Shown: positions 1 through 64,000 of the stretch, in pieces
Layout: every line of letters starts with the position of its first letter
How positions within the stretch are numbered: the stretch's first letter is position 1
The notes under the pieces: generated by a model
Databases searched by the model: none
What the model saw: only the letters and a program-made list of their open reading frames with translations
What the model was told of the DNA's origin: nothing
Assembly: GCA_024638655.1 (NCBI GenBank)
Contig: JAHEJW010000001.1
Location: 18,043-82,042 of the forward strand
Reading direction: 5' to 3'
DNA length: 64,000 nucleotides
DNA from: a bacterium
Lineage (GTDB): Bacteria; Actinomycetota; Acidimicrobiia; Spongiisociales; ZC4RG35
Position numbers and translations under genes: made by a program

Positions 1-1347
1 CCCAGGGAACTCACGCGTCGCATCGTCGAGCCAGACGCTCTTCACGACCTTGGCGTAGTAGTACAGGGCTATCACCGCGTTCACCGCGGCGACAACTGCC
101 AGGACGACGGTTGCTGCACCGCCGGCGATCATCACCGAGCGGAACATGACGAACTTGGCGAACCAACCAGCCAGTGGAGGTATCCCGGCCAGGCTGAAGA
201 AGAAGACTGCGACGAGGACCGCGGCGCGTGAGTCCACATTGGAGAGACCCGCCCAATCCGAGATTTCGCCGGACTTGGTCGTGCGGGCCCCGGCTATGAC
301 AACGCCGAAGGCTCCAAGATTCATCACTGCGTAGATCACCAGGTAGATGACCGTCGCCGAGAACGCCTCCTCGAGATCTGCGCCCGCCACCGCCGCGGCC
401 GCGAAAGGAACCAGCATGAATCCTGCCTGGGCAATCGAGGAATAGGCGAGAAGCCGGACGATATTGGTCTGCCGCAACGCCGAGAGATTGCCAATCGTCA
501 TCGACAAGGCTGCCAGGGCCCACAAGGCAGGGGCCCAGACATCCGAGACACCGGGAAGTGCGAGATACATGACCAGCAGCATTGCCACGAATCCGGCGGC
601 TTTCGAGTTGACCGAGAGATAGGCCGTTATAGGTGTGGGCGCGCCTTCATAGGTGTCGGGTGCCCAGAAATGGAAGGGAACGGCTGAGATCTTGAAACCG
701 AAGCCAACGATTAGGAAGAGCACAGCCATGGTGAGTGCAGGGCTGTTGGGCATTGCCGCCGTCGCCTCGGCGAGCCCGCTGAAGGTGATCTCGCCTGTCA
801 GCCCGTACAGGACCGACATGCCGTAGAGCAGGATCGCAGTCGATAGCACGCCGAGAATGAAGTACTTGAGGGAGGCCTCGTTGGATTTGACGTCTCCTTT
901 CCTCCATCCGGCCAACAGGTAGAGGGGCCCGGTGACGAGCTCGATCCCGATGAAGAGGACTATCAGGTCGCGAGCCGATGCGAGCACCAGTGATCCGAGA
1001 ACGGAGGCCAGAAGGAGGAGGTAGTACTCCCCCTGGTAGTAGCGCTCCGACTCGATGTAGTTCACCGACATCAGGAAGACGATGTAGGCAGTCACGAGGA
1101 ACAGGCCTTTGAGCACGAGGGCGAACTCGTCGACGACGTAGGAGCCGTCGAACATCGAAATGGTCTCGCCCTCGACCGCCAGGAATGCGAGAGGTATCAG
1201 CGCCAGAGCCGAGCCGGCCACCGCTGCTGTCGCAGTCCAGTACTTCTTCAGGCGGGGCAGGGTCAGATCGAGGCCGAGCACAAGGAAGAGCGAGCCGATG
1301 ATGATCAGCTCGGGCGCGATGGCCAGATAGTCGACCTCCCAGCTCAT
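1..1347 (-). CDS. nuoN: NADH-quinone oxidoreductase subunit N (partial; the C-terminal coding end runs off the left window edge)
   Basis: Not in the ORF track because its stop lies outside the window. Manual minus-strand translation from the ATG at 1345-1347 gives MSWEVDYLAIAPELIIIGSLFLVLGLDLTLPRLKKYWTAT..., a NuoN-type N-terminus in an open frame to position 1. It is the last gene of a nuo operon, 36 nt downstream of nuoM. Confidence 0.75.
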   Translation of the reverse strand, partial: MSWEVDYLAIAPELIIIGSLFLVLGLDLTLPRLKKYWTATAAVAGSALALIPLAFLAVEGETISMFDGSYVVDEFALVLKGLFLVTAYIVFLMSVNYIESERYYQGEYYLLLLASVLGSLVLASARDLIVLFIGIELVTGPLYLLAGWRKGDVKSNEASLKYFILGVLSTAILLYGMSVLYGLTGEITFSGLAEATAAMPNSPALTMAVLFLIVGFGFKISAVPFHFWAPDTYEGAPTPITAYLSVNSKAAGFVAMLLVMYLALPGVSDVWAPALWALAALSMTIGNLSALRQTNIVRLLAYSSIAQAGFMLVPFAAAAVAGADLEEAFSATVIYLVIYAVMNLGAFGVVIAGARTTKSGEISDWAGLSNVDSRAAVLVAVFFFSLAGIPPLAGWFAKFVMFRSVMIAGGAATVVLAVVAAVNAVIALYYYAKVVKSVWLDDATREFPG

Positions 1348-1382
1348 TGCCTCAAACCCGCTCTCTCGACTCCCTCAGCCAC

Positions 1383-3005
1383 TCAGCCGCCCTTCATCAG
1401 ACTGCCGAGCGCAGCCGTCACCTCGGGATCGAACGCCATGTCCACCAGGGAGGTCACGGTGTCGGTCGTAGACGTGAAGATCACCTTGGGGAAGAAGCCG
1501 ATAGCGACGATCAGGACGATGAGCGGCACCCAAGCGGCAGCTTCATACCGATCCACATCGTGGAAGGTGTGCCCTTCCCACTCGTTCGGAGGCTCACCGA
1601 GGTTGACTCGCTGCAGCATCCAGAGCATGTAGCCCGCGGTGAGCACGGTGCCGACGGCGCCCAGCACCATCGACGTCCTGAAGACTCCTAGCGACAGGCC
1701 CTCGAGAGGGTTGTAGGCGCTGACGAGAGCCATGAACTCACCCCAGAAGCCGGCCAGGCCGGGAAGTCCGAGAGAGGCCATCGCCGTGAAAGCCAGGATC
1801 CCGCCCATCACCGGCATCAGCTTGATGTTCCCGCCGAGACGAGACATCTCTCTGGTGTGATAACGGTGCGACATCGAACCGGCGAGGAAGAAGAGCAGGC
1901 CGGTGATCAGACCGTGGGCCACCATCCCGATGATCGCCGCGTTGATCCCGACGTCGGTCATGGTGGCGATCCCCAGCATCACAAAACCCATGTGACCGAC
2001 CGAGCTGAATGCGATCAGTCGCTTCATGTCGGTTTGGGCCAAACATGCCAGCGAGCCGTAGATGATCCCGATGACGGCGAGGATGGCAATGGCAGGCGCC
2101 CAGTTGACCGCCTCCTGGGGGAGGATGGGCAGGGAGATCCTGATGAAGCCGTATGAGCCGAGCTTCAGCAGGATCGCCGCCAACAAGACCGAGCCCACAG
2201 TCGGAGCGGCCGTGTGGGCATCCGGCAACCAGGTGTGGAATGGCCACATCGGGACTTTGACCGCGAAACCGAGGAACATCGCTCCGAAGACGAGGAAGGC
2301 AAAGGTGCCGGTGAACGCCCCACCCGATCCGAGTCTGGTCAACTCGACGATGTCGAATGTGCGCTCACCGAAGTTCCCGGACTCGAAGTAGAGAGCCAGA
2401 AACCCGAGGAGCATGAAGGCCGATCCGAAGAGGGTGAATAGGAAGAACTTGATGGCTGCGTACAGCCTGGTCTCGAAGAGCTTGCTGAAGCCGGGGACCT
2501 TCCTGGGAGACTTGTCACCCCATATCCCGATCATGAAGTACATGGGGAGCAGCACGACCTCGAAGAAGATGAAGAAGAGGACGAGATCGAGGGCCACGAA
2601 CGTCCCGTTCATGCCGGTGGCGAGGATCAACATCAGGATCAGGAACGCCTTCGGGTTCTTCGGCTCGTCCCAGTGATTCCATGAGTAGATCACCGCAAGT
2701 ACCACGACGAAGGTCGAGAGGACCAACAACGGAAGGGATATCCCGTCGACCCCGACGTGGTAATTGGCGTTGATGGCCCCGATCCAGCTCTCCTCGACTT
2801 CGAACTGATAGGTGTTGTAGACGCCACCGGAGTAGTCGAACTGGGCGATGAGCACGAGGGAGGCGAGGAAGGCAAGCAGTGTCGCAACCAGTCCGGTGGT
2901 CTTCAGGGCGTCTTCGTTGTCCTTGGGGATGACCCCGAGGATCAGTGCGCCAACGAGGGGCAGGAAGACGATGATCGTCAAGCCCCAGGTCTCGAACCAT
3001 TCCAT
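1383..3005 (-). CDS. nuoM: NADH-quinone oxidoreductase subunit M
   Basis: 540 aa polytopic membrane protein with NuoM/ND4 antiporter-like motifs (GLDGISLPLLVL, FFIFFEVVLLPMYF, KVPMWPFHTWLPDAH) and the expected operon position. Confidence 0.9.
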   Translation of the reverse strand: MEWFETWGLTIIVFLPLVGALILGVIPKDNEDALKTTGLVATLLAFLASLVLIAQFDYSGGVYNTYQFEVEESWIGAINANYHVGVDGISLPLLVLSTFVVVLAVIYSWNHWDEPKNPKAFLILMLILATGMNGTFVALDLVLFFIFFEVVLLPMYFMIGIWGDKSPRKVPGFSKLFETRLYAAIKFFLFTLFGSAFMLLGFLALYFESGNFGERTFDIVELTRLGSGGAFTGTFAFLVFGAMFLGFAVKVPMWPFHTWLPDAHTAAPTVGSVLLAAILLKLGSYGFIRISLPILPQEAVNWAPAIAILAVIGIIYGSLACLAQTDMKRLIAFSSVGHMGFVMLGIATMTDVGINAAIIGMVAHGLITGLLFFLAGSMSHRYHTREMSRLGGNIKLMPVMGGILAFTAMASLGLPGLAGFWGEFMALVSAYNPLEGLSLGVFRTSMVLGAVGTVLTAGYMLWMLQRVNLGEPPNEWEGHTFHDVDRYEAAAWVPLIVLIVAIGFFPKVIFTSTTDTVTSLVDMAFDPEVTAALGSLMKGG

Positions 3006-3033
3006 ATCTCTCAGCCTCTCCTATTCACTCACT

Positions 3034-5076
3034 TCAGACAATCAACACGAACACGACCACCAGAATCAGGGCTCCGGCCACGAAGCCGGCTGCGTACTGC
3101 TGAACACGACCGGTCTGCAGTCTTCGCACGGCTGAACCCGCCCCGTCTGTGACCGCCGACAGGCCGTTGAACACGCCGTCGACCGCTCGCTGGTCGATTG
3201 TCCCGTACACGAATTCACCCAGGGCCTTCACCACCCCGCCGACCAGATTGATGATCCCGTCGATGATGTAGGTGTTGGTCCAGTCGATGAATCTGGCGAT
3301 GGGCCCCGTGGTGGCACCGACCACTCCGAGTGCGGCATGGTCGATGAAGTATTTCTGACGGAGCAGCGGATACAGGGCCGGCACCTCGAAACGGTCCCGC
3401 GCCTTCTGGGTTGCCCGATCCCTCGAGAAGATCAGCCAGCCGAGTGCCAGGCCCGCACCTGCCGCGACGAGGCCGATCGCAGCCAGACTCCAGTCGATGC
3501 CTTCGGGGTGGTAGTCCCCCATCGGGACGACACGCACACCGAGCCATTCGGTGAAGTTTCCGATGCCCGGCCAATCGACCCCGGGGATGTTGAGGATGCC
3601 GACGAAGATCGAGGGGATGGCCAGGCCGACCAGGGGAGCGGTCATCACCCTTGGCGCCTCGTGAGGATGGCCTTCGCCCTTGTAAGTGCCGTGGAATGTG
3701 AGGGCTACGGCCCGGGCCATGTAGAAAGCGGTCACGAAGGCTCCGGCGATGGCGATCCACATCACTGCCGTGTAGCCCTCATGCCCCAGGGTGGCGAGGA
3801 TCTCGTCCTTCGACCAGAACCCGGCGAGGGGGATGATTCCGGCGAGCGCCAGGGAGCCCACCACGAATGTCCAATAGGTCGTGGGCATTTCCTTTCGCAG
3901 ACCCCCCATGTCACTCATGTTGTTGGAGTGCACCGCGTGAATCACGGCTCCTGCGCCAAGGAATAGGAGGGCCTTGAAGAACGCGTGGGTGAAGAGATGG
4001 AACAGGCCCGCTGTGTAGCCCCCGGCCGCGACGGCAGTCATCATGTAGCCGAGCTGGGACACCGTGGAGTAGGCCAGCACCTTCTTGATGTCATCGGCGA
4101 CCAGAGCGAGCAGACCGATGGCGAACAGCGTTATGGCGCCGATCACCACCATCAAACCTCGGGTATCCTGCGCGAGATTCTGGAAGAGCGGGAAGACCCG
4201 GGCCATCAGGTAGATACCGGCGGTGACCATGGTGGCAGCGTGCATGAGAGCGGACACGGGCGTGGGACCTGCCATGGCGTCCGGCAGCCAGATGTGCAGC
4301 GGGAACTGGGCGCTCTTGCCCATGGCCCCGAAGAAGAGAAGCAGCCCGCCCGCCACAGCCACTGCACCCAGAGCCTCGGCATGCTCGGCGGCGGCAATGC
4401 TCAGCTCGGAGAAGTCGAATGAGCCGATGGCCACTCCGACCAGAATGGTTCCCAAGATCAGCCCCACATCGGCGACCTTGTTGGTCATGAAAGCCTTGTT
4501 GCCGGCTCTCACGTTGTCGAGGTCTTCCCAATAGAAGCCGATCAGGAAATAGGAGGCGAGACCGACGCCCTCCCACCCGATGATCATTTGGATGAGGTTC
4601 GGGGCACCCACCAGGACCAGCATCGCCCCCGCAAACAGAGAGAACGCGGCGAAGAACCAGTCGACCCTGACATCGCCCTCCATGTATCCGAGTGCGTATA
4701 TGAAGACGAGCAGGCCGACAAAGTTGACCAGGAAGTACATCATGATCGACAGTCCGTCGACGACCCAGCCCAGCTCGAAGACGAGGTCGCTCCCGATGCG
4801 CGCAATCTCGAACGTGGTCTGGTCGAGGACGCCGCCCGTCATGTTCAGCACGAAGAGGACAGTGGCCCACAGGAGGTTTATGGCCAGCGCACCGACTGCC
4901 AACTCCCCGCCCTTGTACTTGAGTCTCTTGCCGAAGGCCAGGATGAGGAGAAAGGCGACAAAGGGAAGCACCAGCATGATGCCGGCCGTATCGGCCCAGA
5001 AGCCTCCGGTGCCGGCCTCAACGGCACCATGCCCGCCTTCTTCGGCAGCGATGACAAGGGCTCGCATCCCTACCAT
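3034..5076 (-). CDS. nuoL: NADH-quinone oxidoreductase subunit L
   Basis: 680 aa with NuoL/ND5 motifs ([45 protein letters not shown]). An alternative ATG at 5067 would remove a 7-nt overlap with nuoK. Confidence 0.9.
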   Translation of the reverse strand: MVGMRALVIAAEEGGHGAVEAGTGGFWADTAGIMLVLPFVAFLLILAFGKRLKYKGGELAVGALAINLLWATVLFVLNMTGGVLDQTTFEIARIGSDLVFELGWVVDGLSIMMYFLVNFVGLLVFIYALGYMEGDVRVDWFFAAFSLFAGAMLVLVGAPNLIQMIIGWEGVGLASYFLIGFYWEDLDNVRAGNKAFMTNKVADVGLILGTILVGVAIGSFDFSELSIAAAEHAEALGAVAVAGGLLLFFGAMGKSAQFPLHIWLPDAMAGPTPVSALMHAATMVTAGIYLMARVFPLFQNLAQDTRGLMVVIGAITLFAIGLLALVADDIKKVLAYSTVSQLGYMMTAVAAGGYTAGLFHLFTHAFFKALLFLGAGAVIHAVHSNNMSDMGGLRKEMPTTYWTFVVGSLALAGIIPLAGFWSKDEILATLGHEGYTAVMWIAIAGAFVTAFYMARAVALTFHGTYKGEGHPHEAPRVMTAPLVGLAIPSIFVGILNIPGVDWPGIGNFTEWLGVRVVPMGDYHPEGIDWSLAAIGLVAAGAGLALGWLIFSRDRATQKARDRFEVPALYPLLRQKYFIDHAALGVVGATTGPIARFIDWTNTYIIDGIINLVGGVVKALGEFVYGTIDQRAVDGVFNGLSAVTDGAGSAVRRLQTGRVQQYAAGFVAGALILVVVFVLIV

Positions 5077-5375
5077 CTCATCAGACTCAGGTCGTCGACG
5101 TTGGCGGACTTGCGGTTGCGGAAGATCATCAAGACGATGGCCAGGCCGATTCCCACCTCGGCAGCGGCGACTGTGATCACGAAGATGGCGAAGACCTGTC
5201 CCACGGCCTGGGCGGAGACCAGATAGGACTCGAAGGCGATCAGGTTGATGTTGACGGCGTTGAGCATCAGCTCGACGGAGAGAAGGATCAGAACCACGTT
5301 GCGTCGCACCAGGAGCCCATACACGCCGAAGGCAAACAAGGCGGCACCCAACACGAGAAACTGATTGAGCAGCAC
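5070..5375 (-). CDS. nuoK: NADH-quinone oxidoreductase subunit K
   Basis: 101 aa, three TM helices, RRN motif near residue 25 and the conserved LMLNAVNINLIAF core. GTG start. Confidence 0.9.
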   Translation of the reverse strand: MLLNQFLVLGAALFAFGVYGLLVRRNVVLILLSVELMLNAVNINLIAFESYLVSAQAVGQVFAIFVITVAAAEVGIGLAIVLMIFRNRKSANVDDLSLMRW

Positions 5376-5926
5376 TAGACGCTCATCCTTTCCTCTTCCT
5401 CTACCGGCGTGAGATCTCGACGGGCAATCGTGATACCGCCGATCAATGCAGCTAGGAGCACGAACGACACGACCTCGAACGGGATCACGAACCGTCCCAA
5501 CAGAGATTCGCCGATCACCTGAGTCGAGGTGGCTTCACCAACCGTCGCCAAGAGCTCGGTTCCGAATGCGTCGATCGAAGCCCACGTCATCACAACGAAG
5601 ACCGCAGCCGAGAGGAGGGCGGGCATGGCCGTCTGGTCGGATGAGAGCGACTCGTCCAACCCGGTTGGGGCACGGGTGATCATGATCCCGAAGAGGAACA
5701 GAACGATCACCGCACCGATATAGACCAACACGAGCACCCAGGCGACGAACTCCGCCGACATCAGGAGGAATAGCCCTGCCGTGCCGGCGAGGGCGCCGAC
5801 GAGATAGAGGGCCGCATGCACCACGTTCTTGGAGGTGACGACCCGGAATCCGGAGAACAGGACGGCGAGGCCGATGGCGGCGAAAACCCAATTGACGGGT
5901 TCGGCTATCCAATCGGAGAAGGTCAT
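5375..5926 (-). CDS. nuoJ: NADH-quinone oxidoreductase subunit J
   Basis: 183 aa membrane protein between nuoK and nuoI, with a NuoJ-like N-terminal TM helix followed by NVVHAALYL. Confidence 0.85.
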   Translation of the reverse strand: MTFSDWIAEPVNWVFAAIGLAVLFSGFRVVTSKNVVHAALYLVGALAGTAGLFLLMSAEFVAWVLVLVYIGAVIVLFLFGIMITRAPTGLDESLSSDQTAMPALLSAAVFVVMTWASIDAFGTELLATVGEATSTQVIGESLLGRFVIPFEVVSFVLLAALIGGITIARRDLTPVEEEERMSV

Positions 5927-5930
5927 CTAC

Positions 5931-6425
5931 CTACTTCTCCAATGCCGGTTGCTCGGGAACGGTGGCGAGCCAATCTTGTAGACGGTCCATGTCGTGGAGC
6001 ATCTCTCCCATGTGCGCCTCGGAGTATTCGTATTCGGGGGTCCAGAAGAGAGCATCGAAGGGGCAGACCTCCACGCAAATCCCGCAGTACATGCAAAGCG
6101 CATAATCGATGTCGAAGCGGTCGAGTTCGGCCCGAACCCTGACCCTCCCACCGGGCTTCGACGGCGGCTGTTCCTCCTTGTGCCCCTCGATGTAGATGCA
6201 CCAGTCGGGACAAGATCGGGCGCAGAGCATGCACACGGTGCAGGCCTCCTGATCGAGGGCGATGACGCCTCGTGCCCTGGGAACAGGGGTCTCTTTCACC
6301 TTTGGATAGTTGACGGTGGCCAGGTATTTGTTAGGTAAGAAGATCGTCTTGAGCATGGTGGTCAATGTGACCCACATGCCCTTCAGCATCCCGGATCCGG
6401 GGATCTTGAATCCGTTCTCGGCCAT
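5931..6425 (-). CDS. nuoI: NADH-quinone oxidoreductase subunit I (2x[4Fe-4S])
   Basis: Two CxxCxxCxxxCP motifs ([24 protein letters not shown]). Start placed at the internal ATG at 6425 ([10 protein letters not shown]...), which forms an ATGA overlap with the nuoH stop. The ORF-track start at 6488 would overlap nuoH by 64 nt. Confidence 0.85.
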
Positions 6426-7429
6426 CAGAGCACCACTTTGAGGATCGCGGTGACGGCGATGTTGGCCAGAGCCAGCGGAATGAGCCACTTCCAGGCAATT
6501 CCCTGCAGCTGGTCCTCACGGAACCTGGGGAAGGTCCACCGGAACCAGATCATCAGAAAGGCCAGGAGGAAGACCTTCCCGATCAGGATGAACGGGCCGA
6601 CGAAAGAAAGCAGATCCTCCGGGATGCCGGGGAGCCAGTAGCCCCCGAGGAAGAGGGTGGCCGCAATGGCCGACATGGAGAACATGTTGGCGAATTCGGC
6701 CAGGAAGAAGAAGAGGAATCGGAATCCCGAGTACTCGGTCAGGTATCCCATGACGAGTTCCGACTCGGCGATCGGCATGTCGAATGGAATCCGGGTCAGC
6801 TCGGCGAGTGCCGCAACCATGAAGATTGCGAAGCCGACGAACTGCACTATCACGTAGGGGAACCCGGCATTGATCTGTGCCTCGACGATGCCGCTCATGC
6901 TCATCGTCCCGGCCATGATCACCGAGCCCACCACGGCAAGCACGAGCGGCAGCTCATAGGCGATGAGCTGGCCGGCCGCCCGTAGTCCGCCGATCAGTGA
7001 GTACTTGTTGGCCGAGGACCAACCGGCCATGAGGATGCCAATGGTGCTCAGTGACGAAATCGCCAGCGCGTAGAAGATGCCCACCGACAGATCTCTGAAG
7101 ATCAGACCAGGCCCAAACGGGATCACCACGAACAGTGCCACCGTTCCCACGAGGACCAGGATCGGGGCTGACTTGAAGACCGGCTTGTCGGCCGCGTCGG
7201 GGACGATGTCTTCCTTCTGGAAGAACTTCACACCATCGGCGATCAATTGGGCCCAGCCCCAGCGGCCCCCAGCGAAGTAAGGACCCACCCGGGCTTGCAT
7301 CTTGGCCGAGAGCTTCATCTCGGCGAATCCGATCACCATGCCGATGAGGGGGATCATCGTCGCCACCAGCAGCAGCTTGCCGGCCAACGACACCCAGAAA
7401 TTGTCGAAGAGGTCGATCAGGAATTCCAT
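6425..7429 (-). CDS. nuoH: NADH-quinone oxidoreductase subunit H
   Basis: NuoH/ND1 motifs ([35 protein letters not shown]). Start at ATG 7429 (MEFLIDLF...) is preceded by AAGGAA. The upstream ORF extension is Arg-rich and non-homologous. Confidence 0.9.
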
Positions 7430-7601
7430 TGGAGTTCCTTCTCTTTCATGATGGCGGCCGACTTCGCCCGAGTGGCTCCGTTCAACACAGGCGATGGCGT
7501 TGCCGGGGACGCAACATCGTCTGACTCCTCGCGCGGTGCGGCTCCGGGCGAACAGACGCCGGTCGTCCGCAACTCGCCGCAAGTGTCAGTTCGGGGACCG
7601 C

Positions 7602-8792
7602 TCATCTGTCCACATCCCCGAGCACGAAATCGAGTGAGCCCATGATGGCGATGATGTCCGGCACCAATGCCCCTTCGAGGATCCAGGGAAGGATCGAGAT
7701 GTTGGAGAAGCTCGCCGAGCGGATCTTCAAGCGGTAGGGCCCTTGTCCCCCATCCGACACCAGGTAGTAGCCCATCTCTCCTTTCGGATTCTCGGCCCTC
7801 ACGTAGGTCTCACCCTTCGGAACCTTGATGACCTTGGGCACTTTCGCCTGCAGATCGCCCGAGGGGATTCCATCGACCGCCTGCTGAATTATCTTCGCCG
7901 ACTCGCGAATCTCTTGGAGCCTCACCCACCACCTGTCCCAGCAGTCGCCGTTCTCACCCGTGACGACATCGAATTCGAACAGGTGATAGGGGAGATAGTC
8001 CTCCGCCTTGCGAAGGTCGAATGCCACACCAGATGCCCGAAGGTTCGGCCCGGAGACGCCAAAGGCGGCGGCCACCTCGGGGGGGAGAACTCCGACATCT
8101 TTGGTCCGGGCCAGGATGATCTCGTTGCCGGCCACCAGAGCCTCCAACTCATCGGTGACATCGAGCACTTGATCCATCGCTTCTCGGGTTTCGCTCAGGA
8201 ACCCAGCCGGGAGATCTTGGATCATCTTCCTCGTGGCGGAGCCGGATCCGTAGGCGGGTTTCACTCCTCCGATCCGATTGAAGTTGGGATGAAAGCGACC
8301 CCCGGTGACCCCTTCGAGCAAGTCGAGAACTCGTTCTCTCTCCCTCAGCGCGAAGAACAGTGGCGTGGCGGCGCCGAGTTCGAGTGGATAAGACGCCATG
8401 AAGATGAGGTGTGAGGAGATACGGGCCATCTCGGTCAGGATCAGCCGGATGTACTGGGCGCGCTCTGGCACATCGAGCCCCATCAGCTTTTCGGCCGCCA
8501 CGATGAAGGGGATCTCATTGGCGTATCCCGAGACCCAGTCGATTCGGTTGACGATTGCCGTTATCTGGGGATATGTCCTGACCTCGGAGAGCTTCTCGTA
8601 GCCGCGATGCATGTATCCGATGACCGGCTGAACGTTGTAAGCCCGCTCCCCGTCCACCCGGGCGACCAGCCGCAAGACGCCGTGTGTCGAGGGATGCTGT
8701 GGACCGATGTTCAGCGTCATGTCCTCGGTCTCGAGCTCGACCGAGACCTGCGCCTCGCTCAGGTGCCTTATTGCGTCGGTGTCGATGGTCAT
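7602..8792 (-). CDS. nuoD: NADH-quinone oxidoreductase subunit D
   Basis: NuoD 49-kDa subunit motifs (NIGPQHPSTHGVLRLV, C-terminal SLDFVLGDVDR). Start at ATG 8792 (MTIDTD...) with GGAGG upstream, 7 nt after the nuoC stop. Confidence 0.9.
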   Translation of the reverse strand: MTIDTDAIRHLSEAQVSVELETEDMTLNIGPQHPSTHGVLRLVARVDGERAYNVQPVIGYMHRGYEKLSEVRTYPQITAIVNRIDWVSGYANEIPFIVAAEKLMGLDVPERAQYIRLILTEMARISSHLIFMASYPLELGAATPLFFALRERERVLDLLEGVTGGRFHPNFNRIGGVKPAYGSGSATRKMIQDLPAGFLSETREAMDQVLDVTDELEALVAGNEIILARTKDVGVLPPEVAAAFGVSGPNLRASGVAFDLRKAEDYLPYHLFEFDVVTGENGDCWDRWWVRLQEIRESAKIIQQAVDGIPSGDLQAKVPKVIKVPKGETYVRAENPKGEMGYYLVSDGGQGPYRLKIRSASFSNISILPWILEGALVPDIIAIMGSLDFVLGDVDR

Positions 8793-8799
8793 GAAAGCC

Positions 8800-9345
8800 T
8801 CATGCCTCCGGATTCTCGGTCGAAGGCTCTTCCGGCGCCTCGGGCTTCTCCGGCATCGCCTCGACATCGACGGTGCCCGGCCACGGCTTCACCTCGCGGC
8901 TCAGCAGGGGATAGCTCTTGCGCAGAGGGTTGCCGATGAAGGACTCGGGGAGATAGAGATGGACCAGATTGGGATGGCCCTCGAAGACGATCCCGAACAT
9001 CTCGTATGTCTCGCGCTCGTGCCAGTCGGCGCCCGTGTACACCCCCACGAGGCTGGCGATCGAAGGTGAGTCAATGGGGAGGCGTGTCGAGAACGTGACG
9101 CGCCGACCCTCGGTCAGGTCTCCGACGGTCGTCAACACCTCGAAACGCTCATCGACCTCCTCGTTGAGTGAGTCGCCGGCCTGCACATCGTTCGACCAGT
9201 GAATGGCCGACAGCCAGCTGAAGAACACCAGGTCCAAATCGTCACGCGCCTTGGTGTGAACATCGACCCATGAGTCAGGAGAAACGGAGACTTTGACGGT
9301 GTCGAAATGGATGTCGGCTTCCCCTCCGACGGACCCAGCGACCAT
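8800..9345 (-). CDS. nuoC: NADH-quinone oxidoreductase subunit C
   Basis: NuoC 30-kDa motifs (ERETYEMFGIVFEGHPNL, LPESFIGNPLRKSYPL). Start chosen at the internal ATG at 9345 (just downstream of the nuoB stop; the track start at 9468 would overlap nuoB by 83 nt). The exact start is uncertain. Confidence 0.8.
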   Translation of the reverse strand: MVAGSVGGEADIHFDTVKVSVSPDSWVDVHTKARDDLDLVFFSWLSAIHWSNDVQAGDSLNEEVDERFEVLTTVGDLTEGRRVTFSTRLPIDSPSIASLVGVYTGADWHERETYEMFGIVFEGHPNLVHLYLPESFIGNPLRKSYPLLSREVKPWPGTVDVEAMPEKPEAPEEPSTENPEA

Positions 9346-9385
9346 GTCGGCGAAATCCTGGAGGGGGTGGGAGGTCGTCGCGGTC

Positions 9386-9883
9386 TCAGACGGGCTCGAG
9401 GTCACGCTGATTCCACTTCTCTTTGATGTTCTCGTTCTCGATCTGCTTCTGGAGAAGCACGATGCCATCCATCAGCGCCTCCGGTCGCGGCGGGCAACCC
9501 GGCACATAAACGTCGACAGGAATCAGCTGATCGACTCCCTTGGTCACCGAGTACGAATCCCAATAAGGGCCACCGCAGTTGGCGCACGATCCCATCGAAA
9601 TCACGTACTTCGGCTCTGGCATCTGTTCGTAGAGCCTTCTGATCGATGGCGCCATCTTGTCCGTGACGGTCCCGGCCACGACCATCAGGTCGGCCTGTCG
9701 AGGTGAGGCGGGAAGGGGGATGATGCCGAATCTCATGAAGTCGTAGCGCGGCCCTGATGCGGCCATCATCTCGATGGCGCAACAGGCGAGTCCGAACTGG
9801 AACATCCAAAGCGAGTACTTCCGGGACCAGTTCAGGAGCCAGGAAACCGGCTTCGGGACGCCGAACTTCTGGACTACTCCCAT
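9386..9883 (-). CDS. nuoB: NADH-quinone oxidoreductase subunit B (N2 cluster subunit)
   Basis: [17 protein letters not shown] and PGCPP cysteine motifs for the N2 [4Fe-4S] cluster. 165 aa. Confidence 0.9.
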
Positions 9884-10239
9884 CTGAGCACACCCTTCTT
9901 GACCGCATAGACGAGACCTTCGATCACCGTCACGATGAAGAAAAGCATGGCAACGAGTGCAAAGACCCCCAGTTCATCGACCTGGATCGCCCAGGGGAAG
10001 ATGAAAACCGCCTCTACGTCGAAGATGACAAAGAGGAGTCCGAACACGTAGTAGCGCACGTAGGTCTGCGACCAGCCGTCCCCGACGGGATCGACGCCGC
10101 ACTCGTAGGTGAGTTGCTTCTCAGCGGTCGGCTTGGTGGGTCGCAGCACCGAAGCGACACCGAGCATCACCAACACCAGCACGGCTCCCAGTGCGGCGAA
10201 AGCGCCGACTGTCAGATAGCTCTCGAAGTACGTGCTCAT
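9874..10239 (-). CDS. nuoA: NADH-quinone oxidoreductase subunit A
   Basis: 121 aa, three TM helices, NuoA motif YECG.DP. First gene of the operon. Confidence 0.85.
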
Positions 10240-10422
10240 GCCTCTAATCGTCGAGGAGTAGGACCCGCGGCGAGTATACGCATGCCTCTTGTCTCGTCGA
10301 AGTCAGCCGATCCTGTCCAGACAGCGGATCAAAAGGCTCTTCCCTACCCTCAGAGCGTGACCTCAGCTCCTTCGTATGACGGCCGCGGCCTGGCCAACCT
10401 CATCGGCGAGTTGGAGCACCGT

Positions 10423-11439
10423 ATGACCGGATATTCGGCCTGGAGTCGGCTCGACGGCGCTCTTGGGGACGCTATCCCCGAAGCAGAGACTTACGTTCTG
10501 GTCCTCTTCGACGGGCTGGGCGTCGCGCAGCTGGAGCATGACCAAGCAAGATCCATCGCTGTCGCCTTGGCCGGCCAAATCGAAGCGCCATTCCCGACCA
10601 CAACGAGCGTCTCACTCTCCACCGTCGCCACCGGGCTGCCTCCGTCCCAACATGGTCAGGTCGCCCATCTCACGTGGATGGAACAACTGAATCAGGTGGT
10701 CAACTGTCTCAAGTGGGTCAATCTCGCCGGCGAGGCCGTCGATCACAACTTTGGCGCCTTACTCCCGCGGCCCAATCTCTGGGAGCGCCTGAGAGCTTCG
10801 AATGTGGAGCCAATCACCGTTCAACCAGGCGACTTCTCCGGTTCTCCCCTCACCCGTGTCCTCTACCGGGGTGCCAGGTTCGAAGGAGTCTGGGACACCG
10901 AAGAGATGATCAGGGCGACCACCCAGCTCGCCCGCGAGCCGGCGAGATTCATATTCACCTATCTCCCTCACGTCGATTTCGCCGGTCATGTGTACGGCCT
11001 GGGCAGTGAGGAATTCGCCGATGCCATGAAGGTGGCCGTTCATGTCTGGGAGGGCATCGCTGCCGCCCTTCCCCCCACCGCGGCCCTCCTCGGGACCGCC
11101 GACCATGGCCTCGTCGAATTCGCCGAGCGCAACAAGGTGATCGTGCGCGATCCGCGATTCGACGATCTCCGCTTCGCCGGTGATCCCCGCGGAGTGCACA
11201 TGTGGGCCGGGGACGAGATCATCGACGCCTTTGTCGCCGAGACCGGTGGCGAATCGACCGACCCGTCCCGGTTCATTGGGCCCTACCCGACCAAGACCGC
11301 CCTTTCCCGGCTGGGCCGACGTCTGATCCTGGCACCTCCGAACAAGGTCATCCTCCCCAAGGGCTTCGACAAGCGCCTCCGCTCCTACCACGGTGGCCTG
11401 GCGGCCGAAGAGGTCCAGATCCCGTTGCTGGTTGGTTGA
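10423..11439 (+). CDS. alkaline phosphatase-superfamily protein (type I phosphodiesterase / nucleotide pyrophosphatase-like)
   Basis: LVLFDGLG, TTSVSLSTVATG..PSQHG, FTYLPHVDFAGH and C-terminal YHGGL..EEVQIPL resemble metal-ligand motifs of the AlkP core. Start at ATG 10423 with GGAG 6 nt upstream. The 560-aa track ORF from 9757 overlaps nuoA/B antisense and is rejected. Confidence 0.65.
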   Translation: MTGYSAWSRLDGALGDAIPEAETYVLVLFDGLGVAQLEHDQARSIAVALAGQIEAPFPTTTSVSLSTVATGLPPSQHGQVAHLTWMEQLNQVVNCLKWVNLAGEAVDHNFGALLPRPNLWERLRASNVEPITVQPGDFSGSPLTRVLYRGARFEGVWDTEEMIRATTQLAREPARFIFTYLPHVDFAGHVYGLGSEEFADAMKVAVHVWEGIAAALPPTAALLGTADHGLVEFAERNKVIVRDPRFDDLRFAGDPRGVHMWAGDEIIDAFVAETGGESTDPSRFIGPYPTKTALSRLGRRLILAPPNKVILPKGFDKRLRSYHGGLAAEEVQIPLLVG

Positions 11440-11542
11440 CATCGTTCTGCATTTCGTCCATCCGGGCGGGAAGCCGTAAACTCTCGCTTCGACAGCCAGT
11501 CCCGCCACGTCCGGTGGCAAACATCCTCAAGGGAGCAGCATC

Positions 11543-13498
11543 TTGGACTCTCAAGCCCTTCGCGAAAGCCTGAATCGACTTGCCTCGAATCATCGCTGGA
11601 CCTATTCGAAGTCGTGCCGCGCCTTGCTCGACTCGCTTCCAGGGGCTGCTCCGGGGAGACACCCCGTCCAGGTGGTCGGAGGGCTGGCTCAGTATCAGTT
11701 GGATGAGCTTCTCGGAGACGATCTGGTCATCGATCGGGTACGTCAAGAGACACAGGTGCTCGATACCGTGCTGGATAGCGTTGAAGGCGATCCTCGAATC
11801 GCCTACTGCTCACCCGAGTTCGGGCTAGCGGATGCCATCGCTCAATATGCCGGCGGCCTGGGCATTCTCGCCGGGGACCACTTGAAGACGGCGAGCGACC
11901 TCCATATCCCACTGGCCGGTGTCGGTCTCTTCTACCGATATGGCGTCTTCCGCCAACGACTTCAGAGTGACCACCAAACAGAGACCTATGAGACGGCCGA
12001 TCCCACCGAATACGGTGCGATCGACACGGGAGTCACCGTGGAAGTGCCATTCCCTGGCCGGGAAGTGAAGGTCAAGGTTTGGCGTCTCGACGTCGGACGA
12101 GTTCCACTGATCTTGTTGGACACCAACGTGGAGGCGAACTCGAAGCACGACCGTGACATAACCGACCGGCTGTACATCGGTTTCACGGACCATCGCGTCG
12201 AGCAGGAGATGATTCTGGGTGTTGGTGGGGCGCGCGCCCTCGCCGCTCTCGGATGGCCGATCGAGGTGCATCATCTCAACGAAGGTCACGCCGGTTTCAT
12301 CACCCTCGAGCTGATCGACAGGGCTCTGGACGGCGACGACCTCGAAGCGGCCGTCGAGTCGGTGCGGGAAGGCCTGGTCTTCACGACGCACACTCCCGTC
12401 CCTGCGGGGATAGATCGTTTCGAACACGGGCTGATAACCCCGTATCTGCAGGTTTGGGCGGAGCGCTGGGGCATCCCCGTTGAGAACCTGCTGGCGCTCG
12501 GACATGACGCCGAACACCCCGGCAAGTTCAACATGGCTGCACTTTGTCTTCGCACCGCAGGCGCGGCGAACGGTGTCTCCGAGCTCCATGGCGAAGTCAG
12601 CCGCCAGCTCTTCGCCGGCGTCGGCCGGGGAGACGACATCGGCCATGTCACCAACGGCGTCCACGCCAGAACCTGGACCGCTGATCATGTTCAGGAGCTC
12701 TTCGATGACGTTCTCGGAGAAACCTGGGCCGACGGCGACCCCGACGCGTGGGAGCGGGTTGGCAACATCACGCTCGAGCGTCTCGAGGTGAGCAGGCAAA
12801 TCTCGTCCAGGATCCTGGCCGGTCTAGTGGAAGAGACGACCGGACATGAGCTCGACCCTGAGGCACTCGTCGTCGGATTCGCCCGCCGCTTCGCCCCATA
12901 CAAACGGGCGACTCTCTTCATGAGGGATCGGGAGCGACTGAGTCGACTGCTGGCCAGCGACGAGAGACCGGTTCATTTCATATTCGCAGGCAAGGCTCAC
13001 CCTTCCGACGAGCTCGGTAAATCGCTCGTCTCCGAGGTGCTGTCATTCTCCCGCTCCGAGGAGGCAAATGGTCGACTCACCTTCATCCCCGACTACAGCA
13101 TTCGAATCGCCCACGCCATGGTGCAGGGTTGCGACGTCTGGTTGAACAACCCGATCCGACCCCGAGAGGCGTCGGGCACGAGCGGTGAGAAGGCGGTCCT
13201 GAACGGAGGGCTGAACTGCTCGATTCTCGACGGTTGGTGGGCCGAGATGTTCGACGGCCAGAACGGCTGGGAGATCGCTGCCAGCGACGCAGAGGAGCCG
13301 GAGACGAGGGATGACGAGGAGGCCGCGTCAGTGCTCGGCACCCTCGAGGCCGTGATCGAGGAGTATCACGCGGCCCGTTTCGTGTTCAATGGCCGGATCA
13401 GACATGCCTGGCAGATGCTAGGACCCAGGGTCACCGCTGCCCGGATGTTGCGGGAGTACGCGGAGCGCTACTACCAGCCGATCCTTGAACGGCCCTAA
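11543..13498 (+). CDS. glgP: alpha-glucan phosphorylase (GT35 family)
   Basis: GGLGILAGDHLKTASDLHIPLAGVGLFYRYGVF matches the alpha-glucan phosphorylase signature. 651 aa. N-terminal start uncertain. Confidence 0.7.
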   Translation: MDSQALRESLNRLASNHRWTYSKSCRALLDSLPGAAPGRHPVQVVGGLAQYQLDELLGDDLVIDRVRQETQVLDTVLDSVEGDPRIAYCSPEFGLADAIAQYAGGLGILAGDHLKTASDLHIPLAGVGLFYRYGVFRQRLQSDHQTETYETADPTEYGAIDTGVTVEVPFPGREVKVKVWRLDVGRVPLILLDTNVEANSKHDRDITDRLYIGFTDHRVEQEMILGVGGARALAALGWPIEVHHLNEGHAGFITLELIDRALDGDDLEAAVESVREGLVFTTHTPVPAGIDRFEHGLITPYLQVWAERWGIPVENLLALGHDAEHPGKFNMAALCLRTAGAANGVSELHGEVSRQLFAGVGRGDDIGHVTNGVHARTWTADHVQELFDDVLGETWADGDPDAWERVGNITLERLEVSRQISSRILAGLVEETTGHELDPEALVVGFARRFAPYKRATLFMRDRERLSRLLASDERPVHFIFAGKAHPSDELGKSLVSEVLSFSRSEEANGRLTFIPDYSIRIAHAMVQGCDVWLNNPIRPREASGTSGEKAVLNGGLNCSILDGWWAEMFDGQNGWEIAASDAEEPETRDDEEAASVLGTLEAVIEEYHAARFVFNGRIRHAWQMLGPRVTAARMLREYAERYYQPILERP

Positions 13499-16400
13499 TC
13501 GACTATTTCGAGAATCCCCTGTAGTGGGATCTCCACCCAGTCGGGCCTGTTGTTGAGCTCGTACTCCAACTCGTAGGCCGCCTTCTCCACGATCAAACCG
13601 TCGAGAAGCCGGCGGATGTGCTTCTTCTCGAGCGGGACGATTCTGGACCCTGCGACCGTGTCGAGGTAACCCTCGAGATAGGAGGCCGAGATCCAGCGAT
13701 GCATGGCATGCGCCCATCCGGTCAGGTCGGCTCTCGAGTCATCGTCCAGGCCCGACTCGAGGACCAACTGAAGCGCCATCACTATCGCGTAGTGGTAGGA
13801 ACGGATCATTCCCGCCACGTCGCGAAGGCCGAGCCTCTTTAGGCGACGCTGCGACAGGGGGCGTTGAGGTTCGCCTTCGAAGTCGATGATGTAGAAGTCG
13901 CGACCGGTGTGGAGCACTTGGCCGAGGTGGAGGTCACCGTGTATCCGAATGCGGTCGCAGTCGACCTTCTCCTCGGTTATCTCCTGGAGCTGGCCCAGCA
14001 GTCCGCTCTCGGACTCGATCAGGCGCCCGACCGCTTCGGAGTCCTCCTCCCGGAGTTGGTTCCGCTGACGGCGCAGCAAGGCAATCGAACTGCGGACCGT
14101 CGTCCGGATCCCCTGGTACAGGGACCGCAACTGAAGGGTCGACATTGGCTCGGGGGAGAAAGCCTTGTCGGTGATCGCTGCCAGAGCCAGGTGCATCTCC
14201 GCGGTTCTCACTCCGAGAAGTGAGGCGTCCACCAGCATGGGCCCAAACAGCTCACGCGCCCTCTCGAGCTCGGTCTTGGTGACGTCGAGGGGGTGGCGGA
14301 TACGTGGTGGCGACCCCAGTTCAGCCCTTCTGGCGAGGATCGACTCCAGGGCTAGGACGGCTGCGTCATGCGTCAGATCGAAGGCATTGGTCTGAGCCGG
14401 CACGAATTCCTGGACGAGAGCGAACGCCGACTCGGCTCCGTCGAGCTCCGCGGTCAATACACCGAGGACAGCGGGCGTGTGTTCGAACCCACTCCGCTCG
14501 GTGAGCGCCCTGCCTATCTCCACATCGGGGTTGATGCCGAACTCGACCTTCCTGAAGATCTTCATGATCAGGCTCTCGTCGAAAACCACCGAGGTGTTCG
14601 ATTGCTCGAGACCGATTGGGGAGACCGCCATTTCGGAAGCGCCCTCGGCGAGCTTCTTCGACTGTGGTACACGCTCGGAGGAGATCGTTACGGCTCTGCC
14701 ACGTGCCCTTCGGCGACCGGCAGCCATGGACAGGAGCGCTCGCGGAAGATCCTGCTGGAACATCGCATCGACCAGGACAGCCGTCTCGCCCAATCCATGG
14801 ATCTCGGCGATTATCGCCTCGGGGACCTCGTCGATGAACCGGTCGGCTTCTGTTCCTGCGAGTGCATCCACCGGCATGGCGTACACCTCGGGCTCCCCCT
14901 CAACGTAGTCGACGCGAAGAAGTGCGATCTTCGCGGTCACCCCCGGCACATCGGCGATGTCGATGATTCCGGAGTCACGGATCCTGCGGGCTTTGCTTCG
15001 GAACCATCGCCTCGACTCGATGTCGGCGACCAGTGCCCTCTGCAGCTGCGTCCTCGCCCTGTAGACACCTTCCAGCTCACCCCGCAAGGTGATCTTGGGA
15101 CGCCCACCGGGGGCCGCGACACGTTCTCGGGCCTCGAGGGCGAACCAGTACAGATCGTGAGGCCCCGCGGTCATTATGTAGGGGCTCTCCCCGATCTCGG
15201 GGAATCTGGCATGTCCGAATAGCTCGACGGGAGTCGAGCCGGCGAAGTCGGAGAGGTCGATCGAGACGGGCTGGGGGTGGCGCGACAAGTTGGCCACCAC
15301 CAACACATGCTCGTCCTCGAGCGACCGCATGAAAGTCAGGACCTTCGGGTTGTCGCTCGACACCACATGGAACTCCCCTCGCGAAAGCACCGGGGAGCTC
15401 TTGCGAGCGGCGAGGGCACGCTTCATCCACCACCACAACGAGTTCGGGTTGCCCTGCTGGACCTCGACGTTGACCGCCGTGTAGTGGTACTCGGGGTCGG
15501 TGACGATCGGGAAATAGAGACTCTGTGGATTGGCCTCCGAGAAACCGGCATTTCGGTCCCCGGACCATTGCATCGGCGTGCGCACCCCGTTTCGATCGCC
15601 GAGGAAGACATTGTCTCCCATGCCGATCTCGTCCCCGTAGTACAGCACCGGTGTTCCAGGAAGGGACAGGAGCAGTCCAGTCATCAGCTCGATCTCGCGG
15701 CGATCGTTGCCGAGCAGTGGAGCCAGCCTCCTTCTGATGCCCATGTTGATGCGCGCCCTGGGGTCGGATGCGTACACCCGGTACATGTAGTCCCGCTCCT
15801 CGTCGGTGACCATCTCGAGGGTCAGCTCGTCATGGTTCCGCAGGAACATCGCCCAGGCTGCCGTCTCGGGAATCGGGGGCGTTTGGTCGAGGATGTCGAT
15901 GATCGGGAACCGGTTCTCCAGGCGAAGGGCCATGAAGAGCCTCGGCATGACCGGGAAGTGGAAGGCAACGTGGCACTCGTCGCCGTCACCGAAGTAGGCG
16001 ACTGCATCCTCGGGCCATTGATTGGCCTCGGCCAGGAGCATCCGGTCGTCGTACCGCTCGTCGACCCTGGCCCTCAGCTCTTTGAGGAACTGGTGGGTTT
16101 CTGGAAGGTTCTCGCACATGGTGCCGTCCCGCTCATACAGGTAGGGGACGGCGTCCAGCCGAAGCCCATCGACGCCCATGTCGAGCCAGAACTCCAGGGC
16201 ATCGAAGACGGCCTCGTGCACCTCCGGGTTCTCGAAGTTGAGATCGGGTTGGTGGGAGAAGAACCGGTGCCAGTAATAGGCCTTGGCGACCGGGTCCCAA
16301 GTCCAGTTGGATTCCTCGGTGTCCTGGAAGATGATCCGGGCGTCTTTGTAGCGCTCGGTCGTGTCAGACCACACGTAGAAGTCTCGTTCGCGACTGCCCT

Positions 16401-16770
16401 CAGGCGACCTCCTCGCCCTTTGGAACCAGGGGTGCTGGTCGGAGGTGTGGTTGATGACCAATTCGGTTATCACCTTCAGCTCGAGTTTGTGGGCCTCCCG
16501 GAGGAATCTCCGGAAGTCCGCCATCGTTCCGTAGGCAGGGTGGATCGACCTGTAGTCCGCGATGTCGTAACCGTCGTCACGGAGTGGGGATGGGTAGAAG
16601 GGCAGAAGCCAAATGGCGGTCACACCGAGATCTCGGAGATAGTCGAGCTTCTTGGTCAGGCCGCGGAAGTCGCCGACTCCGTCGCCGTTGTCGTCGCGAA
16701 ATGCGCGTGCATGCACCTCGTAGATGATGGCGTCGTGATACCAGCCGGCCCGGTCAGACGAAGTAGTCAA
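13495..16770 (-). CDS. treS: trehalose synthase / maltokinase fusion (TreS-Mak)
   Basis: 1091 aa. The N-terminal GH13 trehalose synthase domain has DGVGDFRGL and LLPFYPSP..DDGYDI. The C-terminal ~450 aa look like maltokinase (Pep2/Mak). Confidence 0.85.
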   Translation of the reverse strand: MTTSSDRAGWYHDAIIYEVHARAFRDDNGDGVGDFRGLTKKLDYLRDLGVTAIWLLPFYPSPLRDDGYDIADYRSIHPAYGTMADFRRFLREAHKLELKVITELVINHTSDQHPWFQRARRSPEGSRERDFYVWSDTTERYKDARIIFQDTEESNWTWDPVAKAYYWHRFFSHQPDLNFENPEVHEAVFDALEFWLDMGVDGLRLDAVPYLYERDGTMCENLPETHQFLKELRARVDERYDDRMLLAEANQWPEDAVAYFGDGDECHVAFHFPVMPRLFMALRLENRFPIIDILDQTPPIPETAAWAMFLRNHDELTLEMVTDEERDYMYRVYASDPRARINMGIRRRLAPLLGNDRREIELMTGLLLSLPGTPVLYYGDEIGMGDNVFLGDRNGVRTPMQWSGDRNAGFSEANPQSLYFPIVTDPEYHYTAVNVEVQQGNPNSLWWWMKRALAARKSSPVLSRGEFHVVSSDNPKVLTFMRSLEDEHVLVVANLSRHPQPVSIDLSDFAGSTPVELFGHARFPEIGESPYIMTAGPHDLYWFALEARERVAAPGGRPKITLRGELEGVYRARTQLQRALVADIESRRWFRSKARRIRDSGIIDIADVPGVTAKIALLRVDYVEGEPEVYAMPVDALAGTEADRFIDEVPEAIIAEIHGLGETAVLVDAMFQQDLPRALLSMAAGRRRARGRAVTISSERVPQSKKLAEGASEMAVSPIGLEQSNTSVVFDESLIMKIFRKVEFGINPDVEIGRALTERSGFEHTPAVLGVLTAELDGAESAFALVQEFVPAQTNAFDLTHDAAVLALESILARRAELGSPPRIRHPLDVTKTELERARELFGPMLVDASLLGVRTAEMHLALAAITDKAFSPEPMSTLQLRSLYQGIRTTVRSSIALLRRQRNQLREEDSEAVGRLIESESGLLGQLQEITEEKVDCDRIRIHGDLHLGQVLHTGRDFYIIDFEGEPQRPLSQRRLKRLGLRDVAGMIRSYHYAIVMALQLVLESGLDDDSRADLTGWAHAMHRWISASYLEGYLDTVAGSRIVPLEKKHIRRLLDGLIVEKAAYELEYELNNRPDWVEIPLQGILEIVD

Positions 16771-18739
16771 AGCTCTCCTCGGATCGGACTCTCTCCCTCA
16801 CCCGAAAGACGTGGGCAGGGATCCCCCCTGGGTCGAGCTGGACGAAGTTGCGAGGGCCCTCCCATATGTATCGCCGGTCGGTCAGTAGATCGTGGACCTG
16901 GAACTGATGGTCGGAGTCGATGCCCAGGGCCTGAGTGTCGAGATCCAACCAACTCGATTGGACGTGATGTGAATCGAGGTTGACCACGACCAGGATCGAA
17001 TCGTCGTGACGGGTCCTCGAGTAGCAGAGGATTGCCTCGTTGTCGGTGCCGTGGAACACCAACCCGCCATTGCGCTGCAGGGCCGGGTGGTTCGTCCTGG
17101 CACGGTTCACCTGCCTGATCAATGGAGCCAGTGACGTCGGGTGGTCGAGGTCCCAGTCGCGGATCTGGTACTTCTCGGAGTTGAGGTACTCCTCCGAGCC
17201 CTGCCGCAGAGGCAGGTTTTCGGTCAATTCGTAGGCCGGGCCGTAGATCCCGCAGCTCGCGCTCAAGGTCGCCGCAAGGACGTAGCGCGTGATGAACGCC
17301 GCCCTTCCCCCCGTCTGGAGCTGCTCGGTGAGTATGTCGGGCGTGTTCGGCCAGAAGTTGGGGCGGAAGAACGTGTCGACCTCAGCCAGGTCACTCATGT
17401 ACTCGATGATCTCAGAGCGGGAATTGCGCCAGGCGAAGTAGGTGTACGACTGGTTGAAGCCGACCTTGCCCAGGCGGTGCATCACCTTCGGGCGTGTGAA
17501 CGCCTCGGCGAGCAGGATCACGTCCGGATGCTCATCACGGATCTCGGCGATCACCCACTCCCAGAACGGGAATGACTTGGTATGAGGATTGTCCACCCTG
17601 AAGATCCGAATCCCCTCCCCAATCCAATGGTCGAAGACCCCTTTCAAGGCCAGCCACAAGCCCTCCGGATCGTCTGTCTCGAAATCGATGGGATAGATGT
17701 CCTGGTACTTCTTCGGTGGGTTCTCGGCATACTGGATCGTCCCGTCCGGACGCTGCTTGAACCATTGAGGATGCTCCTTGGCCCACGGGTGATCCGGCGA
17801 GCACTGAAAAGCGACGTCGAGAGCCAGCTCGAGGCCTTGAGCATGCGCAGCGTCTCTCAGCGAGCGGAATTCCTCGATAGTGCCGAGCTCGGGGTTGATG
17901 GCCGTGTGGCCACCTTCTCCGGAGCCAATCGCCCAGGGAACCCCGGGGTCCTCGGGTCCCGCGTCCAAGGTGTTGTTGGGCCCCTTGCGATAGGTCTCGC
18001 CTATCGGGTGGACAGGAGGTAGGTAGAGGACGTCGAAGCCCATATCGGTGACATAAGGCAGGGCTCGCTCCACGTCGCCAAAGGTCCCGTGGCGACCCGG
18101 ATCGGAAGACCAGGAGCGGGGAAACAGCTCGTACCATGTCGAGAAGACCGCCTTTTCCCGATCAACCACGATCTCCCAAATGCCTTCGGAGAAAGTCTCA
18201 TTGGATCGATCGGGGTGGGAGCTCATCAGTTCATCGAGGTCGGGGCCAAGAGCAAGCTGCGATCTCTCTGAGACCGGTTTCCCTGAGTCGGAGAGGCTGC
18301 CGGCCAGGACACGCAGGGCTTTTGCAGCCTTGCCCTTGGCGCGCGACACGGCATTCTCCACCAGTTGGCCGCCGATCAGCAGGTCGACGCTCACGTCGAC
18401 ACCGGCTTCGAGCTTCTTGGACAGTCCTTCCCGCCAGGACTGGAAGTGGTCTACCCACCCGCCGACGGTGAACTGCCAGACACCCAGGTCGTCGGGTGTG
18501 AAACGTGCCTGCCAACGGTCGTTGCCGATGAGTGTCATGCCGACCTCGACCCAGGATCGCGTCCCACTACTCCTGTGGCGCAGAACCGCTGTGATGCGAT
18601 CGTGGCCATCGGCGAAGACATCGGCGCTCACTACGACAGCGTCGCCGAGTGTTGACTTGGCGGGGAAGCGCCCACCGTCGACCGAAGGCTCGACCGCCTC
18701 GATCACAACTCTCTTGTTGGTGGCCTTCAGTTTCGCCAT
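16754..18739 (-). CDS. glgE: alpha-1,4-glucan:maltose-1-phosphate maltosyltransferase
   Basis: 661 aa GH13 protein of GlgE length and motif set (RVDNPHTK, LLAEAFTRP), immediately downstream of treS-mak as in GlgE-pathway clusters. Confidence 0.85.
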   Translation of the reverse strand: MAKLKATNKRVVIEAVEPSVDGGRFPAKSTLGDAVVVSADVFADGHDRITAVLRHRSSGTRSWVEVGMTLIGNDRWQARFTPDDLGVWQFTVGGWVDHFQSWREGLSKKLEAGVDVSVDLLIGGQLVENAVSRAKGKAAKALRVLAGSLSDSGKPVSERSQLALGPDLDELMSSHPDRSNETFSEGIWEIVVDREKAVFSTWYELFPRSWSSDPGRHGTFGDVERALPYVTDMGFDVLYLPPVHPIGETYRKGPNNTLDAGPEDPGVPWAIGSGEGGHTAINPELGTIEEFRSLRDAAHAQGLELALDVAFQCSPDHPWAKEHPQWFKQRPDGTIQYAENPPKKYQDIYPIDFETDDPEGLWLALKGVFDHWIGEGIRIFRVDNPHTKSFPFWEWVIAEIRDEHPDVILLAEAFTRPKVMHRLGKVGFNQSYTYFAWRNSRSEIIEYMSDLAEVDTFFRPNFWPNTPDILTEQLQTGGRAAFITRYVLAATLSASCGIYGPAYELTENLPLRQGSEEYLNSEKYQIRDWDLDHPTSLAPLIRQVNRARTNHPALQRNGGLVFHGTDNEAILCYSRTRHDDSILVVVNLDSHHVQSSWLDLDTQALGIDSDHQFQVHDLLTDRRYIWEGPRNFVQLDPGGIPAHVFRVRERVRSEESFDYFV

Positions 18740-18775
18740 GAATCGTCGAATCTAATGGTGAGGTCGGCCCGGGCC

Positions 18776-20278
18776 TCAGCGAGCGATGAATGGAGCGACT
18801 TCGGCGAGGTAGATGTCGCGCCCGGTTCTCACCCCATCGTTGGAGCGAGCCTCGTCGAGCATGTCGAGGAAGCCGGGCTCGGGGTCGACACGAAGGGCCT
18901 TTCGGGACAGGCTGATGACACGTCCGGCGTGTCTCAGAACGAGAATCGCTTCGATCCGTCCGAGATCATCGAAGAACCAACCACACGAGGTGTACATCAA
19001 CATCGCCCTATGTTGGATCTCGAGCAGGTCAAGCGCACGTTGTCTCTGCTCATCCGGCAGACGACCCGCACCATGTCGCTCCAAGAAGTCGTCTTGTGAT
19101 CCTCCAAGCAGCACCTCGATGTACTCGTCACGGGCTTTCCAAGGGTCGTCCAGATACTCACCAGCAGACTCCTCGAAACGCCAGGTAAGCTGGTCGCGGA
19201 GCCAGTCGAGGGCTTCACGTAGAGGCTTTCTCCAGGCCTGGCCCCATCCGGCGTTTGCTCCCGTAGAACATCCGCAGTCTGCCCTCCACCTCTCCACACC
19301 GTGGGCACAGCTCCACGAGCTGTCCTCGATGATCCTGACCTCGACGTCGGCCGGGTGAAGTGATAGGAACTCTGCGTAGTTGGTCAGAGTCACATCGACG
19401 TCGGAGTCGATCTCGACTATGGCAGTGGCGAGAGCCATCTCGCCGAACCGGTGATGGTGTCCGTAGGTCTCGCCGTCGGTGGCGACATGTGAAAGCAACG
19501 GTGCGTCTTCGGGCTCACCCAGTGCCTGTACCAGACGCTTCGCCATGAGCTTGCCGTCCTCGAGGATCCCATCGAAGGCGATCTCCTGGGAGAGCGGCCC
19601 GTTGTAGAAGAAGACTGCGATGGACCTGCCGTGCCCCAGCTCGACTCGATAAGGGCGACGGGGATCCACACTCCCGCCGCTCGCCTCGATCCAGTCGCCA
19701 TCGGAGCCCCTCACGGACCCGGCTTGGTATGGGGAAAGGACAGTGAACAGGATCCCCTCTCCAGCGAGGATCTCCAATGTCTCCGTGTCGACGGCTGTTT
19801 CCGGTAGCCACATGCCCTCGGGACGCCTTCCGAATCGATGTTCGAAATCGGCGATTCCCCAACGGACCTGGGTGACCTTGTCGCGCGCGTTGGAGAGCGG
19901 GAGGATCGTGTGGTTGTAGCTGTGCGCCAAGGCAGACCCATGGCCCCCGAACCTGGCGACTGATCGCTCGTCTGCTACCTGGATCGCCCGGTAGGTGTCC
20001 ATCGCGTTGTCTTCGAGCCAGCTCAGCAGGGTGGGCCCGAAGTCGAAGCTGATCCATTCATATGTATTCAGTTCGCGTGCGGGCTCGCCGTTCTGGTCGA
20101 GGATGCGGGCGTGGGCGTTGGCTCGATAGCACTCCTCGGTGATCCGCACGTTCCAGTTCGGGTAGGGGGCAGCTGAGGGCTGGTCTGGGACCTTGCCCGT
20201 GAACGGGTTCTCTCGAGGCGGCTGATAGAAATGCCCGTGGATGCAGACGTAGTTCCGAGTCGACAATGCAAAGGGCAA
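18776..20278 (-). CDS. glycoside hydrolase family 57 protein (possible alpha-glucan branching/processing enzyme)
   Basis: Classical GH57 N-terminus CIHGHFYQPPRENP and a GH57-sized catalytic domain, lying between glgE and glgB. Confidence 0.8.
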   Translation of the reverse strand: MPFALSTRNYVCIHGHFYQPPRENPFTGKVPDQPSAAPYPNWNVRITEECYRANAHARILDQNGEPARELNTYEWISFDFGPTLLSWLEDNAMDTYRAIQVADERSVARFGGHGSALAHSYNHTILPLSNARDKVTQVRWGIADFEHRFGRRPEGMWLPETAVDTETLEILAGEGILFTVLSPYQAGSVRGSDGDWIEASGGSVDPRRPYRVELGHGRSIAVFFYNGPLSQEIAFDGILEDGKLMAKRLVQALGEPEDAPLLSHVATDGETYGHHHRFGEMALATAIVEIDSDVDVTLTNYAEFLSLHPADVEVRIIEDSSWSCAHGVERWRADCGCSTGANAGWGQAWRKPLREALDWLRDQLTWRFEESAGEYLDDPWKARDEYIEVLLGGSQDDFLERHGAGRLPDEQRQRALDLLEIQHRAMLMYTSCGWFFDDLGRIEAILVLRHAGRVISLSRKALRVDPEPGFLDMLDEARSNDGVRTGRDIYLAEVAPFIAR

Positions 20279-20332
20279 CTTAGGCGGACAGCCGGTCTTA
20301 AAGGGGTATCCAGGCCCCCTTCGGGCGGGTGA

Positions 20333-22270
20333 TCACTCCTCTTCACCGCCAGCCATTGGATCTTCGGGCTCCCGACCGTGCTTCAGGATCAGCGTCGCCA
20401 GGGGAGGCAGGGTCAAGTCCACCGAGTGGGGCCGACCCTGGTGAGGCACCGCGAGGGGACCGGTTCCCACACCACCCAGGTTTCCCTGTCCAGAGCCGCC
20501 GTAGGTCTCGGAGTCGGTGTTCAGGATCTCGACCCACTCACCCTGCTCTGGCACACCTATCCGATAAAGCTGTCTCGGGACCGGTGTCAGGTTGTGCACC
20601 ACGAGGATTCGGTCCCCGTCCGAAGCCATCCTGAAGTAAGCCAGAACACTGTTGGGCGAGTCGTTGGGCACAGCCCACTCGAACCCGGCCGGGTCGCAGT
20701 CCAACTCATGCAAGGCAGGTTCCGATCGATACAGATGGTTGAGGTCGCCGATCAGCCGGGCTATCTCCCGATGGGATTCGTGCTCTAGCAGACTCCAGTC
20801 GAGTTGGCCCTCGTGAGCCCACTCGGATCGCTGGGCGATCTCCATCCCCATGAACACCAGCTTCTTGCCAGGCTGGCCGAACATATAGGAGAGCAGCAAT
20901 CGGAGATTGGCGAACTTCTGCCAATCGTCTCCCGGCATCTTCTCAAGCAGAGACCTCTTGCCGTAGACGACCTCGTCGTGGGAGAGCGACATGATGAAGT
21001 TCTCCGTGAACGAGTAGACGGCCCGGAAGGTGAGCTCATGGTGGTGGTAGCTCCGGTGGATCGCCTCATGCTGGAAGTACTCGAGCGTGTCGTGCATCCA
21101 GCCCATGTCCCACTTCAGCCCGAACCCGAGACCGCCGAGGAATGTCGGGCGAGACACCATGGGCCAGGCGGTCGATTCCTCTGCATAGGTCTGTACGTCG
21201 GGATGGTTGAGGTAGACGATCTCGTTGAGGCGTCGGAGGAATGTGATCGCCTCGAGGTTCTCCCGACCCCCGTGCACGTTGGGGACCCACTCTCCCTCGC
21301 TCCGGGAGTAGTCGAGATAGAGCATGGACGCCACCGCGTCGACGCGCAACCCGTCGATGTGGTACTTGTCCAGCCAGAACAGGGCCGAGCTTATGAGAAA
21401 GGCCGGCACCTCTCGTCGGCCATAGTTGTAGACATATGTCTTCCAGTCCGGGTGGAACCCTTGCCTCGGGTCGGCATGCTCGAAGAGATGAGTGCCGTCG
21501 AAGAAACCGAGACCGTGCTCATCGTTGGGGAAGTGAGAGGGGACCCAGTCCAGGATGACTCCCACGCCAGCCTGATGAAGCGTGTCGACCAGGGTCATGA
21601 AATCCTGAGGCGTCCCGTACCTGGAGGTGGGGGCGAAGTAGCCGGTCGTCTGATATCCCCATGAGCCGTAGAAGGGGTGTTCCATGACCGGGAGCAGCTC
21701 CACGTGGGTGAAACCGTGAGCGGTCACGTGTTCAGTGAGATCGCGAGCCATCTCGGCGTACGTCAGGTGACGCCGGCCGTCCTCTCCCCTCCTCCACGAC
21801 CCGAGATGGACCTCATAGACGCTCACCGGGGCTCGAAGGGAGTTTCGATCCGCCCGTTCGCTCATCCAATGCTCGTCTCCCCACTCGTAGTCGAGGTCCC
21901 AGATCTTCGATGCAGTGCGGGGCGGGGTTTCGTGGTGGAAGCCGTAGGGATCGGCCTTGTCGACGACGTAGCCACCGTTGACTATGCGGTATTTGTAGGC
22001 GTCTGCCTTACCTGCCTGGGGTATGAATCCCTCCCAAATCCCCGATGAGCCACGTGGGCTGAGCGGATTCGTCGCCGGGTCCCATCCGTTCCAATCTCCG
22101 AGCACTGACACGCGGTCCGCCGCGGGCGCCCACACGGCGAAGTGTGTCCCGGACTCACCAACATGAGCGCCTAGCTTCTCGTAGAGCCGGTGGTGAGTCC
22201 CCTCGTTCCAGAGGTAGATGTCCTCTTCGGTAAGCAAGCTCTTCTGATTGGTCTGCTCTGCTCTGGTCAT
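20333..22270 (-). CDS. glgB: 1,4-alpha-glucan branching enzyme (short form without the N-terminal CBM48-N1 domain)
   Basis: GH13_9 motifs ([52 protein letters not shown]). 645 aa. Confidence 0.9.
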
Positions 22271-22340
22271 GGGTGGTGGGCAACCGAGGCTAACCGGGAG
22301 TCGCGACAGCCCTCCGGCTGCCCGACCTCTGCTCCAGCCT

Positions 22341-22847
22341 TCAGGCCTCTCGAAGACGCCTCAGCCAGCTTTGCGCGGTGTCGAAGAACGGCTCGCTACG
22401 TGCCTGGAGTGCGACAACGATGCGCTCTGTCTCTTCCCTTGCTCCCTTGATCATCTCGGGTGAGTAGGCGTACTGGATCTGGTGGAGCTCGAACTCGTCT
22501 TCATCTTCTACTTCGATGGTGCCGTCCTGATGGACGACGACGTCGAGGTCTAGGTCGATCATCTCATAGCGGTTTGCAGACACCCACACCGGCGGGGTGA
22601 CGATATCGACGAAATGGGAGAACCTGGTGGTATGCCCGTTGTAGTGCAGATGCCACCAACCGTCGTGAGGAGAACAGAACACCGCGTCTTCGGCAGAAGG
22701 CCTGACGTGCGACTCACCCTTCCAGCGCTCTGTTCCGGCCGGTACGGCAAGCCAGGTGCCGTAGTCGTCCTCGCCGAGGAAGTTCGCGGCGAACCCCCAA
22801 TGAAGCAGGTCGGGGTTTTTCAGGAACTGAACGGTGACCGGCCGCAT
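22341..22847 (-). CDS. DUF402-like hypothetical protein
   Basis: 168 aa soluble protein. [25 protein letters not shown] resembles DUF402 (FomD-like) proteins. Weak assignment. Confidence 0.45.
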
Positions 22848-22883
22848 GTCGGGAGCCTATTAGATGCGAGTCCAATTAATTTG

Positions 22884-22899
22884 CACTACCGCGGTAGTG
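22884..22899. promoter_or_regulatory. perfect 16-bp palindrome CACTACCGCGGTAGTG in an AT-rich promoter region upstream of the ABC-transporter operon
   Basis: Read directly from the sequence. It lies about 50 nt upstream of the substrate-binding protein start at 22948, inside an unusually AT-rich stretch for this genome. Candidate operator for a dimeric repressor. Confidence 0.3.
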
Positions 22900-22947
22900 G
22901 TAATACCTTGACGTTTCGTTAGCTACCGAACGATTCGGGAGAAACCA

Positions 22948-23934
22948 ATGCCGAGACGTCTCATCCCACTCGTCGCGCTGGCCGCCCTGCTGGTCACGGC
23001 ATGCGGTGGCGACGAAGCCAAAGGGCCGCTGACTGTGTACTCCGGGCGCTCCGAGGAGCTGGTCCAACCGCTGATCGACGATTTCATGGAAGCGACCGGA
23101 ATCGAGGTGGAGGTGAGATACGCCGGCTCTACCGATCTCGCAGCCACCTTGCTTCAAGAGGGCGATGCGACCGACGCCGACGTCTTCTTTGCCCAGGACC
23201 CGGCGTCACTCGGTTCGGTCGCCGCGATGCTCGCCACTTTGCCGGAAGAGATTCTCGACCGGGTCGATTCGCGATTTGCCGACAGCGAAGGGCGTTGGGT
23301 GGGCACATCGGGCAGGGTGCGCACGTTCATCTACAACACCTCCGGGACGATCGCCCTCCCGGAGAGCGTCGATGACGTGACCGATCCCAGGTGGGCCGGT
23401 CAACTGGGCGTCGCTCCGACCAATGGCTCGTTCCTCGCCTTCGTGGCCGCGATGATCCTCGAACGCGGAGAGGATGCCACGGCCGAGTGGCTGGCGGACT
23501 TGGCGGCAGTCGAGCCACAAGACTTCCCCGGGAACAGCCCCATCGTCGCCGGGACCGACTCTGGCGAAGTCCAGGGTGGGCTGGTCAACCACTACTACCT
23601 GTTCCGCCTCAGGTCGGAGGGAGGTGGGAACAACGCTGAGAACTGGTTCTTCCCGGCCGGAGGTGTGGGAAACTTGGTCATGCCTGCCGGAGCGGGGATC
23701 ATCGATGGCACCGACATGACCGAGTCTGCCCAACGGTTCGTCGATTTTCTCCTGTCAACAGAAGCCCAGAGATACTTCGCCGACGAGACCTTCGAGTATC
23801 CCCTCATTGAAGGCGTGGAGCCTGTCGCCGGGCTCCCGGCACTCACCGACATCGACGCTCCAGCCATCGACCTATCCGCCCTGGCCGGGTTGCTCGACGA
23901 CGCTACGAGGCTGGTTACGGAAGCAGGTCTCTAG
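22948..23934 (+). CDS. ABC transporter substrate-binding lipoprotein, Fe(3+)/thiamine (FbpA/AfuA) family
   Basis: Lipobox LVTACGG, periplasmic-binding-protein fold motifs (TVYSGR, VFFAQD) and the following permease/ATPase genes. Confidence 0.8.
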   Translation: MPRRLIPLVALAALLVTACGGDEAKGPLTVYSGRSEELVQPLIDDFMEATGIEVEVRYAGSTDLAATLLQEGDATDADVFFAQDPASLGSVAAMLATLPEEILDRVDSRFADSEGRWVGTSGRVRTFIYNTSGTIALPESVDDVTDPRWAGQLGVAPTNGSFLAFVAAMILERGEDATAEWLADLAAVEPQDFPGNSPIVAGTDSGEVQGGLVNHYYLFRLRSEGGGNNAENWFFPAGGVGNLVMPAGAGIIDGTDMTESAQRFVDFLLSTEAQRYFADETFEYPLIEGVEPVAGLPALTDIDAPAIDLSALAGLLDDATRLVTEAGL

Positions 23935-23973
23935 GACCTGCCATGACCCGCACAACCTCAGGTCAGTAGTCGC

Positions 23974-25569
23974 ATGACGGCCGGGCCGGTCACCATCCCC
24001 CGCGAGAGCCCGGCCAAATCGCCACGAAGGCGCGGCGCGAGCCGAGGCTGGTGGGCGGCGGCCGCCGTCGTCCTGCTGCCCACTCTGATTCCGCCGTTGA
24101 GCCTGCTCTGGCAGTTGATCACCAATGGCCCAGGCGCCCTCCCTCCCACCCTGCGATTGCTCGAGCTTTTCGCCGGGACTCTCGGGCTGACAATCGCCGT
24201 AACCGCTACGGCGCTGGCCTTGGGAACGGCCACGGCCTGGCTAACCAGCAGAACCGACCTCCCCGCGCGACGCTGGTGGCTGATCATCGCCGCGCTACCG
24301 CTGGTCATCCCCTCCTATATGGCGGCCTTGACCATCATCGGGGCAACCGGCCCATCTGGACTCCTCTCGAATTGGCTGGGCTTCGTGATCCCCACCCCAT
24401 TCGGATTCGTCGGCGCCTGGGTCGCCCTCTCGGTCTTCCTCGCCCCTCTGGCCCACCTCATCATCACGCCGGCGTTGAGGCTCATCGACCCCGCAACCGA
24501 GGAGGCGGCGACTGGGTTGGGGGCGGGCAAGCTCCGCGTCTTCTTCACCGTCACCCTTCCGCTCCTGAGGCCGGCGCTCGTCTCGGCCGGCCTGATGGCG
24601 GGTCTTTACACGATCAGCGACTTCGGCGCAGTTTCCCTGCTCCGGTTCGACACCTTCACCCGGGCAATATTCACCCTGTACGCGGGTCAGTTGGACCGGC
24701 GGCCGGCAGCGACTCTGTCATTGATGCTCATGGCTCTTGCGCTTCTGATCCTGTTCGTGGAACGAAGGACCCGCAGCCGGGCCGACTATCACCTGACCTC
24801 GACCGGGAGACAGCGCAGACCTCAACACATCGATGGCTGGGCGAGACTCGGGTCGTTCGTCTTCCTGGGCAGCTACGCCCTGGTGTCGCTGGCCTTGCCC
24901 GTAGCGGTGCTCGTCTTCTGGCTGACACGAGGATTGGGCGCCGGCGCGGAGCTCGGGACCTTCTGGGCCGAGACAGGTCGCTCCGTTGCCGTTTCGGTGG
25001 GTGCGGCCCTGGCATCTGCGGTTGCGGCTATTCCCATAGCCATGATCACCACATGGAGACGAGGTCGCTTCTCCGATGCTGCCTCAGGCTCGGTTTGGGC
25101 CATCTACGCGCTTCCCCACATAACCGTCGGCGTGGCCGTGATCGGATTCGCCCTGGAATGGGCCCAGCCGCTGTACCAGGGCCTGGCGCTGCTCCTTCTC
25201 ACGTATGTCGCCATGTTCTTGGCCCAGTCGGTGTCCACCACACAGGACTCCCTGCGCCGCGCCAGCCCTGAATTGGAGGAGGCATCGCGCGGTCTGGGGC
25301 GAGGCCCGCTGTCAACACTGGGCCGGATCACCATCCCGCTGGTGGCACCGGGGATGGCGGCAGGCGCCGCCCTCGTCTTCCTATCTGTGATGAAAGAGCT
25401 CCCCGCGACCCTCTTGCTGCGGCCCACCGGCTTCGAGACCCTTGCAATACGCATCTGGAGCGCGACAGGCGAAGGTTTCTTTGCGCGAGCCAGTGTCGCC
25501 AGCCTTGCCCTCTTGGGCGTGTCGATCGTGCCACTCTTGGCCCTGACATACCGTGACCTCCGCAACTGA
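23974..25569 (+). CDS. ABC transporter permease with duplicated transmembrane domains (FbpB-like)
   Basis: 531 aa with two permease halves, each carrying an EAA-like loop, between the binding-protein and ATPase genes. Confidence 0.85.
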   Translation: MTAGPVTIPRESPAKSPRRRGASRGWWAAAAVVLLPTLIPPLSLLWQLITNGPGALPPTLRLLELFAGTLGLTIAVTATALALGTATAWLTSRTDLPARRWWLIIAALPLVIPSYMAALTIIGATGPSGLLSNWLGFVIPTPFGFVGAWVALSVFLAPLAHLIITPALRLIDPATEEAATGLGAGKLRVFFTVTLPLLRPALVSAGLMAGLYTISDFGAVSLLRFDTFTRAIFTLYAGQLDRRPAATLSLMLMALALLILFVERRTRSRADYHLTSTGRQRRPQHIDGWARLGSFVFLGSYALVSLALPVAVLVFWLTRGLGAGAELGTFWAETGRSVAVSVGAALASAVAAIPIAMITTWRRGRFSDAASGSVWAIYALPHITVGVAVIGFALEWAQPLYQGLALLLLTYVAMFLAQSVSTTQDSLRRASPELEEASRGLGRGPLSTLGRITIPLVAPGMAAGAALVFLSVMKELPATLLLRPTGFETLAIRIWSATGEGFFARASVASLALLGVSIVPLLALTYRDLRN

Positions 25570-26578
25570 ATCCCTGACCATTCGTGCCCGAGGCCTGACC
25601 AAGGCCTACGGAGATGTCCTTGCGCTCGACCAGTTCAGCTTGGATGTCTGGGAGGGGTCGCTGCTCACCCTTCTCGGTCCTTCCGGGTGTGGCAAGACCA
25701 CTGCTTTGAGAGTCATCGCCGGTTTCGAACAGGCCACCGGCACCGTTGACATCAGGGGACGGCGCGTGCTCGGGCCAGACGTATTCGTGCCACCCGAAAA
25801 GCGTCGCGTTGGCATGGTCTTCCAGGACTATGCACTCTTCCCCCACATGACCATCGAAAGGAATGTCGCCTACGGGGTCAAAGGCGACGACACGCCGAGG
25901 CGAACCGGCGAGGTTCTGGAATTGGTGGGTCTGTCAAGGCTGGGAAATCGACTGCCCCGCGAGCTCTCCGGAGGACAACAGCAACGGGTCGCCCTGGCCA
26001 GAGCGCTGGCCCCCCGCCCGGATGTCATCCTCCTCGATGAGCCTTTCTCCAATCTCGATGCCAACCTGCGTGATCGCGTCCGGAGGGAGCTCAAGTTGAT
26101 CCTCGCCGAGGCACGCACGACCGCCGTCCTGGTGACACACGACCAGGAGGAGGCGTTGGCCACCTCGGATCTGGTGGCGGTGATGTATCAGGGGCGGGTC
26201 GTCCAGGTCGACACTCCGGCCCGGCTCTACACCGAGCCGGCGGATCCATGGATTGCCGGATTCCTCGGTGACGCCGACGCCGTGTCCTCGACCGGCCATC
26301 GCGGTTACGCCGACACACCGATTGGCCGCTTCAAGACCGACCTCAAGGGCCCGGTCACCGTGGTGGTGAGACCCGAGGATGTTCAGCTCTCAATGGGGGA
26401 GGCGCCCAACGCCGTGGTGGCAGGAACGGAGTTCTTTGGTCACGACCAGATGGTGACGGTCGTGTTGGGCAGCGGGCAGCGGGTCCGTTCACGGATCGGG
26501 CCCCGCCCGGCGTACCACCCTGGCGATCACGTTCGGGTGCGCGCCACCCATGGCAGGGTGTTCAAGACCAGGACCTAG
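25553..26578 (+). CDS. ABC transporter ATP-binding protein (FbpC-like)
   Basis: Walker A LLGPSGCGKTT, signature LSGGQQQRVALARAL, Walker B LLDEPFSNLD and a C-terminal TOBE-like domain. Confidence 0.85.
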   Translation: MTSATESLTIRARGLTKAYGDVLALDQFSLDVWEGSLLTLLGPSGCGKTTALRVIAGFEQATGTVDIRGRRVLGPDVFVPPEKRRVGMVFQDYALFPHMTIERNVAYGVKGDDTPRRTGEVLELVGLSRLGNRLPRELSGGQQQRVALARALAPRPDVILLDEPFSNLDANLRDRVRRELKLILAEARTTAVLVTHDQEEALATSDLVAVMYQGRVVQVDTPARLYTEPADPWIAGFLGDADAVSSTGHRGYADTPIGRFKTDLKGPVTVVVRPEDVQLSMGEAPNAVVAGTEFFGHDQMVTVVLGSGQRVRSRIGPRPAYHPGDHVRVRATHGRVFKTRT

Positions 26579-26611
26579 GCACATGGCCGGCCGGCTTTGG
26601 TCGGCCTCCGC

Positions 26612-26899
26612 TCATGCTGTTTTCGTTTTGACGGCTCTCACGGCGAGCACGGCCAGCCCAAGAAAGCCGAGGGCGAGGGTCGTATGAATCAATTTGAAGG
26701 GCAGTGAGCCATCACCCAGCCAGTTGACCAGCAGACTCCTAGCCCAAAGGGCGACAGTCCACACCACGAACGACCCGATCACGACATGCGCCCAGGACCG
26801 GTCTCTACCCCAGATGAGTGCGATCGCGGTCAGCAACCCGACGGCGGCCGAGCCTCCGATGCGCACCCAGGCCCAAGGCGAATCCCCTTCGGCAAGCAA
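26612..26899 (-). CDS. small hypothetical membrane protein
   Basis: 95 aa with three predicted TM helices and no recognisable motif. A GTG at 26914 could extend it by 5 codons. Confidence 0.35.
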   Translation of the reverse strand: MLAEGDSPWAWVRIGGSAAVGLLTAIALIWGRDRSWAHVVIGSFVVWTVALWARSLLVNWLGDGSLPFKLIHTTLALGFLGLAVLAVRAVKTKTA

Positions 26900-26993
26900 G
26901 CCGATTCGCCCGCCCCAGGCAATCGCCGTCCACAGGATGATGGCAATGGCGAGGGCGGAGCGGCTCAGTCCGGTCCTCTCGAGAAAGATGGCA

Positions 26994-27998
26994 TCAGCCT
27001 CCGATGTATGACATCTCCACCGGAGTGCCGATTCTCGGTGTGTGAGCCGACCTGACTTCGGAGTAGCGGTCGTCGCGCTTGCCCCAGACCTCGTCTATCG
27101 CACGCCCGACCTCGTCACCCGACCTGATGGCGTCTCGCAGGCTGGTGCCGGACGTGGCGAACAAACAAGTGAACAACATGCCCTCAGCGGACACTCTCGC
27201 ACGTGTGCAGGAGCCACAGAATGGCTTGGTCACCGATGCGATGATGCCAACTTCGCCCGACCCATCCCTGTAACGGAACCGATTGGCGACTTCACCCGGG
27301 TAATTGGGTGAGAGGGCTTCCACAGGGTGAATCTGGTCGATCATCTTGATCATCTCGTCTGCGGGCACGACGTCGTCGAGCCGCCAGCCATTGGTGTTGC
27401 CCACATCCATGTACTCGATGAAACGCACGATGTGACCGCTGCCCTTGAAGTGACTCGCCATATCGACCACTGCGTGCTCGTTCACCCCCCTCTTGATGAC
27501 GGCATTCACCTTCACCGGGCCCAACCCTGCTTCGGCGGCCACGTCTATCGCCTCGAGGACGGTCCCGACAGGAAAGCCGACATCGTTCATCGCCTGAAAA
27601 GTGGGATCGTCCATCGCATCGAGGCTCACGGTCACCCGATCGAGACCGGCTGCGGCGAGCGCCGGGGCTTTCCTGGCAAGCAGAGATGCGTTGGTGGTCA
27701 TCGTCAAGTCATCCACGCCGTCGATGGCCGACAGCATCGCCACCAGCTCTTCGATCCCCTTGCGAAGCAACGGCTCGCCACCGGTGATACGTACCTTGTT
27801 GACGCCTCTCGCCACGAATGCCCCCGTGACCGAAGCGATCTCCTCGAAGGTGAGCAGTTGGTCCCTCGGCAGGAAGTCGTGGCCAGGGCCAAAGACCTCT
27901 TTCGGCATGCAATAGGTACATCGAAAGTTGCACCGGTCTGTCACCGAGACCCTCAGGTCGCGGATCGGCCGGTCGAAGAGGTCGGTCACCCCATTCAT
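26994..27998 (-). CDS. moaA: GTP 3',8-cyclase (molybdenum cofactor biosynthesis protein A)
   Basis: Radical-SAM CNFRCTYC motif near the N-terminus plus the C-terminal second-cluster cysteines (CGSCTRARVSAEG). 334 aa. Confidence 0.9.
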   Translation of the reverse strand: MNGVTDLFDRPIRDLRVSVTDRCNFRCTYCMPKEVFGPGHDFLPRDQLLTFEEIASVTGAFVARGVNKVRITGGEPLLRKGIEELVAMLSAIDGVDDLTMTTNASLLARKAPALAAAGLDRVTVSLDAMDDPTFQAMNDVGFPVGTVLEAIDVAAEAGLGPVKVNAVIKRGVNEHAVVDMASHFKGSGHIVRFIEYMDVGNTNGWRLDDVVPADEMIKMIDQIHPVEALSPNYPGEVANRFRYRDGSGEVGIIASVTKPFCGSCTRARVSAEGMLFTCLFATSGTSLRDAIRSGDEVGRAIDEVWGKRDDRYSEVRSAHTPRIGTPVEMSYIGG

Positions 27999-28071
27999 CA
28001 GCCATCTACGTTAAGCCGGAACACCATCAAGCGATTGGGTGTTGCCGTCTTGGCAGGAGAGAATGAGGTCA

Positions 28072-28446
28072 ATGGGAATCTTCAAACGCCGCTACAAGGC
28101 TCAACAGATCACGTCCAACCAGCAATTCGAGACGCTGTTGGCCGATGGGAAACCGATGTTGGTGGACTTCTACAAGCACGGGTGCCAGCCGTGCCAGGTC
28201 ATGGACGGGATCGTCAACGAAGTAGCCGAAGAGTTCCACGAGAGGGCAAATGTGGTCAAAGCGAACCTCGAGAGCGTTCCCGACCTTTTCGGCAAGTTCA
28301 AGATCCGGTCTACCCCTACCTTCGTGCTCGTCGCACCGCAAGGCAGTGGCATTCACCAGCGATGGCGTCAATCGGGCCTGGTGAAGAAGGATGTGATCGT
28401 GGGGAATCTGGAGCGGGCCGTTGACGGCGAGCCACGCCAGCAATGA
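28072..28446 (+). CDS. thioredoxin-family protein
   Basis: WCQPC-type active site (HGCQPCQ) in a thioredoxin-fold-sized protein. Start at ATG 28072 (MGIFKRRYK) or ATG 28063 (the track ORF begins at a GTG at 28039). Confidence 0.6.
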   Translation: MGIFKRRYKAQQITSNQQFETLLADGKPMLVDFYKHGCQPCQVMDGIVNEVAEEFHERANVVKANLESVPDLFGKFKIRSTPTFVLVAPQGSGIHQRWRQSGLVKKDVIVGNLERAVDGEPRQQ

Positions 28447-28457
28447 ACCCGATCTGA

Positions 28458-29612
28458 TCAGTCGGTTGTCGAAACGACGCTCCAGGCTCTGAACCAGGCG
28501 CCAAGGCCGACAGGCAGAACAAGGACCGGCACGAGCCATCCGACCAGCGGGATGAGCCAGAGGATCCCGATCAACACCGAGCCGACAAGTACGGCTCCGT
28601 GAGTCGAGAAACGCGGTGAGACCTTCGATCCCAGCCAACCCACCGCCGGTATCCCCGCCACCAAGCCAACGACTCCCGCGGCTCCCAACGCAGCGAGAAC
28701 GAGGGGGACCAGCACCGCGAGGAGTGGAAAGCTCGCGGCCGGCGGGGCCAGAGCGAGGATGAGCACGGCCAGGCCGACCAGGAACAGGGGTGAGAAGATC
28801 ACCAAAGCCCCCCTCACCCAGCTCCTGGCCGGTGCAGACCTGACAGCCTCTATCGCGGACCGGGTCATCTCCGGCCATCCCCAACTCACCGTCAAGGCGG
28901 TGATGGCCAGGAAGAGGATCATCAAGAAGCGTAGGAATAGGACCAGAGCCCGTATTCGGATATTGGGCGGCAGGGGGGTCTTGTCGACGATCACACCCTC
29001 GACCTCTGCCAGATCGAGCCCCTCGCCCTCATCATCCGATCGGAATCCGAGGTCACCACCGACCTCCAACCGCTCGACTACACGCAGCCGTCCCACGGAC
29101 ACGTCGATGTCGCCCGAGCTCGACCCGGCCAAGTCGAGAGACCTCATGGTCCCGCTCAGAGACCCGACCGAGCCAAGTGATCGCATGGTCCAAGCCCAGG
29201 CGAGAACCTCGCCACTGACGAGAGAGTCTTGGAGAAGGTCGACGTCTGCGGCCGCCACGACGACATCCCCTTCTACTCGCCCCGATACCGAGACGTCGGG
29301 AGAGACTGCCCTCAGAGATCCCTCCACCACCCCTTCGACTCGGACCCGTGGCGACACTGCCATCACCGAACCTCCCACTGAGCCTTCGATGACGACCTCG
29401 TCGGAGCTGAAGGCGATGAGGTCGCCTTCGATCCGGCCTCGCACGACCACGCGGATAGCCCCTGCGTAGAGATCGTCTGCGACGACGTCGCCCTCGCGGA
29501 TGATGACGATCTGCGAGTTGGCGGTCTCCGCAGCAGAGGCCGGCGTGACCAATGCAACTGCAACAATCGCCCCGAGGAACAGTTTGAGCGCGGAGCGGCG
29601 AAGAGTGCTCAT
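28458..29612 (-). CDS. secreted/membrane protein with bactofilin-like beta-helical repeats and a C-terminal polytopic membrane domain
   Basis: Signal peptide, then a ~200-aa degenerate V-x-G-x-V/E repeat region typical of polymer-forming cytoskeletal (bactofilin / DUF4097-like) beta-helices, then ~5 TM helices. Confidence 0.45.
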   Translation of the reverse strand: MSTLRRSALKLFLGAIVAVALVTPASAAETANSQIVIIREGDVVADDLYAGAIRVVVRGRIEGDLIAFSSDEVVIEGSVGGSVMAVSPRVRVEGVVEGSLRAVSPDVSVSGRVEGDVVVAAADVDLLQDSLVSGEVLAWAWTMRSLGSVGSLSGTMRSLDLAGSSSGDIDVSVGRLRVVERLEVGGDLGFRSDDEGEGLDLAEVEGVIVDKTPLPPNIRIRALVLFLRFLMILFLAITALTVSWGWPEMTRSAIEAVRSAPARSWVRGALVIFSPLFLVGLAVLILALAPPAASFPLLAVLVPLVLAALGAAGVVGLVAGIPAVGWLGSKVSPRFSTHGAVLVGSVLIGILWLIPLVGWLVPVLVLPVGLGAWFRAWSVVSTTD

Positions 29613-29654
29613 CAGCGCGGCTGATTCTGGCCGAAGAAAGGGATCGCCCTAGGG

Positions 29655-31115
29655 CTACAGGGGGAAGGCACTCGAGGCGAGATCGAGAAGAGATCCCGGG
29701 AGGATCCCCCAAATGATGGTCGCGGCTGCTGCGATCATCAGGACCCAACGAGCCGTGTCCGGAACCTCGAGGGTCGGACCTTCGGCATCACTCATGTACA
29801 TGTTCACCACAACCCGCAGATAAACGGCGAACGCCAGGACCGAGGCGAGGACAGCGACGATCACCAGCCACTGGTAACCAGCACTCCACGCATCGGAAAA
29901 GACACCAAATTTGGCGACGAACCCGGACGTGAGGGGCAGACCGGCCATCCCAAGGAGCAGGATCGTGAAGCCTGCTGCCAGGCCAGGGCTGCGTGTGGCC
30001 AGACCCTGATACTCATCCATGCTCGAAGCCGAGTTCGCCGGCCCGCTGACAGCTGCGACGACGGCAAAGGAACCGACCAGTTGGAGGGCGTAGACGGCGA
30101 CATAGAAGAGAACCCCGCTGGTGGCGCCGCCGACCACGCCGGTCATGACGAATCCGGCCGTGGCGACACTCGAGTACGCCAACATCCTCCGGATGTCTGC
30201 CTGGACGAGCGCAAGTAGCGATCCCCCGACCATCGACAGCGCCGAGATCCCGGCCACGACAGGGAGCCAGTTGACCTCGAGGTCCCCGAGACCTGTGATG
30301 AGGATCCGTGCGATCGCAGCGAACCCGGCAATCTTGGCAACCGCGGCCATATAGCCAACAAACCCGGCTGGAGCACCCTGATAGACGTCGGGGGCCCAGG
30401 CATGGAACGGAGCCGCAGAGACTTTGAAGCCAAGACCCACGATCATCAACGCGATCCCGATCAAGATCACGCCCGGGCTGGTGACGATGAAAGCCGAGAA
30501 GAAGCTGCGAATTGCCAGGATCTCGAACTGCCCGGTTCCTGCGTAGATCAACGCCACCCCATAGATGAAGATGGCAGAAGCGAACGAGCCGAGGAGGAAG
30601 TATTTCAGCGCCGCTTCATCGGAAGTGCTCGAGGACCGCGTCATGCCCGCCAGGACATATAGGGCGATCGAGCCGACCTCGAGGCCGAGGAACACCATCA
30701 CGAGGTTGTTGGCTGAGACCATTATCGAAAAGCCGGCAGATGCGAGGAGAATGAGGGCGAGCGCCTCGGCTCGTCTCCTTCCCAATCCTTCGATCAGCCT
30801 CCAACCCGCCGTGATACCTATGGCGGTTGTCACCAGGAGTGCGAAGCGCCCGAAGACTGCGAAGCCGTCCATCAGGATCATGCGGGAAAACGCCACGAGA
30901 TCTCCCAACTGGCCCGCACCCGCAACCGCATCCTGGGCCCTGATCCACTGGACCACGGTAAAGGCGAGGGCGATGGTCAGGGCTCCGGCGACAACCATGC
31001 CCAACACCTGTGCCCTTGGCTTCCATTGCACCTCGACCAGAAGCACGGCCGCAGCCCCCAGGGCGAGCCCAAGTTCGGGGAGGATGGCGAGCCATGAGAT
31101 CTCGGGGGTGATCAT
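29655..31115 (-). CDS. nuoN: NADH-quinone oxidoreductase subunit N (second operon)
   Basis: 486 aa NuoN/ND2 antiporter-like protein, last gene of a 14-gene nuo operon, with a 4-nt overlap with nuoM. Confidence 0.85.
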   Translation of the reverse strand: MITPEISWLAILPELGLALGAAAVLLVEVQWKPRAQVLGMVVAGALTIALAFTVVQWIRAQDAVAGAGQLGDLVAFSRMILMDGFAVFGRFALLVTTAIGITAGWRLIEGLGRRRAEALALILLASAGFSIMVSANNLVMVFLGLEVGSIALYVLAGMTRSSSTSDEAALKYFLLGSFASAIFIYGVALIYAGTGQFEILAIRSFFSAFIVTSPGVILIGIALMIVGLGFKVSAAPFHAWAPDVYQGAPAGFVGYMAAVAKIAGFAAIARILITGLGDLEVNWLPVVAGISALSMVGGSLLALVQADIRRMLAYSSVATAGFVMTGVVGGATSGVLFYVAVYALQLVGSFAVVAAVSGPANSASSMDEYQGLATRSPGLAAGFTILLLGMAGLPLTSGFVAKFGVFSDAWSAGYQWLVIVAVLASVLAFAVYLRVVVNMYMSDAEGPTLEVPDTARWVLMIAAAATIIWGILPGSLLDLASSAFPL

Positions 31116-32644
31116 TCGCCTTCTCCATCCGTGACGAAGACGTCTGCGAGACGGCCGGGCTCGGGGATCACCAGGCCGGAGGCCTCCACCACGTGATCGA
31201 GGACCGCCTCCGCCGAGGGAGCGATCTTGTCGAGGAGAACGTTCGGATAGAGCCCGATGACCAGGACCAGAGCAGCCAACGGAGCGAGCAACGCCACCTC
31301 CCGGGTCGACAGGTCGGCCAGGTTCTGATTCTCCGGCTTCTCAGGGACTCCCGTGAAGACCCGCTCGTATGCCCAGAGGAGGTAGATGGCGGCCAGTACG
31401 ACTCCCGACGCCGCGATCACCGCCAAGACCGGAAGGGTGGCGTAGGCGCCGATCAGCACGAGAAACTCACCGACGAAACCGTTGAGGCCAGGAAGGCCTA
31501 TCGAGGCGAACGCCATGAAGAGGAAGAACCCTGCGAAGACCGGCATCGACTTCTGAATCCCCCCGAACTCGGAGATCAGCTTGGTGTGCCTTCGTTCATA
31601 GAGCATGCCGACCAGGAGGAACAACGCGCCGGTGGTGATTCCGTGATTGACGTTCTGAATGACGGCGCCCTGCATTGCCCCGGACGTGAACGCGAACGTG
31701 CCAAGAACGATGAACCCGAGATGGCTCACCGATGAGTACGCCACAAGTCGCTTCAAGTCTGGCTGGACGATCGCCACGACGGCCCCATAGACGATGCCGA
31801 CCACGGCAAGGATGCCCATGATCCAGACCGCATCCACGGACGCTTCAGGAAAGAGCGAGAGATTGAATCTCAAGAGCCCATACGTGCCGAGTTTCAGAAG
31901 AACGCCAGCCAACAGGACCGAGCCCGCCGTCGGTGCCTCCGTATGGGCATCGGGAAGCCAGGTATGGACTGGAAATAGAGGCACCTTTATGGCGAAGGCG
32001 AGAGCGAAGGCCGCGAAGAGCCAGCGCTCTGCTCCAATCGGGAGGTCCAGACGCATTAGATCGGAGAGAGCAAACGAGAGCGAGCCGAACTGCTCGGCAT
32101 GGGTGAAAGCGAGGGCAATGATCCCGGCGAGCATCAGGGCGGAGCCAAACGCGGTGTAGATGAAGAACTTGACGGCGGCGTAGACGCGTCTATCGCTACC
32201 CCAGATCCCGATAATGAAGTACATCGGGATGAGAATCGCCTCGAAGAAGACGAAGAAGATGAACAAGTCGAGGGCGAGGAAGACTCCGATCATCCCGGCT
32301 TCCAGGAGGAGTGTGTAGACAACGAACTCTTTGCGTCTCTTCTCGATGGAGGTCGAGGCACCCAAGGCGATCGGCACGAGGAGGGTCGTGAGCACGACCA
32401 TCGGAAGTGAGATGCCATCGATGCCCAACGTCCATCCGATGCCCCAGGGCGCATACCAGGTGACGTCCTCGATGAACTGGTATCCCGAGACGGGCTCAAA
32501 GGCCCAGAAGACGTATCCGGCGAGAGCTAGCGGCAGAACCGCCAATGCGATGCCCAGCGAGAGGTGGAGCTCACTTCGACGCGAGGGAACCAGAGAGACG
32601 ATGATGGCGGCCAACACTGGCAGCAATATCAACCAGGTCAGCAC
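31112..32644 (-). CDS. nuoM: NADH-quinone oxidoreductase subunit M (second operon)
   Basis: GIDGISLPMVVL, FFVFFEAILIPMYF, KVPLFPVHTWLPDAH. Confidence 0.9.
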   Translation of the reverse strand: MLTWLILLPVLAAIIVSLVPSRRSELHLSLGIALAVLPLALAGYVFWAFEPVSGYQFIEDVTWYAPWGIGWTLGIDGISLPMVVLTTLLVPIALGASTSIEKRRKEFVVYTLLLEAGMIGVFLALDLFIFFVFFEAILIPMYFIIGIWGSDRRVYAAVKFFIYTAFGSALMLAGIIALAFTHAEQFGSLSFALSDLMRLDLPIGAERWLFAAFALAFAIKVPLFPVHTWLPDAHTEAPTAGSVLLAGVLLKLGTYGLLRFNLSLFPEASVDAVWIMGILAVVGIVYGAVVAIVQPDLKRLVAYSSVSHLGFIVLGTFAFTSGAMQGAVIQNVNHGITTGALFLLVGMLYERRHTKLISEFGGIQKSMPVFAGFFLFMAFASIGLPGLNGFVGEFLVLIGAYATLPVLAVIAASGVVLAAIYLLWAYERVFTGVPEKPENQNLADLSTREVALLAPLAALVLVIGLYPNVLLDKIAPSAEAVLDHVVEASGLVIPEPGRLADVFVTDGEGE

Positions 32645-34531
32645 TCAGGCACCTCCCGCCACCAGCCAGATCACAACCACGATGGTCCCCGCGAGGAAGA
32701 GGGCTCCGTAGTTGCGGACATACCCGGTTTGGATGGGACGGGCCCATTCCCCCAAGTCTCTGAAGACGCGTCCAAGGCCATTGACGGCACCATCGATGAT
32801 CGGAATGTCGAACTGGAATGCGGCGGCCTCGGCGGCTCTCTTGCCCGGGGCCACGATGACTCGCCCGTAGATGTCGTCGACGCCATAAGCCTTCTCCCAC
32901 GCGCCCCAGAGAGGCTCGAACCCGCCCTCGAACCCGCGCCACTCGTCGCTAGAGCGGTTGTAGGCGAGATACGCCGCGGCGGCACCGGCCAGCCCAGCCA
33001 GGACCGAGAGACCTGCGAGGAGGATGAACATCCCAACGCCCTCGGGTGGGTGCTGCAGCTTGACCAGTTCGAAAGCCGGCTCGAGGAAGTGCTCGAGAGT
33101 CAGCCTGAGAGGCGTGTTGATCAGCCCACCGAACACGGAGAGAACGGCGAGAATGACTAGCGGTGCCGTCATGACCCGGGGTGACTCATGAGGCTCGATG
33201 CCTTCGTCCCATCTCGGCTGCCCGAGGAAGACGAGGACCCACTGACGGGTCATGTAGAAGGCCGTGAGCAGTGCGGTGACCAGGCCTACGATCCAAAGGA
33301 CGGAGAACCACCCGCCTCTCTCGAAGGCCGAGCCGAGTATCTCGTCTTTCGACCAGAATCCGGCAAGCGGCGGTATTCCGGCGATCGCAAGAGTGGCGAT
33401 TCCCATCGTGACCGCCGTGACCGGCATCTTCTTGAGGAGACCGCCCATCTTGTACATGTCCTGCTCGTCGTTCATAGCGTGGATCACCGAACCGGCCCCC
33501 AGGAAGAGCAGCGCCTTGAAGAAGGCGTGGGTCATCAGGTGGAAGATTCCGGCCACGTAGGCAGTGGCTCCCACCGCCAGGAACATGTAGCCGAGCTGGG
33601 ACACCGTCGAGTAGGCCAGAACCCTCTTGATGTCACGTTGGGCGAGAGCGATTGAGGCCGCCCAGATCGCAGTTGCCGCTCCGACGGTCGCAACCGTGAC
33701 CTGCGCAACCGTCGAGAGCTCGAAGATCGAAGCAGATCTGGCGACCAGGTAGACACCCGCAGTCACCATCGTCGCCGCATGGATCAGTGCGGACACTGGA
33801 GTGGGCCCCTCCATGGCGTCCGGCAGCCACACATAGAGGGGCACCTGGGCGGACTTGCCGGCCGCGCCAACGAGGAAGAGCAGGCCGATCGCCGTCGCCA
33901 GCCCAGAGGTCAGTTCGTCCCCGGCCCGTTCGAAGATCCCCGTATAGGACAGGGTGCCGAAGGTGGTGAAAACCAGCATCAGACCGACCATGAGCCCCAG
34001 GTCGCCGATCCGGTTGACAATGAACGCCTTCTTCGCCGCTGCCGCCGCGGTAGGACGGGTGAACCAGAAGCCGATCAACAGATACGAGCAGAGACCAACC
34101 AACTCCCAGCCAAGGAACAGCATCGCGTAATTGCCGGCCAGCACGAGTGTGAGCATCGAAGCTGCGAACAGATTGAGATAGGTGAAGAACCGATGAAATC
34201 GCTCGTCGCCGTGCATGTAGCCGATAGCGAAGATGTGGATCAGCGAGCCGACACCAGTCACGACCAGCGCCATGAGAGCCGAGAGTGGGTCCCACAGGAT
34301 CTCCATCGATGCGCCGATCGCCGGCATCCAATCCCAAAGCGAGACAGCGGTCCCGTGCTCCCCTCCCTGGATGAATGGCACGGCAGCTACGGCAGCGACT
34401 ACGAACGAGCCACCGATGGCGGCCGAGGCCAACCACCCAGCAAGCGGCTCTCGCAGATACTTGCCGGCGAAGTGGAGAAACCCAGCTCCGGCCAGGGGGA
34501 GTGCGATAACCAGCCAGACCAGCTCGGTCAC
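32645..34531 (-). CDS. nuoL: NADH-quinone oxidoreductase subunit L (second operon)
   Basis: [55 protein letters not shown]. 628 aa. Confidence 0.9.
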
Positions 34532-34535
34532 TCCT

Positions 34536-34841
34536 TCACCCCCGCAGCTCGCTCAACTCGTCCACCGATGCGGTGGTACGACGCCGGAAGATGGCGACGA
34601 TGATGGCCAGGCCAACCACCACCTCGGCGGCGGCAACGACCAGGATGAAGAAGACGGCGACCTGCCCACCGAGGTCGTTCAGGGCTCTGCCCGCCGCGAT
34701 CAGCGTCAGATTCACCGCATTGAGCATCAGCTCGATGCACATGAACATGATGAGGGCGTTGCGACGGAGCAGCAGGCCAAACGCTCCTATGAGAAACAGA
34801 GCCGCCGCCACCGTCATGTACCACTCGGCGCCGACGATCAA
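34536..34841 (-). CDS. nuoK: NADH-quinone oxidoreductase subunit K (second operon)
   Basis: 101 aa, RRN motif at positions 25-27, [12 protein letters not shown] core. TTG start overlapping the nuoJ stop. Confidence 0.85.
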
Positions 34842-35362
34842 TGCGGCCTCCGTCGGTAGTGAGCTAGGGCAATGGCCCCGGCGGCTGCGATGGTGAGCAG
34901 CAGGGCCGTCGCCTCGAAGGCCAGCACCCAGTCGGTGAACATCGGCTCGGCGATGGCCTGAACCGTTCCGATCGTCCGGCTCGGGTCGGTGCCGCCGACT
35001 GCAGCCGGGACCCAGTCAAAGTCGGTGAAAAAGGTGAGGCCGGCGGCCATGAGCACTACGACTCCGGCCATGCCTGCCACGAAGGAGCGCTGGTATCTGA
35101 GAGGTTCTTCCCAATGCTCCTCCTTGTCGACACCGATCAACATGATGACGAAGAGGAACAGGGTGAGCACCGCTCCGGCGTAAACGATTACTTGAACCGC
35201 AGCGACGAGATGGGCGAGCTGAAGGACGTAGAGCACCGCCACGGAGAAGAGCGTGCCAAGTAGGCCCATGGCCGAGTACACGGGGTTTCTCGCGGCCACG
35301 ACGGTGACCGCTCCGGCGAGCGCCGCCATTGACATCAGCACGAACAGGATGGGCTCAACCAT
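34838..35362 (-). CDS. nuoJ: NADH-quinone oxidoreductase subunit J (second operon)
   Basis: Start placed at ATG 35362 (MVEPILFVL...), preceded by GGAGG at the correct spacing and lying 4 nt after the nuoI stop. The track start at 35392 would overlap nuoI by 38 nt. Confidence 0.85.
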
Positions 35363-36014
35363 CCCCATCCTCCGATTTGCCCGTCGTTGCATCGATCTCG
35401 TCCTGCGAGGGCTCCGGGCTCCAGTCGGCAGGGCCGGCAGTTCGTTGCCACATCTGGACGCCTTCGTATGCAGCCATCCCAGCCGGTGCGGTGGCCCTGA
35501 CCCAGCCGTCCGCAGTGAGGAGTTCCTTGGGCTCGATCAAGGGGTCCTCGGGGAACATGTGCGGGACGTTTCCCTTCTCGTCCATGAGGAGAGTCTCACG
35601 GGTGTAGATGGCGTCATTGCGACTGGTCGTCGAGAACTCGAACAGAGTGGTCATCGTTATCGCCTCGGTGGGACAGGCTTCCACACAAAGCCCGCAGAAG
35701 ATGCAGCGGAGCATGTTGATCTCGTAGACATACCCATACCGCTCACCCGGCGACGTCGGGTTGTCAGGGTCGTTGTCCTCCCCGCGTACGTAGATGCACT
35801 TCGCCGGACACACCCCGGCGCATAGCTCGCAACCGATGCATTTCTCCATGCCATCGGGATAGCGATTCAGCACATGGCGACCGTGAAAGCGCTGAGGCTT
35901 CTGTCTCTTCTCCTTGGGGTATTGGGTGGTGACCAGCCCGTCTCCGAAGATGGTGCGGATCATCGTCTTGCCGGTCACGGCCAGGCCCTTCAGGAACTCT
36001 GCGAGAACACCCAC
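35355..36014 (-). CDS. nuoI: NADH-quinone oxidoreductase subunit I (second operon, 2x[4Fe-4S])
   Basis: CIGCELCAGVCP and CIFCGLCVEACP, plus the conserved FHGRHVLNRYPDGMEKCIGC block. Start proposed at GTG 36014, 2 nt after the nuoH stop. The track's TTG at 36077 would overlap nuoH by 61 nt, so the start is uncertain. Confidence 0.8.
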   Translation of the reverse strand: MGVLAEFLKGLAVTGKTMIRTIFGDGLVTTQYPKEKRQKPQRFHGRHVLNRYPDGMEKCIGCELCAGVCPAKCIYVRGEDNDPDNPTSPGERYGYVYEINMLRCIFCGLCVEACPTEAITMTTLFEFSTTSRNDAIYTRETLLMDEKGNVPHMFPEDPLIEPKELLTADGWVRATAPAGMAAYEGVQMWQRTAGPADWSPEPSQDEIDATTGKSEDGDG

Positions 36015-36016
36015 AA

Positions 36017-37093
36017 CTAACCCCAGGGAGCCCCGAATTGCCTGAACCCCATGCTGATCGTCGAGACGATCAGCCAAACCACCGCCGCCGGGATCAGACC
36101 CTTCCAGCCGAGAGTCATCAGCTGGTCATAGCGGAGTCTCGGCAGCGTCGCCCGGAGCCAGAAGAAGATGAACACGATGGCGTAGGTCTTCAGCAGAAAC
36201 CAGACCGTCGGGAGGATCGCCGATATGAAGGCGGGTACGGAATCCTCGAATGTCGGACCACTCCAGCCCCCGAGGAAGAGTGTTGCGGCGATTGCCGACA
36301 TCGAGAAGATGTTGATGTATTCGGCGAGGAAGAACATGGCGAACCTCATGCCGGAGTACTCGGTGTGAAACCCGCCGACCAGCTCTTGTTCCGCCTCTAC
36401 GAGATCGAATGGAGCTCGGTTTGTCTCGGCGATGATGGCAAGGAGGAAGATGACAAACGCCGCAACCTGTGGGAAGAGATTCCAGCGCGGTATGAAGCCC
36501 GCCCATGTCCCATTCTGTCGCTCGACGATCTCGACCAACGAGAGTGTCCCGCCGTCACCCTGGGTCGCCGAGTAAACGACAACTGCGACCATGGCGAGGC
36601 CCATGGCAGCTTCGTATGAGATCGCCTGGGCGGTGGCCCTCACCCCGCCGAGCAACGGGTACTTCGAGCCCGAGGACCACCCGGCGAGAACCACGGCGTA
36701 CACCGCCATCGACGACATCGCCAGGACGAAGAGGAGGCCGATATTCAGGTCGGCTCCGACCAACGCCACCTCGTTCCCGCCGATGGTGAAGGGCCGGCCG
36801 AAGGGGACCATCATGAAGATCAAGAACGCCGGGATCACCGCAAGGAACGGGGCCAGCATGTACATCCCCAGCTCCACCTTGCGCGGTGTGATCGACTCTT
36901 TGAAGAAAAGCTTCAACCCGTCGGCAACTGTCTGCAGGATCCCAAACGGGCCAGCTCGATTTGGCCCGATCCGCGCCTGCATGTCGGCCAGGATCTTGCG
37001 CTCGGCCCATATGTTCACGATGGTGGCCACGAGTAGAAGGCCGAAAACCATGAGGGCCCTCAAGAAGACGATGCCAAACTCAGCGAGGCTCAT
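36017..37093 (-). CDS. nuoH: NADH-quinone oxidoreductase subunit H (second operon)
   Basis: RIGPNRAGPFGILQTVADGLKLF, YEAAMGLAMVAVV. 358 aa. Confidence 0.9.
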   Translation of the reverse strand: MSLAEFGIVFLRALMVFGLLLVATIVNIWAERKILADMQARIGPNRAGPFGILQTVADGLKLFFKESITPRKVELGMYMLAPFLAVIPAFLIFMMVPFGRPFTIGGNEVALVGADLNIGLLFVLAMSSMAVYAVVLAGWSSGSKYPLLGGVRATAQAISYEAAMGLAMVAVVVYSATQGDGGTLSLVEIVERQNGTWAGFIPRWNLFPQVAAFVIFLLAIIAETNRAPFDLVEAEQELVGGFHTEYSGMRFAMFFLAEYINIFSMSAIAATLFLGGWSGPTFEDSVPAFISAILPTVWFLLKTYAIVFIFFWLRATLPRLRYDQLMTLGWKGLIPAAVVWLIVSTISMGFRQFGAPWG

Positions 37094-39528
37094 GCGTCCG
37101 CCACCTCCGCCTCAACCGCAGAATCGATTCCGAGTGCTGTCGCCCCTGGCTGGTTGAACGGGACGTAGACCGTGCCTGCCGGCGTGCCCTCGTCCACGAC
37201 CATTTCGAATCGGCCCTCACCGGAGACCGTGACGAGTCGGAGTGAGTCGCCCGGGACCGCGTCAAGGGCAGTGGCATCCAGGGGGTTCACGAGCACTACC
37301 GGGCCCAACGCCAGCCTGCTCAGGGAAGGTGAGTGACGCAGGCGGACCCCGTCGTCGTACATGGTGCGAGCCACGTGAAGTGAGAGACCGTTCTCTCTCT
37401 TCCCATCGGTGGCAACCGCCACCGGGATATGGGCAAGCTGGCTCTCGCCCTCGAGAGGGACGACAACACCGTCCCGGGCCTCCCATTCGAGTAGGTCCCA
37501 GGAAACCCCGACGTAGGCCGGGGCGACCGTGCTGATCTCCTTTGAGATCGCCTCGGCTGAGCTCAACCCGAGTGGCGCCCCGATCCGATGGGCCAGGTCG
37601 TCGAGCATCGCCCAGTCGGGGCGTGTCTGTCCCGGGCCGGGCCGTATGTTGTTCAACTTCTGGACCCGCCCCTCGACGTTGGTGACAGTGCCTTCTTTCT
37701 CCGTGAAGGTCTCCGCGGGCAGGATCACCTCGGCATGCCGAGTCGAATCCGTGATGAATAGGTCGATCGCGACCACCCACTCTGCGGCCTCCAGTGCCTC
37801 CTCCGCCAAGGCGGGAATCGGGAAGTCCCGCACCGGGTCTGCACCAACCAGCAGCAGACCACGGATCTCCCCGGAGATCAGGCCCTCGAGAATCCCGGCG
37901 GTGTCCCGACCGGGAACGGAGGGGACTTCCCCCCAATGATCGCGCAGACGACCGACCCCCTCCTGGCTCACTCCAACTCGACCGGGAAGGAGATCGGGAG
38001 CCAAGCCCATGTCGAGGGCGCCGTAGGTGTTTGCCCTGGAGTTGAGCGGCAGCAGGTCGGAGCGACCGCGACGGGCCCGGACCAAAGCCGCCACCGCTTC
38101 GGCCACGTGTGGCCCGTCAGCATGGCTGGCGATTCCGATCAGAGCCACGACGTTGTCGGCATCGAGCGCCTCGATCACGTCGGGATAGCGACCGTCATCC
38201 AAGGCCTGAACAAGGTCGAAACCCTCACCGGGGCGATAGGTGAGCTTGCGGAAGGCCACATCGTCGAGCCCTGTCGCCCGGGGATGGACGACAACCAGCT
38301 CGGCGCCAAGCTCCTGTGCCGCTCGTCGCACCCTCAAGTACAGGGTGGGATGCTCTTCCTTCAGGTCAGGGCCCCAAACCAGAATCGTGTCGGCGTCGTC
38401 GAGCTGTCCGATGGTTGCGCGATCGACTGTGCCGGCCAGGAAATGCGATGAGAGGGAGTCGCCGAGACGACAGTCGACGTTGTTGGTTCCGAGAGCCACC
38501 CTGGCGAATTTGGACAACGCATACGCATCCTCGTTGGTGCCGTGAGCGCCTCCGATCACCGCTAGCGCGTCTCCCCCGCTCTCGTCCCTGATCAATCCGA
38601 GACGATCGGCTGCCACGTCGATGGCCTCCGCCCAATCGGTTGCTTCGTACACGCCTTTGCGTCTGACCAGGGGAGCGCCGAGACGATCTTCCGAGTGGAT
38701 GTACTCGAAGCCGAACCTCGCCTTGTCCGAGAGCCAGCCATGGTTGGTGGCGTCGTTGTCAACACCGGTGTATCGAACGATCTCGTTCTGACTGGCATGC
38801 ACCTCGATCCTCGGATGGGCAGTGTCGAACAGAGAGGAACTCACCACCTTTAGGAGATCCCAGGGGCGCGCCCTGAAGCGATACGGGCCGGCGGTCAGAG
38901 CACCGACCGGGCACAGCTGCACCGTGTTTCCAGAGAAGTAGGAAGCGAATGGATGATCGGGAAAGGTGTTCACCTGAGTCTTGTTTCCCCGGTCGAAGAA
39001 CTCGATCAGGGGATCACCGGAGATCTCCCTCGAGAACCTGGTGCACCGGTCGCACAGAATGCAACGCTCCCGGTCGAGGAGAACGAGGTCGGATATCGGG
39101 ATGGGCTTCTCGTAGTTCCGCTTTATCTCCACGAACCGGCTCTCACCGGGGCCGTGCGACAAGGCCTGGTCCTGCAACGGGCACTCACCGCCCTTGTCAC
39201 AGACCGGGCAATCGAGTGGGTGATTTGCCAGGAGAAACTCGAGGACCGCCTCCTGAGCCTTCTTGGTGACGTCGCTCTGAGTGGCGACGACCATCCCGTC
39301 GGAGACTGGGTTCATGCAAGCCGGGATCAGAGCCGGCCCGCGCCCGGTGTCGACTTCGACGATGCAGACACGACACATGCCTACCGGCGTCATCCTGGGG
39401 TGCCAGCAAAAACGAGGGATGTAGGTCCCGCTGTCCTCGGCGGCGGTGATGAGCATCTCGCCACTGAGCACCTGGTGTTCCCGACCGTCGATGGTGATCG
39501 TGACGAACTCGGGTTGCCCGGAGGTCAT
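37090..39528 (-). CDS. nuoG: NADH-quinone oxidoreductase subunit G (75-kDa Fe-S subunit)
   Basis: N-terminal 2Fe-2S and 4Fe-4S cysteine motifs (CWHPRMTPVGMCRVC, HPLDCPVCDKGGECPLQD, CILCDRC), followed by a molybdopterin-oxidoreductase-like domain. 812 aa. Confidence 0.9.
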   Translation of the reverse strand: MTSGQPEFVTITIDGREHQVLSGEMLITAAEDSGTYIPRFCWHPRMTPVGMCRVCIVEVDTGRGPALIPACMNPVSDGMVVATQSDVTKKAQEAVLEFLLANHPLDCPVCDKGGECPLQDQALSHGPGESRFVEIKRNYEKPIPISDLVLLDRERCILCDRCTRFSREISGDPLIEFFDRGNKTQVNTFPDHPFASYFSGNTVQLCPVGALTAGPYRFRARPWDLLKVVSSSLFDTAHPRIEVHASQNEIVRYTGVDNDATNHGWLSDKARFGFEYIHSEDRLGAPLVRRKGVYEATDWAEAIDVAADRLGLIRDESGGDALAVIGGAHGTNEDAYALSKFARVALGTNNVDCRLGDSLSSHFLAGTVDRATIGQLDDADTILVWGPDLKEEHPTLYLRVRRAAQELGAELVVVHPRATGLDDVAFRKLTYRPGEGFDLVQALDDGRYPDVIEALDADNVVALIGIASHADGPHVAEAVAALVRARRGRSDLLPLNSRANTYGALDMGLAPDLLPGRVGVSQEGVGRLRDHWGEVPSVPGRDTAGILEGLISGEIRGLLLVGADPVRDFPIPALAEEALEAAEWVVAIDLFITDSTRHAEVILPAETFTEKEGTVTNVEGRVQKLNNIRPGPGQTRPDWAMLDDLAHRIGAPLGLSSAEAISKEISTVAPAYVGVSWDLLEWEARDGVVVPLEGESQLAHIPVAVATDGKRENGLSLHVARTMYDDGVRLRHSPSLSRLALGPVVLVNPLDATALDAVPGDSLRLVTVSGEGRFEMVVDEGTPAGTVYVPFNQPGATALGIDSAVEAEVADA

Positions 39529-40943
39529 GACGACCCTTCTCCAGCGGACTCCCTATCGCTGGGAATGCTCCCTGTCGATCCTCCTCGGACTTCTGGACCC
39601 GCTCCAGCGAGCGAGCTGGGTGCCCGGGCCCTCGTCTCCCCGGACTTCAGTTCGAATGGACACCCACCCAGGTCGACGTGCCTCTGCACCTCGTCCCGGA
39701 AGTAGTCACGAAGCGCGATGATCGGCGACACTGCCGAAGGGCCCAATGGGCAGATGGTGGTCATCTTCGGAGGCCACTGGAGACCGACGCTGATCCCGTC
39801 GGACACATCGATGAGCAGATCGAGGTCAACGGGCCGGCCCGCGCCCTCATCGATGCGTCGGAGGATCATCTCCATCCAGGTGGTCCCCTCACGACAGGGG
39901 GTGCATTGACCACAAGACTCGTGCGAGAAGAACCTGACGATGCGCTCCGCCGCGCGCACCATGCAAGTGTCTTCGTCCATCACCACGACGGCCCCGGATC
40001 CGAGCATCGATCCCGCCAAAGCGCACGCCTCCTTGGCGACGATCAGATCCAGATGCTCATCGGGCACGAACCAAGGTGCCGAGGCCCCCCCGGGAATCCA
40101 CGCCTTGAGTTCCTTGTCATCGCGGATTCCGCCTCCGATGTCGTAGATGAGCTCCCGCCAGCTGAGAGTGTGTGGCAGCTCGTAGTTGCCCGGGCGCTTG
40201 ACATGACCCGAAAGCGAGATCATGTAGGTGCCGGTGTCCAGGGCGATCACCAGATCGCGGTAGGCCTCACCGCCCATCTCCAGGATGTGAGGGATATTCG
40301 ACATCGTCTCGACGTTGTTGACGATGGTGGGCTTCATATAGAGGCCTTTGGCGGCCGGGAAGTAGGGCGGCTTCAGCCTCGGCTCGCCACGCTCACCCTC
40401 GAGGGAATTGATCAGGGCTGTCTCCTCACCGCAGATGTAGGCGCCTGCGCCGAGATGCACCACGATGTCGAGGTCGTAGTCCGAGCCGAAGATCCCCCTG
40501 CCGAGATAGCCGTTTTGGTACGCCTCTTCGATCGCCCTCTGGGTCCTCCGCGCCGGCTTGGGGTATTCCCCGCGGATGTAGATGAAAGCGAGATGAGCCT
40601 CGTTGGCGATGGCCGTGATGATCATCCCCTCGATCATCTGATGAGGGTCCCGCTCGAGGAGCTGACGGTCCTTGAAGGTCCCGGGCTCCGACTCATCGGC
40701 ATTGACGACCAGGTATGCCGGGCGCTCAGGCGCCAGGAAACCCCACTTGACACCTGCCGGGAAGGCGGCTCCTCCACGGCCGAGGAGCTCGGAGGTCTTC
40801 ACTTCTCCGACCAGCTCGTCCCGGGTCATGCCGAGCGCGCGTTTGGCCTGCTCATACCCGCCGGTCGCCTCGTATCTGGCGATGGTGTGCGAATCGGACG
40901 GATACTCGGTCATTCTCTTGGTGACGACAAGGGGGGTGCTCAT
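39525..40943 (-). CDS. nuoF: NADH-quinone oxidoreductase subunit F (NADH- and FMN-binding)
   Basis: GRGGAAFPAG.KW FMN/NADH-site motif and the C-terminal ESCGQCTPCREG [4Fe-4S] motif. 472 aa. Confidence 0.9.
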   Translation of the reverse strand: MSTPLVVTKRMTEYPSDSHTIARYEATGGYEQAKRALGMTRDELVGEVKTSELLGRGGAAFPAGVKWGFLAPERPAYLVVNADESEPGTFKDRQLLERDPHQMIEGMIITAIANEAHLAFIYIRGEYPKPARRTQRAIEEAYQNGYLGRGIFGSDYDLDIVVHLGAGAYICGEETALINSLEGERGEPRLKPPYFPAAKGLYMKPTIVNNVETMSNIPHILEMGGEAYRDLVIALDTGTYMISLSGHVKRPGNYELPHTLSWRELIYDIGGGIRDDKELKAWIPGGASAPWFVPDEHLDLIVAKEACALAGSMLGSGAVVVMDEDTCMVRAAERIVRFFSHESCGQCTPCREGTTWMEMILRRIDEGAGRPVDLDLLIDVSDGISVGLQWPPKMTTICPLGPSAVSPIIALRDYFRDEVQRHVDLGGCPFELKSGETRARAPSSLAGAGPEVRGGSTGSIPSDRESAGEGSS

Positions 40944-41563
40944 TCGCCCCCCTCGCTCTCGACCGTTCCGAGCGGCTGAAATGCCGGAAACGGTCCGATG
41001 GCGCCGTCGGTCTCGGGGATTGCCCAGTCGAAACTGCGCCGTCCTCCGAAGAGCTCCTGCATCTCATCTGTGTTGACGACGACCGGCCGAGCCTTCTTCA
41101 GCCACGTGACCAGATCGCGCGCTTTGTCCGGTGTCACGCCTTCGATCAGCTCATAGTTGACCTGCACGGCCGGCGCTCCACCGCAAGCGCCGATGCACTC
41201 GGCATGCTCGACCGACAGGAGCCCTTCTTCGTCGGTCTCACCGTGGGGCACGCCCGATTCGTCCTCGACGGCGTGCATCACTTCATCTCCACCAAGCAGC
41301 ATGCAGGAGATGGATGTGCAGCAGGAGATCAGATACTTGCCGGTCCGCTCCCTCTTGTACATCGTGTAGAAGCTCGCCACGGAGAGCACCTGCGCCGGGG
41401 TGATCTCACACCACCGGGCGACCTCCTCCATCCCGGTCTCGGTCAGGTGCCCTTCCTCGGCCATGGCCAGGTAGAGGAGCGGCATGACTGCCGATCGCTT
41501 CTGCGGGTAAAGGTCGATGATTTCGCGGGCACGCTCCTGGGTGCTCTCCGACCAGTGGCTCAT
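40940..41563 (-). CDS. nuoE: NADH-quinone oxidoreductase subunit E (24-kDa, 2Fe-2S)
   Basis: Thioredoxin-like 2Fe-2S subunit with CCTSISC....CIGACGGAP cysteines. 207 aa. Confidence 0.9.
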   Translation of the reverse strand: MSHWSESTQERAREIIDLYPQKRSAVMPLLYLAMAEEGHLTETGMEEVARWCEITPAQVLSVASFYTMYKRERTGKYLISCCTSISCMLLGGDEVMHAVEDESGVPHGETDEEGLLSVEHAECIGACGGAPAVQVNYELIEGVTPDKARDLVTWLKKARPVVVNTDEMQELFGGRRSFDWAIPETDGAIGPFPAFQPLGTVESEGGE

Positions 41564-41642
41564 CGGAGTGGGAGAATAGGGAGCAGGGAATACACGGGCG
41601 AAACCAGCGGAGAGGCTTCATTTCGCTGCAAAAAGCGCCCTC

Positions 41643-43010
41643 TCACCGATCTACGTCGCCCATCACCGGGTCCATGGACGCGATGGTCGCCACCGTGTCC
41701 GCAACAAGGCTATCTGCCATGGCGATTGGCAGACCCTGGAGGTTGTAGAAAGAAGGGGCCCGGGTGTGCATGCGCCACGGCATCGGCCCACCGTCTGCCA
41801 CCAGGTAGCAGCCGAGTTCGCCGCGTGGGGACTCCACCGCCACATAGGTCTCGCCGGCCGGCACCTTGAAACCTTCGGTGAATAGCTTGAAGTGGTGAAT
41901 CAGCGCCTCCATCGATTCGTCGATGCGAGCTCTGGGTGGGGGTGTGATCTTGCGGTCATCGATCCTGTAGTTGCCTTTGGGCATGGAGTCCATCACCTGC
42001 TCGACGATCTTCAGTGACTCTTCGATCTCTTCGACCTTGACCCGATAGCGGTCATACACGTCACCCCGCTCGCCAAGCGGCACGTCGAACTCGTACTGAT
42101 CGATACCCGAGTAGGGAAAAACCTTCCTGATGTCCCAGTCCACGCCGCTAGCCCTTAGTGGGGGGCCGGTGATGCTGTAGGCGATGGCTTCCTCGGCCTG
42201 GATTATGCCTACGTCCCGGGTTCGAGAAAGCCAGACCGGGTTCTCTTTGAGCAGATCGTCGTACTCCTGAAGACGGACTGGCATCTCCTTGAGAATCGCC
42301 GCGACGTCGTCCTTCCATCCGGGAGGAAGATCAGCGGCCACGCCACCCGGGCGGATGTAATTGTGGTTCATTCGGAGCCCGGTGGCCTTCTCGAAGAACG
42401 CGAGGATGGCCTCCCTCTCCCGAAAACCGTAGATCATCATCGAGAGGGCGCCGATGTCCAGACCGTTGGTTGCCAGAGCGACCAGATGGGAGGAGATCCG
42501 GTTGAGCTCGGTCATCAGGATCCTGATCGCGGCGGCGCGCGGTGGGACCTCGACGCCGAGGAGCCGCTCCACGGCAAGTGAATAGGCGAGCTCTTCGTGG
42601 AGTGGAGAGAGGTAGTCCATCCGCGTCACGTTCGTGGGCCCCTGGGCGTAATTGAGCTGCTCGGCGGTCTTCTCCATTCCGGTATGGAGATACCCGATGA
42701 TCGGCCGAGTTCGCCTGATGATCTCCCCCTCGAGCTCGATCTGCAGACGAAGAACCCCGTGGGTGGATGGGTGCTGGGGACCCATGTTCACGATCATGCG
42801 CTCATCGTCGTCAGCGTCCTCGTCGAACACGTAGTCATCTTCGACCACTCGACCGAACTGGGCGGCCAGCCGGTCCTCAGACTCGTGTTCGGAGATCTCC
42901 TGGCGGCCCTCGTCCGTGGGTTGGAACTGAGGCTCCTCGGTGCCTGCCACCCACAAGTCGAAGGTGTCGGTCTCTCCGCCGGCCTGGTCTTGTGTGTTCT
43001 CGTCGCTCAT
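41643..43010 (-). CDS. nuoD: NADH-quinone oxidoreductase subunit D (second operon) with an acidic N-terminal extension
   Basis: NMGPQHPSTHGVLRL ... SMDPVMGDVDR. Start at ATG 43010 (MSDENTQDQ...), 2 nt after the nuoC stop. About 70 acidic residues precede the conserved core. Confidence 0.9.
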   Translation of the reverse strand: MSDENTQDQAGGETDTFDLWVAGTEEPQFQPTDEGRQEISEHESEDRLAAQFGRVVEDDYVFDEDADDDERMIVNMGPQHPSTHGVLRLQIELEGEIIRRTRPIIGYLHTGMEKTAEQLNYAQGPTNVTRMDYLSPLHEELAYSLAVERLLGVEVPPRAAAIRILMTELNRISSHLVALATNGLDIGALSMMIYGFREREAILAFFEKATGLRMNHNYIRPGGVAADLPPGWKDDVAAILKEMPVRLQEYDDLLKENPVWLSRTRDVGIIQAEEAIAYSITGPPLRASGVDWDIRKVFPYSGIDQYEFDVPLGERGDVYDRYRVKVEEIEESLKIVEQVMDSMPKGNYRIDDRKITPPPRARIDESMEALIHHFKLFTEGFKVPAGETYVAVESPRGELGCYLVADGGPMPWRMHTRAPSFYNLQGLPIAMADSLVADTVATIASMDPVMGDVDR

Positions 43011-43012
43011 CG

Positions 43013-43486
43013 TCAGCTCACCTGATGGGCCTGCTTGAACTGGACCGGAACCGACCCCACCCCGAAGTCCTTCCGAAGCGGGTGACCTTCCCAATCGTCG
43101 GGCATCAGGATGCGCGTCAGGTCGGGGTGCCCTTCGAACTCGATGCCAAACATGTCGTACACCTCGCGCTCGGCAAAGTTGGCCCCCGGCCAGAGCGGCG
43201 TGAGCGATGCGATCGTGGGATCCTCTCGCCCCACCGAGGTGATCATGCGTAGCCGGATTCTGTGTTGCATCGACACGAGATTGGCAACGACCTCGAATCG
43301 CTCAGGCCTCAGACGCATCCAGTCGACCGCGGTGACGTCACCACATATCTCGAACCCCGCCTCCTTGGCGGCTCCGGCGAAGGAGAACCAGGCATCGGCG
43401 GGAACCCGCGCCACATCCTGGCCGTGAGAGTCCTCCCAGACAACGGCTTCGAACTGTTCCTTGAGATCCTCGAGCACCGGGCTCAT
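43013..43486 (-). CDS. nuoC: NADH-quinone oxidoreductase subunit C (second operon)
   Basis: [32 protein letters not shown]. Start at ATG 43486, forming an ATGA overlap with the nuoB stop. The track ORF from 43846 runs through nuoB in another frame and is rejected. Confidence 0.85.
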
Positions 43487-43950
43487 CTGACTATCTCGCG
43501 TGTCATTATCTTGTCGTGCAGGGTGAGGATCCCGTGCATGAGGCTCTGCGGGCCGGGAGGGCAGCCAGGCACATAGATGTCGACCGGAACGATCTGGTCG
43601 ACCCCCTGGACCAGGGCGTAGTTGTTGAACATGCCACCGGTCGAAGCACATGCACCCATCGAGATGACCCATTTTGGATCGGGCATTTGGTCGTAGACCT
43701 GGCGCAAAACCGGGGCCATCTTCTGACTGACGCGACCCGCCACGATCATGAGGTCGGCCTGGCGGGGGGAGGCGCGGAAGACCTCCATCCCAAAACGCGC
43801 AAGGTCGTAGTGGGCAGCTCCGGTGGCCATCATTTCGATGGCACAACAGGCCAGACCGAACGTGGCCGGGAACATCGAACGGGTCCGCGCCCAGTTGGCG
43901 GCACGCTCGACCGTGGTCATCAGCAGATTACCTGGGGGAGTCGTCGCCAT
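43483..43950 (-). CDS. nuoB: NADH-quinone oxidoreductase subunit B (second operon)
   Basis: [16 protein letters not shown] and PGCPP N2-cluster cysteine motifs. 155 aa. Confidence 0.9.
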
Positions 43951-43954
43951 CTCT

Positions 43955-44362
43955 TCAGGCGGCCCGGCGCGTCTCGGGTGCGAGATAGCGGGAACGTCGC
44001 TTCACATTCCAGTCGAGGGCGCCCCGCTTCCACACGTAAACCAGCGTCTCCAGGACGAAGAAGGTGAAGATGAGCACAGCTGCCACGCCGTACCAGCCCA
44101 GCTCGGTCCAGATGGAGCCCCAAGCGAACAGGAAGATGATCTCGACGTCGAAGATCACGAACAACATCGCCACCAGGTAGAACTTCACCGGGAATCTCTG
44201 AACGGGCTCGACCTCAGGAACGATGCCGCACTCATACGGGTCGAGCTTCTCCGGGGTCGGGCGGTTCGGCCGGAAGAAGCGGGAAGCCAGCAGCGATACT
44301 GCCACGAAACCCGCAGCCAGTACCAACATGATGCCGATCGGCAGGTAGTCGGCGAGAGTCAC
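43955..44362 (-). CDS. nuoA: NADH-quinone oxidoreductase subunit A (second operon)
   Basis: 135 aa, three TM helices, YECG motif. First gene of the 14-gene operon. Confidence 0.85.
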
Positions 44363-44396
44363 GCCCTGAGCTTAGGTCTCATCGGTCTTTGTGCGC

Positions 44397-44406
44397 GAAT
44401 TCGCAA
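44397..44406. promoter_or_regulatory. palindrome GCGAATTCGC flanked by TTTGTG / CAAAG in the nuoA2 / aminotransferase divergent intergenic region
   Basis: Read directly from the sequence, 35-45 nt upstream of the nuoA2 start. The flanks loosely resemble TGTG/CACA-type half-sites of Rex operators, but the match is weak. Confidence 0.2.
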
Positions 44407-44459
44407 AGTCGCTGGGACCTGGGTGAACCGGGCCGCCCGAGGCGGATAAGGTTGCCCAC

Positions 44460-45695
44460 TTGCACCCTCAGACCCCCCTCTTCGACATAGACGAGGTGCG
44501 CAGCAAGTTCCCTGCGCTCGAACGCCGAGAAGCGGGCCGTCAGGTGGCTTATCTCGATGGCCCCGGAGGCACACAGGTGCCGGAATCAGTCATCGCAGCC
44601 ATGAGCAGTGTATTGGAGGGTGGAGTATCCAACCTGGGTGGTGGATTCGACGCCTCACGCGTCGCCGTACGGGTGACTGCGGCTGCACGCGCGGCGATCG
44701 CGGATCTGCTGTCCTGTCGCCCTTCCGAGGTGGTTTTCGGTCAGAACATGACCAGTCTCACGTTCTCGATGAGCCGGGCTCTGGCTCGCACATGGGCCGA
44801 GGGCGATGCCATCGTGCTGACATCGCTCGATCACGACGCCAACTTCACGCCATGGGCGATGGCAGCGGCTGACCGGGGCGTCGAGGTCAGAGTCGCCGAG
44901 TTCGACCCGGCAGCCGGCATGCTCGACCCCGGCTCTGTGATCGACCTGCTCGACGAAAGGGTCCGTCTCGTGGCGGTCTGCCTCTCCTCGAACGCAATCG
45001 GCACAGTCGTCGACGTTGCTCCCATCTGCGAGGCCGCCAGGGAGGTGGGTGCTCATAGCTACGTAGACGCAGTCCATGCTGCGCCGCATCATCTGATCGA
45101 CGTGGGTGCCCTCGGTTGCGACTTCCTGGCGGTTTCGGTCTACAAGTTCTTCGGTCCCCATACCGGTGCCATCTTCGGGCGGGCCGAGGTATTGCAGCGC
45201 TTGCAGGCCTACAAGGTCAGCCCGGCCCCATCGGATCCACCCGGCAAGTTCGAGACCGGCACCCAGAGCTTCGAGTCCCTCGCCGGTGTGACCGCAGCCG
45301 TAGACCACATTGCCTCCCTCGGAACGGACGGTGCAACGAGACGTGGGTCGATCGAGATGGCCTATCAGGCGATTGGACTGCACGAGCGCAGCCTGGCTCA
45401 GAGATTCCTCGACCAGACGCTGTCGTTGCCGGGGGTCGAGGTGTACGGCGTACCGGAGGCTTCGGAAGCCAGATCACCGACGTTCGCTATCGAAGTGTCG
45501 GGCCACACGGCTCCCGGAGTCGCCAGACATCTGGCGACGCGAGGACTCTACGTGTGGGCCGGTCACTACTACGCGGTCAACGTGATGGAGCGGCTCGGTG
45601 TCCTCGATGAGGGAGGGCTCGTGCGAATCGGCTTCTGCCACTACAACACGATCGAGGAAGTCGACCGGGCCGTCGAAGCCCTATCGGAACTGTGA
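44460..45695 (+). CDS. aminotransferase class V-fold PLP-dependent enzyme (cysteine desulfurase-like)
   Basis: 411 aa. SVYKFFGPHTG carries the putative PLP lysine, and the fold-type I aminotransferase class V pattern is seen throughout. Confidence 0.7.
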   Translation: MHPQTPLFDIDEVRSKFPALERREAGRQVAYLDGPGGTQVPESVIAAMSSVLEGGVSNLGGGFDASRVAVRVTAAARAAIADLLSCRPSEVVFGQNMTSLTFSMSRALARTWAEGDAIVLTSLDHDANFTPWAMAAADRGVEVRVAEFDPAAGMLDPGSVIDLLDERVRLVAVCLSSNAIGTVVDVAPICEAAREVGAHSYVDAVHAAPHHLIDVGALGCDFLAVSVYKFFGPHTGAIFGRAEVLQRLQAYKVSPAPSDPPGKFETGTQSFESLAGVTAAVDHIASLGTDGATRRGSIEMAYQAIGLHERSLAQRFLDQTLSLPGVEVYGVPEASEARSPTFAIEVSGHTAPGVARHLATRGLYVWAGHYYAVNVMERLGVLDEGGLVRIGFCHYNTIEEVDRAVEALSEL

Positions 45696-45710
45696 GCGAT
45701 CCGTGCTGAC

Positions 45711-46379
45711 TCAACCCAGCAGGTTGTCGGCCAGGTCGGCCAAGTCGGGAAAGACCAGCTCCGGTGGTGGATTGGCCATACCCCAGACCACGCCTCGTCT
45801 CTTGAGGAAGGCCGCTCGAGCCCCCACCGCCATGGCTCCGGCACAGTCCCAGTCGTGGGCCGCCACCAGCATCAGCTCGGCTATCGGGACGCCCAGTGAC
45901 TCGGCAACATGCTGATACGGAGCCGGGTTTGGCTTGAACTTCCCCACCTCCTCGACCGAGAAGACACGCTGGATGAACACGTGCAGTCCCGCATTCTCGA
46001 TCTGAGCGTTCGCCGCCTCGCTGCTCGAGTTGGTGAGAGCGACGAGCCGAAGATCTGCGTCGAATAGCCGCTCCATGGCGTTGTACACATCGGGATGAGG
46101 CGGGAGGCTCCGCATCGCCCCTACGATCTCCTGAGCGTCCTCGCCGCGCAGCCCCATACCTCTCTTGGCTGCAACGATGAGCAGCGCCTCGACACCTATC
46201 TCGTCGAAGGGTCGATAGGTGCCCAGCTCGTTGGCGACCAGGGATCCATGCAGCATGCGGGCGAACCACTCGCCGACGGGCGGGGCCGCACCAAAGCCCT
46301 TCTCCAATGCCTTGGAGATCGGCTCGAGACTCAGCAGGGTCTCGTTGACGTCGAAAACGAGTACAGGTTTGGCTGTCAT
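45711..46379 (-). CDS. HAD-superfamily hydrolase (haloacid dehalogenase type II-like)
   Basis: N-terminal FDVNETL (DxxxT-type nucleophile motif), a VALTNSS motif II-like block and a C-terminal HDWD motif. 4-nt overlap with the upstream menJ-like gene. Confidence 0.65.
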   Translation of the reverse strand: MTAKPVLVFDVNETLLSLEPISKALEKGFGAAPPVGEWFARMLHGSLVANELGTYRPFDEIGVEALLIVAAKRGMGLRGEDAQEIVGAMRSLPPHPDVYNAMERLFDADLRLVALTNSSSEAANAQIENAGLHVFIQRVFSVEEVGKFKPNPAPYQHVAESLGVPIAELMLVAAHDWDCAGAMAVGARAAFLKRRGVVWGMANPPPELVFPDLADLADNLLG

Positions 46380-47614
46380 GCCGTCGGCAGGGTACGCACC
46401 ATTGCGGCGAGGGCGTCATAAGCGCGCTCGCCGGCTTCCTTTTCATCCTCGTCCAGGAGGTTCGACATCACTTTCAGCGTCCACTCCATGAGCGGCCGAT
46501 TCCGCAGACCGGTATGAGCCAGCGTCCGCATGACGGACGGGTATCCGATCAGCTTCACGAAGATCCGGGCCATCTTGTAGTAGAGGCCGAACTCGTCCTC
46601 GAGGCGCTGGGGGTAGCGTCGCAGCAGCCCGGTGTCACCTGAAGCCACGGCCTCGCTCACATACCCGGCTGCGATACGACCCGTCTCGTATGCGTAGGAG
46701 ATGCCTTCCCCATTCCATGGGTTGATGGCACCGGCCGCGTCGCCGATAGTTATCCAGTTGTCCCCGACGAGTGGGCTCTTCGAGAAGGACATCGTGAGCT
46801 TCCCGCCGGTTGGCTTGCTGAGCTTTGTCTCTTCCCCGATGCCCCAGTGTTCGGGAGCGGTGGCGACATAGTCGTCCATCATGTTGGTGGTGTTCACGTG
46901 CTTCCATCGCTTGAACGTGGACAGCAGGCCCACCCCGACGTTTACCGTCCCATCGCCGAGGGGGAACACCCACCCGTACCCTGGCATCGTTGCCCCGCTC
47001 CTGTCCCTGAGATCCAGCTGGCTCTCTAGAAAGGGGTCTTTGGACATCGGAGAGGCGAAGTAGCCCCTCGCCGCCATCCCCATCGGATAGTCGCGTCGCC
47101 TCGACGAGCCAAGGTCGCGGCCGAAGCGATTCATCGAACCGTCTGCGATGACGGTCACGTCGGGAACCACCACTTCCTTTTCCCCTCCCGATGCCAGCTG
47201 GACAGAGGTGAGACGGCCGTCCTCGATCACGGGAGTCGCCGCGGTCTTCTCCAGGACTCGCACGCCCTCCTTCTCCGAGAGCCTCGCGACCTGCATGTCC
47301 AGGTCGCTCCTCCGAATGACCCCGCCCCAATTGGGAAAGCGGGAATGCACGGGCCAGGCCATCTCGATCATCAGATCGTCGCCGGCATAGGACCTCAGAC
47401 CAGTGATCCGATGGAACTCAGGAACATCGAAGTCGAAGCCCATATCGGTCAACTGGAGAATCGCACGTGGAGTGAGACCATCACCACAGGTCTTGTCCCT
47501 GGGATACTCCTTCTTCTCTGCCAGAGTCACGTCGTGACCCGCACGCGCCAGCCAGAAGGCGGCAGCTGCACCGGCGGGTCCGCCGCCGACTACGAGTACG
47601 GAGGGTGAAGGCAT
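46376..47614 (-). CDS. menJ: geranylgeranyl reductase-family flavoprotein, likely menaquinone side-chain reductase
   Basis: VLVVGGGPAGAAAAFWLARAG FAD-binding fold; PRDKTCGDGLTPRA, PGYGWVFPLGDGTVNVGVGLLST and IGDAAGAINPWNGEGISYAYETGR closely parallel mycobacterial MenJ (Rv0561c) as recalled from memory. Confidence 0.75.
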   Translation of the reverse strand: MPSPSVLVVGGGPAGAAAAFWLARAGHDVTLAEKKEYPRDKTCGDGLTPRAILQLTDMGFDFDVPEFHRITGLRSYAGDDLMIEMAWPVHSRFPNWGGVIRRSDLDMQVARLSEKEGVRVLEKTAATPVIEDGRLTSVQLASGGEKEVVVPDVTVIADGSMNRFGRDLGSSRRRDYPMGMAARGYFASPMSKDPFLESQLDLRDRSGATMPGYGWVFPLGDGTVNVGVGLLSTFKRWKHVNTTNMMDDYVATAPEHWGIGEETKLSKPTGGKLTMSFSKSPLVGDNWITIGDAAGAINPWNGEGISYAYETGRIAAGYVSEAVASGDTGLLRRYPQRLEDEFGLYYKMARIFVKLIGYPSVMRTLAHTGLRNRPLMEWTLKVMSNLLDEDEKEAGERAYDALAAMVRTLPTA

Positions 47615-47641
47615 TCGCGAGGAGAAGAGTAAACGGCCGAA

Positions 47642-48283
47642 ATGGATAGGGCGCAGGACGGCGGTAACGTCGCCGGCATGAGCGGGTTATCCCGTGCCAC
47701 CGTCTCCAGGCTCCCTCAATATCTTCGTCTTCTCGAGGACATCGAGACGGGTGACACCATCAGCTCGGATCTGCTCGCCGAGGCTGCAGGTGTAAACGCG
47801 GCCAACGTGAGGCGTGATCTCTCCGATCTCGGCTTTCAGGGAACCAGAGGAGTCGGCTACTCGGTCCCCAACCTGCGTGACCGAATTCGACGGGAGCTCG
47901 GAATCGAAAAGCGCCGAAAGGTGGCGATAGTCGGCGCGGGGAACCTCGGCACTGCGCTCGCTCGCTACGGAGGCTTGGCCAAGCGAGGCTTCGACGTGGT
48001 GGCGATCTACGACATCGACCAGGAGCGAATCGGCTCACTCATCGGCGACGTGAAGGTCCAAGACATATCGGAAATGCCCGGAGACTGTGGGAGCGGGCTT
48101 TACGACATGGCCATCATTGCGGTCCCAGCCAGAGCGGCGCAGACCGTGGCGGAGGGCCTGGTGGACGCCGGAATCAGCTCGCTGCTCAATTTTGCCCCGG
48201 TGCGGGTGTCGGTACCGGATGCCATCCCAGTCCGGCAGGTGGATCTATCAACCGAGCTGCAGATACTCAGCTACTACGGCTGA
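47642..48283 (+). CDS. rex: redox-sensing transcriptional repressor Rex
   Basis: N-terminal winged-helix (RLPQYLRLL) and C-terminal Rossmann NAD(H)-binding motif VAIVGAGNLGTAL. 213 aa. Divergent from menJ with only 27 nt between the start codons. Confidence 0.8.
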   Translation: MDRAQDGGNVAGMSGLSRATVSRLPQYLRLLEDIETGDTISSDLLAEAAGVNAANVRRDLSDLGFQGTRGVGYSVPNLRDRIRRELGIEKRRKVAIVGAGNLGTALARYGGLAKRGFDVVAIYDIDQERIGSLIGDVKVQDISEMPGDCGSGLYDMAIIAVPARAAQTVAEGLVDAGISSLLNFAPVRVSVPDAIPVRQVDLSTELQILSYYG

Positions 48284-48354
48284 GCTGGGCCAGATCGGGC
48301 TTCTTGGTGGAAGCGGGCGTTTCGATGCCGTAGATCAGGATCGGTCGGCGCGAC

Positions 48355-48723
48355 CTAGCCCGCTACCGCTTCCTCCTGGGCTTCTTCAAATTGATGCAGT
48401 GCGACCAGGAAGACGAGGAAGAGCACCACGGAGACGAGCAGGAACGTGATTGGGATCACCCGGATCTCGAATGCGTTCAGCCCTTCGATGTTGTCTGGCT
48501 TGGGGCCCCGTGGGGCGTAGATGACGAACAGGAGCGACGTGATGCTCATCCACCCGAACGTGGCGGCACCGGTGACCAGGAAACCGAGCCGCTTGCCCAG
48601 ATTGGTGTAGTTGAACAGGTAGATCGACCCGTAGAAGAGGAGAACCGAGGCGATCGTCAGGATGATGCCTGTTACGAAGAGGTTGGCCGACAGAAGTGAC
48701 CTGAATAGCTCACGGAAGAACAT
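48355..48723 (-). CDS. small hypothetical membrane protein, last gene of the Rieske/cytochrome b operon
   Basis: 122 aa, 3-4 TM helices, 14-nt overlap with the diheme cytochrome c gene. Possible small accessory subunit. Confidence 0.4.
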   Translation of the reverse strand: MFFRELFRSLLSANLFVTGIILTIASVLLFYGSIYLFNYTNLGKRLGFLVTGAATFGWMSITSLLFVIYAPRGPKPDNIEGLNAFEIRVIPITFLLVSVVLFLVFLVALHQFEEAQEEAVAG

Positions 48724-50443
48724 TCTCTACCGTCCCTCCTTTCCCATCGAGATTTCCGCTCCGAAGGTAGGCGGCCACCAACTCGATGTCCTCCTGGGCG
48801 AGAATCGCCCCGAAGGCAGGCATGCGACCCGAGCCAAATCCGTTGAGGCCATAAGGCCGATTGGCCACCGAGCCGTTGATCAGGAAGTCCACGAGAAGGT
48901 CTTCGCCCAACTCAGCCGGGTCCTCGCCGAACTGAACCACGGGCCTCCCGTCCCAAAGAGCCGGGCCAAATCCGCCGGATCCCGCCTCCTGAGTGAAGGG
49001 GATGCCCGCCGAGAATCCGGCGGTGTGACACCGGGCGCAGTTCGCCAAGAAGAGCCCAACGGCTCGTTCGGCGTCATCTTCGGACACGTCTCTTCCGAGC
49101 TGGGCCGACATCGCTTCGGCAACTCCTGCGATGTCGATCTCCCAGGCGCGCCGCTCGGCCGCATTGACCAGGAAATCGAGCCCGGCTGATTCGCTTTCGA
49201 GGAGTTTCTCCTGGTTCTCGGCGGCGACCCCTGTGTTGATCGCCACGGTCTCCAGTCCACCCACCATCGCGGTCGCTGCGGCCAGGTCGGCCTGGCCGGC
49301 CGTCGACTCTGGGTTTGCCGGATCGAGCGAAACTGCGGTGAGCCGAGTCGGCACCGTGGCATCGACCGCTGCGGCAAATTGCCCGCTTATCGCGGACTCG
49401 GCCTGATCGGAGATCCCGTCTCCGTCGGTGTCCTCGCCTTCGGGAGGAGCATCCAGCTCCGCCTCGATCGCAGCGATGTTGAGAAGCAGGATCGGATCGG
49501 TCTCCGCGGCCGTCCTGAGCCGGTCGAGACCGGACTGCACCAAATCGGCGTCGGCGACAGCAGGATCCATAACAACCGGCTCGATCACCCGATAGAACTC
49601 GATCGCACTTTCGGAGATCTCCGACAACTCCGCTTCGGCGGCGTCCGACAAGCCGTCGGCGTCGGTATCGATGCCTTCGTCGGCAGAGTCGAGGATTTCG
49701 AGTGCGCGGTCGGCCAGTGGGACGATGAAGGCGGCGTTCCCGGGCGCCTGCTCGATCTCGGCGACGACCTGACGCTGATTGGCGATGGCCGTCTCCATCG
49801 TGGCGTCTGCATTCCCGAACCTCTGGAGTTGGATGTCGATCTCAGCTGCGGTCTTGTCGACCGCCTCCTGCTGGGGGATTTGGATGGTCTCGAGGTAGTT
49901 GACGACGTCTTCGATCTGCTTCTCGTTCATCGGGCCACCGCCATCGAGACCCCAGGCCGGCATCGGCGTGTTCCCTCGGCCATAGGTGAGCCAGTAGTTC
50001 ACTTCGTCTGCGTCATAGCGATAGAAGACGTCGTTGATGGCCGGCGCCGCCCAGGAGACTGTGACACCGGAACGCTTCTCCACGAACCTCGCCGAGCCAC
50101 CTACACCTAACGGCCCGTGGCAGCTGTAGCAGGCGAACTCCTCGACCAGGTGCTCGCCTCGCTCTACCGACGCTTCCTCGAACTCATCGACAAATCCTTC
50201 CTGCCGGTTCTGCTCACCCAAGAAGTAGAGGGGCAGGGAGATGGCGAGGAATGCCGAGGCTGCGATGGCCACCTTTTGGCCTGTCTCGAGCCGTCTGGTC
50301 TCCAATTCCTGGTCGTTGGTCCCGGGCTGGAGGTTCGGGGCCACCTCCTCTGAGCCGCGATTTCGCAAAGCCGACACCACGACGAGACCGAGCCACACGA
50401 TGCCGGCTACGACGGCGAGAACAGTGATGATGTTCGCGGTCAT
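48710..50443 (-). CDS. membrane-anchored diheme cytochrome c with a ~300-aa acidic insert between the heme domains
   Basis: N-terminal TM helix and two CxxCH motifs (CYSCH, CARCH), each followed by class-I-like cytochrome c sequence. The intervening region is Asp/Ala-rich with two DTDxDGxSD motifs. Confidence 0.75.
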   Translation of the reverse strand: MTANIITVLAVVAGIVWLGLVVVSALRNRGSEEVAPNLQPGTNDQELETRRLETGQKVAIAASAFLAISLPLYFLGEQNRQEGFVDEFEEASVERGEHLVEEFACYSCHGPLGVGGSARFVEKRSGVTVSWAAPAINDVFYRYDADEVNYWLTYGRGNTPMPAWGLDGGGPMNEKQIEDVVNYLETIQIPQQEAVDKTAAEIDIQLQRFGNADATMETAIANQRQVVAEIEQAPGNAAFIVPLADRALEILDSADEGIDTDADGLSDAAEAELSEISESAIEFYRVIEPVVMDPAVADADLVQSGLDRLRTAAETDPILLLNIAAIEAELDAPPEGEDTDGDGISDQAESAISGQFAAAVDATVPTRLTAVSLDPANPESTAGQADLAAATAMVGGLETVAINTGVAAENQEKLLESESAGLDFLVNAAERRAWEIDIAGVAEAMSAQLGRDVSEDDAERAVGLFLANCARCHTAGFSAGIPFTQEAGSGGFGPALWDGRPVVQFGEDPAELGEDLLVDFLINGSVANRPYGLNGFGSGRMPAFGAILAQEDIELVAAYLRSGNLDGKGGTVENVLP

Positions 50444-50449
50444 GGTCGA

Positions 50450-51331
50450 TCAGCCACCGATGCAGCTGGGGCCGCGGGGATAGCTGACGCTCAGCAGCTG
50501 GGATCGAGGGGTCTGGATGACCGTCCCCGTCTTGATGATGAAACGATCGCTCTGCACCTCGACCACGAAACGGTCGAGGTTGCGTGGAGCCGGGCCGGCG
50601 AAATACTCGCCGATGGAGCTGTATTTCGATCCGTGGCAGGGGCACTCGAAACCTTGGGACGTCGCACACCAGGGAACCCGGCACCCGAGGTGGACACACC
50701 GCTGAAAGAGAGCCATCAGACCGGCGGCTTCTACCCCGTCGCCTTCCATCGACTCGGGGACAACAGGGGACGGGACCACGTAGGCCCGAGCCTCCGGGAC
50801 GAAGACGGGGACAATCGAGCCATCGGCAGCAACCGTCTGGTTTTGAATGTCGGCGACCGTGCCGGCATCGACGTCGGTTCCGAAGCCTCCGCTCAGCTTG
50901 GGCCACATGAATGCAAGCGAGTTGATGCCCACCAGGCCCAGGAATGCGAAGAACGTCCCGCTCAACGCGCGGTTGAAGAACTGTCGCCGGGTGACACCGG
51001 ACTCCTCGGGTGTCACTTCGATGACCCGTTGCCGCTCTATCACCTGGACGCTTCCTCCAGCCGGGGCGAGCTCCTGGCTTGGCTCCGCTTCGACCTCTAC
51101 TTCGACTTCCGCAGGCTGGGGCTCGGAGACCGGCTCCGGCTCGGGCAAGGGCTCGACGCGCACGCCCTCCATCGACCGATCCGACCGACGAGTCTCCTCT
51201 GATACGCCGGCGGTGGGATCGGGGGCTGGCGCGTCCGCCCTCGAGCGCCGGAAAGCCACGGTGAATGCGCCAATCGCCCCCACGATTGCGAAGAGGGCAA
51301 CACCGATGAGAACCATGTTGGTGAAAGTCAT
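50450..51331 (-). CDS. Rieske [2Fe-2S] iron-sulfur protein
   Basis: Cluster boxes CVHLGCRVPW and CPCHGSKY, twin-arginine motif TRRQFF, N-terminal TM helix and an acidic Pro/Glu-rich linker. Confidence 0.85.
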   Translation of the reverse strand: MTFTNMVLIGVALFAIVGAIGAFTVAFRRSRADAPAPDPTAGVSEETRRSDRSMEGVRVEPLPEPEPVSEPQPAEVEVEVEAEPSQELAPAGGSVQVIERQRVIEVTPEESGVTRRQFFNRALSGTFFAFLGLVGINSLAFMWPKLSGGFGTDVDAGTVADIQNQTVAADGSIVPVFVPEARAYVVPSPVVPESMEGDGVEAAGLMALFQRCVHLGCRVPWCATSQGFECPCHGSKYSSIGEYFAGPAPRNLDRFVVEVQSDRFIIKTGTVIQTPRSQLLSVSYPRGPSCIGG

Positions 51332-52347
51332 TCGAAGTTCACCCAGTCCTTGAGGTCATCGAAGAAGACGCCGTCGCGCCACGGATAGGAGAAGTTGAAC
51401 CCCTGACCTCTGAAGAGCACACCGATGATCGTCAAGGTCGCAGATCCGGCCAGGAAGATCGAATAGAGCATGATGGCGAATTTGCGGTCAGTGGGACGGG
51501 TCGAGGGGTTCTTGTCGACGTAGGGGATCATCATGAACCCGATCAATCCGATGAAGAGTGGAACCATGACCCCTGCGACTTGGGGATCGAAGTAGCTCAG
51601 GAGCTCCTGGAGACCAAGGAAGTACCAGGGTGCCTTGGAGGGATTGGGCGTGGCATTGAAGTTGGCCGGCTCCAGCAGCGGGGAGTGGATCACGACCGAC
51701 ATGATGACGAGCAGCCCCGTGATCGCGAGCAACGCGCCGAACTCCATCAGCATCAGATGCGGCCACGTGTTCACTTTGTCGCTCGGCTCGGCTTTGACGT
51801 TCTGGATTGCCCGCGCCTTGACGACAGTGAGCAACCTCTGAGTCCTCACCCCTTCGGGCAGACCGGCCGGCGGAACGCTGGGTCTTGGGCTCACCAGACC
51901 GGCAACCTTGCCGTTTCCTCCACCACCATTGGAGGGAGCTACCGGGACAGTCTCTTCTTCGCCCATGGTGGCGACGGCCGCAGCAGGCTCCTCCGCCTCG
52001 GCGGCAGCCGCGTCTTCGTCCGGAATGACCGCGGCTGCGGGCGCCTCGAAAGGCTCCTCTTCCTCGGTGACGTCGGGCTCGATCGACTCCGGCTCATCGC
52101 CCGGTTCTGGGGTGGCCGGCTTGGTGATGGTCTCCACGTCGCCGGTCGCGACTGCCTCCGCCGCCTCTACGACCATCTCCTTTGGCTCGGGCTTGTCGCT
52201 CGCCTCTACCGGCGCCTCGATCTTGGGTGGCTCTACAGGCGGGCCTTCACCCTTCATCTCGGCCAGCACCTGCTCGACCGGCACACCCAACGCCTTGGCC
52301 TTGGCTTCTGCCGATCTCCTCAGGAGATCTTCTGGTATCTCAACCAT
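51328..52347 (-). CDS. cytochrome b C-terminal-domain protein (b6f subunit IV-like) with a ~200-aa hydrophilic N-terminal extension
   Basis: C-terminal three-TM domain with a PEWY-box equivalent (KAPWYFLGLQELL). AAGGAG RBS upstream of ATG 52347. The N-terminal extension is Ala/Glu/Pro-rich. Confidence 0.7.
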   Translation of the reverse strand: MVEIPEDLLRRSAEAKAKALGVPVEQVLAEMKGEGPPVEPPKIEAPVEASDKPEPKEMVVEAAEAVATGDVETITKPATPEPGDEPESIEPDVTEEEEPFEAPAAAVIPDEDAAAAEAEEPAAAVATMGEEETVPVAPSNGGGGNGKVAGLVSPRPSVPPAGLPEGVRTQRLLTVVKARAIQNVKAEPSDKVNTWPHLMLMEFGALLAITGLLVIMSVVIHSPLLEPANFNATPNPSKAPWYFLGLQELLSYFDPQVAGVMVPLFIGLIGFMMIPYVDKNPSTRPTDRKFAIMLYSIFLAGSATLTIIGVLFRGQGFNFSYPWRDGVFFDDLKDWVNFE

Positions 52348-52358
52348 TCAACAACTCC

Positions 52359-53135
52359 TTACAGAGGCCCCGAGATGCCGCCGTCCTTGCGAACCCGCCA
52401 GAAGTGAACGGCGAGAAACACGACCAGGACGAATGGGAAGAAGAGGACATGCAGAACGTAGAAGCGGAGCAAGGTCGAACCGCTCACTTCAACTCCTGCG
52501 AGAAGTGCGAACTTGACCTGGTCACCGATCACGGGGGAAAACCCAGCCATGTTGGAACCTACCGTGACAGCCCAAAGCGCCAGCTGATCCCAGGGCAACA
52601 GATAGCCGGAGAAGGAGAGGAACAAAGTGAGGAAGAGGAGGATCACGCCGACGACCCAGTTGAACTCGCGTGGCGGCTTGTATGCACCGTGGTAGAAGAC
52701 GCGACTCATGTGGAGGAAGACTGACAGGACCATGAGGTGGGCGCCCCAACGATGCATGTTTCTCACCAGAGAGCCGAAGGCGACGTTGGTGGACAACGCC
52801 TCCATGTCCGCATAGGCGATTTCGGCAGTGGGCGTGTAATAGAACATCAGGAAGATGCCGGTGATCGTGAGCAGGATGAACAGGAAGAAACTCAGGCCGC
52901 CCAGACACAAGGTGTACGACAGGCGGACTCCGTGCCGCTTCACCTTCACCGGGTGGAGGTGGTACAGCACGTTGTTCATCACCACGTAGGAGCGGTTCCT
53001 CGGGCTGTCCGAGTAGCCCTGTTTGAACGGGGAGCCCGGTCGGAGTATCGATTCGACAACCTGTGAGCTCCAGAGCTTCTCGTTCGTTTCCTTGATTCGC
53101 TCCTTGAGGCTGGTTCTTCCGTTTCCGTTGGCCAT
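52359..53135 (-). CDS. cytochrome b6-like protein (N-terminal four-helix cytochrome b domain with heme ligands)
   Basis: [50 protein letters not shown] and paired His ligands (LH...13 residues...H) in helices B and D. 258 aa. Confidence 0.85.
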
Positions 53136-53152
53136 TGAGTGTCTCTTCTTCC

Positions 53153-53602
53153 CTACCAGCGCATACCGTAGGAGTAGCCGTTTTTGAAGTCACGTTGACC
53201 GGTGTCGAAATCCCATGGGCGAAGATCGAGGCCGAGCTCGGCAGCCTGCTCGGCCAACGAGCCCTCGAACTTGCCGAGGGTGATCACGTTCGTAGGGCAC
53301 CTGTCGATGCACAGCTGGCATCTGGTGCACTCGTCCTCATCGACGATGAAGAAGCCATAGTTCTGGGGGTCCTCGCCAGGATGGTCGACATTGACACCTT
53401 CTGAAATCGCGTCCAGCGAGAGGTAATGGATGCACTTCCACGGACAGATATCGACACAGCCCTCACAGAGAATGCACTCGGCCTGGTCGATGTGGAGGAA
53501 CTGCTTGGGGCGAAGCTTGTCCTTGAAGTAGTCGCCCTCGACAACGGCGAGCTGATAGTCGTCTCTGATCGGCGGGATCTCATCGATGACACCTTTGGGC
53601 AT
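53153..53602 (-). CDS. 2x[4Fe-4S] dicluster ferredoxin
   Basis: [12 protein letters not shown] and [12 protein letters not shown]. 149 aa. TGATG overlap with the upstream membrane-protein gene, and immediately precedes cytochrome b6. Confidence 0.8.
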
Positions 53603-54234
53603 CAGCGATCACCCCTCACCAGTGGCCTGCCGTATGGCGAGGTCTTCTCGACAGGCTGGGCGCCTGCCGGCCGACCTTCCTTCATTCTCTGGATCTGGAT
53701 GGCGAGCACCGCTGCAAACCCGAGTAGACCCAGGCTGTAACCCATCTGGATCGAATCTCTGATCACCGCGTAGCTGATCTCGACGGTGTTGCCCAAGACG
53801 AGGAAAGGAGGGATCGCAAGGGCGACGCGCTGGCTCGACCATTCGAGATCGGTTTGGGCGAAGTTGAGCCACTCGCTCGGGACCATGCCGAAATAGAACA
53901 CCAGAGCCGACCAGGCGATGACCGCGGCCGTCGTGGCCCGGGCCCAGGTCATCTTCTGGTTGAGCACCCAGAGAAATGTCGCGCCCACAATGGCGAAGGT
54001 GCTGGCCCCCAGGACGATCACGTAGCCAACCGCCTTCCACCACATTCCCCTGGGGAACCAGTTCAGCTGATCCACCACGACCGGTACCTCGACACCGTTC
54101 ACCAGCTCGGTCTCCGGCAAGCTGGACCAATGGATCCAGATGACTCCGATGATGAGGCCGATCAAGCCGAACAGGATCAGCAACGACCCGATGGCCTTGC
54201 GGCGGCTATCACTCAGTTCTGCGAGGCGATACAT
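53602..54234 (-). CDS. hypothetical 4-TM membrane protein, first gene of the Rieske/cytochrome b operon
   Basis: 210 aa, four predicted TM helices, no recognisable cofactor motif. Translationally coupled to the ferredoxin gene. Confidence 0.4.
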   Translation of the reverse strand: MYRLAELSDSRRKAIGSLLILFGLIGLIIGVIWIHWSSLPETELVNGVEVPVVVDQLNWFPRGMWWKAVGYVIVLGASTFAIVGATFLWVLNQKMTWARATTAAVIAWSALVFYFGMVPSEWLNFAQTDLEWSSQRVALAIPPFLVLGNTVEISYAVIRDSIQMGYSLGLLGFAAVLAIQIQRMKEGRPAGAQPVEKTSPYGRPLVRGDR

Positions 54235-54395
54235 CGTCGGCTCTCGTGCGCGTCCCTATAGCTGTCTGGGCGTTTGTACCACACGGTGAAGGGCCTTTGT
54301 GAACCCGAACCGCACGCTACTCGCCCAAATGTAGCGGCGAAGAGGAGTCACGAAGTCGTTATGCTCCCGCCGTCGCGCCATCTAGAGGTTGAGGC

Positions 54396-55835
54396 TTGGC
54401 TCAGACGCAAAGCTCGAACATCAGAACCCTCCTCGGGGGCGGCGCAGGCGGAGACCGCCTGGCCGCAACGCATTTTCTGGTAGGTGCCGCGTTTCTCGTC
54501 CTCGGTGGGGCTTTCTCTCTGCTGTCGCTTCTATCGCTCAGATTCGCCGGGCTCTTCCCACTCACTTATGGCCGTTTCGAGCCAATGGCGAATCTCAGCC
54601 TGATCATCGGATTCGCAGTCATCTCCCTCGTAGGCGGTGTCTACTACGTGCTCCCAAGACTCACCGGGACCGTCCTGTGGCGAGATGAGATCGCCGGCCT
54701 GGGACTCCTGGGGACGGCGGGCATCGTCGTTCTCGGTCTGGCCGCCACCGCCCTGGGCTTGGGCAGTGGCCGCGGCCCATTCGACCTCCCCTGGTGGCTG
54801 AGTGTTCCGTTGGCGCTCGTGCTCGCCATCCCGGCGGTCGTCACCCTCGGAACGGTTGCCAACCGTGAGGAGCAGCGGAGTTACGTGTCGATCTGGTTCG
54901 TTCTCGGCGGAACTGCGTGGCTTTTCCTGCTGACGCTGGCGTATCTGGTGGGGGATCTGCCTTTTGTCGGGTCACTCGCTGTTGCCTATGCCGACGTCTT
55001 CTACTCGGCGGGATTGGTCACGCTCGTCGTGTTCACCTTGGGCACGGGCCTCTTCTACTACACGGTGGTGAAGGAGCTCGACGTAGCCCTGGCCAGTCGT
55101 CAACTGGCGATGTTGGGGTTTTGGTCTCTCGGCTTCGCCGCCGTGTGGTGGGGGGTCGCCCAGGTCATGTTCGGGCCCGGCCCGACCTGGGTCTCCGGTG
55201 TCGTGGCGGCCCTCGGTCTTGCCTTCCCGATAGGGGCGCTGGCGAACGCAGCCAACGTGGCGCTCACCCTCGAGGGCTCCTGGGGACGGCTCGAGGCCAA
55301 ACCCGGAGTCACCGCAGGTGTGTACGGACTGTTTCTCGGCGTCGGGGTTGCTTTCCTCGCCGCCATGGGCGGGTTCCGCTCCATCGCCGCAGTGACATCG
55401 TTGACCGCGTTCTGGGAAGCCATCGAATACGCCGCAGTTCTGGGTGCCGGCGCCTTACTCGTGGCAGGCATCAGCTTCCAGGCGCTGCCCCGGTTGCTGG
55501 GCCGCGAGATCCATTCCCTGGATCGGGCCAGGTCCTTTGCCAGGCTCACCGTGATCGGCGCCGTTGGGGTACTGGTCTTCATGGCTGCCTCGGGCGTGGT
55601 CTCCGGCTATTCGTGGATCGCCGGATCGAACTCGGCCGCCTACATCGACGCCGGTGAGGGCTGGCAGGCCGGGGCCGGCGAGGTCCCCGACGCACTCCTC
55701 CTGATAGCGATCCTGTTCGCCTTCGTCACCTTCGCAGGACAACTTGCATACGCCTCCACGGTCTTCGGGACGGTCACCAGGGGCAAGGCCACCACCCAGG
55801 AGTTACTGGTGACGGGGATGACCGACGATGAGTGA
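54396..55835 (+). CDS. heme-copper oxidase subunit I (CcoN)-like 12-TM protein lacking the canonical histidine metal ligands
   Basis: 12 predicted TM helices. FEPMANLSLIIGFAVISLVGGVYYVLPRLTG parallels the CcoN MHG...GGFGNYLVP block, and AVWWGVAQVM parallels WWYGHNAV, with His replaced in both; only 2 His occur in 479 aa. TTG start with AGAGG upstream. Confidence 0.55.
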   Translation: MAQTQSSNIRTLLGGGAGGDRLAATHFLVGAAFLVLGGAFSLLSLLSLRFAGLFPLTYGRFEPMANLSLIIGFAVISLVGGVYYVLPRLTGTVLWRDEIAGLGLLGTAGIVVLGLAATALGLGSGRGPFDLPWWLSVPLALVLAIPAVVTLGTVANREEQRSYVSIWFVLGGTAWLFLLTLAYLVGDLPFVGSLAVAYADVFYSAGLVTLVVFTLGTGLFYYTVVKELDVALASRQLAMLGFWSLGFAAVWWGVAQVMFGPGPTWVSGVVAALGLAFPIGALANAANVALTLEGSWGRLEAKPGVTAGVYGLFLGVGVAFLAAMGGFRSIAAVTSLTAFWEAIEYAAVLGAGALLVAGISFQALPRLLGREIHSLDRARSFARLTVIGAVGVLVFMAASGVVSGYSWIAGSNSAAYIDAGEGWQAGAGEVPDALLLIAILFAFVTFAGQLAYASTVFGTVTRGKATTQELLVTGMTDDE

Positions 55836-56589
55836 TCAGCTGAGCGCAGCGGCCGCAGCCCTGGGCATACCCGAGTCGCTGGTCGAAAGGTCCGCGGCGG
55901 CGCGCGCCGCCGAGACCGGATCCAGCGCCGATGAGATCCTGACGGCATGGGCCGGAGGCGAAGCGGCCCCGACGCCGACCCGGCTGGCCGATGAGGCACC
56001 TGAGCCAGAAACCGCACCCGTCCCCGAGGCGCCCACAGAGGAGCCTGCGACCCCCGAGGTCGTGATCGAGACTCCCCCGCCCCCGGCAGCCAAACCTGCG
56101 GCGCCGGTACCCGCCGGGCCCTATAAGCCGCCGGTGCTGGTTGGAGCCAGAGACAACCCGATGATCGTCCTGGCTGCCGCGGTCGGCCTGTTCGCGGTCA
56201 TCTTCCTGGTCGGGTTCGTGGGGCCCTCGTTCCAGGGAGAGGCCCCTGGAACACGCACCTCGGAGATTCAGTACTCGGCACGGGCACTCGACGGCAGGGG
56301 CGTGTATGCCTCGCTGAATTGCGGCTCATGCCACACCCAGTTGGTGCGGCCGGTCATCGCCGATGTGGGCCTGGGGGCCGTCACGGTTCACGACACCAAT
56401 CAAGTGATCGGGACGCGCCGGTTCGGGCCAGACCTTTCCAATGTCGGGGCGCGACTCAGCGAATCCCAGCTCGAGGCCGTCGTCATTGGGCTCGGCGAAC
56501 ACCCCGCCTACGTTCTCTCGTCGGAGAACGTGAGTGCGCTAGTGGCCTATCTGGCGGAGTCGCAGACCGCGGAAGCAACGGGGGGCTGA
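55828..56589 (+). CDS. CcoO-like membrane-anchored monoheme cytochrome c
   Basis: TM anchor then GRGVYASLNCGSCHTQLVRP...RRFGPDLSNVGAR, matching the CcoO/FixO heme region including the GPDL..VG.R motif. Its start overlaps the upstream stop (ATGAGTGA). Confidence 0.6.
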   Translation: MSDQLSAAAAALGIPESLVERSAAARAAETGSSADEILTAWAGGEAAPTPTRLADEAPEPETAPVPEAPTEEPATPEVVIETPPPPAAKPAAPVPAGPYKPPVLVGARDNPMIVLAAAVGLFAVIFLVGFVGPSFQGEAPGTRTSEIQYSARALDGRGVYASLNCGSCHTQLVRPVIADVGLGAVTVHDTNQVIGTRRFGPDLSNVGARLSESQLEAVVIGLGEHPAYVLSSENVSALVAYLAESQTAEATGG

Positions 56590-57644
56590 TGAGTGAGTAT
56601 CTGAGCGCAGCGGCCGCAGCCATGGGTCTCCCCGAGGTTCTCGTCGAGCGCTCCGCCGAGGCGAGAGCCACCGAGACCGGAGCCACCGTCGACGAAGTCC
56701 TCCAGGCGTGGGCCGGTGGCGGTGAGATCAGCGCACCTCCCCCGAAACCGGCTGAAGAACCTGCTGGTGAGGCGGCCGCCGAAGAGACGGCGGCTCCCGA
56801 AGAGACCCCGGAACCACAGGCAGCAGCAGCTCCAGTCGCCGCAACGGTGGAAGTCGCAGAGCCGTCGGCCACTGCCCGGGTTCCAACACGCGCTCCGGTC
56901 CCAGAAACGGTCAACTCTGCAGCAGCGGCGCGTCTTCCTGAGGTCGTGACCGTTCCGACTGCCGGGATCAGGGAAAAGACCAGCTTCGCCATCCCCAAGT
57001 GGCTGACCGCCGTTCTTCTGGTTGCCCCGCTCTTCGCATTGTTTGCACTGGGCGGATCGGCGACAGGTGAATGTGGTGCGGCAACTGAGTTGAGGGCGGA
57101 CGTCGTCACCGGCGAAATCGTCAACTGCGATGGCACCGAGTTCACCGGTCAGGCAGTCGGCGGAGGGGGGACCAACTTCATCGCACTCGGCGAAAGCATC
57201 TACCTGGGCGGCGAGGTCACCGGCGTCAACTGTGCCGGTTGCCATGGTCCGGCTGGACAGGGAGCGGGAGCATTCCCTTCGATGACCGGGGTCAACAACA
57301 CGTTTGGTGCATGCACGGACCACATCGAATGGGTGGTCTTGGGTACGGGTGGCTTCCAGGCGGCTGGCAGGAGTACCTACGGCGACACCGGGAAACAGGT
57401 TGGTGCCGCCGGCAACATGCCCGGGTTCTCGAGCAATCTCAGTGCGGAGCAGATTGCTGCCGTCGTCGCCTTCGAGCGCGCCAGGTTCGGTGGAGGCGAC
57501 GCCGATGCAGTGCTCACCGATTGTGGCCTCGTCGAAGAGGCGGGCACCGAGGGAGAGCCCGGAGAAGAGGGTGGTGAAGGCACCGGTGGTGAGGGCACCG
57601 GTGGTGAGGGCGGCACCGAGGCCTCAGCCGGCTCTTCCGGCTGA
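56589..57644 (+). CDS. membrane-anchored class I cytochrome c (CcoP-like partner) with a Gly/Glu-rich C-terminal tail
   Basis: ATGA overlap with the upstream gene. One CxxCH (CAGCHGP) in a class-I cytochrome c context (GNMPGF, LSAEQIAAVVAF). The C-terminal GEGTGGEGTGG tail is encoded by a 15-nt tandem repeat. The 441-aa track ORF from 56319 is an upstream over-extension. Confidence 0.6.
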   Translation: MSEYLSAAAAAMGLPEVLVERSAEARATETGATVDEVLQAWAGGGEISAPPPKPAEEPAGEAAAEETAAPEETPEPQAAAAPVAATVEVAEPSATARVPTRAPVPETVNSAAAARLPEVVTVPTAGIREKTSFAIPKWLTAVLLVAPLFALFALGGSATGECGAATELRADVVTGEIVNCDGTEFTGQAVGGGGTNFIALGESIYLGGEVTGVNCAGCHGPAGQGAGAFPSMTGVNNTFGACTDHIEWVVLGTGGFQAAGRSTYGDTGKQVGAAGNMPGFSSNLSAEQIAAVVAFERARFGGGDADAVLTDCGLVEEAGTEGEPGEEGGEGTGGEGTGGEGGTEASAGSSG

Positions 57645-57890
57645 GCGCTTGACGAGCCTCGTAAGCCGTCGCTGGTCGTCGATGATCCCTTCCGCGATCA
57701 CGTGGTCATCGGGCCCGAGCAGGACGGGGATCCTCATCCCGTAACTCGCCTCCAGCTCCGGTGACGATTCCACATCGATCTCTTGGAGCTCTGCTTTCAC
57801 CGCTGCCGCCGCCTTCTCGACGAGAGGCCTCGCATCTTCGCAGAGATGGCATCCGGGGCGGGTCAGAAAACGAAGTCTGAAATGTCTCAA
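57624..57890 (-). CDS. glutaredoxin-like protein (DUF836-type, CxxC)
   Basis: FLTRPGCHLCEDARPLVE...EIDVESSPEL..YGMRIPVLL pattern. Start proposed at TTG 57890 with GGAG 9 nt upstream. The 164-aa track ORF from 58118 would add 76 non-conserved residues. Confidence 0.5.
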   Translation of the reverse strand: MRHFRLRFLTRPGCHLCEDARPLVEKAAAAVKAELQEIDVESSPELEASYGMRIPVLLGPDDHVIAEGIIDDQRRLTRLVKRSAGRAG

Positions 57891-58031
57891 GGAATCACTC
57901 TCCGTGACCGATAAACACGAGACATGTGGAGAGGATATTCCGTCTCCCTCATACCTAGGGCACGTTCGTCCAAGGTGTGAACGGATAGCCTCCCAGCCCG
58001 CCCCACGGTGACGGAGTCCTCTCACATGTAG

Positions 58032-58059
58032 GTCGGGGCCCTCGACAGAGGGCCCCGAC
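58032..58059. terminator. GC-rich hairpin (12-bp perfect stem GTCGGGGCCCTC / GAGGGCCCCGAC, loop GACA)
   Basis: Read directly from the sequence. It lies ~150 nt downstream of the minus-strand DUF62 gene and upstream of the glutaredoxin-like gene, with no strong U-tract on either strand. Confidence 0.35.
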
Positions 58060-58205
58060 ACATCTGTTTCCGGGCCCGTTTCCGTGAGCCGAGGGCTCAG
58101 GACACAGCCGAGCAGCAATCACGACGCTCTTATCCTCCAACCGGATGCGACCCGCTACAGCAATCGTGATCATCATTCTGCTTGCGGTGATCGCCGTAGC
58201 TGGTG

Positions 58206-59030
58206 TCATTCAGCTCTGGCTCCTGTTCTCCCCGCCATCCTGACGAAAATCCCCTCGGCCAGATTCAGGTCCTCATCTGCTCTTCCAGAGCGGACGGCTA
58301 TCGCCATGAGACCCGCCGAGTCGACATACAGCAGCGGCTCGCCCTCGGCAACGTCGGAGTAGGCATTCGCCCAGCGAAGGTTGTGGATCGTCGAGCCAGC
58401 AGTGACGATCACGCTGTCATCCTGGCTCAGGCCGATTGCCGTCAGCTCCTCCGGCGAGATGTTGGTCTGAACGTTCCCGAACCGGTCCACCCACCAGGCC
58501 TCACCCGAGACGGTCCCACCCTTGGTCTCGGTGAGGGGCAGGAGGAGCGGCGTGACCTCGTCGCTCGCCACGGCCGGGCCGAGATCATCTAGAGCCGCCT
58601 CACCGGAGGCGAGAAGCCCCGCCGCCGGGGCAAAAACGTCTCTCCCATGGAATGTCTCACCGGGTGACGGGATCATCGCTTCCGGATTCTCGATCGACAC
58701 AACGCGGGAGGCGCCGCCGACCATTGCCACTGCCGGTGACAACAAGCCGTTGTCCGGGCCCACGAAGAACCCCCATGACGTCTCTGCAGCGATCGCTTTT
58801 CGCTTCGAGCCGACTCCGGGGTCAACCACCGCAAGGCAGACTCCTTCCGGTAAATACTGAATTGCTCGGGTGAGTGATAGGGCCGCGCTGCGCACATTGC
58901 CGCGAGCCGTGCCGTGACCGATGTCGATGACCCGCGACTCAGGGGCGAGTTTGGCGAGCACGCCGTGGACCACTCCCACGAACTCGTCGCCGTACCCGAA
59001 GTCTGAGATGAAACTGATCGGCAGAGTCAT
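58206..59030 (-). CDS. SAM hydroxide adenosyltransferase-family protein (DUF62; fluorinase/chlorinase-like fold)
   Basis: 274 aa. The N-terminus ISFISDFGYGDEFVGVVHGV matches the DUF62 signature (TDFG...D.YVG..KGV). Confidence 0.7.
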   Translation of the reverse strand: MTLPISFISDFGYGDEFVGVVHGVLAKLAPESRVIDIGHGTARGNVRSAALSLTRAIQYLPEGVCLAVVDPGVGSKRKAIAAETSWGFFVGPDNGLLSPAVAMVGGASRVVSIENPEAMIPSPGETFHGRDVFAPAAGLLASGEAALDDLGPAVASDEVTPLLLPLTETKGGTVSGEAWWVDRFGNVQTNISPEELTAIGLSQDDSVIVTAGSTIHNLRWANAYSDVAEGEPLLYVDSAGLMAIAVRSGRADEDLNLAEGIFVRMAGRTGARAE

Positions 59031-59092
59031 GTTCGGCGACGGTAACCAGGTGGCTGTTTCCGCACCAGGGCCGTCAACCTATATTCGTCTCG

Positions 59093-59974
59093 ATGGCCGA
59101 CAGCACTCACGAGTCCATAGCCCACGAGATTGCCTCCGGAGGGGTCTCGATGCTGATCGGTGGTCTTGACACCGGTAAGACCACGCTGGCCCTCCAGGCA
59201 ACCAGACAGGCACTAGGAGAGGGACGGCGAGTCGTGATGGTGGATGCCGACGTCGGGAACTCGACCATCGGGCCTCCGGCGTGTGTTGGCATGAAAGTCA
59301 TCCAGGATCAAGGAGATCTCGACGATCTCGAGGAACCGGACGCGCTGCACTTCGTTGGGACCATCTCCGCGGCTCGATTGGTCCTGCAACAGGTCGTCGC
59401 AACCGCTGCCATGGCCGAACGCGCCCGGGGCCTCGGAGACATCGTCGTCATCGACACCACTGCGATCGCCTCGGGGGTGGCAGGGGAGACGCTGAAATAC
59501 CACAAGACGGAGTTGTGCCGTCCCGATCGGATCATCGCCTTGCAGCGCGGCGAGGAGATGGAGCCAGTCGTCGGGATGTTGAGGAGATTCCTCGGAGTGG
59601 AGGTCATAACGGCCCCGACCGACCCGGCTTTGATGCCTTTGTCGCCCGATGAGCGGGCCGCGAAACGGGCCAAGGCTTTCGCCCAGGCTCTGGCCCCTCC
59701 ACTGACCCGGTGGAAGGTGCGGCCCACGGTGTTCGCCCCAACACTCCCGGTCGGGCTCAACTTCGAGCGCCTCGACAACGTTCTCGTCGGAGTCCAGGAC
59801 TCCACGGGCTCATGTCTCGGGCTCGGGATCCTGGAACACGAAGACGAGACGCTTCGAGTTCTCACCAATGTGGGGGAAGGCATGACCGGGTTGCGTCTCG
59901 GCTCGATGAGACTCGACCTCGACACACATGAGTCCGCGATGGTCAACCTTCGAGAGTTGATGTTCGGCATCTGA
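59093..59974 (+). CDS. Clp1/Grc3-like P-loop NTPase (putative polynucleotide 5'-kinase family)
   Basis: Walker A GGLDTGKTTLA, followed by VVMVDADVGNSTIGPP that resembles the Clp1-family DLDPGQ...PPG segment. 293 aa. Weak to moderate assignment. Confidence 0.5.
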   Translation: MADSTHESIAHEIASGGVSMLIGGLDTGKTTLALQATRQALGEGRRVVMVDADVGNSTIGPPACVGMKVIQDQGDLDDLEEPDALHFVGTISAARLVLQQVVATAAMAERARGLGDIVVIDTTAIASGVAGETLKYHKTELCRPDRIIALQRGEEMEPVVGMLRRFLGVEVITAPTDPALMPLSPDERAAKRAKAFAQALAPPLTRWKVRPTVFAPTLPVGLNFERLDNVLVGVQDSTGSCLGLGILEHEDETLRVLTNVGEGMTGLRLGSMRLDLDTHESAMVNLRELMFGI

Positions 59975-60067
59975 CCCTGAGTATCAACACGTTCCTGTGC
60001 CCGCCACGTGCCGGGGATTCTCACCGTCATCTAAAGGAAAACCGGGGCCGGACCGATAACCCACCCC

Positions 60068-60742
60068 ATGCTGGGAAGACGGCGCTGGCTGTTGATCCTC
60101 GTGATCGCATCGATGGCAACGACCGGACTCGGGCTGTCGGCGGGAGCCGACTCCGCCTCCGAGTCCGAGTTTCTCGCGAAGATCAACGCCGAGCGATCAG
60201 CCAACGGTCTCGGTGGGTTGACCATGGACGGTGGTCTACAGGCTCATGCTCGCAAGCACAGCCAGGACATGATGGACGCCAATCAGATCTACCACTCCAC
60301 CAGCGCCGAGCTGCAGGCAGCAGCCGGCAGTGGCTGGAGCAAGCTGGGGGAGAACGTGGGCCGGGGTGGTTCGGTGAGCTCGCTTCATACGGCGTTCATG
60401 AACTCGTCGGGTCACCGGGCGAACATCCTTGGGGACTACAACTACGCCGGTATCGGAACCGGAACCAAAGACGGTGTGCTCTACGTCACCGTGGTCTTCA
60501 TGAAGAAGGGATCCACCCAAACCACGACAACCACCTCACCTCCTCAGACGACCACGACCACACCATCGAACACGACTCCAACCACGAACGCTCCGCCCAA
60601 GACAACGACGACCCCCGCACCGACAACGACCACCCTGCCACCCACCACCACGACAACCCTCATCGTCGGACCGGACAAGCCCGTGACTCCGGGTGAGGCC
60701 TGCGTCGAAGCGACGCTGTTCTGGTGGATGTGCCACGATTGA
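60068..60742 (+). CDS. secreted CAP/SCP (PR-1-like) domain protein with a Thr/Pro-rich linker and a short Cys/Trp C-terminal motif
   Basis: Signal peptide; CAP-domain motifs (HSQDMMDANQIYHS, HRANILGDYNYAGIG); ~60-residue T/P-rich low-complexity region; C-terminal CVEATLFWWMCHD. Confidence 0.7.
   Translation: MLGRRRWLLILVIASMATTGLGLSAGADSASESEFLAKINAERSANGLGGLTMDGGLQAHARKHSQDMMDANQIYHSTSAELQAAAGSGWSKLGENVGRGGSVSSLHTAFMNSSGHRANILGDYNYAGIGTGTKDGVLYVTVVFMKKGSTQTTTTTSPPQTTTTTPSNTTPTTNAPPKTTTTPAPTTTTLPPTTTTTLIVGPDKPVTPGEACVEATLFWWMCHD
60523..60660 (+). repeat. low-complexity ACC/ACG-rich coding repeat (Thr/Pro-rich linker of the CAP-domain protein)
   Basis: Read directly from the sequence: degenerate accacgacaacc-type units encoding TTTTSPPQTTTTTP... 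Confidence 0.4.
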
Positions 60743-61241
60743 GACTCGCGCGGCTCCAGGTGGCCTGACAGGCCGATCTCCGGTCCTCGGCGTGAAGCAA
60801 CGTTTGAGACACTTGCCCGATGCCGGCAAGTATCACTGAGGCCACGGTCGACCAGCTCGCCCGCTCCGCCCTCACTCAACCGGGCGGCCCCAGATGGAGC
60901 AGTGAAGGTCTTTGTGATCACCGAGGAGTCAAATCCTGCAGCCCGGGGGCTCTATGAGGCCACAGGAGCCAAGAGTGCCGAAGACGGAGACTCGATCGTC
61001 TATTGGTGGGATCCGGCTAGGAGCGGTAGCGATCGAACTCCAGAGCCGTGACCCGGCAAACGGAACCAGCCCACACAAAACGCCCCAGTGACCCTCTGGA
61101 GCCTCCTCCGCACTTCCCCGAACGGACGCTTCTCCAGTATGAGCCTCTGGGGCGCTTGCGTCATCGAATGTACGGGAATGCAACCCCAGGTTCAACGACC
61201 CCGTTCAAATCGATATATACCCTCGACTCTCTCCAACTAAC

Positions 61242-61329
61242 GTGAACGGTCCACCCTGTGGGACAGAATTGCGGTTTACCCACAGAATTCGGGGTTTTCC
61301 ACAACCCTTGTCCACAGGGGCGTGTTCAC
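61242..61329. other. long imperfect inverted repeat (~23-nt arms GTGAACGGTCCACCCTGTGGGACAG / CTTGTCCACAGGGGCGTGTTCAC around a ~40-nt loop), followed on the plus strand by a T-rich tract
   Basis: Read directly from the sequence. It lies directly 3' of the minus-strand gene ending at 61336. The plus-strand continuation AAGTTTCTAAACGGATTTTTCG is U-rich, so it is terminator-like in both orientations. Confidence 0.35.
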
Positions 61330-61335
61330 AAGTTT

Positions 61336-61755
61336 CTAAACGGATTTTTCGCGAGTAGGAAAGCCAGATCGGATCATCGGTCGGAAGGCGACTTCAACCA
61401 TGTCGTATATCTCACCGAGGATGAAATCGAGCTCGTCGAGGGTCACCCGGTCGGCGGCCACCCTGCCCCGGATGACGACCGCACCCTCGTCGTCAACGGC
61501 GAAGAAGGCCCTCCAAGATCCCATGTTTCGCACCAGCGCCTGACGATGCACTTCCTGCGGCTCGAGGGGCGCCGGCATGAAGTAAGCCTCGAACTTCAGG
61601 CTCCGCTCCCAAATCTCAAACCAAACAGTGGTGGCCTCGCGAACCTGTTGGCGCATCCTGACTGCGATGCGTCCTTCGAGCTCTTCGGAGTACTCAACCG
61701 ACGATTCCGGATCGTCAAGCCATAGACGGATTCGATCGTCGAGAACCTCTCTCAC
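61336..61755 (-). CDS. hypothetical protein (possibly YbjN-like)
   Basis: 139 aa acidic soluble protein with a 4-nt overlap with the asparaginase gene. No firm motif. Confidence 0.35.
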   Translation of the reverse strand: MREVLDDRIRLWLDDPESSVEYSEELEGRIAVRMRQQVREATTVWFEIWERSLKFEAYFMPAPLEPQEVHRQALVRNMGSWRAFFAVDDEGAVVIRGRVAADRVTLDELDFILGEIYDMVEVAFRPMIRSGFPTREKSV

Positions 61756-62723
61756 GCCGACAGTTCGAGACGCGGTTCGGTGCGACCAACCGTCTCACCC
61801 CCTCCTCGAACGGGAGGTCGGCCGATCTCTTCGAGCGCGGCGCGGGCGGTTTCTGTGAGCTCGCCGAGCTGCGCTAGAACAGACACTGCCGCGACGTCGG
61901 CGATGTCCCCGAGCCCGTCCCAGCTCTTCACGGCTATTCCCAAGCGACTGTGCACCGCAACACCGATGCACCCCTGGGCGCCACCCTTGGCAGCTGCATC
62001 GATTGACATTCCAATGGTCGAGTCCCCCTCTCCGTTGCCGGCCACGAGTGCCGGATACCGGTGCATCGCCTGAAACACCTCTGCGAGCTTCGAGTCTGAG
62101 GCCAGACGGGCGAAGAGCACCGACATGGCGCGCGTGGTGGTTCTCATGACCGGGGCACCGCAACCGTCGATCCCCACAGGTTCCACCCGTAGACCTCCGA
62201 GCTCGGAGACAAACTCGACAATCCGCCTCTGAAGGGGATGCTCTGGTGAGAGGTAAGTGTCGGTCGGCCAACCGCGTGCGACACAGGCGCGAAGGAAGCC
62301 GGCGTGCTTGCCGGAACAGTTGTGCCAGATCCGTCTCGGAGCTACGGCGCCAGCTCTGAGCAACCGTTTGGCCGCTTCAGTTCCCAGCGGCCAGTTGGGA
62401 GGACATCCCAGTGCACTCTCGTCGATACCTCCCCGGCTCAGCATGGAGCGAACCAGCTCGATGTGAACCGGGTGGCCGCGGTGGGACGCACAGGCCATCG
62501 CCATCTCCAAAGGCTCCAGGGCGGCACCGCTCTCCTGGGAGACCAAAGCCTGGAAGGGCTTCGCCGACGAACGCAGGAAGAAGGGGCGGTCGATATCTCC
62601 GGCGTGAGCAACCAGGGAACCATCAGAATCGGATACCGCGGCAGCACCGTGGTGATAGGTCTCCTCGAGTCCCGAGCGAACCCTTGCGGCAAGCAGAGCA
62701 GCAGGAGCCTCGCCTGTAGTCAA
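61752..62723 (-). CDS. asparaginase (Rhizobium-type Asparaginase_II family)
   Basis: FFLRSSAKPFQAL, CSGKHAGFL and GIDGCGAP blocks typical of the Asparaginase_II family. 323 aa. Confidence 0.65.
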   Translation of the reverse strand: MTTGEAPAALLAARVRSGLEETYHHGAAAVSDSDGSLVAHAGDIDRPFFLRSSAKPFQALVSQESGAALEPLEMAMACASHRGHPVHIELVRSMLSRGGIDESALGCPPNWPLGTEAAKRLLRAGAVAPRRIWHNCSGKHAGFLRACVARGWPTDTYLSPEHPLQRRIVEFVSELGGLRVEPVGIDGCGAPVMRTTTRAMSVLFARLASDSKLAEVFQAMHRYPALVAGNGEGDSTIGMSIDAAAKGGAQGCIGVAVHSRLGIAVKSWDGLGDIADVAAVSVLAQLGELTETARAALEEIGRPPVRGGGETVGRTEPRLELSA

Positions 62724-62733
62724 CAGGTTGCGC

Positions 62734-63264
62734 TCAGTTGGAGACCGTGGCCTCGTCTTGGCCGCTGCGATAACGAGTGACGATCTCGTCCTGAAGGCTG
62801 TCGATCACCGAGTGGAGGTCGCGCCGCTGGTGGGAGAGGGTTGTCTCGACATCGCGTAGTCGGTCTGTTGCTTCCCTTATCTCTTCGTCACTGAGCTCCG
62901 GCAGCTGGGTCAGAATCCCGTCGTCCATTATCCGATCGATGAGTCGTCGCCCGGTCTTGGACGGTATCGGTGGCATGGTCTCGATGTGCCGGAGATTGGG
63001 CTCGTTGCCGAGGATCATGCCGCTGGCCAGTATCTCCGGCAGCGCTTCCAGCAAGGTCCGCTCCTCCTCACCCGAACGACGACGTAGCTCGAAGTTCAAG
63101 AGGTCCATCCGCCCGTGGAGCAGCCTCCTGTAGTACGAGATCTGTGCTTCGACGTCCTCAGCCATGTCCCGGCGGCGCCTGAGCTCGCCCAGCTCCAGGT
63201 CTTCGAGCTCCTCGAGGTACTCGGGCTCGAGGACTATGTCGATGCGGCGGCGTTTCTCGTTCAC
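62734..63264 (-). CDS. hypothetical protein
   Basis: Start proposed at GTG 63264 (VNEKRRRIDIVLEPEYLEEL...) with an AGGTAA-like RBS. The track ORF from 63480 overlaps the upstream M23 peptidase gene by 206 nt, and its extra N-terminus is low complexity. Confidence 0.4.
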   Translation of the reverse strand: MNEKRRRIDIVLEPEYLEELEDLELGELRRRRDMAEDVEAQISYYRRLLHGRMDLLNFELRRRSGEEERTLLEALPEILASGMILGNEPNLRHIETMPPIPSKTGRRLIDRIMDDGILTQLPELSDEEIREATDRLRDVETTLSHQRRDLHSVIDSLQDEIVTRYRSGQDEATVSN

Positions 63265-63274
63265 GCGAGCCAGG

Positions 63275-64000
63275 TTACCTACAGGCGCCGGCCACGGTTG
63301 GATAAGGGTTGACGGCAGAGCTGCCACGCCCGCCCGGGTGGATCTCGAAGTGGAGGTGGGGACTCCCACCCCGGGCGTTACCCGAGTCGCCGTTGTATCC
63401 GATGGTCTGGCCCTGGCTGACACTGGCACCGCTGGATACAGCCCAATCGGAGAGGTGGGCGTAGTAGTAGGCCACGCCATTGTTCGCCGTCAGCCAAACG
63501 GTTCTGCCGCCGAGACCGCCGTTCCTTGTCGACACACGACCGGCGGCAACGGCATAAACCGGCTCGTTCCAAGCGGCGAACATGTCTACGCCCTTGTGGC
63601 TTCGCCCTCCGGAGCGGGGAAAACCCCACGAGTCGATGAACGAGGTGTGTCCTGGTGTGAATGGGCAGACGAACGATCCGACCTGGACTGATCCGGATGC
63701 TCGCTGCGCTCGCCTCGCAGCCAACTCGGCCTGCTCGGCCTCGTATTTGGCCTGCAACTCCTTGCATTTGCCACTCAGCTTGGCGTAGGCGTCCTGCTCG
63801 GCCTTCATGGCCGCCTCCTGGGCGTTGAGTAGGTCGAGAGCCTGGGCCTCGGCCTGTTTGAGCTCGTCGTGTGCGACGGCGAGGTCGTCCTGGAACCGGT
63901 TCAGCTCGCCTCTGGCGGCAACGAGGTCGTTGATCGACGACTGCCCGCCGACCGTGGCCGCCGAGAGAAACTCCGAAGTGGCAAGCACCTCATCGACCGA
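63275..64000 (-). CDS. M23-family metallopeptidase with an N-terminal coiled-coil region (partial; the N-terminus lies beyond the right window edge)
   Basis: C-terminal M23/LytM domain ([28 protein letters not shown]) after a coiled-coil segment. No signal peptide or clear N-terminus is visible before the window ends. Confidence 0.7.

Follow-up and report, generated by a model that had tools for sequence, protein, structure and literature searches.

The 64,000-nucleotide stretch of DNA analysed here (the window), from an uncultured bacterium of the Acidimicrobiia, carries two nuo operons. The operon devoid of nuoE, nuoF and nuoG (operon 1) probably encodes an ancient paralogous enzyme without the N-module that functions beside canonical complex I, with ferredoxin as its most probable electron donor. 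A preliminary description of this DNA had reported one operon without nuoEFG and one full set of 14 genes, and gene calls together with family matches confirmed both. Operon 1 spans positions 1-10239 on the minus strand and comprises eleven genes in the order nuoABCDHIJKLMN, the products of nuoA to nuoM giving NCBIfam matches with E-values from 1e-25 to 1e-181. Its first gene, nuoA1 (9874-10239; NuoA, PRK07756, E 1.7e-40), is followed by nuoB1 (9386-9883), whose product carries Fe-S cluster N2 and matches NuoB with 243.9 bits against a cut-off of 116, and by nuoC1 (8800-9468), which has an uncertain start codon, an acidic, Pro-rich C-terminal tail and a NuoC family match (E 3e-25) under the curated cut-offs. 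nuoD1 (7602-8792) encodes a short-type NuoD that reaches 416.9 bits with PRK06075.1 (cut-off 360); its top-scoring model, PRK12322, gave 454 bits and stays under its cut-off of 522. As described before, nuoH1 (6425-7429; 319 bits, cut-off 305) comes next after 172 nt (7430-7601) with no nuoE, nuoF or nuoG between the two genes. Further downstream lie nuoI1 (5931-6425; NuoI family, E 9e-25, under curated cut-offs), nuoJ1 (5375-5926; E 4e-29), nuoK1 (5070-5375; 105 bits, cut-off 57), nuoL1 (3034-5076; 603.7 bits, cut-off 556, start uncertain) and nuoM1 (1383-3005; NDH_I_M, 557.9 bits, cut-off 263.8). nuoN1 (1-1347), an open frame beginning with MSWEVDYL and 32% identical to NuoN2 (E 1e-53), crosses the window start, leaving 449 aa visible and the C-terminus missing; the gene is complete in related loci. 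The content and order claimed for the 11-gene set thus hold, the incomplete nuoN1 in the window being the sole correction.

Operon 2 (29655-44362, minus strand) is a canonical 14-subunit complex I operon with all of nuoA to nuoN in order, including nuoE, nuoF and nuoG. An NCBIfam scan identified nuoA2 (43955-44362), nuoB2 (43483-43950), nuoC2 (43013-43486), nuoD2 (41643-43010), nuoE (40940-41563), nuoF (39525-40943), nuoG (37090-39528), nuoH2 (36017-37093), nuoI2 (about 35355-35984) and nuoN2 (29655-31115), and BLASTP against operon 1 identified nuoJ2 (34838-35392), nuoK2 (34536-34841), nuoL2 (32645-34531) and nuoM2 (31112-32644). NuoF (PRK13596, 427.5 bits, cut-off 389), NuoG (TIGR01973, 518, cut-off 470), NuoD (548, cut-off 459), NuoB, NuoH and NuoI of this operon each exceed at least one curated cut-off, and the closest PDB matches of its NuoD are the NuoD proteins of T. 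thermophilus and M. smegmatis. When NuoE, NuoF and NuoG were searched against the whole window by tblastn, the operon-2 copies were the only matches.

The Fe-S ligands and proton-pump residues of operon 1 are intact. Motif checks bore out the earlier claim that NuoB1 keeps all ligands of cluster N2 (CC, C and C, including PGCPP). NuoI1 has two CxxCxxCxxxCP motifs, that is, two 4Fe-4S clusters with the N6a and N6b ligands present, and NuoK1 has both membrane Glu residues. The Glu and Lys motifs of NuoL, NuoM and NuoN are all present, among them the TM5 Glu and the TM7, TM8 and TM12 Lys motifs of NuoL1 and the key motifs of NuoM1. NuoD1 contains GPQHPSTHG and ends in DFVLGDVDR; no CxxC pairs were found in it when it was searched for the N- and C-terminal NiFe Cys pairs of membrane-bound hydrogenases. 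We also noticed an extra Cys in NuoB1, within GSCANCGG.

Proteins of the two operons share 30-57% identity in BLASTP (41% for NuoA, 42% for NuoH), which marks them as ancient paralogues, and a recent duplication with deletion of nuoEFG was rejected for this reason. The gene order A-B-C-D-H to N, with intact genes, was found in 80 of 80 related species-level loci of Acidimicrobiia at protein identities of 51-95%, NuoC1 being the least conserved subunit (51-73%). Relatives of NuoD1 occur in at least 533 genomes. NuoD1 shares 48% of its residues with actinomycete NuoD2, compared with 40% for the operon-2 NuoD of its own genome. Phylogenetic placement, which the preliminary description had proposed as a check, agreed: in an NJ tree that is crude, lacks support values and is labelled only in part (most of its 50%-identity cluster representatives are unnamed), NuoD1 grouped with NuoD of other EFG-less operons and with actinomycete NuoD2, away from the operon-2 NuoD of the same genome. 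The two findings that would have spoken against a separate enzyme, an EFG set dedicated to operon 1 and recent paralogy, appeared neither in the window nor within 10 kb on each side of the loci in the 80 related genomes. Judged from sequence, the assignment of operon 1 to the N-module-less 11-subunit complex I-like class is therefore supported, its genes being intact, widely conserved and long diverged from operon 2; membership of Fpo or NDH-1, types that had been named along with it, was not upheld, as the scores lie below the NCBIfam cut-offs. For NDH-1, the NdhH model reached 351 (cut-off 583) and the NdhI model 55 (cut-off 302), and this identity was rejected.

Aligned by phmmer with Nqo4 of T. 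thermophilus and with NdhH of cyanobacteria, NuoD1 retains the quinone-site His38 and has Trp in place of Tyr87 (T. thermophilus numbering); a 13-aa insertion is present, a segment of ~22 aa is absent, and T135S, D139E and F146L are found as well. The pair of His38 and Tyr87, a trait of quinone-reducing complex I generally that lies outside the gene-content definition of NUO11, is thus broken in NuoD1 at its Tyr. Trp occupies this position in all 120 closest NuoD1 homologues and in all 119 actinomycete NuoD2 sequences, where it stands in the motif RHDWLS. When the Tyr87 equivalent of Yarrowia or E. coli is mutated, the reduction of long-chain quinones suffers severely, so that standard quinone reductase chemistry is not guaranteed for NuoD1. 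A literature search on natural Tyr-to-Trp variants ('Y144W') found none, and the Degli Esposti survey leaves out Actinobacteria (PMC4758237).

Operon 1 resembles the NUO11 class in its gene content without nuoEFG, the presence of NuoA and NuoJ, the retention of the N2 and NuoI clusters and of the pump residues, a NuoD without NiFe Cys pairs and the lack of a linked dedicated partner gene. It differs from NUO11 in coexisting with a full 14-gene operon and in the Trp of NuoD1; the nearest Tyr-bearing relatives of NuoD1 sit in EFG-less operons outside Actinomycetota. The same pairing is known from Ca. Actinomarinales (class Acidimicrobiia), where a 14-gene and an 11-gene cluster lacking EFG share one chromosome stretch with an Fe(III) ABC transporter (afuABC) between them (PMC7771536; bioRxiv 10.1101/2021.02.01.429150). 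This comparison is one of gene layout rather than of protein identity. The heliorhodopsin gene that lies between those operons was not detected here, where a GlgE glycogen block is found instead, and the streamlined Ca. Actinomarinales genome has ~33% GC whereas the present genome is GC-rich (~62%). The 11-gene cluster has received the same interpretation in print, and the reading as a second enzyme is thus not new here.

Operon 1 belongs to an old paralogous lineage common to Actinomycetota and is related to the second nuo set of Streptomyces (nuoA2, B2, D2, H2-N2; PMC3765725), which likewise lacks the N-module. NuoD, the only subunit compared, supports this relation by the same Trp, the short type and the NJ grouping, while the 13-aa insertion is extra in NuoD1. 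In Streptomyces, nuoC2 is missing and nuoD2 is not contiguous with the set, whereas nuoC and nuoD both lie inside operon 1. A NuoD2-type gene of one actinobacterial genome (L082) was seen standing alone beside folate genes. Cyanobacterial and plastid NDH-1 (PDB 6hum and others) shares the 11 homologous core subunits and the lack of NuoEFG, and NdhH is the second-best solved-structure match of NuoD1 (329 bits); however, NdhH keeps the Tyr, the NDH-1 genes are split over several clusters, and additional subunits of the complex take part in binding ferredoxin (PMC4758237). Archaeal Fpo and Fpo-like complexes resemble operon 1 in the short type of their NuoD homologue and in a core of 11 subunits. 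Tyr87 is kept in Methanosarcina-type Fpo (PMC4758237), unlike in NuoD1, while NuoCD of Methanofastidiosia and Methanonatronarchaeales also carries Trp at this position.

How might such an enzyme work? We favour a mechanism in which a soluble carrier of low potential, with reduced ferredoxin the most probable candidate, would donate electrons to the exposed clusters of NuoI1 without any contribution of NuoEFG. Electrons would then pass to cluster N2 in NuoB1 and on to menaquinone in the modified NuoD/NuoH pocket, and the redox reaction would drive proton translocation through NuoL, NuoM and NuoN. Ferredoxin has been proposed as the donor of the 11-subunit enzyme of Desulfitobacterium (PMC11238625), and Moparthi and Hagerhall found NUO11 enzymes to have no designated partner (PMC3144371). 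Correspondingly, neither the window nor the flanks of 80 loci (10 kb on each side) showed an electron-input partner gene linked to operon 1. What speaks against this mechanism is that NuoEFG is also encoded in the same genome, by operon 2, that Tyr87 is replaced in NuoD1 and that NuoC1 and NuoI1 score under the curated family cut-offs.

The presence of NuoEFG in the genome raises the alternative that the core encoded by operon 1, in whole or in part, joins the N-module of operon 2 to form a second NADH-dependent isoenzyme that would differ in membrane or quinone-site properties. The two operons share a strand and are near each other (19 kb apart here, ~4.5-6 kb in the related loci L001 and L008), and the Streptomyces set without nuoC and nuoEFG, with its nuoD2 elsewhere, suggests subunit mixing; its authors propose differential incorporation of L2/M2 (PMC3765725). 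We nevertheless consider such sharing unlikely, as NUO11 enzymes exist in organisms without any nuoEFG (PMC3144371, PMC11238625), identity between the two sets is no more than 32-57% for NuoB, NuoC, NuoD and NuoI, and the short-type NuoD1 differs by both its missing segment and its insertion.

The invariant Trp, together with T135S, D139E and F146L in NuoD1, allows a further reading, in which the actinobacterial N-module-less lineage, that is, the Acidimicrobiia operon and the actinomycete NuoD2 set, has a re-tuned acceptor pocket and would not be a standard menaquinone reductase. The acceptor could then be a different lipophilic or protein molecule, or the enzyme could run mainly in reverse, the proton-motive force pushing menaquinol electrons to a low-potential carrier, for example ferredoxin or F420, in aerobic actinobacteria. 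We regard this reading as somewhat less probable still than a shared N-module.

We are more doubtful yet about an Fpo-type F420H2 dehydrogenase, in which an FpoF/FrhB-like subunit encoded elsewhere would dock on the 11-subunit core. This has been proposed for the Actinomarinales homologue, F420 being widespread in Actinobacteria (PMC7771536), and the FpoD, FpoH and FpoK models align end to end with the operon-1 proteins. However, the scores of all Fpo models fall well short of the cut-offs (FpoD 342 against 600, FpoH 266 against 475, FpoL 361 against 1050, FpoK 103 against 145), conserved-neighbour clustering (not an HMM search) revealed no FpoF-like gene in the window or the flanks of 80 loci, and FpoF is confined to Euryarchaeota according to Moparthi and Hagerhall (PMC3144371). 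On the scores and the lack of a linked FpoF, the identification of operon 1 as Fpo was rejected.

The spacer between nuoD1 and nuoH1 had been put forward as a place to look for remnants of nuoEFG. No remnant was found: tblastn of the gap and the window gave self-matches only, and most of the spacer is occupied by one copy of an intergenic repeat that is dispersed and forms hairpins (7454-7570, minus strand). The repeat core CGACCGGCGTCTGTTCGCCC lies at 7546-7565 (chance expectation 0.03), and copies of the family are present at 19 of the 80 genome loci and at over 120 loci from metagenomes, frequently in spacers of nuo operons. Folded as a single sequence, the spacer is as stable as a shuffled sequence (z = 0), and the support for a structure therefore comes from the family alignment only, which reveals compensatory changes in the closing stem. 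An Rfam scan of the window gave no match. The distance between nuoD and nuoH in relatives ranges from -13 to 475 nt. That operon 1 is a decaying, non-functional remnant of a duplicated 14-gene operon with nuoEFG deleted is scarcely credible and was refuted by the conservation data, since only the gap, located exactly where nuoEFG would sit, favours it, whereas the genes have no frameshifts or internal stops, the catalytic residues are all kept, order and sequences are conserved in at least 80 species at low identity to operon 2, nuoD and nuoH abut or overlap in ~21 species, and in operon 1 the gap is due to the insertion of a repeat element.

In the Acidimicrobiia, which abound in soils and waters, this second enzyme is nearly always retained beside canonical complex I. 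The window reveals no new kind of system but an ancient, strongly constrained lineage marked by Trp at the position of the quinone-binding Tyr. Operon 1 bears on the questions of which donor 11-subunit complex I-like enzymes use and what physiological role they play, and the Trp offers a concrete handle on acceptor specificity in culturable actinobacteria such as Streptomyces.

The surroundings of operon 1 are in part conserved. Between the operons we found a block of GlgE-pathway glycogen genes (11543-22270) and an iron(III)-type ABC transporter (22948-26578, plus strand) consisting of a binding protein, a double permease and an ATPase (Pfam SBP_bac_6/11, BPD_transp_1 and ABC_tran with TOBE_2), which is kept upstream of nuoA1 in ~30 loci. 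A Rex gene is located at 47642-48283; a search of the window for the Rex operator TTGTGAA-N6-TTCACAA returned only a site with three mismatches, which is located in the glgE region and does not exceed chance expectation. Downstream, operon 1 is followed in related loci by convergent GNAT genes, according to conserved-neighbour clustering. A divergent gene of the phosphodiesterase/alkaline phosphatase family (10300-11439, plus strand; PF01663, E 3.8e-15) adjoins nuoA1, and 57 of 57 loci have a gene of this type directly upstream of nuoA1, a conserved neighbour whose putative link to the enzyme is one of position only.

The two nuo arrays were defined by ORF listing and translation. Operon 1, on the minus strand, consists of nuoA1 (9874-10239), nuoB1 (9386-9883), nuoC1 (8800-9468), nuoD1 (7602-8792), nuoH1 (6425-7429), nuoI1 (5931-6425), nuoJ1 (5375-5926), nuoK1 (5070-5375), nuoL1 (3034-5076) and nuoM1 (1383-3005), all assigned by NCBIfam (E-values 1e-25 to 1e-181), as well as nuoN1 (1-1347), assigned because its product is 32% identical to NuoN2, with the C-terminus beyond the window edge. 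Neighbouring genes mostly overlap or lie a few bases apart, except for L/M and M/N (~30 nt) and D/H (172 nt). Operon 2 (29655-44362, minus strand) carries all 14 nuo genes including nuoE, nuoF and nuoG; A-I and N were identified by NCBIfam scan and J-M by BLASTP against operon 1. When the whole window was searched with NuoE, NuoF and NuoG using tblastn, only the operon 2 genes matched. ORFs, NCBIfam, BLASTP and tblastn thus confirm the preliminary description of an 11-gene operon without nuoEFG and a full 14-gene operon, with the restriction that operon 1 is complete for A-M whereas nuoN is incomplete within the window.

We placed NuoD1 relative to other NuoD proteins, as had been proposed. 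The best solved-structure matches of the NuoD2 protein of the window were T. thermophilus Nqo4 (457 bits) and M. smegmatis NuoD (451 bits), while NuoD1 matched T. thermophilus with 364 bits, followed by cyanobacterial NdhH (329) and with M. smegmatis at 267. Because a segment of ~22 residues of canonical NuoD is missing, NuoD1 aligned end to end only with MBS and MBH homologues. The NuoD1 clade is isolated: among 1.84 billion cluster representatives one showed 70% identity and the next at most 50%. A crude NJ tree grouped NuoD1 with the short NuoD proteins P0125, P0232 and P0247. P0247/P0286 is an orphan among ftsH, fol and pan genes of an actinobacterium, with homologues annotated as 'NuoD' in Streptomyces, Kitasatospora, Actinoallomurus and Nocardioides. 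Such an orphan fits the second Streptomyces set, which comprises nuoA2, B2, D2 and H2-N2 with nuoD2 encoded elsewhere (PMC3765725). NuoD1 shares 48% identity with this actinomycete NuoD2 and 40% with NuoD2 of its own genome, and its nearest relatives outside the actinomycete group, P0127 (49%) and P0126 (48%), are encoded in EFG-less operons. NuoD1 is therefore separate from its own NuoD2 and nearer to the EFG-less and actinomycete NuoD2 proteins. In one actinobacterial genome (GCA_044224695.1; L082, 10001-11182; L083), a NuoD2-type gene stands alone without other nuo genes nearby, flanked by bPH_2-domain genes on one side and a DUF3180-folK-folB-folP-folE-ftsH block on the other. NuoD2 of the window (41643-43010) carries an acidic N-terminal extension of ~70 residues.

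In a phmmer alignment, Tyr87 of T. thermophilus Nqo4, which hydrogen-bonds the quinone head group (PMC4758237), and the equivalent NdhH tyrosine both face a tryptophan of NuoD1 (NRIDWVSGY). His38 and Asp401 are kept, and T135S, D139E and F146L replacements are found. Tryptophan occupies the Tyr87 position in all 120 close NuoD1 homologues and in 119 of 119 actinomycete NuoD2 proteins (P0290-P0408; Streptomyces, Kitasatospora, Actinoallomurus, Nocardioides), and also in NuoCD of Methanofastidiosia and Methanonatronarchaeales. Tyrosine is present in 95 of 150 cluster representatives, including the nearest EFG-less relatives. The literature searched makes no mention of a Tyr87 to Trp exchange in NuoD1 or NuoD2. 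The exchange suggests altered acceptor chemistry, without being proof of a new function, and represents a small remaining lead.

We wondered what enzyme operon 1 might encode. Complexes of 11 subunits lacking the N-module are found in many phyla including Actinobacteria, and a universal partner protein has not been identified (PMC3144371, PMC11238625, PMC4758237). Ca. Actinomarinales, which belong to the class Acidimicrobiia, have a pair of nuo clusters, one of them without EFG; between the two lie a heliorhodopsin gene and an Fe3+ ABC transporter, and F420 was suggested as donor for the 11-gene complex (PMC7771536; bioRxiv 10.1101/2021.02.01.429150). This pair is the sister-lineage counterpart of the two operons studied here, and since it was already described, both the earlier finding and its reading repeat published work. 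The reading as a second enzyme with a putative donor other than NADH is reasonable and matches that published for Actinomarinales; for membership of Fpo or of NDH-1, operon 1 failed the curated cut-offs. The best-supported candidate is an independent, N-module-less proton-pumping oxidoreductase. In this enzyme, a soluble low-potential carrier would deliver electrons at NuoI, from where they would pass through N2 to menaquinone, and protons would be pumped without an N-module. By analogy with NDH-1 and a Desulfitobacterium model, ferredoxin is the most likely carrier. Alternatively, the operon 1 core might borrow NuoEFG of operon 2, a hybrid that is plausible given that the second Streptomyces set also lacks NuoC. 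A rival explanation is an F420H2-dependent enzyme with an FpoF-like subunit encoded at a distance; no candidate redox protein for an input module was linked to operon 1 in the window or in the flanks of related loci.

Operon 1 is old and intact. Subunit for subunit, identity between the two operons is 30-57%. All N2 ligands (as previously claimed for NuoB1), both NuoI 4Fe-4S motifs and the two NuoK glutamates are kept in operon 1, and the Glu/Lys motifs are retained in NuoL, NuoM and NuoN. The closest relatives of NuoD1, at 83-95% identity, are named proteins of Acidimicrobiia MAGs, and when one genome per species was scanned, at least 533 genomes had a relative. The best 80 of these, all recorded as MAGs, are mostly Acidimicrobiia/Actinomycetota, with some Acidobacteriota or 'uncultured bacterium'. 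All 80 loci show the order A-B-C-D-H-I-J-K-L-M-N, with nuoH directly after nuoD and E/F/G absent. Identity, intact residues and conserved order rule out a relic or a recent duplication, including the recent operon 2 paralogue with a nuoEFG deletion considered in the preliminary description. NuoB1 has an extra cysteine beside the third N2 ligand (GSCANCGG versus GACASTGG in NuoB2).

The 172-nt spacer between nuoD1 and nuoH1 (7430-7601) had been proposed for inspection for nuoEFG remnants. The window-wide tblastn search found none, and the spacer instead contains a 117-nt repeat copy (7454-7570, core 7546-7565). Its 5' arm reads GCGGACGAC-CGGCGTCTG-TTCGCCC and its complementary 3' arm GGGCGAA-GTCGGCCGC, with a variable middle in between. 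Among relatives, nuoD and nuoH overlap by 13 nt at one extreme and lie 475 nt apart at the other; the spacer is absent in ~21 species. A 17-nt core was found in 19 of 80 genome loci, at various nuo-operon junctions and in both orientations (e.g. locus L008, 988-1004 and 12781-12797; L068, 11223-11239), and a 22-nt core in more than 120 metagenome contigs. Copies of ~115-140 nt occur in these loci related to Acidimicrobiia and in metagenome contigs from soil and sediment (e.g. L146, 2590-2611 and 8724-8745; L202, three in tandem). Of the sampled metagenome copies, about 15% are in spacers of nuo operons with 11 or 14 genes and the others elsewhere, sometimes in tandem arrays; the nuo junctions concerned are K-L, D-H, M-N, L-M, I-J and after N. 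An alignment of 28 copies revealed a 16-bp (9+7) closing stem with compensatory changes at six pairs; the 9-nt bulge (CGGCGTCTG) is invariant, whereas the interior varies. Rfam holds no family for the repeat. The element is a dispersed REP/MITE-like repeat rather than a trace of nuoEFG, and its preference for nuo spacers is a second small lead.

Convergent acetyltransferase-like genes lie downstream of nuoN1 in related genomes. Upstream of nuoA1, a phosphodiesterase/nucleotide-pyrophosphatase family gene (PF01663; 10300-11439, plus strand) is divergent to nuoA1 at ~100 nt in 57 of 57 related loci, a strictly conserved neighbour with no obvious respiratory link. Beyond it, an Fe(III)-type ABC transporter, moaA and a DUF402 gene are often found. 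In 11 of 80 loci, the 10-kb upstream flank includes the tail of a 14-gene operon on the same strand; its distance to nuoA1 is ~5.9 kb in locus L001, 4.5 kb in L008 and 19 kb in the window. The extra inter-operon DNA is accounted for by a GlgE-pathway/glycogen block (11543-22270) with a phosphorylase-like gene, a TreS-Mak fusion, GlgE, a GH57 enzyme and GlgB. This block looks like a lineage-specific insertion, because it is missing among the conserved neighbours and the related operons measured are ~4.5-6 kb apart. A gene for a Rex-type redox-sensing repressor (47642-48283, plus strand) lies 3 kb from operon 2; a search upstream of both nuo operons gave no Rex operator-like site. A bc-type complex cluster (48710-54234, minus strand) encodes a c-type cytochrome of 577 aa, in which two haem-c stretches were matched, together with a Rieske protein and a cytochrome b split into parts of 258 and 339 aa. 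Ahead of these come a 2x[4Fe-4S] ferredoxin-like protein (149 aa) and a protein of 210 aa that has no Pfam match. For an actinobacterial Qcr complex, such a set of subunits is unusual. Weak matches of consecutive ORFs (54396-57644, plus strand) to COX1 (69 bits), FixO (35 bits) and cytochrome c suggest a divergent C-family (cbb3-like) haem-copper oxidase or a NO-reductase relative.

Follow-up and report, generated by a model that had tools for sequence, protein, structure and literature searches.

What does a 2x[4Fe-4S] ferredoxin do inside an operon for a Rieske/cytochrome b complex, and in which direction would it carry electrons? This question is raised by a locus on the minus strand (48355-54234) of the window, i.e., the whole stretch of 64,000 nucleotides analyzed here, which belongs to a member of the Acidimicrobiia. 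The locus consists of seven tightly packed genes (Table 1). Their content, order and coupling, as described in the initial annotation, were confirmed for all seven ORFs: the mem210/Fdx149 junction is a TGATG with a 1-nt overlap (translational coupling), the SUIV/Rieske junction an ATGA with a 4-nt overlap, and the cytochrome c and mem122 genes overlap by 14 nt, the other junctions being gaps of 17, 11, and 6 nt.

Table 1. Features of the Rieske/cytochrome b locus and its neighbors, with positions in the window.
Feature	Position	Strand	Description
Rex, redox-sensing repressor	47642..48283	+	NCBIfam Rex, 256 bits, above cutoff
mem122	48355..48723	-	ORF, 122-aa membrane protein, last gene of the operon
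Dihaem cytochrome c	48710..50443	-	577 aa, Pfam Cytochrome_CBB3 and Cytochrom_C
Rieske [2Fe-2S] protein	50450..51331	-	293 aa, Pfam Rieske and NCBIfam PetC-like
Subunit IV homologue (SUIV)	51328..52347	-	339 aa, Cytochrom_B_C (PF00032)
Cytochrome b6	52359..53135	-	258 aa, Pfam Cytochrome_B and NCBIfam
Fdx149	53153..53602	-	149 aa, 2x[4Fe-4S] ferredoxin-like, Pfam Fer4
mem210	53602..54234	-	ORF, 210 aa, first gene of the operon
Intergenic region	54235..54395	.	161 bp between the two divergent operons
CcoN-like haem-copper-oxidase subunit I homologue	54396..55835	+	479 aa, Pfam COX1, E 3.8e-19
CcoO/FixO-like monohaem cytochrome c	55828..56589	+	253 aa, CGSCH, Pfam FixO, E 1.3e-8
Third membrane-anchored monohaem cytochrome c	56589..57644	+	351 aa, CAGCH, Pfam Cytochrom_C

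Conservation and composition of the complex

Gene order was scored in loci of sufficient length among 80 Acidimicrobiia genomes and 80 distant metagenome contigs, the comparator genomes being nearly all MAGs. All 80 Acidimicrobiia genomes show the seven-gene order, with at least 598 matches, as do 80 more distant metagenomic loci, and the approximately 160 independent loci with identical order span 33-93% identity in the ferredoxin. In loci L001 and L002, this order is kept while the outer flanks differ. The best-conserved genes of the operon are those of cytochrome b6 (median identity 83%) and Fdx149 (median 81%). Upstream of the ferredoxin, mem210 is found in 80/80 Acidimicrobiia loci (median 47%) and in most distant loci too, and mem122 is kept at the operon end (median 68%). 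Chance falls far short of explaining this arrangement. The association of the ferredoxin and flanking membrane genes with the cytochrome b6 and Rieske genes, suspected from the window, was borne out in related genomes, and so was the co-occurrence of the ferredoxin and the 210-aa membrane protein with this type of cytochrome b elsewhere. Nothing was found in favor of a chance adjacency, which is refuted by the conserved order. The seven genes appear to constitute the normal, class-wide complex III of Acidimicrobiia; the operon had been called atypical, which holds relative to Actinomycetes only and not within the Acidimicrobiia.

Cytochrome b6 matches Pfam Cytochrome_B (E 5.5e-46) and, over residues 74-258, PDB cytochrome b6 (E 4.6e-46). 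It presents four histidines as haem-b ligands (H128, H142, H229, H244), the haem-ci motif CxGG in the form TLCLGG with Cys77, and a clade-specific N-terminal motif that includes His59, and these motifs are invariant across 78-79 orthologues. The protein terminates in GISGPL, the exact end point of PDB cytochrome b6, and reaches 111.5 bits with the actinobacterial QcrB model against a cutoff of 500. In SUIV, Cytochrom_B_C covers residues 227-311 (PF00032, E 1.4e-7) and PDB b6f subunit IV matches residues 194-302 (E 4.8e-4). Its three C-terminal TM helices carry the Qo motif APWY, which is present in every SUIV orthologue scored for it. These helices are preceded by a cytoplasmic N-terminal extension of ~165-190 aa, formed by a conserved 35-aa module and then an Ala/Glu/Pro-rich linker (17% Glu, 16% Ala, and 14% Pro in residues 1-190), and the gene starts behind its own AAGGAG Shine-Dalgarno sequence with an 11-nt spacer. 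The split between b6 and SUIV, which had been proposed to set this complex apart from actinobacterial QcrB, is thus real, as indicated by the canonical end of b6 and its distance from the QcrB model, and it is ancient. A recent frameshift split of a single QcrB is ruled out by this end, by the Shine-Dalgarno sequence of SUIV and by its conserved N-terminal module. The pair belongs to the published, uncharacterized "APWY clade" (CxGG haem-ci and APWY Qo motifs), and a split b6/SUIV with both motifs has already been reported for one Acidimicrobiia genome, Ilumatobacter (Kao and Hunte, 2014; PMC4122944).

The Rieske protein presents an N-terminal TM helix, an acidic linker, an internal Tat motif (TRRQFFNR), a second TM helix and a periplasmic cluster domain with the boxes CVHLGC and CPCHGSKY. 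Motif conservation was scored in 68 orthologues, and the conserved motifs of the complex are CxGG, APWY, HLHP, and CPCHGS-x-Y. Judged from this motif, the Ser/Tyr signature is of the type associated with a high potential. The membrane-anchored dihaem cytochrome c contains two class-I domains with two CxxCH motifs (CYSCH at residue 105, CARCH at residue 469). Between the domains lies a linker of ~270 aa that is rich in Ala, Glu, and Asp and includes TSP3-like Asp repeats. Last, mem122 shows 3-4 hydrophobic segments and gave no family match (Pfam, NCBIfam) or PDB match; it is probably a supernumerary subunit.

The divergent operon and other neighbors

The CcoN-like gene adjoins the Rieske/cytochrome b operon in a conserved divergent orientation. 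The encoded protein has about 12 TM helices and only 2 His in its whole length: in an alignment with P. stutzeri CcoN (3mk7_A), the positions of the six ligand His hold A, A, A, Q, I, and Y, and all six metal-ligand His are likewise lost in 63 CcoN-like orthologues. The CcoO/FixO-like cytochrome c starts with a cytoplasmic module, after which a linker rich in Pro and Ala leads to the TM helix, and an N-terminal cytoplasmic motif is common to SUIV and both divergent cytochromes c. In the distant locus L160, an orthologue of the 351-aa cytochrome c, motif included, is also divergent from the operon. The ligand-less CcoN-like protein and the shared motif link the divergent operon to the Rieske/cytochrome b operon. 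The 161-bp region between them is presumed to be a shared, putative control region, in which no convincing Rex operator was found. Rex lies directly downstream of the operon in 49/80 related loci; its regulation of the operon is possible, the link being weak. In the window, the cluster has a MenJ-like gene and the nuo operon as neighbors, and nuoABCD directly follows the cluster in L160.

The ferredoxin subunit and its relatives

Fdx149 contains two CxxCxxCxxxCP motifs (Pfam Fer4, E 8.8e-12) separated by a 38-residue insert, and N- and C-terminal extensions specific to this protein; the eight ligand Cys and C57 are invariant in the family. Neither a signal nor a Tat motif was found in its sequence, and the protein is therefore considered cytoplasmic. 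Its AF2 model is of low confidence (pLDDT 39.6). The mem210 protein has 4 predicted TM helices, also seen in its AF2 model (pLDDT 63), and a cytoplasmic C-terminus with a conserved SPYGRPL motif, of which YGRPL is retained in L160. It had no match in Pfam, NCBIfam or PDB, and Foldseek with the AF2 model gave none. We suggest that mem210 anchors the ferredoxin.

The nearest outgroup relatives of Fdx149 are the C-terminal dicluster domains of GltD-like NAD(P) oxidoreductases (NADPOR) of ~600 aa. The Fdx-family HMM scores 45-81 bits on these domains, covering both cluster motifs, and 43 bits on the window's own NuoI, below the GltD-like domains. BLASTP aligned Fdx149 with a Chloroflexota oxidoreductase at 36% identity over 78 aa (E 6e-17). 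Taken by itself, the sequence link to the Kuenenia domain is weak (22.5 bits with the HMM, 30% identity over 76 aa); the connection is made through intermediates from Chloroflexota and Planctomycetes and through gene order. Of seven GltD-like proteins looked up, six sit in Rieske/cytochrome b6 clusters. Three such loci (L085, L169, L170) have the order NADPOR-b6-SUIV-Rieske-cytochrome c, which is the order of the window if NADPOR is exchanged for Fdx, and in the clusters of Chloroflexota, Planctomycetes, and Kuenenia (anammox) the NADPOR occupies the operon position held here by Fdx149. A dicluster iron-sulfur protein in such an operon had been considered unusual, but these clusters are precedents for it. 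The b6 of the window shares 65% identity with its Chloroflexota counterpart and 53% with Kuste4571. Its His59 aligns with His43 of Kuste4571, which AF3 predicts to bind an additional n-side haem beside the Kuste4570 ferredoxin domain (PMC12954380). Unlike its NADPOR relatives, the window cluster encodes neither an FAD/NAD(P) module nor any other substrate site, and it has mem210, which is absent from NADPOR-type clusters whose b6 is likewise of the CxGG type. We read Fdx149 as a minimal, ferredoxin-only, stand-alone variant of the membrane-proximal ferredoxin domain of NADPOR. The additional electron entry or exit route proposed in the initial annotation would, by analogy, match the proposals made for these relatives. 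On sequence and synteny, Fdx149 is quite probably a genuine redox subunit on the n-side of the complex.

Possible directions of electron flow

In the reading that we prefer, with a probability of roughly 0.4 from sequence and synteny, Fdx149 would be a bound n-side wire that conducts electrons outward. The complex would be a b6-type, menaquinol-oxidizing Rieske/cytochrome b complex, serving as housekeeping complex III (menaquinol:cytochrome c reductase). It would hold haems bL, bH, and covalent ci, possibly with His59 holding a further, interfacial haem, and would also comprise SUIV with APWY at its Qo site, the Rieske protein exported by the Tat route and the membrane-anchored dihaem cytochrome c. 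The 2x[4Fe-4S] subunit would be permanently bound on the cytoplasmic face, probably seated on mem210, with its two clusters wiring haem bH/ci to the cytoplasm. A high-potential Rieske protein combined with a low-potential menaquinol would push the second Qo electron to a very low potential, and part of these second electrons may exit via the clusters to a cytoplasmic low-potential acceptor, for which a soluble ferredoxin, a flavodoxin or a docked enzyme are candidates. Such a scheme would be electron bifurcation as proposed for NAD(P)H-forming relatives, in which it is supported by the Kuenenia Rieske subunits, measured above +300 mV (PMC12954380). With regard to physiology, these bacteria are aerobic heterotrophs with an adjoining complex I and have no obvious need for low-potential reductant from quinol, which speaks against outward flow.

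The opposite direction, which we regard as somewhat unlikely, draws on identical structural and genomic evidence. Electrons would then pass from reduced ferredoxin, a product of 2-oxoacid:ferredoxin oxidoreductases and the like, or from a docked reductase, through the clusters to haem ci/bH and on to menaquinone at Qi, making a ferredoxin:quinone reductase inside complex III that resembles the long-hypothesized FQR activity of b6f; alternatively, the subunit could support reversed (confurcating) operation at Qo. Haem ci is the proposed acceptor of ferredoxin electrons in b6f (PMC5600118), and its CxGG is conserved here. Reverse operation feeding the quinone pool has been favored for the APWY clade (Kao and Hunte, 2014; PMC4122944), and flow into menaquinone for anammox complexes by de Almeida (2016), as cited in PMC5600118. 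Linkage with complex I and Rex is also as expected of a general respiratory input module. However, the conserved cluster encodes no ferredoxin-producing enzyme, the Kuenenia potentials were interpreted for an outward route (PMC12954380), and the high-potential Rieske signature with menaquinone would favor a very low-potential b chain, although this disfavors entry from carriers of about -400 mV less than it favors exit.

An iron-sulfur subunit with no external partner, acting as an internal electron buffer or an inter-monomer bridge on the n-side, is improbable. It could store the first electron for a concerted two-electron reduction of menaquinone at Qi, with less semiquinone and ROS in an aerobe. 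The cluster shows no substrate-binding module (Pfam, NCBIfam), conservation this strong is typically seen in buried subunits with a structural or redox role, and haem ci is thought to have a similar buffering role in b6f (PMC5600118). Nevertheless, the homologous domains in relatives belong to wires toward an FAD/NAD(P) site (PMC12954380), and two clusters in series, together with conserved extensions at the surface, suggest that electrons pass through rather than being stored.

Haem ci of chloroplasts requires a dedicated maturation system, and to our knowledge none is known for non-photosynthetic bacteria. The ferredoxin and mem210, the latter devoid of known homologues (Pfam, NCBIfam, PDB), might fill this gap as co-transcribed biogenesis factors, for instance for covalent haem-ci attachment or Rieske/haem maturation, rather than as subunits of the mature complex. 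This is very improbable, as genes for assembly factors seldom top an operon in conservation, a respect in which Fdx149 equals b6, and as CxGG b6 occurs in NADPOR-type clusters without mem210. In addition, Fdx149 is homologous to a domain of a stoichiometric redox subunit, and the related complexes are expressed according to complexome data cited in PMC5600118. Chance adjacency or a recent QcrB frameshift is left with a negligible probability by the conserved gene order and the b6 and SUIV features described above.

Returning to the outward wire as our preferred reading, the low-potential haem chain of the Acidimicrobiia complex III may be wired to the cytoplasm.

The seven-gene cluster and its conservation

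The seven minus-strand open reading frames that the initial annotation proposed for positions 48355-54234 are all present and in the order it gave, from a 210-aa membrane protein (mem210) to a 122-aa one (mem122). Their junctions consist of a TGATG (1-nt overlap), an ATGA overlap and a 14-nt overlap, the remaining gaps being of 17, 11 and 6 nt. Residues 1-190 of the subunit IV homologue contain 17% Glu, 16% Ala and 14% Pro. In the Rieske protein, an acidic linker and an internal Tat motif lie between an N-terminal transmembrane (TM) helix and a second one, after which come the two cluster-binding boxes. In the 577-aa cytochrome c, an Ala/Glu/Asp-rich linker of ~270 aa (residues ~190-460) parts the two haem domains; its thrombospondin-type-3-like Asp repeats (DTDADGLSD, DTDGDGISD; Pfam TSP3_bac match below cutoff) are possible Ca2+-binding sites.

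Features of the cluster and its surroundings (coordinates of the whole stretch)
Feature	Position	Strand	Characteristics
nuo (complex I) operon	~28000-44362	-	4 kb from the Rieske/cytochrome b cluster
Rex-operator-like site	44389-44406	+	TTGTGCGCGAATTCGCAA; 3 mismatches; upstream of nuoA
MenJ-like geranylgeranyl/menaquinone reductase homologue	46376-47614	-	beside the cluster
Rex	47642-48283	+	beside the cluster
mem122	48355-48723	-	122 aa; without family match
Dihaem cytochrome c	48710-50443	-	577 aa; CYSCH at 105, CARCH at 469
Rieske protein	50450-51331	-	293 aa; CVHLGC and CPCHGSKY boxes, TRRQFFNR Tat motif
Subunit IV homologue	51328-52347	-	339 aa; PF00032 at residues 227-311, E 1.4e-7
N-terminal module, subunit IV homologue	52243-52347	-	
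Cytochrome b6	52359-53135	-	258 aa; PF00033 E 5.5e-46
Ferredoxin	53153-53602	-	149 aa; two CxxCxxCxxxCP motifs; Pfam Fer4 E 8.8e-12
Ferredoxin Cys57	53432-53434	-	
mem210	53602-54234	-	210 aa; four predicted TM helices; without family match
mem210 C-terminal motif	53602-53690	-	SPYGRPL(V)(K/R)G
Divergent operon	54396-57644	+	three genes
CcoN-like subunit I homologue	54396-55835	+	479 aa; only 2 His
N-terminal module, CcoO-like protein	55828-55960	+	
N-terminal module, third cytochrome c	56589-56720	+	

Searches of the PDB returned no solved structure for any member of the complex. No match was obtained for mem210 and mem122 with phmmer against the PDB, and the AlphaFold2 model of mem210 (pLDDT 62.9) gave nothing better than E 0.6 with Foldseek against the PDB. 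The AlphaFold2 model of the ferredoxin, built on a 13-sequence alignment, was unusable (pLDDT 39.6).

The conservation of the arrangement was assessed in two scans, whose comparators are nearly all metagenome-assembled genomes (MAGs). With an alignment of the ferredoxin homologues as pattern and one genome per species, at least 598 stretches matched, of which the best 80 were all from Acidimicrobiia-type MAGs. In these loci, tblastn with the window proteins recovered the identical seven-gene order wherever the locus was sufficiently long, and the outer flanks of the cluster were not shared in the most divergent ones. Median identity over the 80 genomes was 81% for the ferredoxin, 83% for cytochrome b6, 72% for subunit IV, 68% for mem122, 57% for the Rieske protein and 47% for both cytochrome c and mem210; the ferredoxin is thus as constrained as the catalytic cytochrome (81% against 83%). 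A ferredoxin search in 1.8 billion representative proteins gave 603 matches at E ≤0.001, including small relatives at 33-40% identity, two of which (P0283 and P0321) represent clusters with members named Actinomycetota MAGs by NCBI. The second scan, of metagenomes, was seeded with four small ferredoxin relatives and yielded 80 further loci, in which profile searches found the order [mem210]-ferredoxin-b6-subunit IV-Rieske-cytochrome c-[mem122] wherever the contig was long enough. The ferredoxin and the flanking membrane genes therefore travel with the b6 and Rieske genes in both scans, and the same gene order across the best 80 Acidimicrobiia loci and the 80 distant ones rules out a chance adjacency.

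The C-terminal motif of mem210 also occurs in L160 (7486-7962), a distant locus where it is kept although identity over the remainder of the protein is down to ~30%.

Type of cytochrome b complex

The cytochrome b was placed by its scores with family models and PDB chains, by its motifs and by pairwise identities. Among family models, b6 scored highest with ExtP (296.8 bits), followed by generic cytochrome b6 (212) and actinobacterial QcrB (111.5, cutoff 500). Among solved structures, cyanobacterial and plastid b6 came first (E 4.6e-46) and actinobacterial QcrB near the bottom of the list (E ~1e-22). The four haem-b histidines (H128, H142, H229, H244) are invariant. The haem-ci motif CxGG, here TLCLGG, is present in the window protein and in 79/79 orthologues, and each of the 71 distant b6 sequences has C-x-GG; TLCLGG agrees with the pattern expected for a covalent haem ci/cn. 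Subunit IV matches b6f subunit IV in the PDB (E 4.8e-4), has three predicted TM helices and carries APWY as its Qo (quinone site) motif in every scored orthologue. Rieske box II reads CPCHGS-x-Y throughout the orthologues, and CVHLGC and TRRQFFNR are also conserved. With a four-helix b6, a three-helix subunit IV, CxGG and a Tat-type Rieske protein, the predicted complex has all the traits of the b6-type split form, as initially proposed in opposition to the single long QcrB.

A recent frameshift split of a single QcrB was also considered. The PDB b6 chains align with query residues 74-258 over chain residues 32-215, ending at the chain's own last residue, and subunit IV has its own AAGGAG ribosome-binding site. 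Since b6 ends canonically and subunit IV has this site and starts with a conserved module, such a split is excluded.

[quoted passage not shown] The clade's typical motif is WCMGG where the window has TLCLGG, and the ferredoxin, mem210, mem122 and the divergent CcoN-like operon are not described in that paper. Its actinobacterial split cytochromes b already include one from Ilumatobacter coccineum (Acidimicrobidae) (Kao & Hunte 2014, PMC4122944), and the split is therefore not new for the class: the operon, initially called atypical, is so with respect to Actinomycetes only. As to Geobacter ExtP (NCBIfam NF040969; selenite/tellurite reduction operon cytochrome b), the match was not accepted as an assignment of function: the b6 score lies just above the cutoff of 290, the gene context is wrong, with no Ext-type neighbours, and subunit IV reaches 55.3 bits with ExtQ (cutoff 150). 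We treat the ExtP match as generic similarity among CxGG b6 proteins.

Cyanobacterial/chloroplast b6f provides the closest solved structure for both b6 and subunit IV, and shares with the window the four-helix b6 and three-helix subunit IV, the haem ci/cn motif and the CPCHGS-x-Y box. However, no cytochrome f and no PetG/L/M/N match (Pfam, NCBIfam) was found in the cluster, which differs from b6f proper by a dihaem class-I cytochrome c in place of cytochrome f, APWY in place of PEWY and an N-terminal HLHP extension on b6. In b6f, an electron supply from ferredoxin/FNR to haem cn is a long-standing proposal; there ferredoxin is a transient soluble partner, whereas the window ferredoxin is operon-encoded and likely a fixed subunit. 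The actinobacterial QcrCAB complex (bcc of the bcc-aa3 supercomplex) is found in the same phylum and is similar in its presumed menaquinol oxidation, its dihaem cytochrome c partner and its Rieske protein with extra N-terminal TM helices and an internal Tat motif. Nevertheless, QcrB is a single protein of ~540 aa without haem-ci motif, and the window proteins also remain far below the cutoffs for QcrA (22.3 of 275 bits) and QcrC (21 of 200). The bcc complex is not known to have an FeS subunit on the cytoplasmic side (n-side).

The ferredoxin and its oxidoreductase relatives

The ferredoxin has no Tat or Sec signal; a periplasmic location was thus rejected and the protein is considered cytoplasmic. 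Nine cysteines are invariant in it: the eight of the clusters and one more, in CPWxC. The best representative-library matches outside its own family include the C-terminal domains of proteins of ~550-690 aa. The two that were inspected (P0346, P0335) are GltD-like FAD/NAD(P) oxidoreductases (NADPOR hereafter), and the relatives of P0346 include a Kuenenia "putative NAD(P) oxidoreductase, FAD-containing subunit". The ferredoxin-family HMM matched the NADPOR C-terminal domains with 45-81 bits in one continuous match spanning both cluster motifs, against 43 bits for the NuoI of the window and ≤20 bits for HdrA-like or NuoF-fused GltD proteins. BLASTP with a Chloroflexota NADPOR gave 36% identity over 78 residues (E 6e-17), the long inter-motif insert included. 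The ninth of the invariant cysteines, Cys57, directly follows the first cluster motif and is kept by every small homologue and by some of the NADPOR C-terminal domains.

Of seven NADPORs whose genomic surroundings were looked up, six lie in Rieske/cytochrome b6 clusters and the seventh is truncated at the end of its contig. In three of these clusters (L085, L169, L170), the order NADPOR-b6-subunit IV-Rieske-cytochrome c is that of the window, with the ferredoxin in the oxidoreductase slot. A Kuenenia locus (L084) corresponds to Kuste4569-4574, and its cytochrome b His43 and Arg247 and oxidoreductase Arg511 fall where a 2025 paper puts them (PMC12954380). The window b6 shares 65% identity with its Chloroflexota counterpart and 53% with Kuste4571. 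His59 of the window protein, in an invariant HLHP motif, aligns with Kuste4571 His43, which in the published AlphaFold3 model ligates an additional dimer-interface haem b on the n-side, adjoining the oxidoreductase ferredoxin domain (Arg511) (PMC12954380). The histidine for such an interfacial haem would thus be present in the window b6; the spatial proximity of a ferredoxin domain to the b6 dimer comes from this published model only (PMC12954380).

Compared directly, the ferredoxin and the Kuenenia domain match weakly (22.5 bits; 30% identity over 76 residues). The link is made through intermediates from Chloroflexota and Planctomycetes and through gene order. Judging from its homology, its slot in the operon, and the identity and His59 of b6, the ferredoxin is best understood as the putative membrane-proximal FeS module of an n-side subunit of known type, here standing alone. 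The initial annotation regarded a dicluster ferredoxin in a Rieske/cytochrome b operon as unusual. This holds for the ferredoxin-only form, which we did not find in the literature searched, and not for n-side FeS/NAD(P) subunits in general, which are already known.

The likeness to the anammox-type complexes (Kuenenia Kuste4569-4574 and Kustd1480-1485; Dibrova subfamily G), which have similar clusters in Chloroflexota and Planctomycetes, extends to the split b6 with CxGG, the HLHP histidine and the high-potential signature of the Rieske sequence. The dicluster domain is encoded next to b6, as in that type. In Chloroflexota-type clusters, the gene for the FeS-bearing n-side protein likewise lies directly upstream of b6, and its dicluster domain is homologous to the window ferredoxin. 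In contrast to the anammox type, the window has only the 149-aa dicluster protein, lacking the GltD-like FAD/NAD(P) domain and the N-terminal FeS clusters: the cluster encodes neither a Pyr_redox nor a Fer4_20 protein, and the ferredoxin gave only Fer4-type Pfam matches. It further differs by an additional four-TM protein (mem210) before the ferredoxin, by a subunit IV with three predicted TM helices and a long cytoplasmic extension instead of five helices, by a dihaem c instead of a hexa-/octahaem or HAO-like protein as partner on the opposite side (p-side), and by its aerobic actinobacterial host.

PsaC of photosystem I and NuoI of complex I are also small 2x[4Fe-4S] proteins with an extended inter-motif loop, and each serves as a terminal or relay wire on the cytoplasmic face of a membrane complex. 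Sequence matches to them are weak and their parent complexes differ from that of the window; the analogy is one of role only.

Surrounding genes, proposed electron flow and significance

The divergent plus-strand operon comprises a ccoN-like gene, a ccoO-like gene and a further cytochrome c gene, and its orientation is conserved in the Acidimicrobiia loci. The order CcoN-like, FixO-like monohaem c, another cytochrome c resembles that of a cbb3 oxidase (CcoNOP). The CcoN-like protein matches CcoN structures significantly (E 8e-20) and scores 99.9 bits with the ccoN family model (cutoff 583). However, with respect to P. stutzeri CcoN, the six histidines that ligate haem b, haem b3 and CuB in a cbb3 oxidase are replaced by A65, A205, A255, Q256, I343 and Y345. 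All six are substituted in 63 orthologues (L001-L082) too, as is the cross-linked Tyr position in the window protein and in these orthologues. With all six metal ligands replaced, the protein cannot be a conventional oxidase and probably serves as a scaffold without cofactors. Both cytochromes c of the operon, the CcoO-like one and the third, have kept their CxxCH motifs. Annotation pipelines may call the CcoN-like protein a cbb3 oxidase.

Some NADPOR-type clusters adjoin FixO-like or multi-domain cytochromes c as well (L085 1-3125, L168 8735-11575, L170 3024-5435). As those with neighbouring FixO-like cytochromes are from Chloroflexota, Planctomycetes and others, the association of the clade with CcoO-like cytochromes may be older than Acidimicrobiia.

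A cytoplasmic start of ~35 aa (...IPExL(L/V)xRSAxA(K/R)A...G......L..W.GG) is common to subunit IV and to the CcoO-like and third cytochromes c; in all three families a linker of low complexity joins it to a TM helix. This module is absent elsewhere in the window and without Pfam family match; 125/131 matches in the 80 genomes fall within the three families, and it is also carried by subunit IV (9196-9939) and the divergent cytochrome c (6492-7316) of L160. Because it is common to both operons, we propose that these encode physically or functionally linked assemblies, and the module may be a docking motif joining their products.

In L160 (12681-15594), nuoABCD directly follows the Rieske/cytochrome b cluster on the same strand. 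The linkage of complex III and complex I genes is conserved, and its presence both here and in L160 argues for a housekeeping complex III and not an accessory system. A search for Rex operators (TTGTGAA-N4-TTCACAA, ≤3 mismatches) gave 2 matches against 0.8 expected, none in the divergent intergenic region, and at least 2 matches occurred in 18/100 shuffles. The site upstream of nuoA is weak and not significant.

We consider as established the b6-type quinol oxidase core, the co-inheritance and translational coupling of the ferredoxin, and its homology to a wire domain in relatives. From these sequence comparisons, we estimate a probability of about three in four that the ferredoxin is a true redox subunit of the complex. 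It would be fixed on the cytoplasmic face, its seat possibly being mem210, whose cytoplasmic C-terminal YGRPL motif is conserved in distant lineages too, and its clusters would link the cytoplasm to haem bH/ci and perhaps to a His59 haem. In an outward flow, a low-potential electron would pass to a ferredoxin-level cytoplasmic acceptor. In anammox relatives, quinol-driven bifurcation has been proposed, in which a Rieske centre above +300 mV together with menaquinol would drive the b-haem chain low enough for NAD(P)+ reduction via the clusters (PMC12954380). The window Rieske protein has the Ser/Tyr signature CPCHGS-x-Y of high-potential centres, its potential being judged by the motif alone. 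Because of this signature, and of the MenJ-like gene and the nuo operon next door, we lean to outward flow; the full model is nevertheless tentative, at somewhat less than even odds. This lean is slight, inward flow being nearly as likely. In the latter, which we find rather doubtful by itself, menaquinone would receive electrons from reduced ferredoxin by way of haem ci, a route hypothesised for b6f, or the complex would run in the reverse operation suggested for the APWY clade. An internal electron buffer is an improbable role for the ferredoxin. Beyond outward flow as such, the cluster might encode a minimal electron-bifurcating complex III in Acidimicrobiia and related Actinomycetota. Of the electrons from menaquinol, one would enter a high-potential Rieske/dihaem-c branch and the other a bL/bH/ci/2x[4Fe-4S] branch to cytoplasmic ferredoxin-level carriers, the whole being physically organised with the cofactor-less cbb3-derived scaffold and its two cytochromes c and joined by the cytoplasmic N-terminal docking motif that these cytochromes share with subunit IV. 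We regard this extended scheme as unlikely in its entirety.

The split b6/subunit IV of Acidimicrobiia, the APWY/CxGG clade, and Rieske/cytochrome b complexes with cytoplasmic FeS/NAD(P) subunits were already known. In a limited literature search, we found no account of a ferredoxin-only variant with a four-TM partner as a class-wide form, nor of the ligand-less CcoN homologue or the shared N-terminal motif.

The Rieske/b6 cluster appears to encode the standard complex III of Acidimicrobiia, a class that abounds in soils, oceans, sponges and wastewater. High-affinity oxygen respiration inferred in Acidimicrobiia MAGs from the CcoN-like family may be wrong, since this protein is easily annotated as a cbb3 oxidase yet lacks the metal ligands. 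If the complex is a ferredoxin-only variant of the anammox type, it would be the simplest system in which to test whether cytoplasmic FeS clusters tap or feed the low-potential branch of the Q cycle, a question that also bears on NAD(P)H generation in anammox and on ferredoxin-dependent cyclic flow through b6f. The complex would be considerably more interesting if a bifurcating or ferredoxin-coupled function were true.

Follow-up and report, generated by a model that had tools for sequence, protein, structure and literature searches.

Few respiratory enzymes have been studied as thoroughly as the Rieske/cytochrome b complexes, in which the c-type subunit is usually compact. The Acidimicrobiia, an abundant class of Actinomycetota from soil and the sea, are uncultured, and in a 64,000-nucleotide stretch of one of their genomes (contig JAHEJW010000001.1; hereafter the window, to which all coordinates refer) a Rieske/cytochrome b6-type operon encodes a dihaem cytochrome c with a long acidic segment between its two haem domains. 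What is this segment, and what would it mean for the position of one haem relative to the other? The gene, recognized from the open reading frame list and Pfam cytochrome c matches, encodes a 577-residue membrane-anchored protein that runs from N to C terminus as a two-helix membrane hairpin, haem domain 1, the acidic segment (residues 189-458) and haem domain 2:

48710..50443, minus strand, dihaem cytochrome c subunit gene
50366..50434, minus strand, transmembrane helix 1, residues 4-26, sequence NIITVLAVVAGIVWLGLVVVSAL (AlphaFold2 helix 2-27)
50216..50275, minus strand, transmembrane helix 2, residues 57-76, running on as a helix into haem domain 1 (AlphaFold2 helix 44-102)
49880..50188, minus strand, haem domain 1, residues 86-188 (Pfam PF13442 and PF00034 over residues 92-187)
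50117-50131, minus strand, haem motif C105YSCH109, with distal Met161 at 49961-49963 in the context NTPM161P (translation checked)
49070..49879, minus strand, inserted domain, predicted all-alpha, residues 189-458 (bounds from the alignment with insert-less relatives; AlphaFold2)
48749..49069, minus strand, haem domain 2, residues 459-565 (Pfam PF13442, 33 bits on the piece alone)
49025-49039, minus strand, haem motif C469ARCH473, with distal Met541 at 48821-48823 in the context GRM541P (translation checked)

Both haem domains match Pfam Cytochrome_CBB3 and Cytochrom_C, the whole protein scoring 54.4 bits with PF13442 (cutoff 27) and 46.3 bits with PF00034 (cutoff 21.3), and the C-terminal domain alone 33.0 and 23.7 bits, respectively. 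With profile scores above the gathering threshold and a CxxCH motif plus distal Met in each, the two domains classify by sequence as class I c-type cytochromes. Alignments A1, A2 and A4 show no variation at the ligating and linking residues (C105, C108, H109 and M161; C469, C472, H473 and M541). Nor do M1 and T2 vary among the 24 sequences of A1, and the annotated start codon is therefore right. A protein search returned 1492 homologs at E<=1e-5, of which the best 120 measure 561-634 residues and share 59-99% identity, and an assembly or fusion artefact was rejected given that the same reading frame is present on hundreds of independent contigs. The two transmembrane helices would form an N-out/C-out hairpin, with the Arg/Lys-rich loop (residues 27-56) placed in the cytoplasm by the positive-inside rule; haem domain 2 has no C-terminal membrane anchor.

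The cytochrome gene is the last redox subunit in a run of tightly packed or overlapping genes on one strand, in the order membrane protein, ferredoxin, b6, subunit IV, Rieske, dihaem c and small membrane protein:

53602-54234, minus strand, 210-residue membrane protein without assigned family
53153-53602, minus strand, 2x[4Fe-4S] ferredoxin-like protein
52359..53135, minus strand, cytochrome b6-like subunit of a split cytochrome b, 258 residues (Pfam Cytochrome_B, 157 bits)
51328..52347, minus strand, subunit IV-like protein, 339 residues (Pfam Cytochrom_B_C, residues 227-311)
50450..51331, minus strand, Rieske [2Fe-2S] subunit, 293 residues, immediately upstream of the cytochrome gene (Pfam Rieske; best NCBIfam match b6f-type PetC)
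48355..48723, minus strand, 122-residue membrane protein, its start overlapping the end of the cytochrome gene by 14 nt (open reading frame list)

This arrangement was compared across the loci of the 80 best-matching species genomes, all of which are MAGs of uncultured organisms, with the label Acidimicrobiia or Actinomycetota on nearly every one. The Rieske gene is syntenic in 78 of the 80 loci, the 122-residue membrane protein in 76 (at 62-89% identity), subunit IV in 72, b6 in 60, the ferredoxin-like protein in 55 and the 210-residue membrane protein in 51, the last two being missing only at contig ends; the Rieske/b6/subunit IV gene order is found again at every locus that extends far enough. 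The b6-like subunit scores 296.8 bits with NCBIfam cytb_ExtP (cutoff 290), and the subunit IV-like protein carries an acidic N-terminal extension of ~190 residues. The 122-residue protein has no match in Pfam or NCBIfam and is probably an extra subunit of the complex. From the operon we infer that the dihaem cytochrome belongs to a Rieske/cytochrome b6-type complex and would take part in its electron transfer, the Rieske subunit being the presumed donor to haem 1. A neighbouring CcoN-like protein contains only two His residues and so cannot bind the usual haems or copper; judged from its sequence, it is a doubtful direct electron acceptor. General context for the split cytochrome b is given by Rieske/cytochrome b phylogeny (PMC3509893).

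The protein belongs to neither of two known families, QcrC and CcoP. Actinobacterial QcrC is the dihaem cytochrome cc of the bcc complex, as in the III2IV2 supercomplexes of M. smegmatis and C. glutamicum (PDB 7rh5 chain O and 7q21 chain C). The NCBIfam model bc1_QcrC_actin (NF050122) gives only 21 bits against a cutoff of 200, over residues 445-484 only, and the haem domains, adjacent in QcrC, are here separated by ~270 residues; membership was rejected on both counts. QcrC also has a C-terminal membrane anchor, whereas the present cytochrome is anchored by an N-terminal hairpin and lacks a C-terminal helix, and its partner cytochrome b is of the split b6/subunit IV type rather than the long actinobacterial QcrB. 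CcoP was rejected as well (TIGR00782, 32 bits against a cutoff of 179.95; a Rieske/cytochrome b operon and not ccoNOQP). A literature search on Acidimicrobiia Rieske/b6, TSP3, QcrC and DxDxDG topics returned nothing on this dihaem cytochrome or its insert. The split dihaem cytochrome represents a known protein in a new structural form.

Closer relatives reveal what the cytochrome looks like without the segment. The homologs P0162 (355 residues) and P0165 (359 residues), from Acidimicrobiia/Acidimicrobiales MAGs, share the hairpin and haem domains at 35-41% identity. P0162, with a haem spacing of 128, sits in an operon of the same type (unknown protein, ferredoxin, b6, subunit IV, Rieske, dihaem c), which differs in a subunit IV of 220 residues that lacks the acidic N-terminal extension and in a downstream gene for a 365-residue rather than a 122-residue protein. 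Across insert-less relatives the haem spacing is 112-140 residues, with a linker of ~25-35 residues and no DxDxDG motif, in agreement with the first-pass view that the domains of dihaem c subunits are normally adjacent. As the basal linker is only ~25-35 residues long, the ancestral geometry is one of adjacent haem domains.

Alignment with these relatives delimits the insert to ~270 residues, roughly 240 beyond the basal linker. The insert and its acidity, both pointed out in the first-pass annotation, are real, and the 300 residues given there are a slight overestimate. The insert has a pI of 4.05 and contains 20% Ala and 21% Asp plus Glu; some of this acidity is background, given a median pI of 5.2 among the proteins of the window. 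Cys and His are both absent from residues 189-458, so the insert cannot hold a redox cofactor, and a redox-active insert was rejected.

AlphaFold2 modeled the full-length protein with a mean pLDDT of 87.5 and a pTM of 0.75, residues 190-450 reaching pLDDT 92-97, and the insert alone with a pLDDT of 94.5, a pTM of 0.82 and nine helices; these values derive from shallow alignments (27-34 sequences), and confidence on helical sequence can be overoptimistic. The insert is predicted to be an autonomously folding, cofactor-free, all-helical domain. The domain was found by profile search in this dihaem cytochrome family only, and it has no whole-domain counterpart among PDB structures: Foldseek found no PDB structure at E<=1e-3 (TM<=0.28), and the family profile, searched against PDB sequences, brought up only cytochrome c6 (E ~0.004) and nothing for the insert.

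Two short Asp-rich loops stand out within the insert, each as part of a longer unit:

49553..49693, minus strand, repeat unit 1, residues 251-297: Ca-loop, exiting helix, then MDPAVA (hhalign, alignments)
49634-49669, minus strand, Ca-loop 1, DTDADGLSDAAE, D259-T-D-A-D-G-L-S-D-A-A-E270, residues 259-270 (translation checked)
49310..49456, minus strand, repeat unit 2, residues 330-378: Ca-loop, helix, then LDPANP (location of the best Pfam TSP3_bac stretch)
49397-49432, minus strand, Ca-loop 2, DTDGDGISDQAE, D338-T-D-G-D-G-I-S-D-Q-A-E349, residues 338-349 (translation checked)

A protein of such composition would be expected to contain the pattern DxDxDGxxDxxE 1.3e-4 times; it was observed twice. 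Searched alone against Pfam, the insert matches TSP3_bac at 27.7 bits in two stretches (gathering cutoff 25), a match that falls below cutoff on the full-length protein (20.8 bits) and reaches profile positions 1-15 of 22 only. TSP3_bac matches 19 of 27 family inserts (E<=0.01), which upholds the likeness to thrombospondin-type-3/DxDxDG loops seen at first pass; no other Pfam family recurs in the 27, a single member giving a stray HTH_6 match (0.0027).

Loop 1 is present in 191 and loop 2 in 166 of 197 unique relatives. D1, D3, D5 and E12 occur in all copies of both loops, position 9 is Asp in all copies but one of loop 2, Gly6 is found in 92% of loop 1 and 97% of loop 2 copies, and position 8 is Ser in 173/191 and 132/166 copies, respectively. 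In the 34 sequences of alignment A2, which extend down to 39% identity, D259, D261, D263, D267 and E270 are invariant. Units 1 and 2 match each other by hhalign with a probability of 97.2% (E 3.3e-11), so the ~48-residue units are an internal duplication. Loop 2 is absent from a clade of 39-46% identity (P0126-P0139), and unit 2 is, on these alignments, a clade-specific duplication.

The loops resemble two known types of calcium site and coincide with neither. Bacterial TSP3 repeats occur in OmpA-like and other cell-surface or envelope proteins as tight tandem arrays of ~22-residue repeats with little regular secondary structure. As in TSP3_bac (PF18884), a loop of the form DTDGDG(L/I)SDxxE is followed by a (T/L)DPxNP element in what would be an extracytoplasmic protein. 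In contrast to such arrays, the two loops here are isolated, 79 residues apart, in a helix-loop-helix setting within a helical domain, with a helix of 17-18 residues between loop and DP element and no tandem ~22-residue array. With an EF-hand they share a loop length of 12 residues, acidic side chains at positions 1, 3, 5, 9 and 12, Gly at position 6 and the entering and exiting helices. The canonical EF-hand pattern (PROSITE PS00018) has a hydrophobic residue at loop position 8; here that residue is Ser rather than Ile, Leu or Val, position 13 is small, and no EF-hand family matched in the Pfam scan of the insert even at E<=10, so that these are not canonical EF-hands. The ligand pattern makes it most likely that each loop binds one Ca2+ ion and that binding rigidifies the domain in the extracytoplasmic space.

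The first-pass annotation had allowed that orthologs might lack the insert or fail to conserve its motifs. Neither was found within the clade: besides the conserved loop ligands, the insert is retained in the 80 best-matching species genomes, where the haem spacing is 348-431 residues down to 45% identity, and no loss inside the clade was seen among the loci examined. The dN/dS ratio is 0.125-0.19 for the insert and 0.03-0.10 for the haem domains, values that point to clear purifying selection; no other part of the protein evolves as fast as the insert, which changes at 2-4 times the rate of the haem domains. Among its conserved hydrophobic and Gly/Trp residues are G421, L422, L425 and W434, and a helical bundle core is common to every insert-bearing clade.

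Across the wider family, haem spacing is continuous from 112 to 432 residues. The 90 two-haem representatives fall into bins of 100-145 (n=26), 146-200 (n=29), 201-270 (n=18), 271-340 (n=13) and 341-440 residues (n=4). The same linker appears to have been lengthened independently in several Acidimicrobiia lineages. Other lineages carry unrelated inserts at this site, as would be expected if the site is permissive and has little function of its own; the distant relative P0184 has a low-complexity S/G/D/E linker there, and further duplication or expansion is seen in P0079 and in a clade with a spacing of about 420-431.

Several explanations were weighed against this evidence. The flexible tether suggested by the first-pass annotation would be a disordered or extensible acidic linker that lets haem domain 2 swing to a distant partner, as in cytochrome cy, in which a flexible unstructured linker runs from the anchor to the haem domain (cy and the CcoP-type dihaem subunits being represented by the Rhodobacter CIII2CIV supercomplex, PDB 6xkw/6xkz). 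The missing anchor on haem domain 2, the Ala/Asp/Glu-rich, low-pI composition and the truly low-complexity linker in at least one distant relative speak for it. Unlike the cy linker, however, the intervening sequence lies between two haem domains and is predicted as a confidently folded domain of long regular helices (pLDDT 92-97) with no low-confidence stretch, the structure prediction proposed at first pass thus having turned against disorder; its length is tightly conserved in the clade, the positions G421, L422, L425 and W434 are kept, and the dN/dS is 0.125-0.19. Low-complexity disorder was rejected on the models and the dN/dS values. We regard a tether as very improbable. Another reading is that a permissive linker expanded in this lineage in a near-neutral way, the insert being a tolerated decoration with no particular role and the Asp-rich loops merely stabilizing the fold in which they lie. 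The continuum of spacings, the unrelated inserts and extra expansions at the same site and the fast evolution of the insert speak for it; its conserved length across the 80 genomes, the conserved loop ligands, the purifying selection and the absence of loss among the loci examined speak against it. We consider this reading rather unlikely.

Alternatively, the insert could be a Ca2+-dependent docking or reach module. It would then be a rigid arm that holds haem 2 off haem 1 and could extend to the second monomer of the dimer, to a terminal oxidase within a supercomplex or to a partner in the cell envelope, or else a device through which Ca2+ occupancy gates inter-haem transfer. Monoderm Actinomycetota usually lack a soluble cytochrome c, and their complex III is wired directly to the oxidase (the QcrCAB-aa3 supercomplex). 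This habit of direct wiring, the envelope setting of bacterial TSP3 repeats (PF18884 description) and the independent lengthening of the linker in several lineages with helical, coiled-coil-like sequence all favour such a module. Against it, no partner was identified and the CcoN-like neighbour lacks the His ligands; a cofactor-free, rigid-looking insert that kept the haems apart would break the electron chain unless the domain moves; and insert-less homologs work in the same type of operon. We judge a docking or reach module unlikely. Its more specific form is quite unlikely in our estimation: here the Ca2+-dependent arm would do more than decorate and would set the distance of haem 2 from haem 1 to connect it with a second complex, whether the other monomer, a terminal oxidase or the CcoN-like/cytochrome c module nearby, or extracellular Ca2+ would gate transfer between the haems.

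On balance we favour, with somewhat better than even confidence, a rigid scaffold or stalk that is stabilized by Ca2+, has been inserted into a permissive linker and probably leaves the haem domains next to each other. The hairpin would anchor the protein, with both haem domains and the insert outside the cell membrane, and electrons would travel from the Rieske cluster via haem 1, directly on the anchor, to haem 2 and on to a further acceptor. Because the insert is cofactor-free and rigid-looking, the haem domains most probably touch at the foot of the insert, as they do in relatives without it. The insert, whose ~48-residue unit of a 12-residue EF-hand-like/thrombospondin-type-3 loop, an exiting helix and an LDPxxP element is duplicated in the clade, would project as a stalk or platform and serve as a structural scaffold or docking surface. 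Of the functions proposed at first pass, a metal-binding spacer is plausible in a rigid form only.

A predicted Ca2+-binding helical domain of ~270 residues between the two haems thus enlarges the c-type subunit of a Rieske/cytochrome b complex, in an operon that additionally codes for a cytoplasmic 2x[4Fe-4S] protein and two membrane proteins without family. Apart from the short TSP3 loop, no Pfam family covers the domain, and no solved structure matches it as a whole; residues 189-458 offer a defined construct for Ca2+ binding. If the domain is only a stabilized decoration, it would still provide a clean case of in-situ domain growth at an insertion hot spot, from a short linker through a helical hairpin to a bundle with one Ca unit and then a duplicated unit. 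Should it serve in docking or spacing, it would reveal the way in which these monoderm bacteria join complex III to its acceptor, and a rigid arm or Ca2+ gating, if true, would be a previously undescribed wiring or gating of a bc-type complex in these bacteria.

The dihaem cytochrome begins with two hydrophobic helices (modelled by AlphaFold2 as residues 2-27 and 44-102) and, with the Arg/Lys-rich loop that joins them taken as cytoplasmic, we infer an N-out/C-out hairpin; a C-terminal anchor is absent. Two His/Met c-type haem domains, each matched by Pfam Cytochrome_CBB3 and Cytochrom_C, flank an insert sited outside the membrane. Translation confirmed the coordinates and both quoted motifs, and with them the long insert between the CYSCH and CARCH haem domains that the first-pass annotation had described as acidic.

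Architecture of the dihaem cytochrome
48710-50443, minus strand: dihaem cytochrome ORF, 577 aa
Residues 4-26 and 57-76: N-terminal hydrophobic helices
Residues 86-188: haem domain 1, C105YSCH109, Met161
Residues 189-458: middle segment (insert), ~270 residues
Residues 459-565: haem domain 2, C469ARCH473, Met541

The insert has a pI of 4.05 (20% Ala, 21% Asp+Glu) and contains neither Cys nor His; acidity is general in the window, where the median protein pI is 5.2. DxDxDGxxDxxE occurs twice, against 1.3e-4 expected from composition. Pfam TSP3_bac scores 27.7 bits on the insert alone, above the gathering score of 25, and 20.8 bits, under the cutoff, on the full-length protein, and the TSP3-like identity proposed earlier for these motifs is thereby borne out. 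Apart from TSP3_bac, the family inserts gave no consistent Pfam match (one member has a stray HTH_6 match, 0.0027). The loops are of the bacterial TSP3 / DxDxDG kind, yet each stands alone, embedded among helices and not in a tandem array, and position 8 breaks the EF-hand pattern. By hhalign, residues 251-297 duplicate residues 330-378 (probability 97.2%, E 3.3e-11, 40% identity), each unit running DTDxDGxSDxAE, then a helix, then LDPxxP.

A word-indexed protein search returned 1492 matches, the best 120 of which span 561-634 aa at 59-99% identity, the named ones coming from Acidimicrobiia MAGs; database names for these relatives go no further than 'c-type cytochrome' or 'mono/diheme cytochrome c family protein'. 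When one genome was scanned for each GTDB species, at least 565 proved to encode a relative. All of the 80 best-matching genomes are uncultured MAGs, and nearly all bear the label Acidimicrobiia or Actinomycetota (five are binned under other names, four as Acidobacteriota and one as Gammaproteobacteria). Their matches, at 45-67% identity, almost always span essentially the full protein length; haem-to-haem spacing is 348-431 residues where the contig holds both haem motifs. Both Asp/Glu ladders are invariant in a 24-sequence alignment. In a 34-sequence alignment reaching down to 39% identity, motif 1 (D259, D261, D263, D267, E270) and P375 and D386 of an 'LDPxNPE' element are invariant, and conservation is at least 90% at the core positions G421, L422, L425 and W434. 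Of 197 unique relatives, 191 have motif 1 and 166 have motif 2 (residues 338-349), with Asp at positions 1, 3 and 5 and Glu at 12 in all copies, Asp at 9 in every copy bar one of motif 2, and Gly at 6 in 92% and 97% of copies, respectively; the expected conservation of DTDxDG motifs in orthologues thus holds within the clade, with the putative ligands conserved. Mean identity to the window protein is 57% for the insert versus 77-80% for the haem domains, and dN/dS is 0.125-0.19 versus 0.03-0.10, values that are rough because dS (0.7-1.6) is near saturation. Judged from these comparisons, purifying selection on the insert is clear, although its sequence is less well conserved than that of the haem domains.

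The AlphaFold2 model of the full-length protein (34-sequence alignment; mean pLDDT 87.5, pTM 0.75) is wholly helical over residues 190-450, at pLDDT 92-97, and the insert modelled alone forms nine helices (pLDDT 94.5, pTM 0.82). The Asp-rich loops (residues 253-266 and 332-345) are each flanked by an entering and an exiting helix. Given these high-confidence helical models, the insert is predicted to fold as a domain in its own right rather than to act as a disordered tether. The first-pass interpretation therefore survives in part: its TSP3-like loops stand, whereas a flexible tether between the haem domains is disfavoured by the predicted fold, the conserved haem spacing and the dN/dS of the insert. 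Foldseek (E<=1e-3) found no whole-domain match among solved structures (TM<=0.28), a search with the insert profile matched only within this dihaem cytochrome family, and a literature search found no published description of the insert.

An exhaustive representative search gave 983 matches, 171 of them at E<1e-30.

Haem spacing (residues) and Ca-like motifs among representatives
112-140: no motif, 26 of 90 two-haem representatives
146-270: no motif, 47 of 90 two-haem representatives
279-333: one motif in 8 of 13 representatives
364-432: two motifs in the closest representatives

By alignment, the basal inter-haem linker is only ~25-35 residues, and some intermediate forms have a simple Ala/Gln/Lys-rich helical stretch that keeps the W434-equivalent Trp. 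The insert-less P0162 (355 aa) is encoded in the same operon type, and P0165, another insert-less member, comes from Acidimicrobiales MAGs. In other lineages, unrelated inserts of 100-270 residues occupy the same site: Lys/Glu-rich, coiled-coil-like sequence in P0183, P0245 and P0217, a low-complexity S/G/D/E stretch in P0184, and Cys-containing sequence in P0190 and P0197. On this sequence evidence the linker is a hot spot for insertions throughout the family, and one clade has elaborated it into the TSP3-bearing domain. Near-neutral expansion of the linker is a possible account, in keeping with the hot spot and with the faster evolution of the insert relative to the haem domains, but the insert is kept across the 80 best-matching species genomes.

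Further variants were seen. A one-motif clade (P0133, P0135, P0139) has an extra ~15-residue loop between two Cys, e.g. GTCTSASAALVDASC, directly before the DTDxDG loop; the Cys pair is possibly a disulfide, recalling disulfide-dependent TSP3 Ca sites. P0079 carries a third DSDGDGISDAAE unit directly ahead of haem domain 2, which could be an assembly artefact, as the only source of this protein is one partial contig of 2.1 kb. In a clade of some 20 species, ~70 additional residues separate units 1 and 2 and the haem spacing is about 420-431 (protein P0121; loci L021, L024, L025, L029-L031, L033-L036, L038-L041, L043-L045, L061, L068).

The cytochrome gene is the last redox gene of a minus-strand operon of tightly packed, in part overlapping genes, and the seven-gene order is retained in the 80 best-matching loci wherever the contig is long enough.

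Operon, neighbouring and other window genes
53602-54234, minus strand: multi-pass membrane protein, 210 aa, first in operon, no Pfam or NCBIfam family
53153-53602, minus strand: 2x[4Fe-4S] ferredoxin-like protein, 149 aa
52359-53135, minus strand: cytochrome b6-like protein, NCBIfam ExtP-type (296.8 bits, cutoff 290)
51328-52347, minus strand: subunit IV-like protein, long acidic N-terminal extension
50450-51331, minus strand: b6f-like Rieske protein
48355-48723, minus strand: membrane protein, 122 aa, after the dihaem cytochrome
54396-55835, plus strand: CcoN/COX1-like 12-helix protein, 479 aa, divergent from the operon
56319-57644, plus strand: 441-aa protein, one C-terminal cytochrome c domain, after the CcoN-like gene
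47642-48283, plus strand: Rex-type redox-sensing repressor, Put_DNA-bind_N and CoA_binding domains
7602-8867 and 41643-43094, minus strand: two Complex1_49kDa genes

This gene content makes the dihaem cytochrome the c-type subunit of a Rieske complex with split cytochrome b. It works like QcrC, the dihaem cytochrome cc of actinobacterial bcc complexes, yet lies outside that family. Assignments as actinobacterial QcrC (21 bits, cutoff 200) and as CcoP (32 bits, cutoff 180) were rejected. The ferredoxin-like protein has no evident signal peptide or membrane helix and is thus presumably cytoplasmic; having an Fe-S subunit on the n-side of a b6-type complex suggests that electrons enter or leave at the cytoplasmic face. 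In the b6-like subunit the Cys of 'TLCLGG' is retained, and we take it to align with 'FYCLGG', the haem ci-binding motif in b6f. The subunit IV extension (~190 residues, Ala/Glu/Pro-rich, acidic) is presumably cytoplasmic and, since subunit IV of the insert-less operon L081 has only 220 aa, may have been acquired along with the cytochrome insert. L081 shares the operon start (the genes ahead of subunit IV). The Rieske protein has an additional N-terminal hydrophobic helix and Glu/Pro-rich repeats (weak Trypan_PARP profile match) ahead of its 'TRRQFF' twin-arginine motif and usual anchor helix. The Rex-type gene, just downstream on the opposite strand, keeps its position in 59 of 80 loci and is therefore a candidate regulator of the operon. 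The window also holds two separate NADH dehydrogenase (complex I-like) gene sets (1383-8867 and 29655-43094, both minus strand), with the two Complex1_49kDa genes among them.

The CcoN-like gene is syntenic in 49 of the 80 loci; its product scores 69 bits with Pfam COX1 and 99.9 bits with TIGR00780 (cutoff 583) and, with only two His (26 and 373), cannot ligate haem-copper oxidase haems or CuB. That adjoining protein offers little to a Ca2+-dependent reach or gating arm, for which no partner was identified, and we regard such an arm as unlikely. On the reading we favour, each insert loop would bind Ca2+ and rigidify the domain. As the insert brings no cofactor and the haem domains of insert-less homologues must touch, the two haem domains probably remain adjacent, with the insert as a stalk or platform excursion that would leave and return at the same end, and its role would be structural or in docking.
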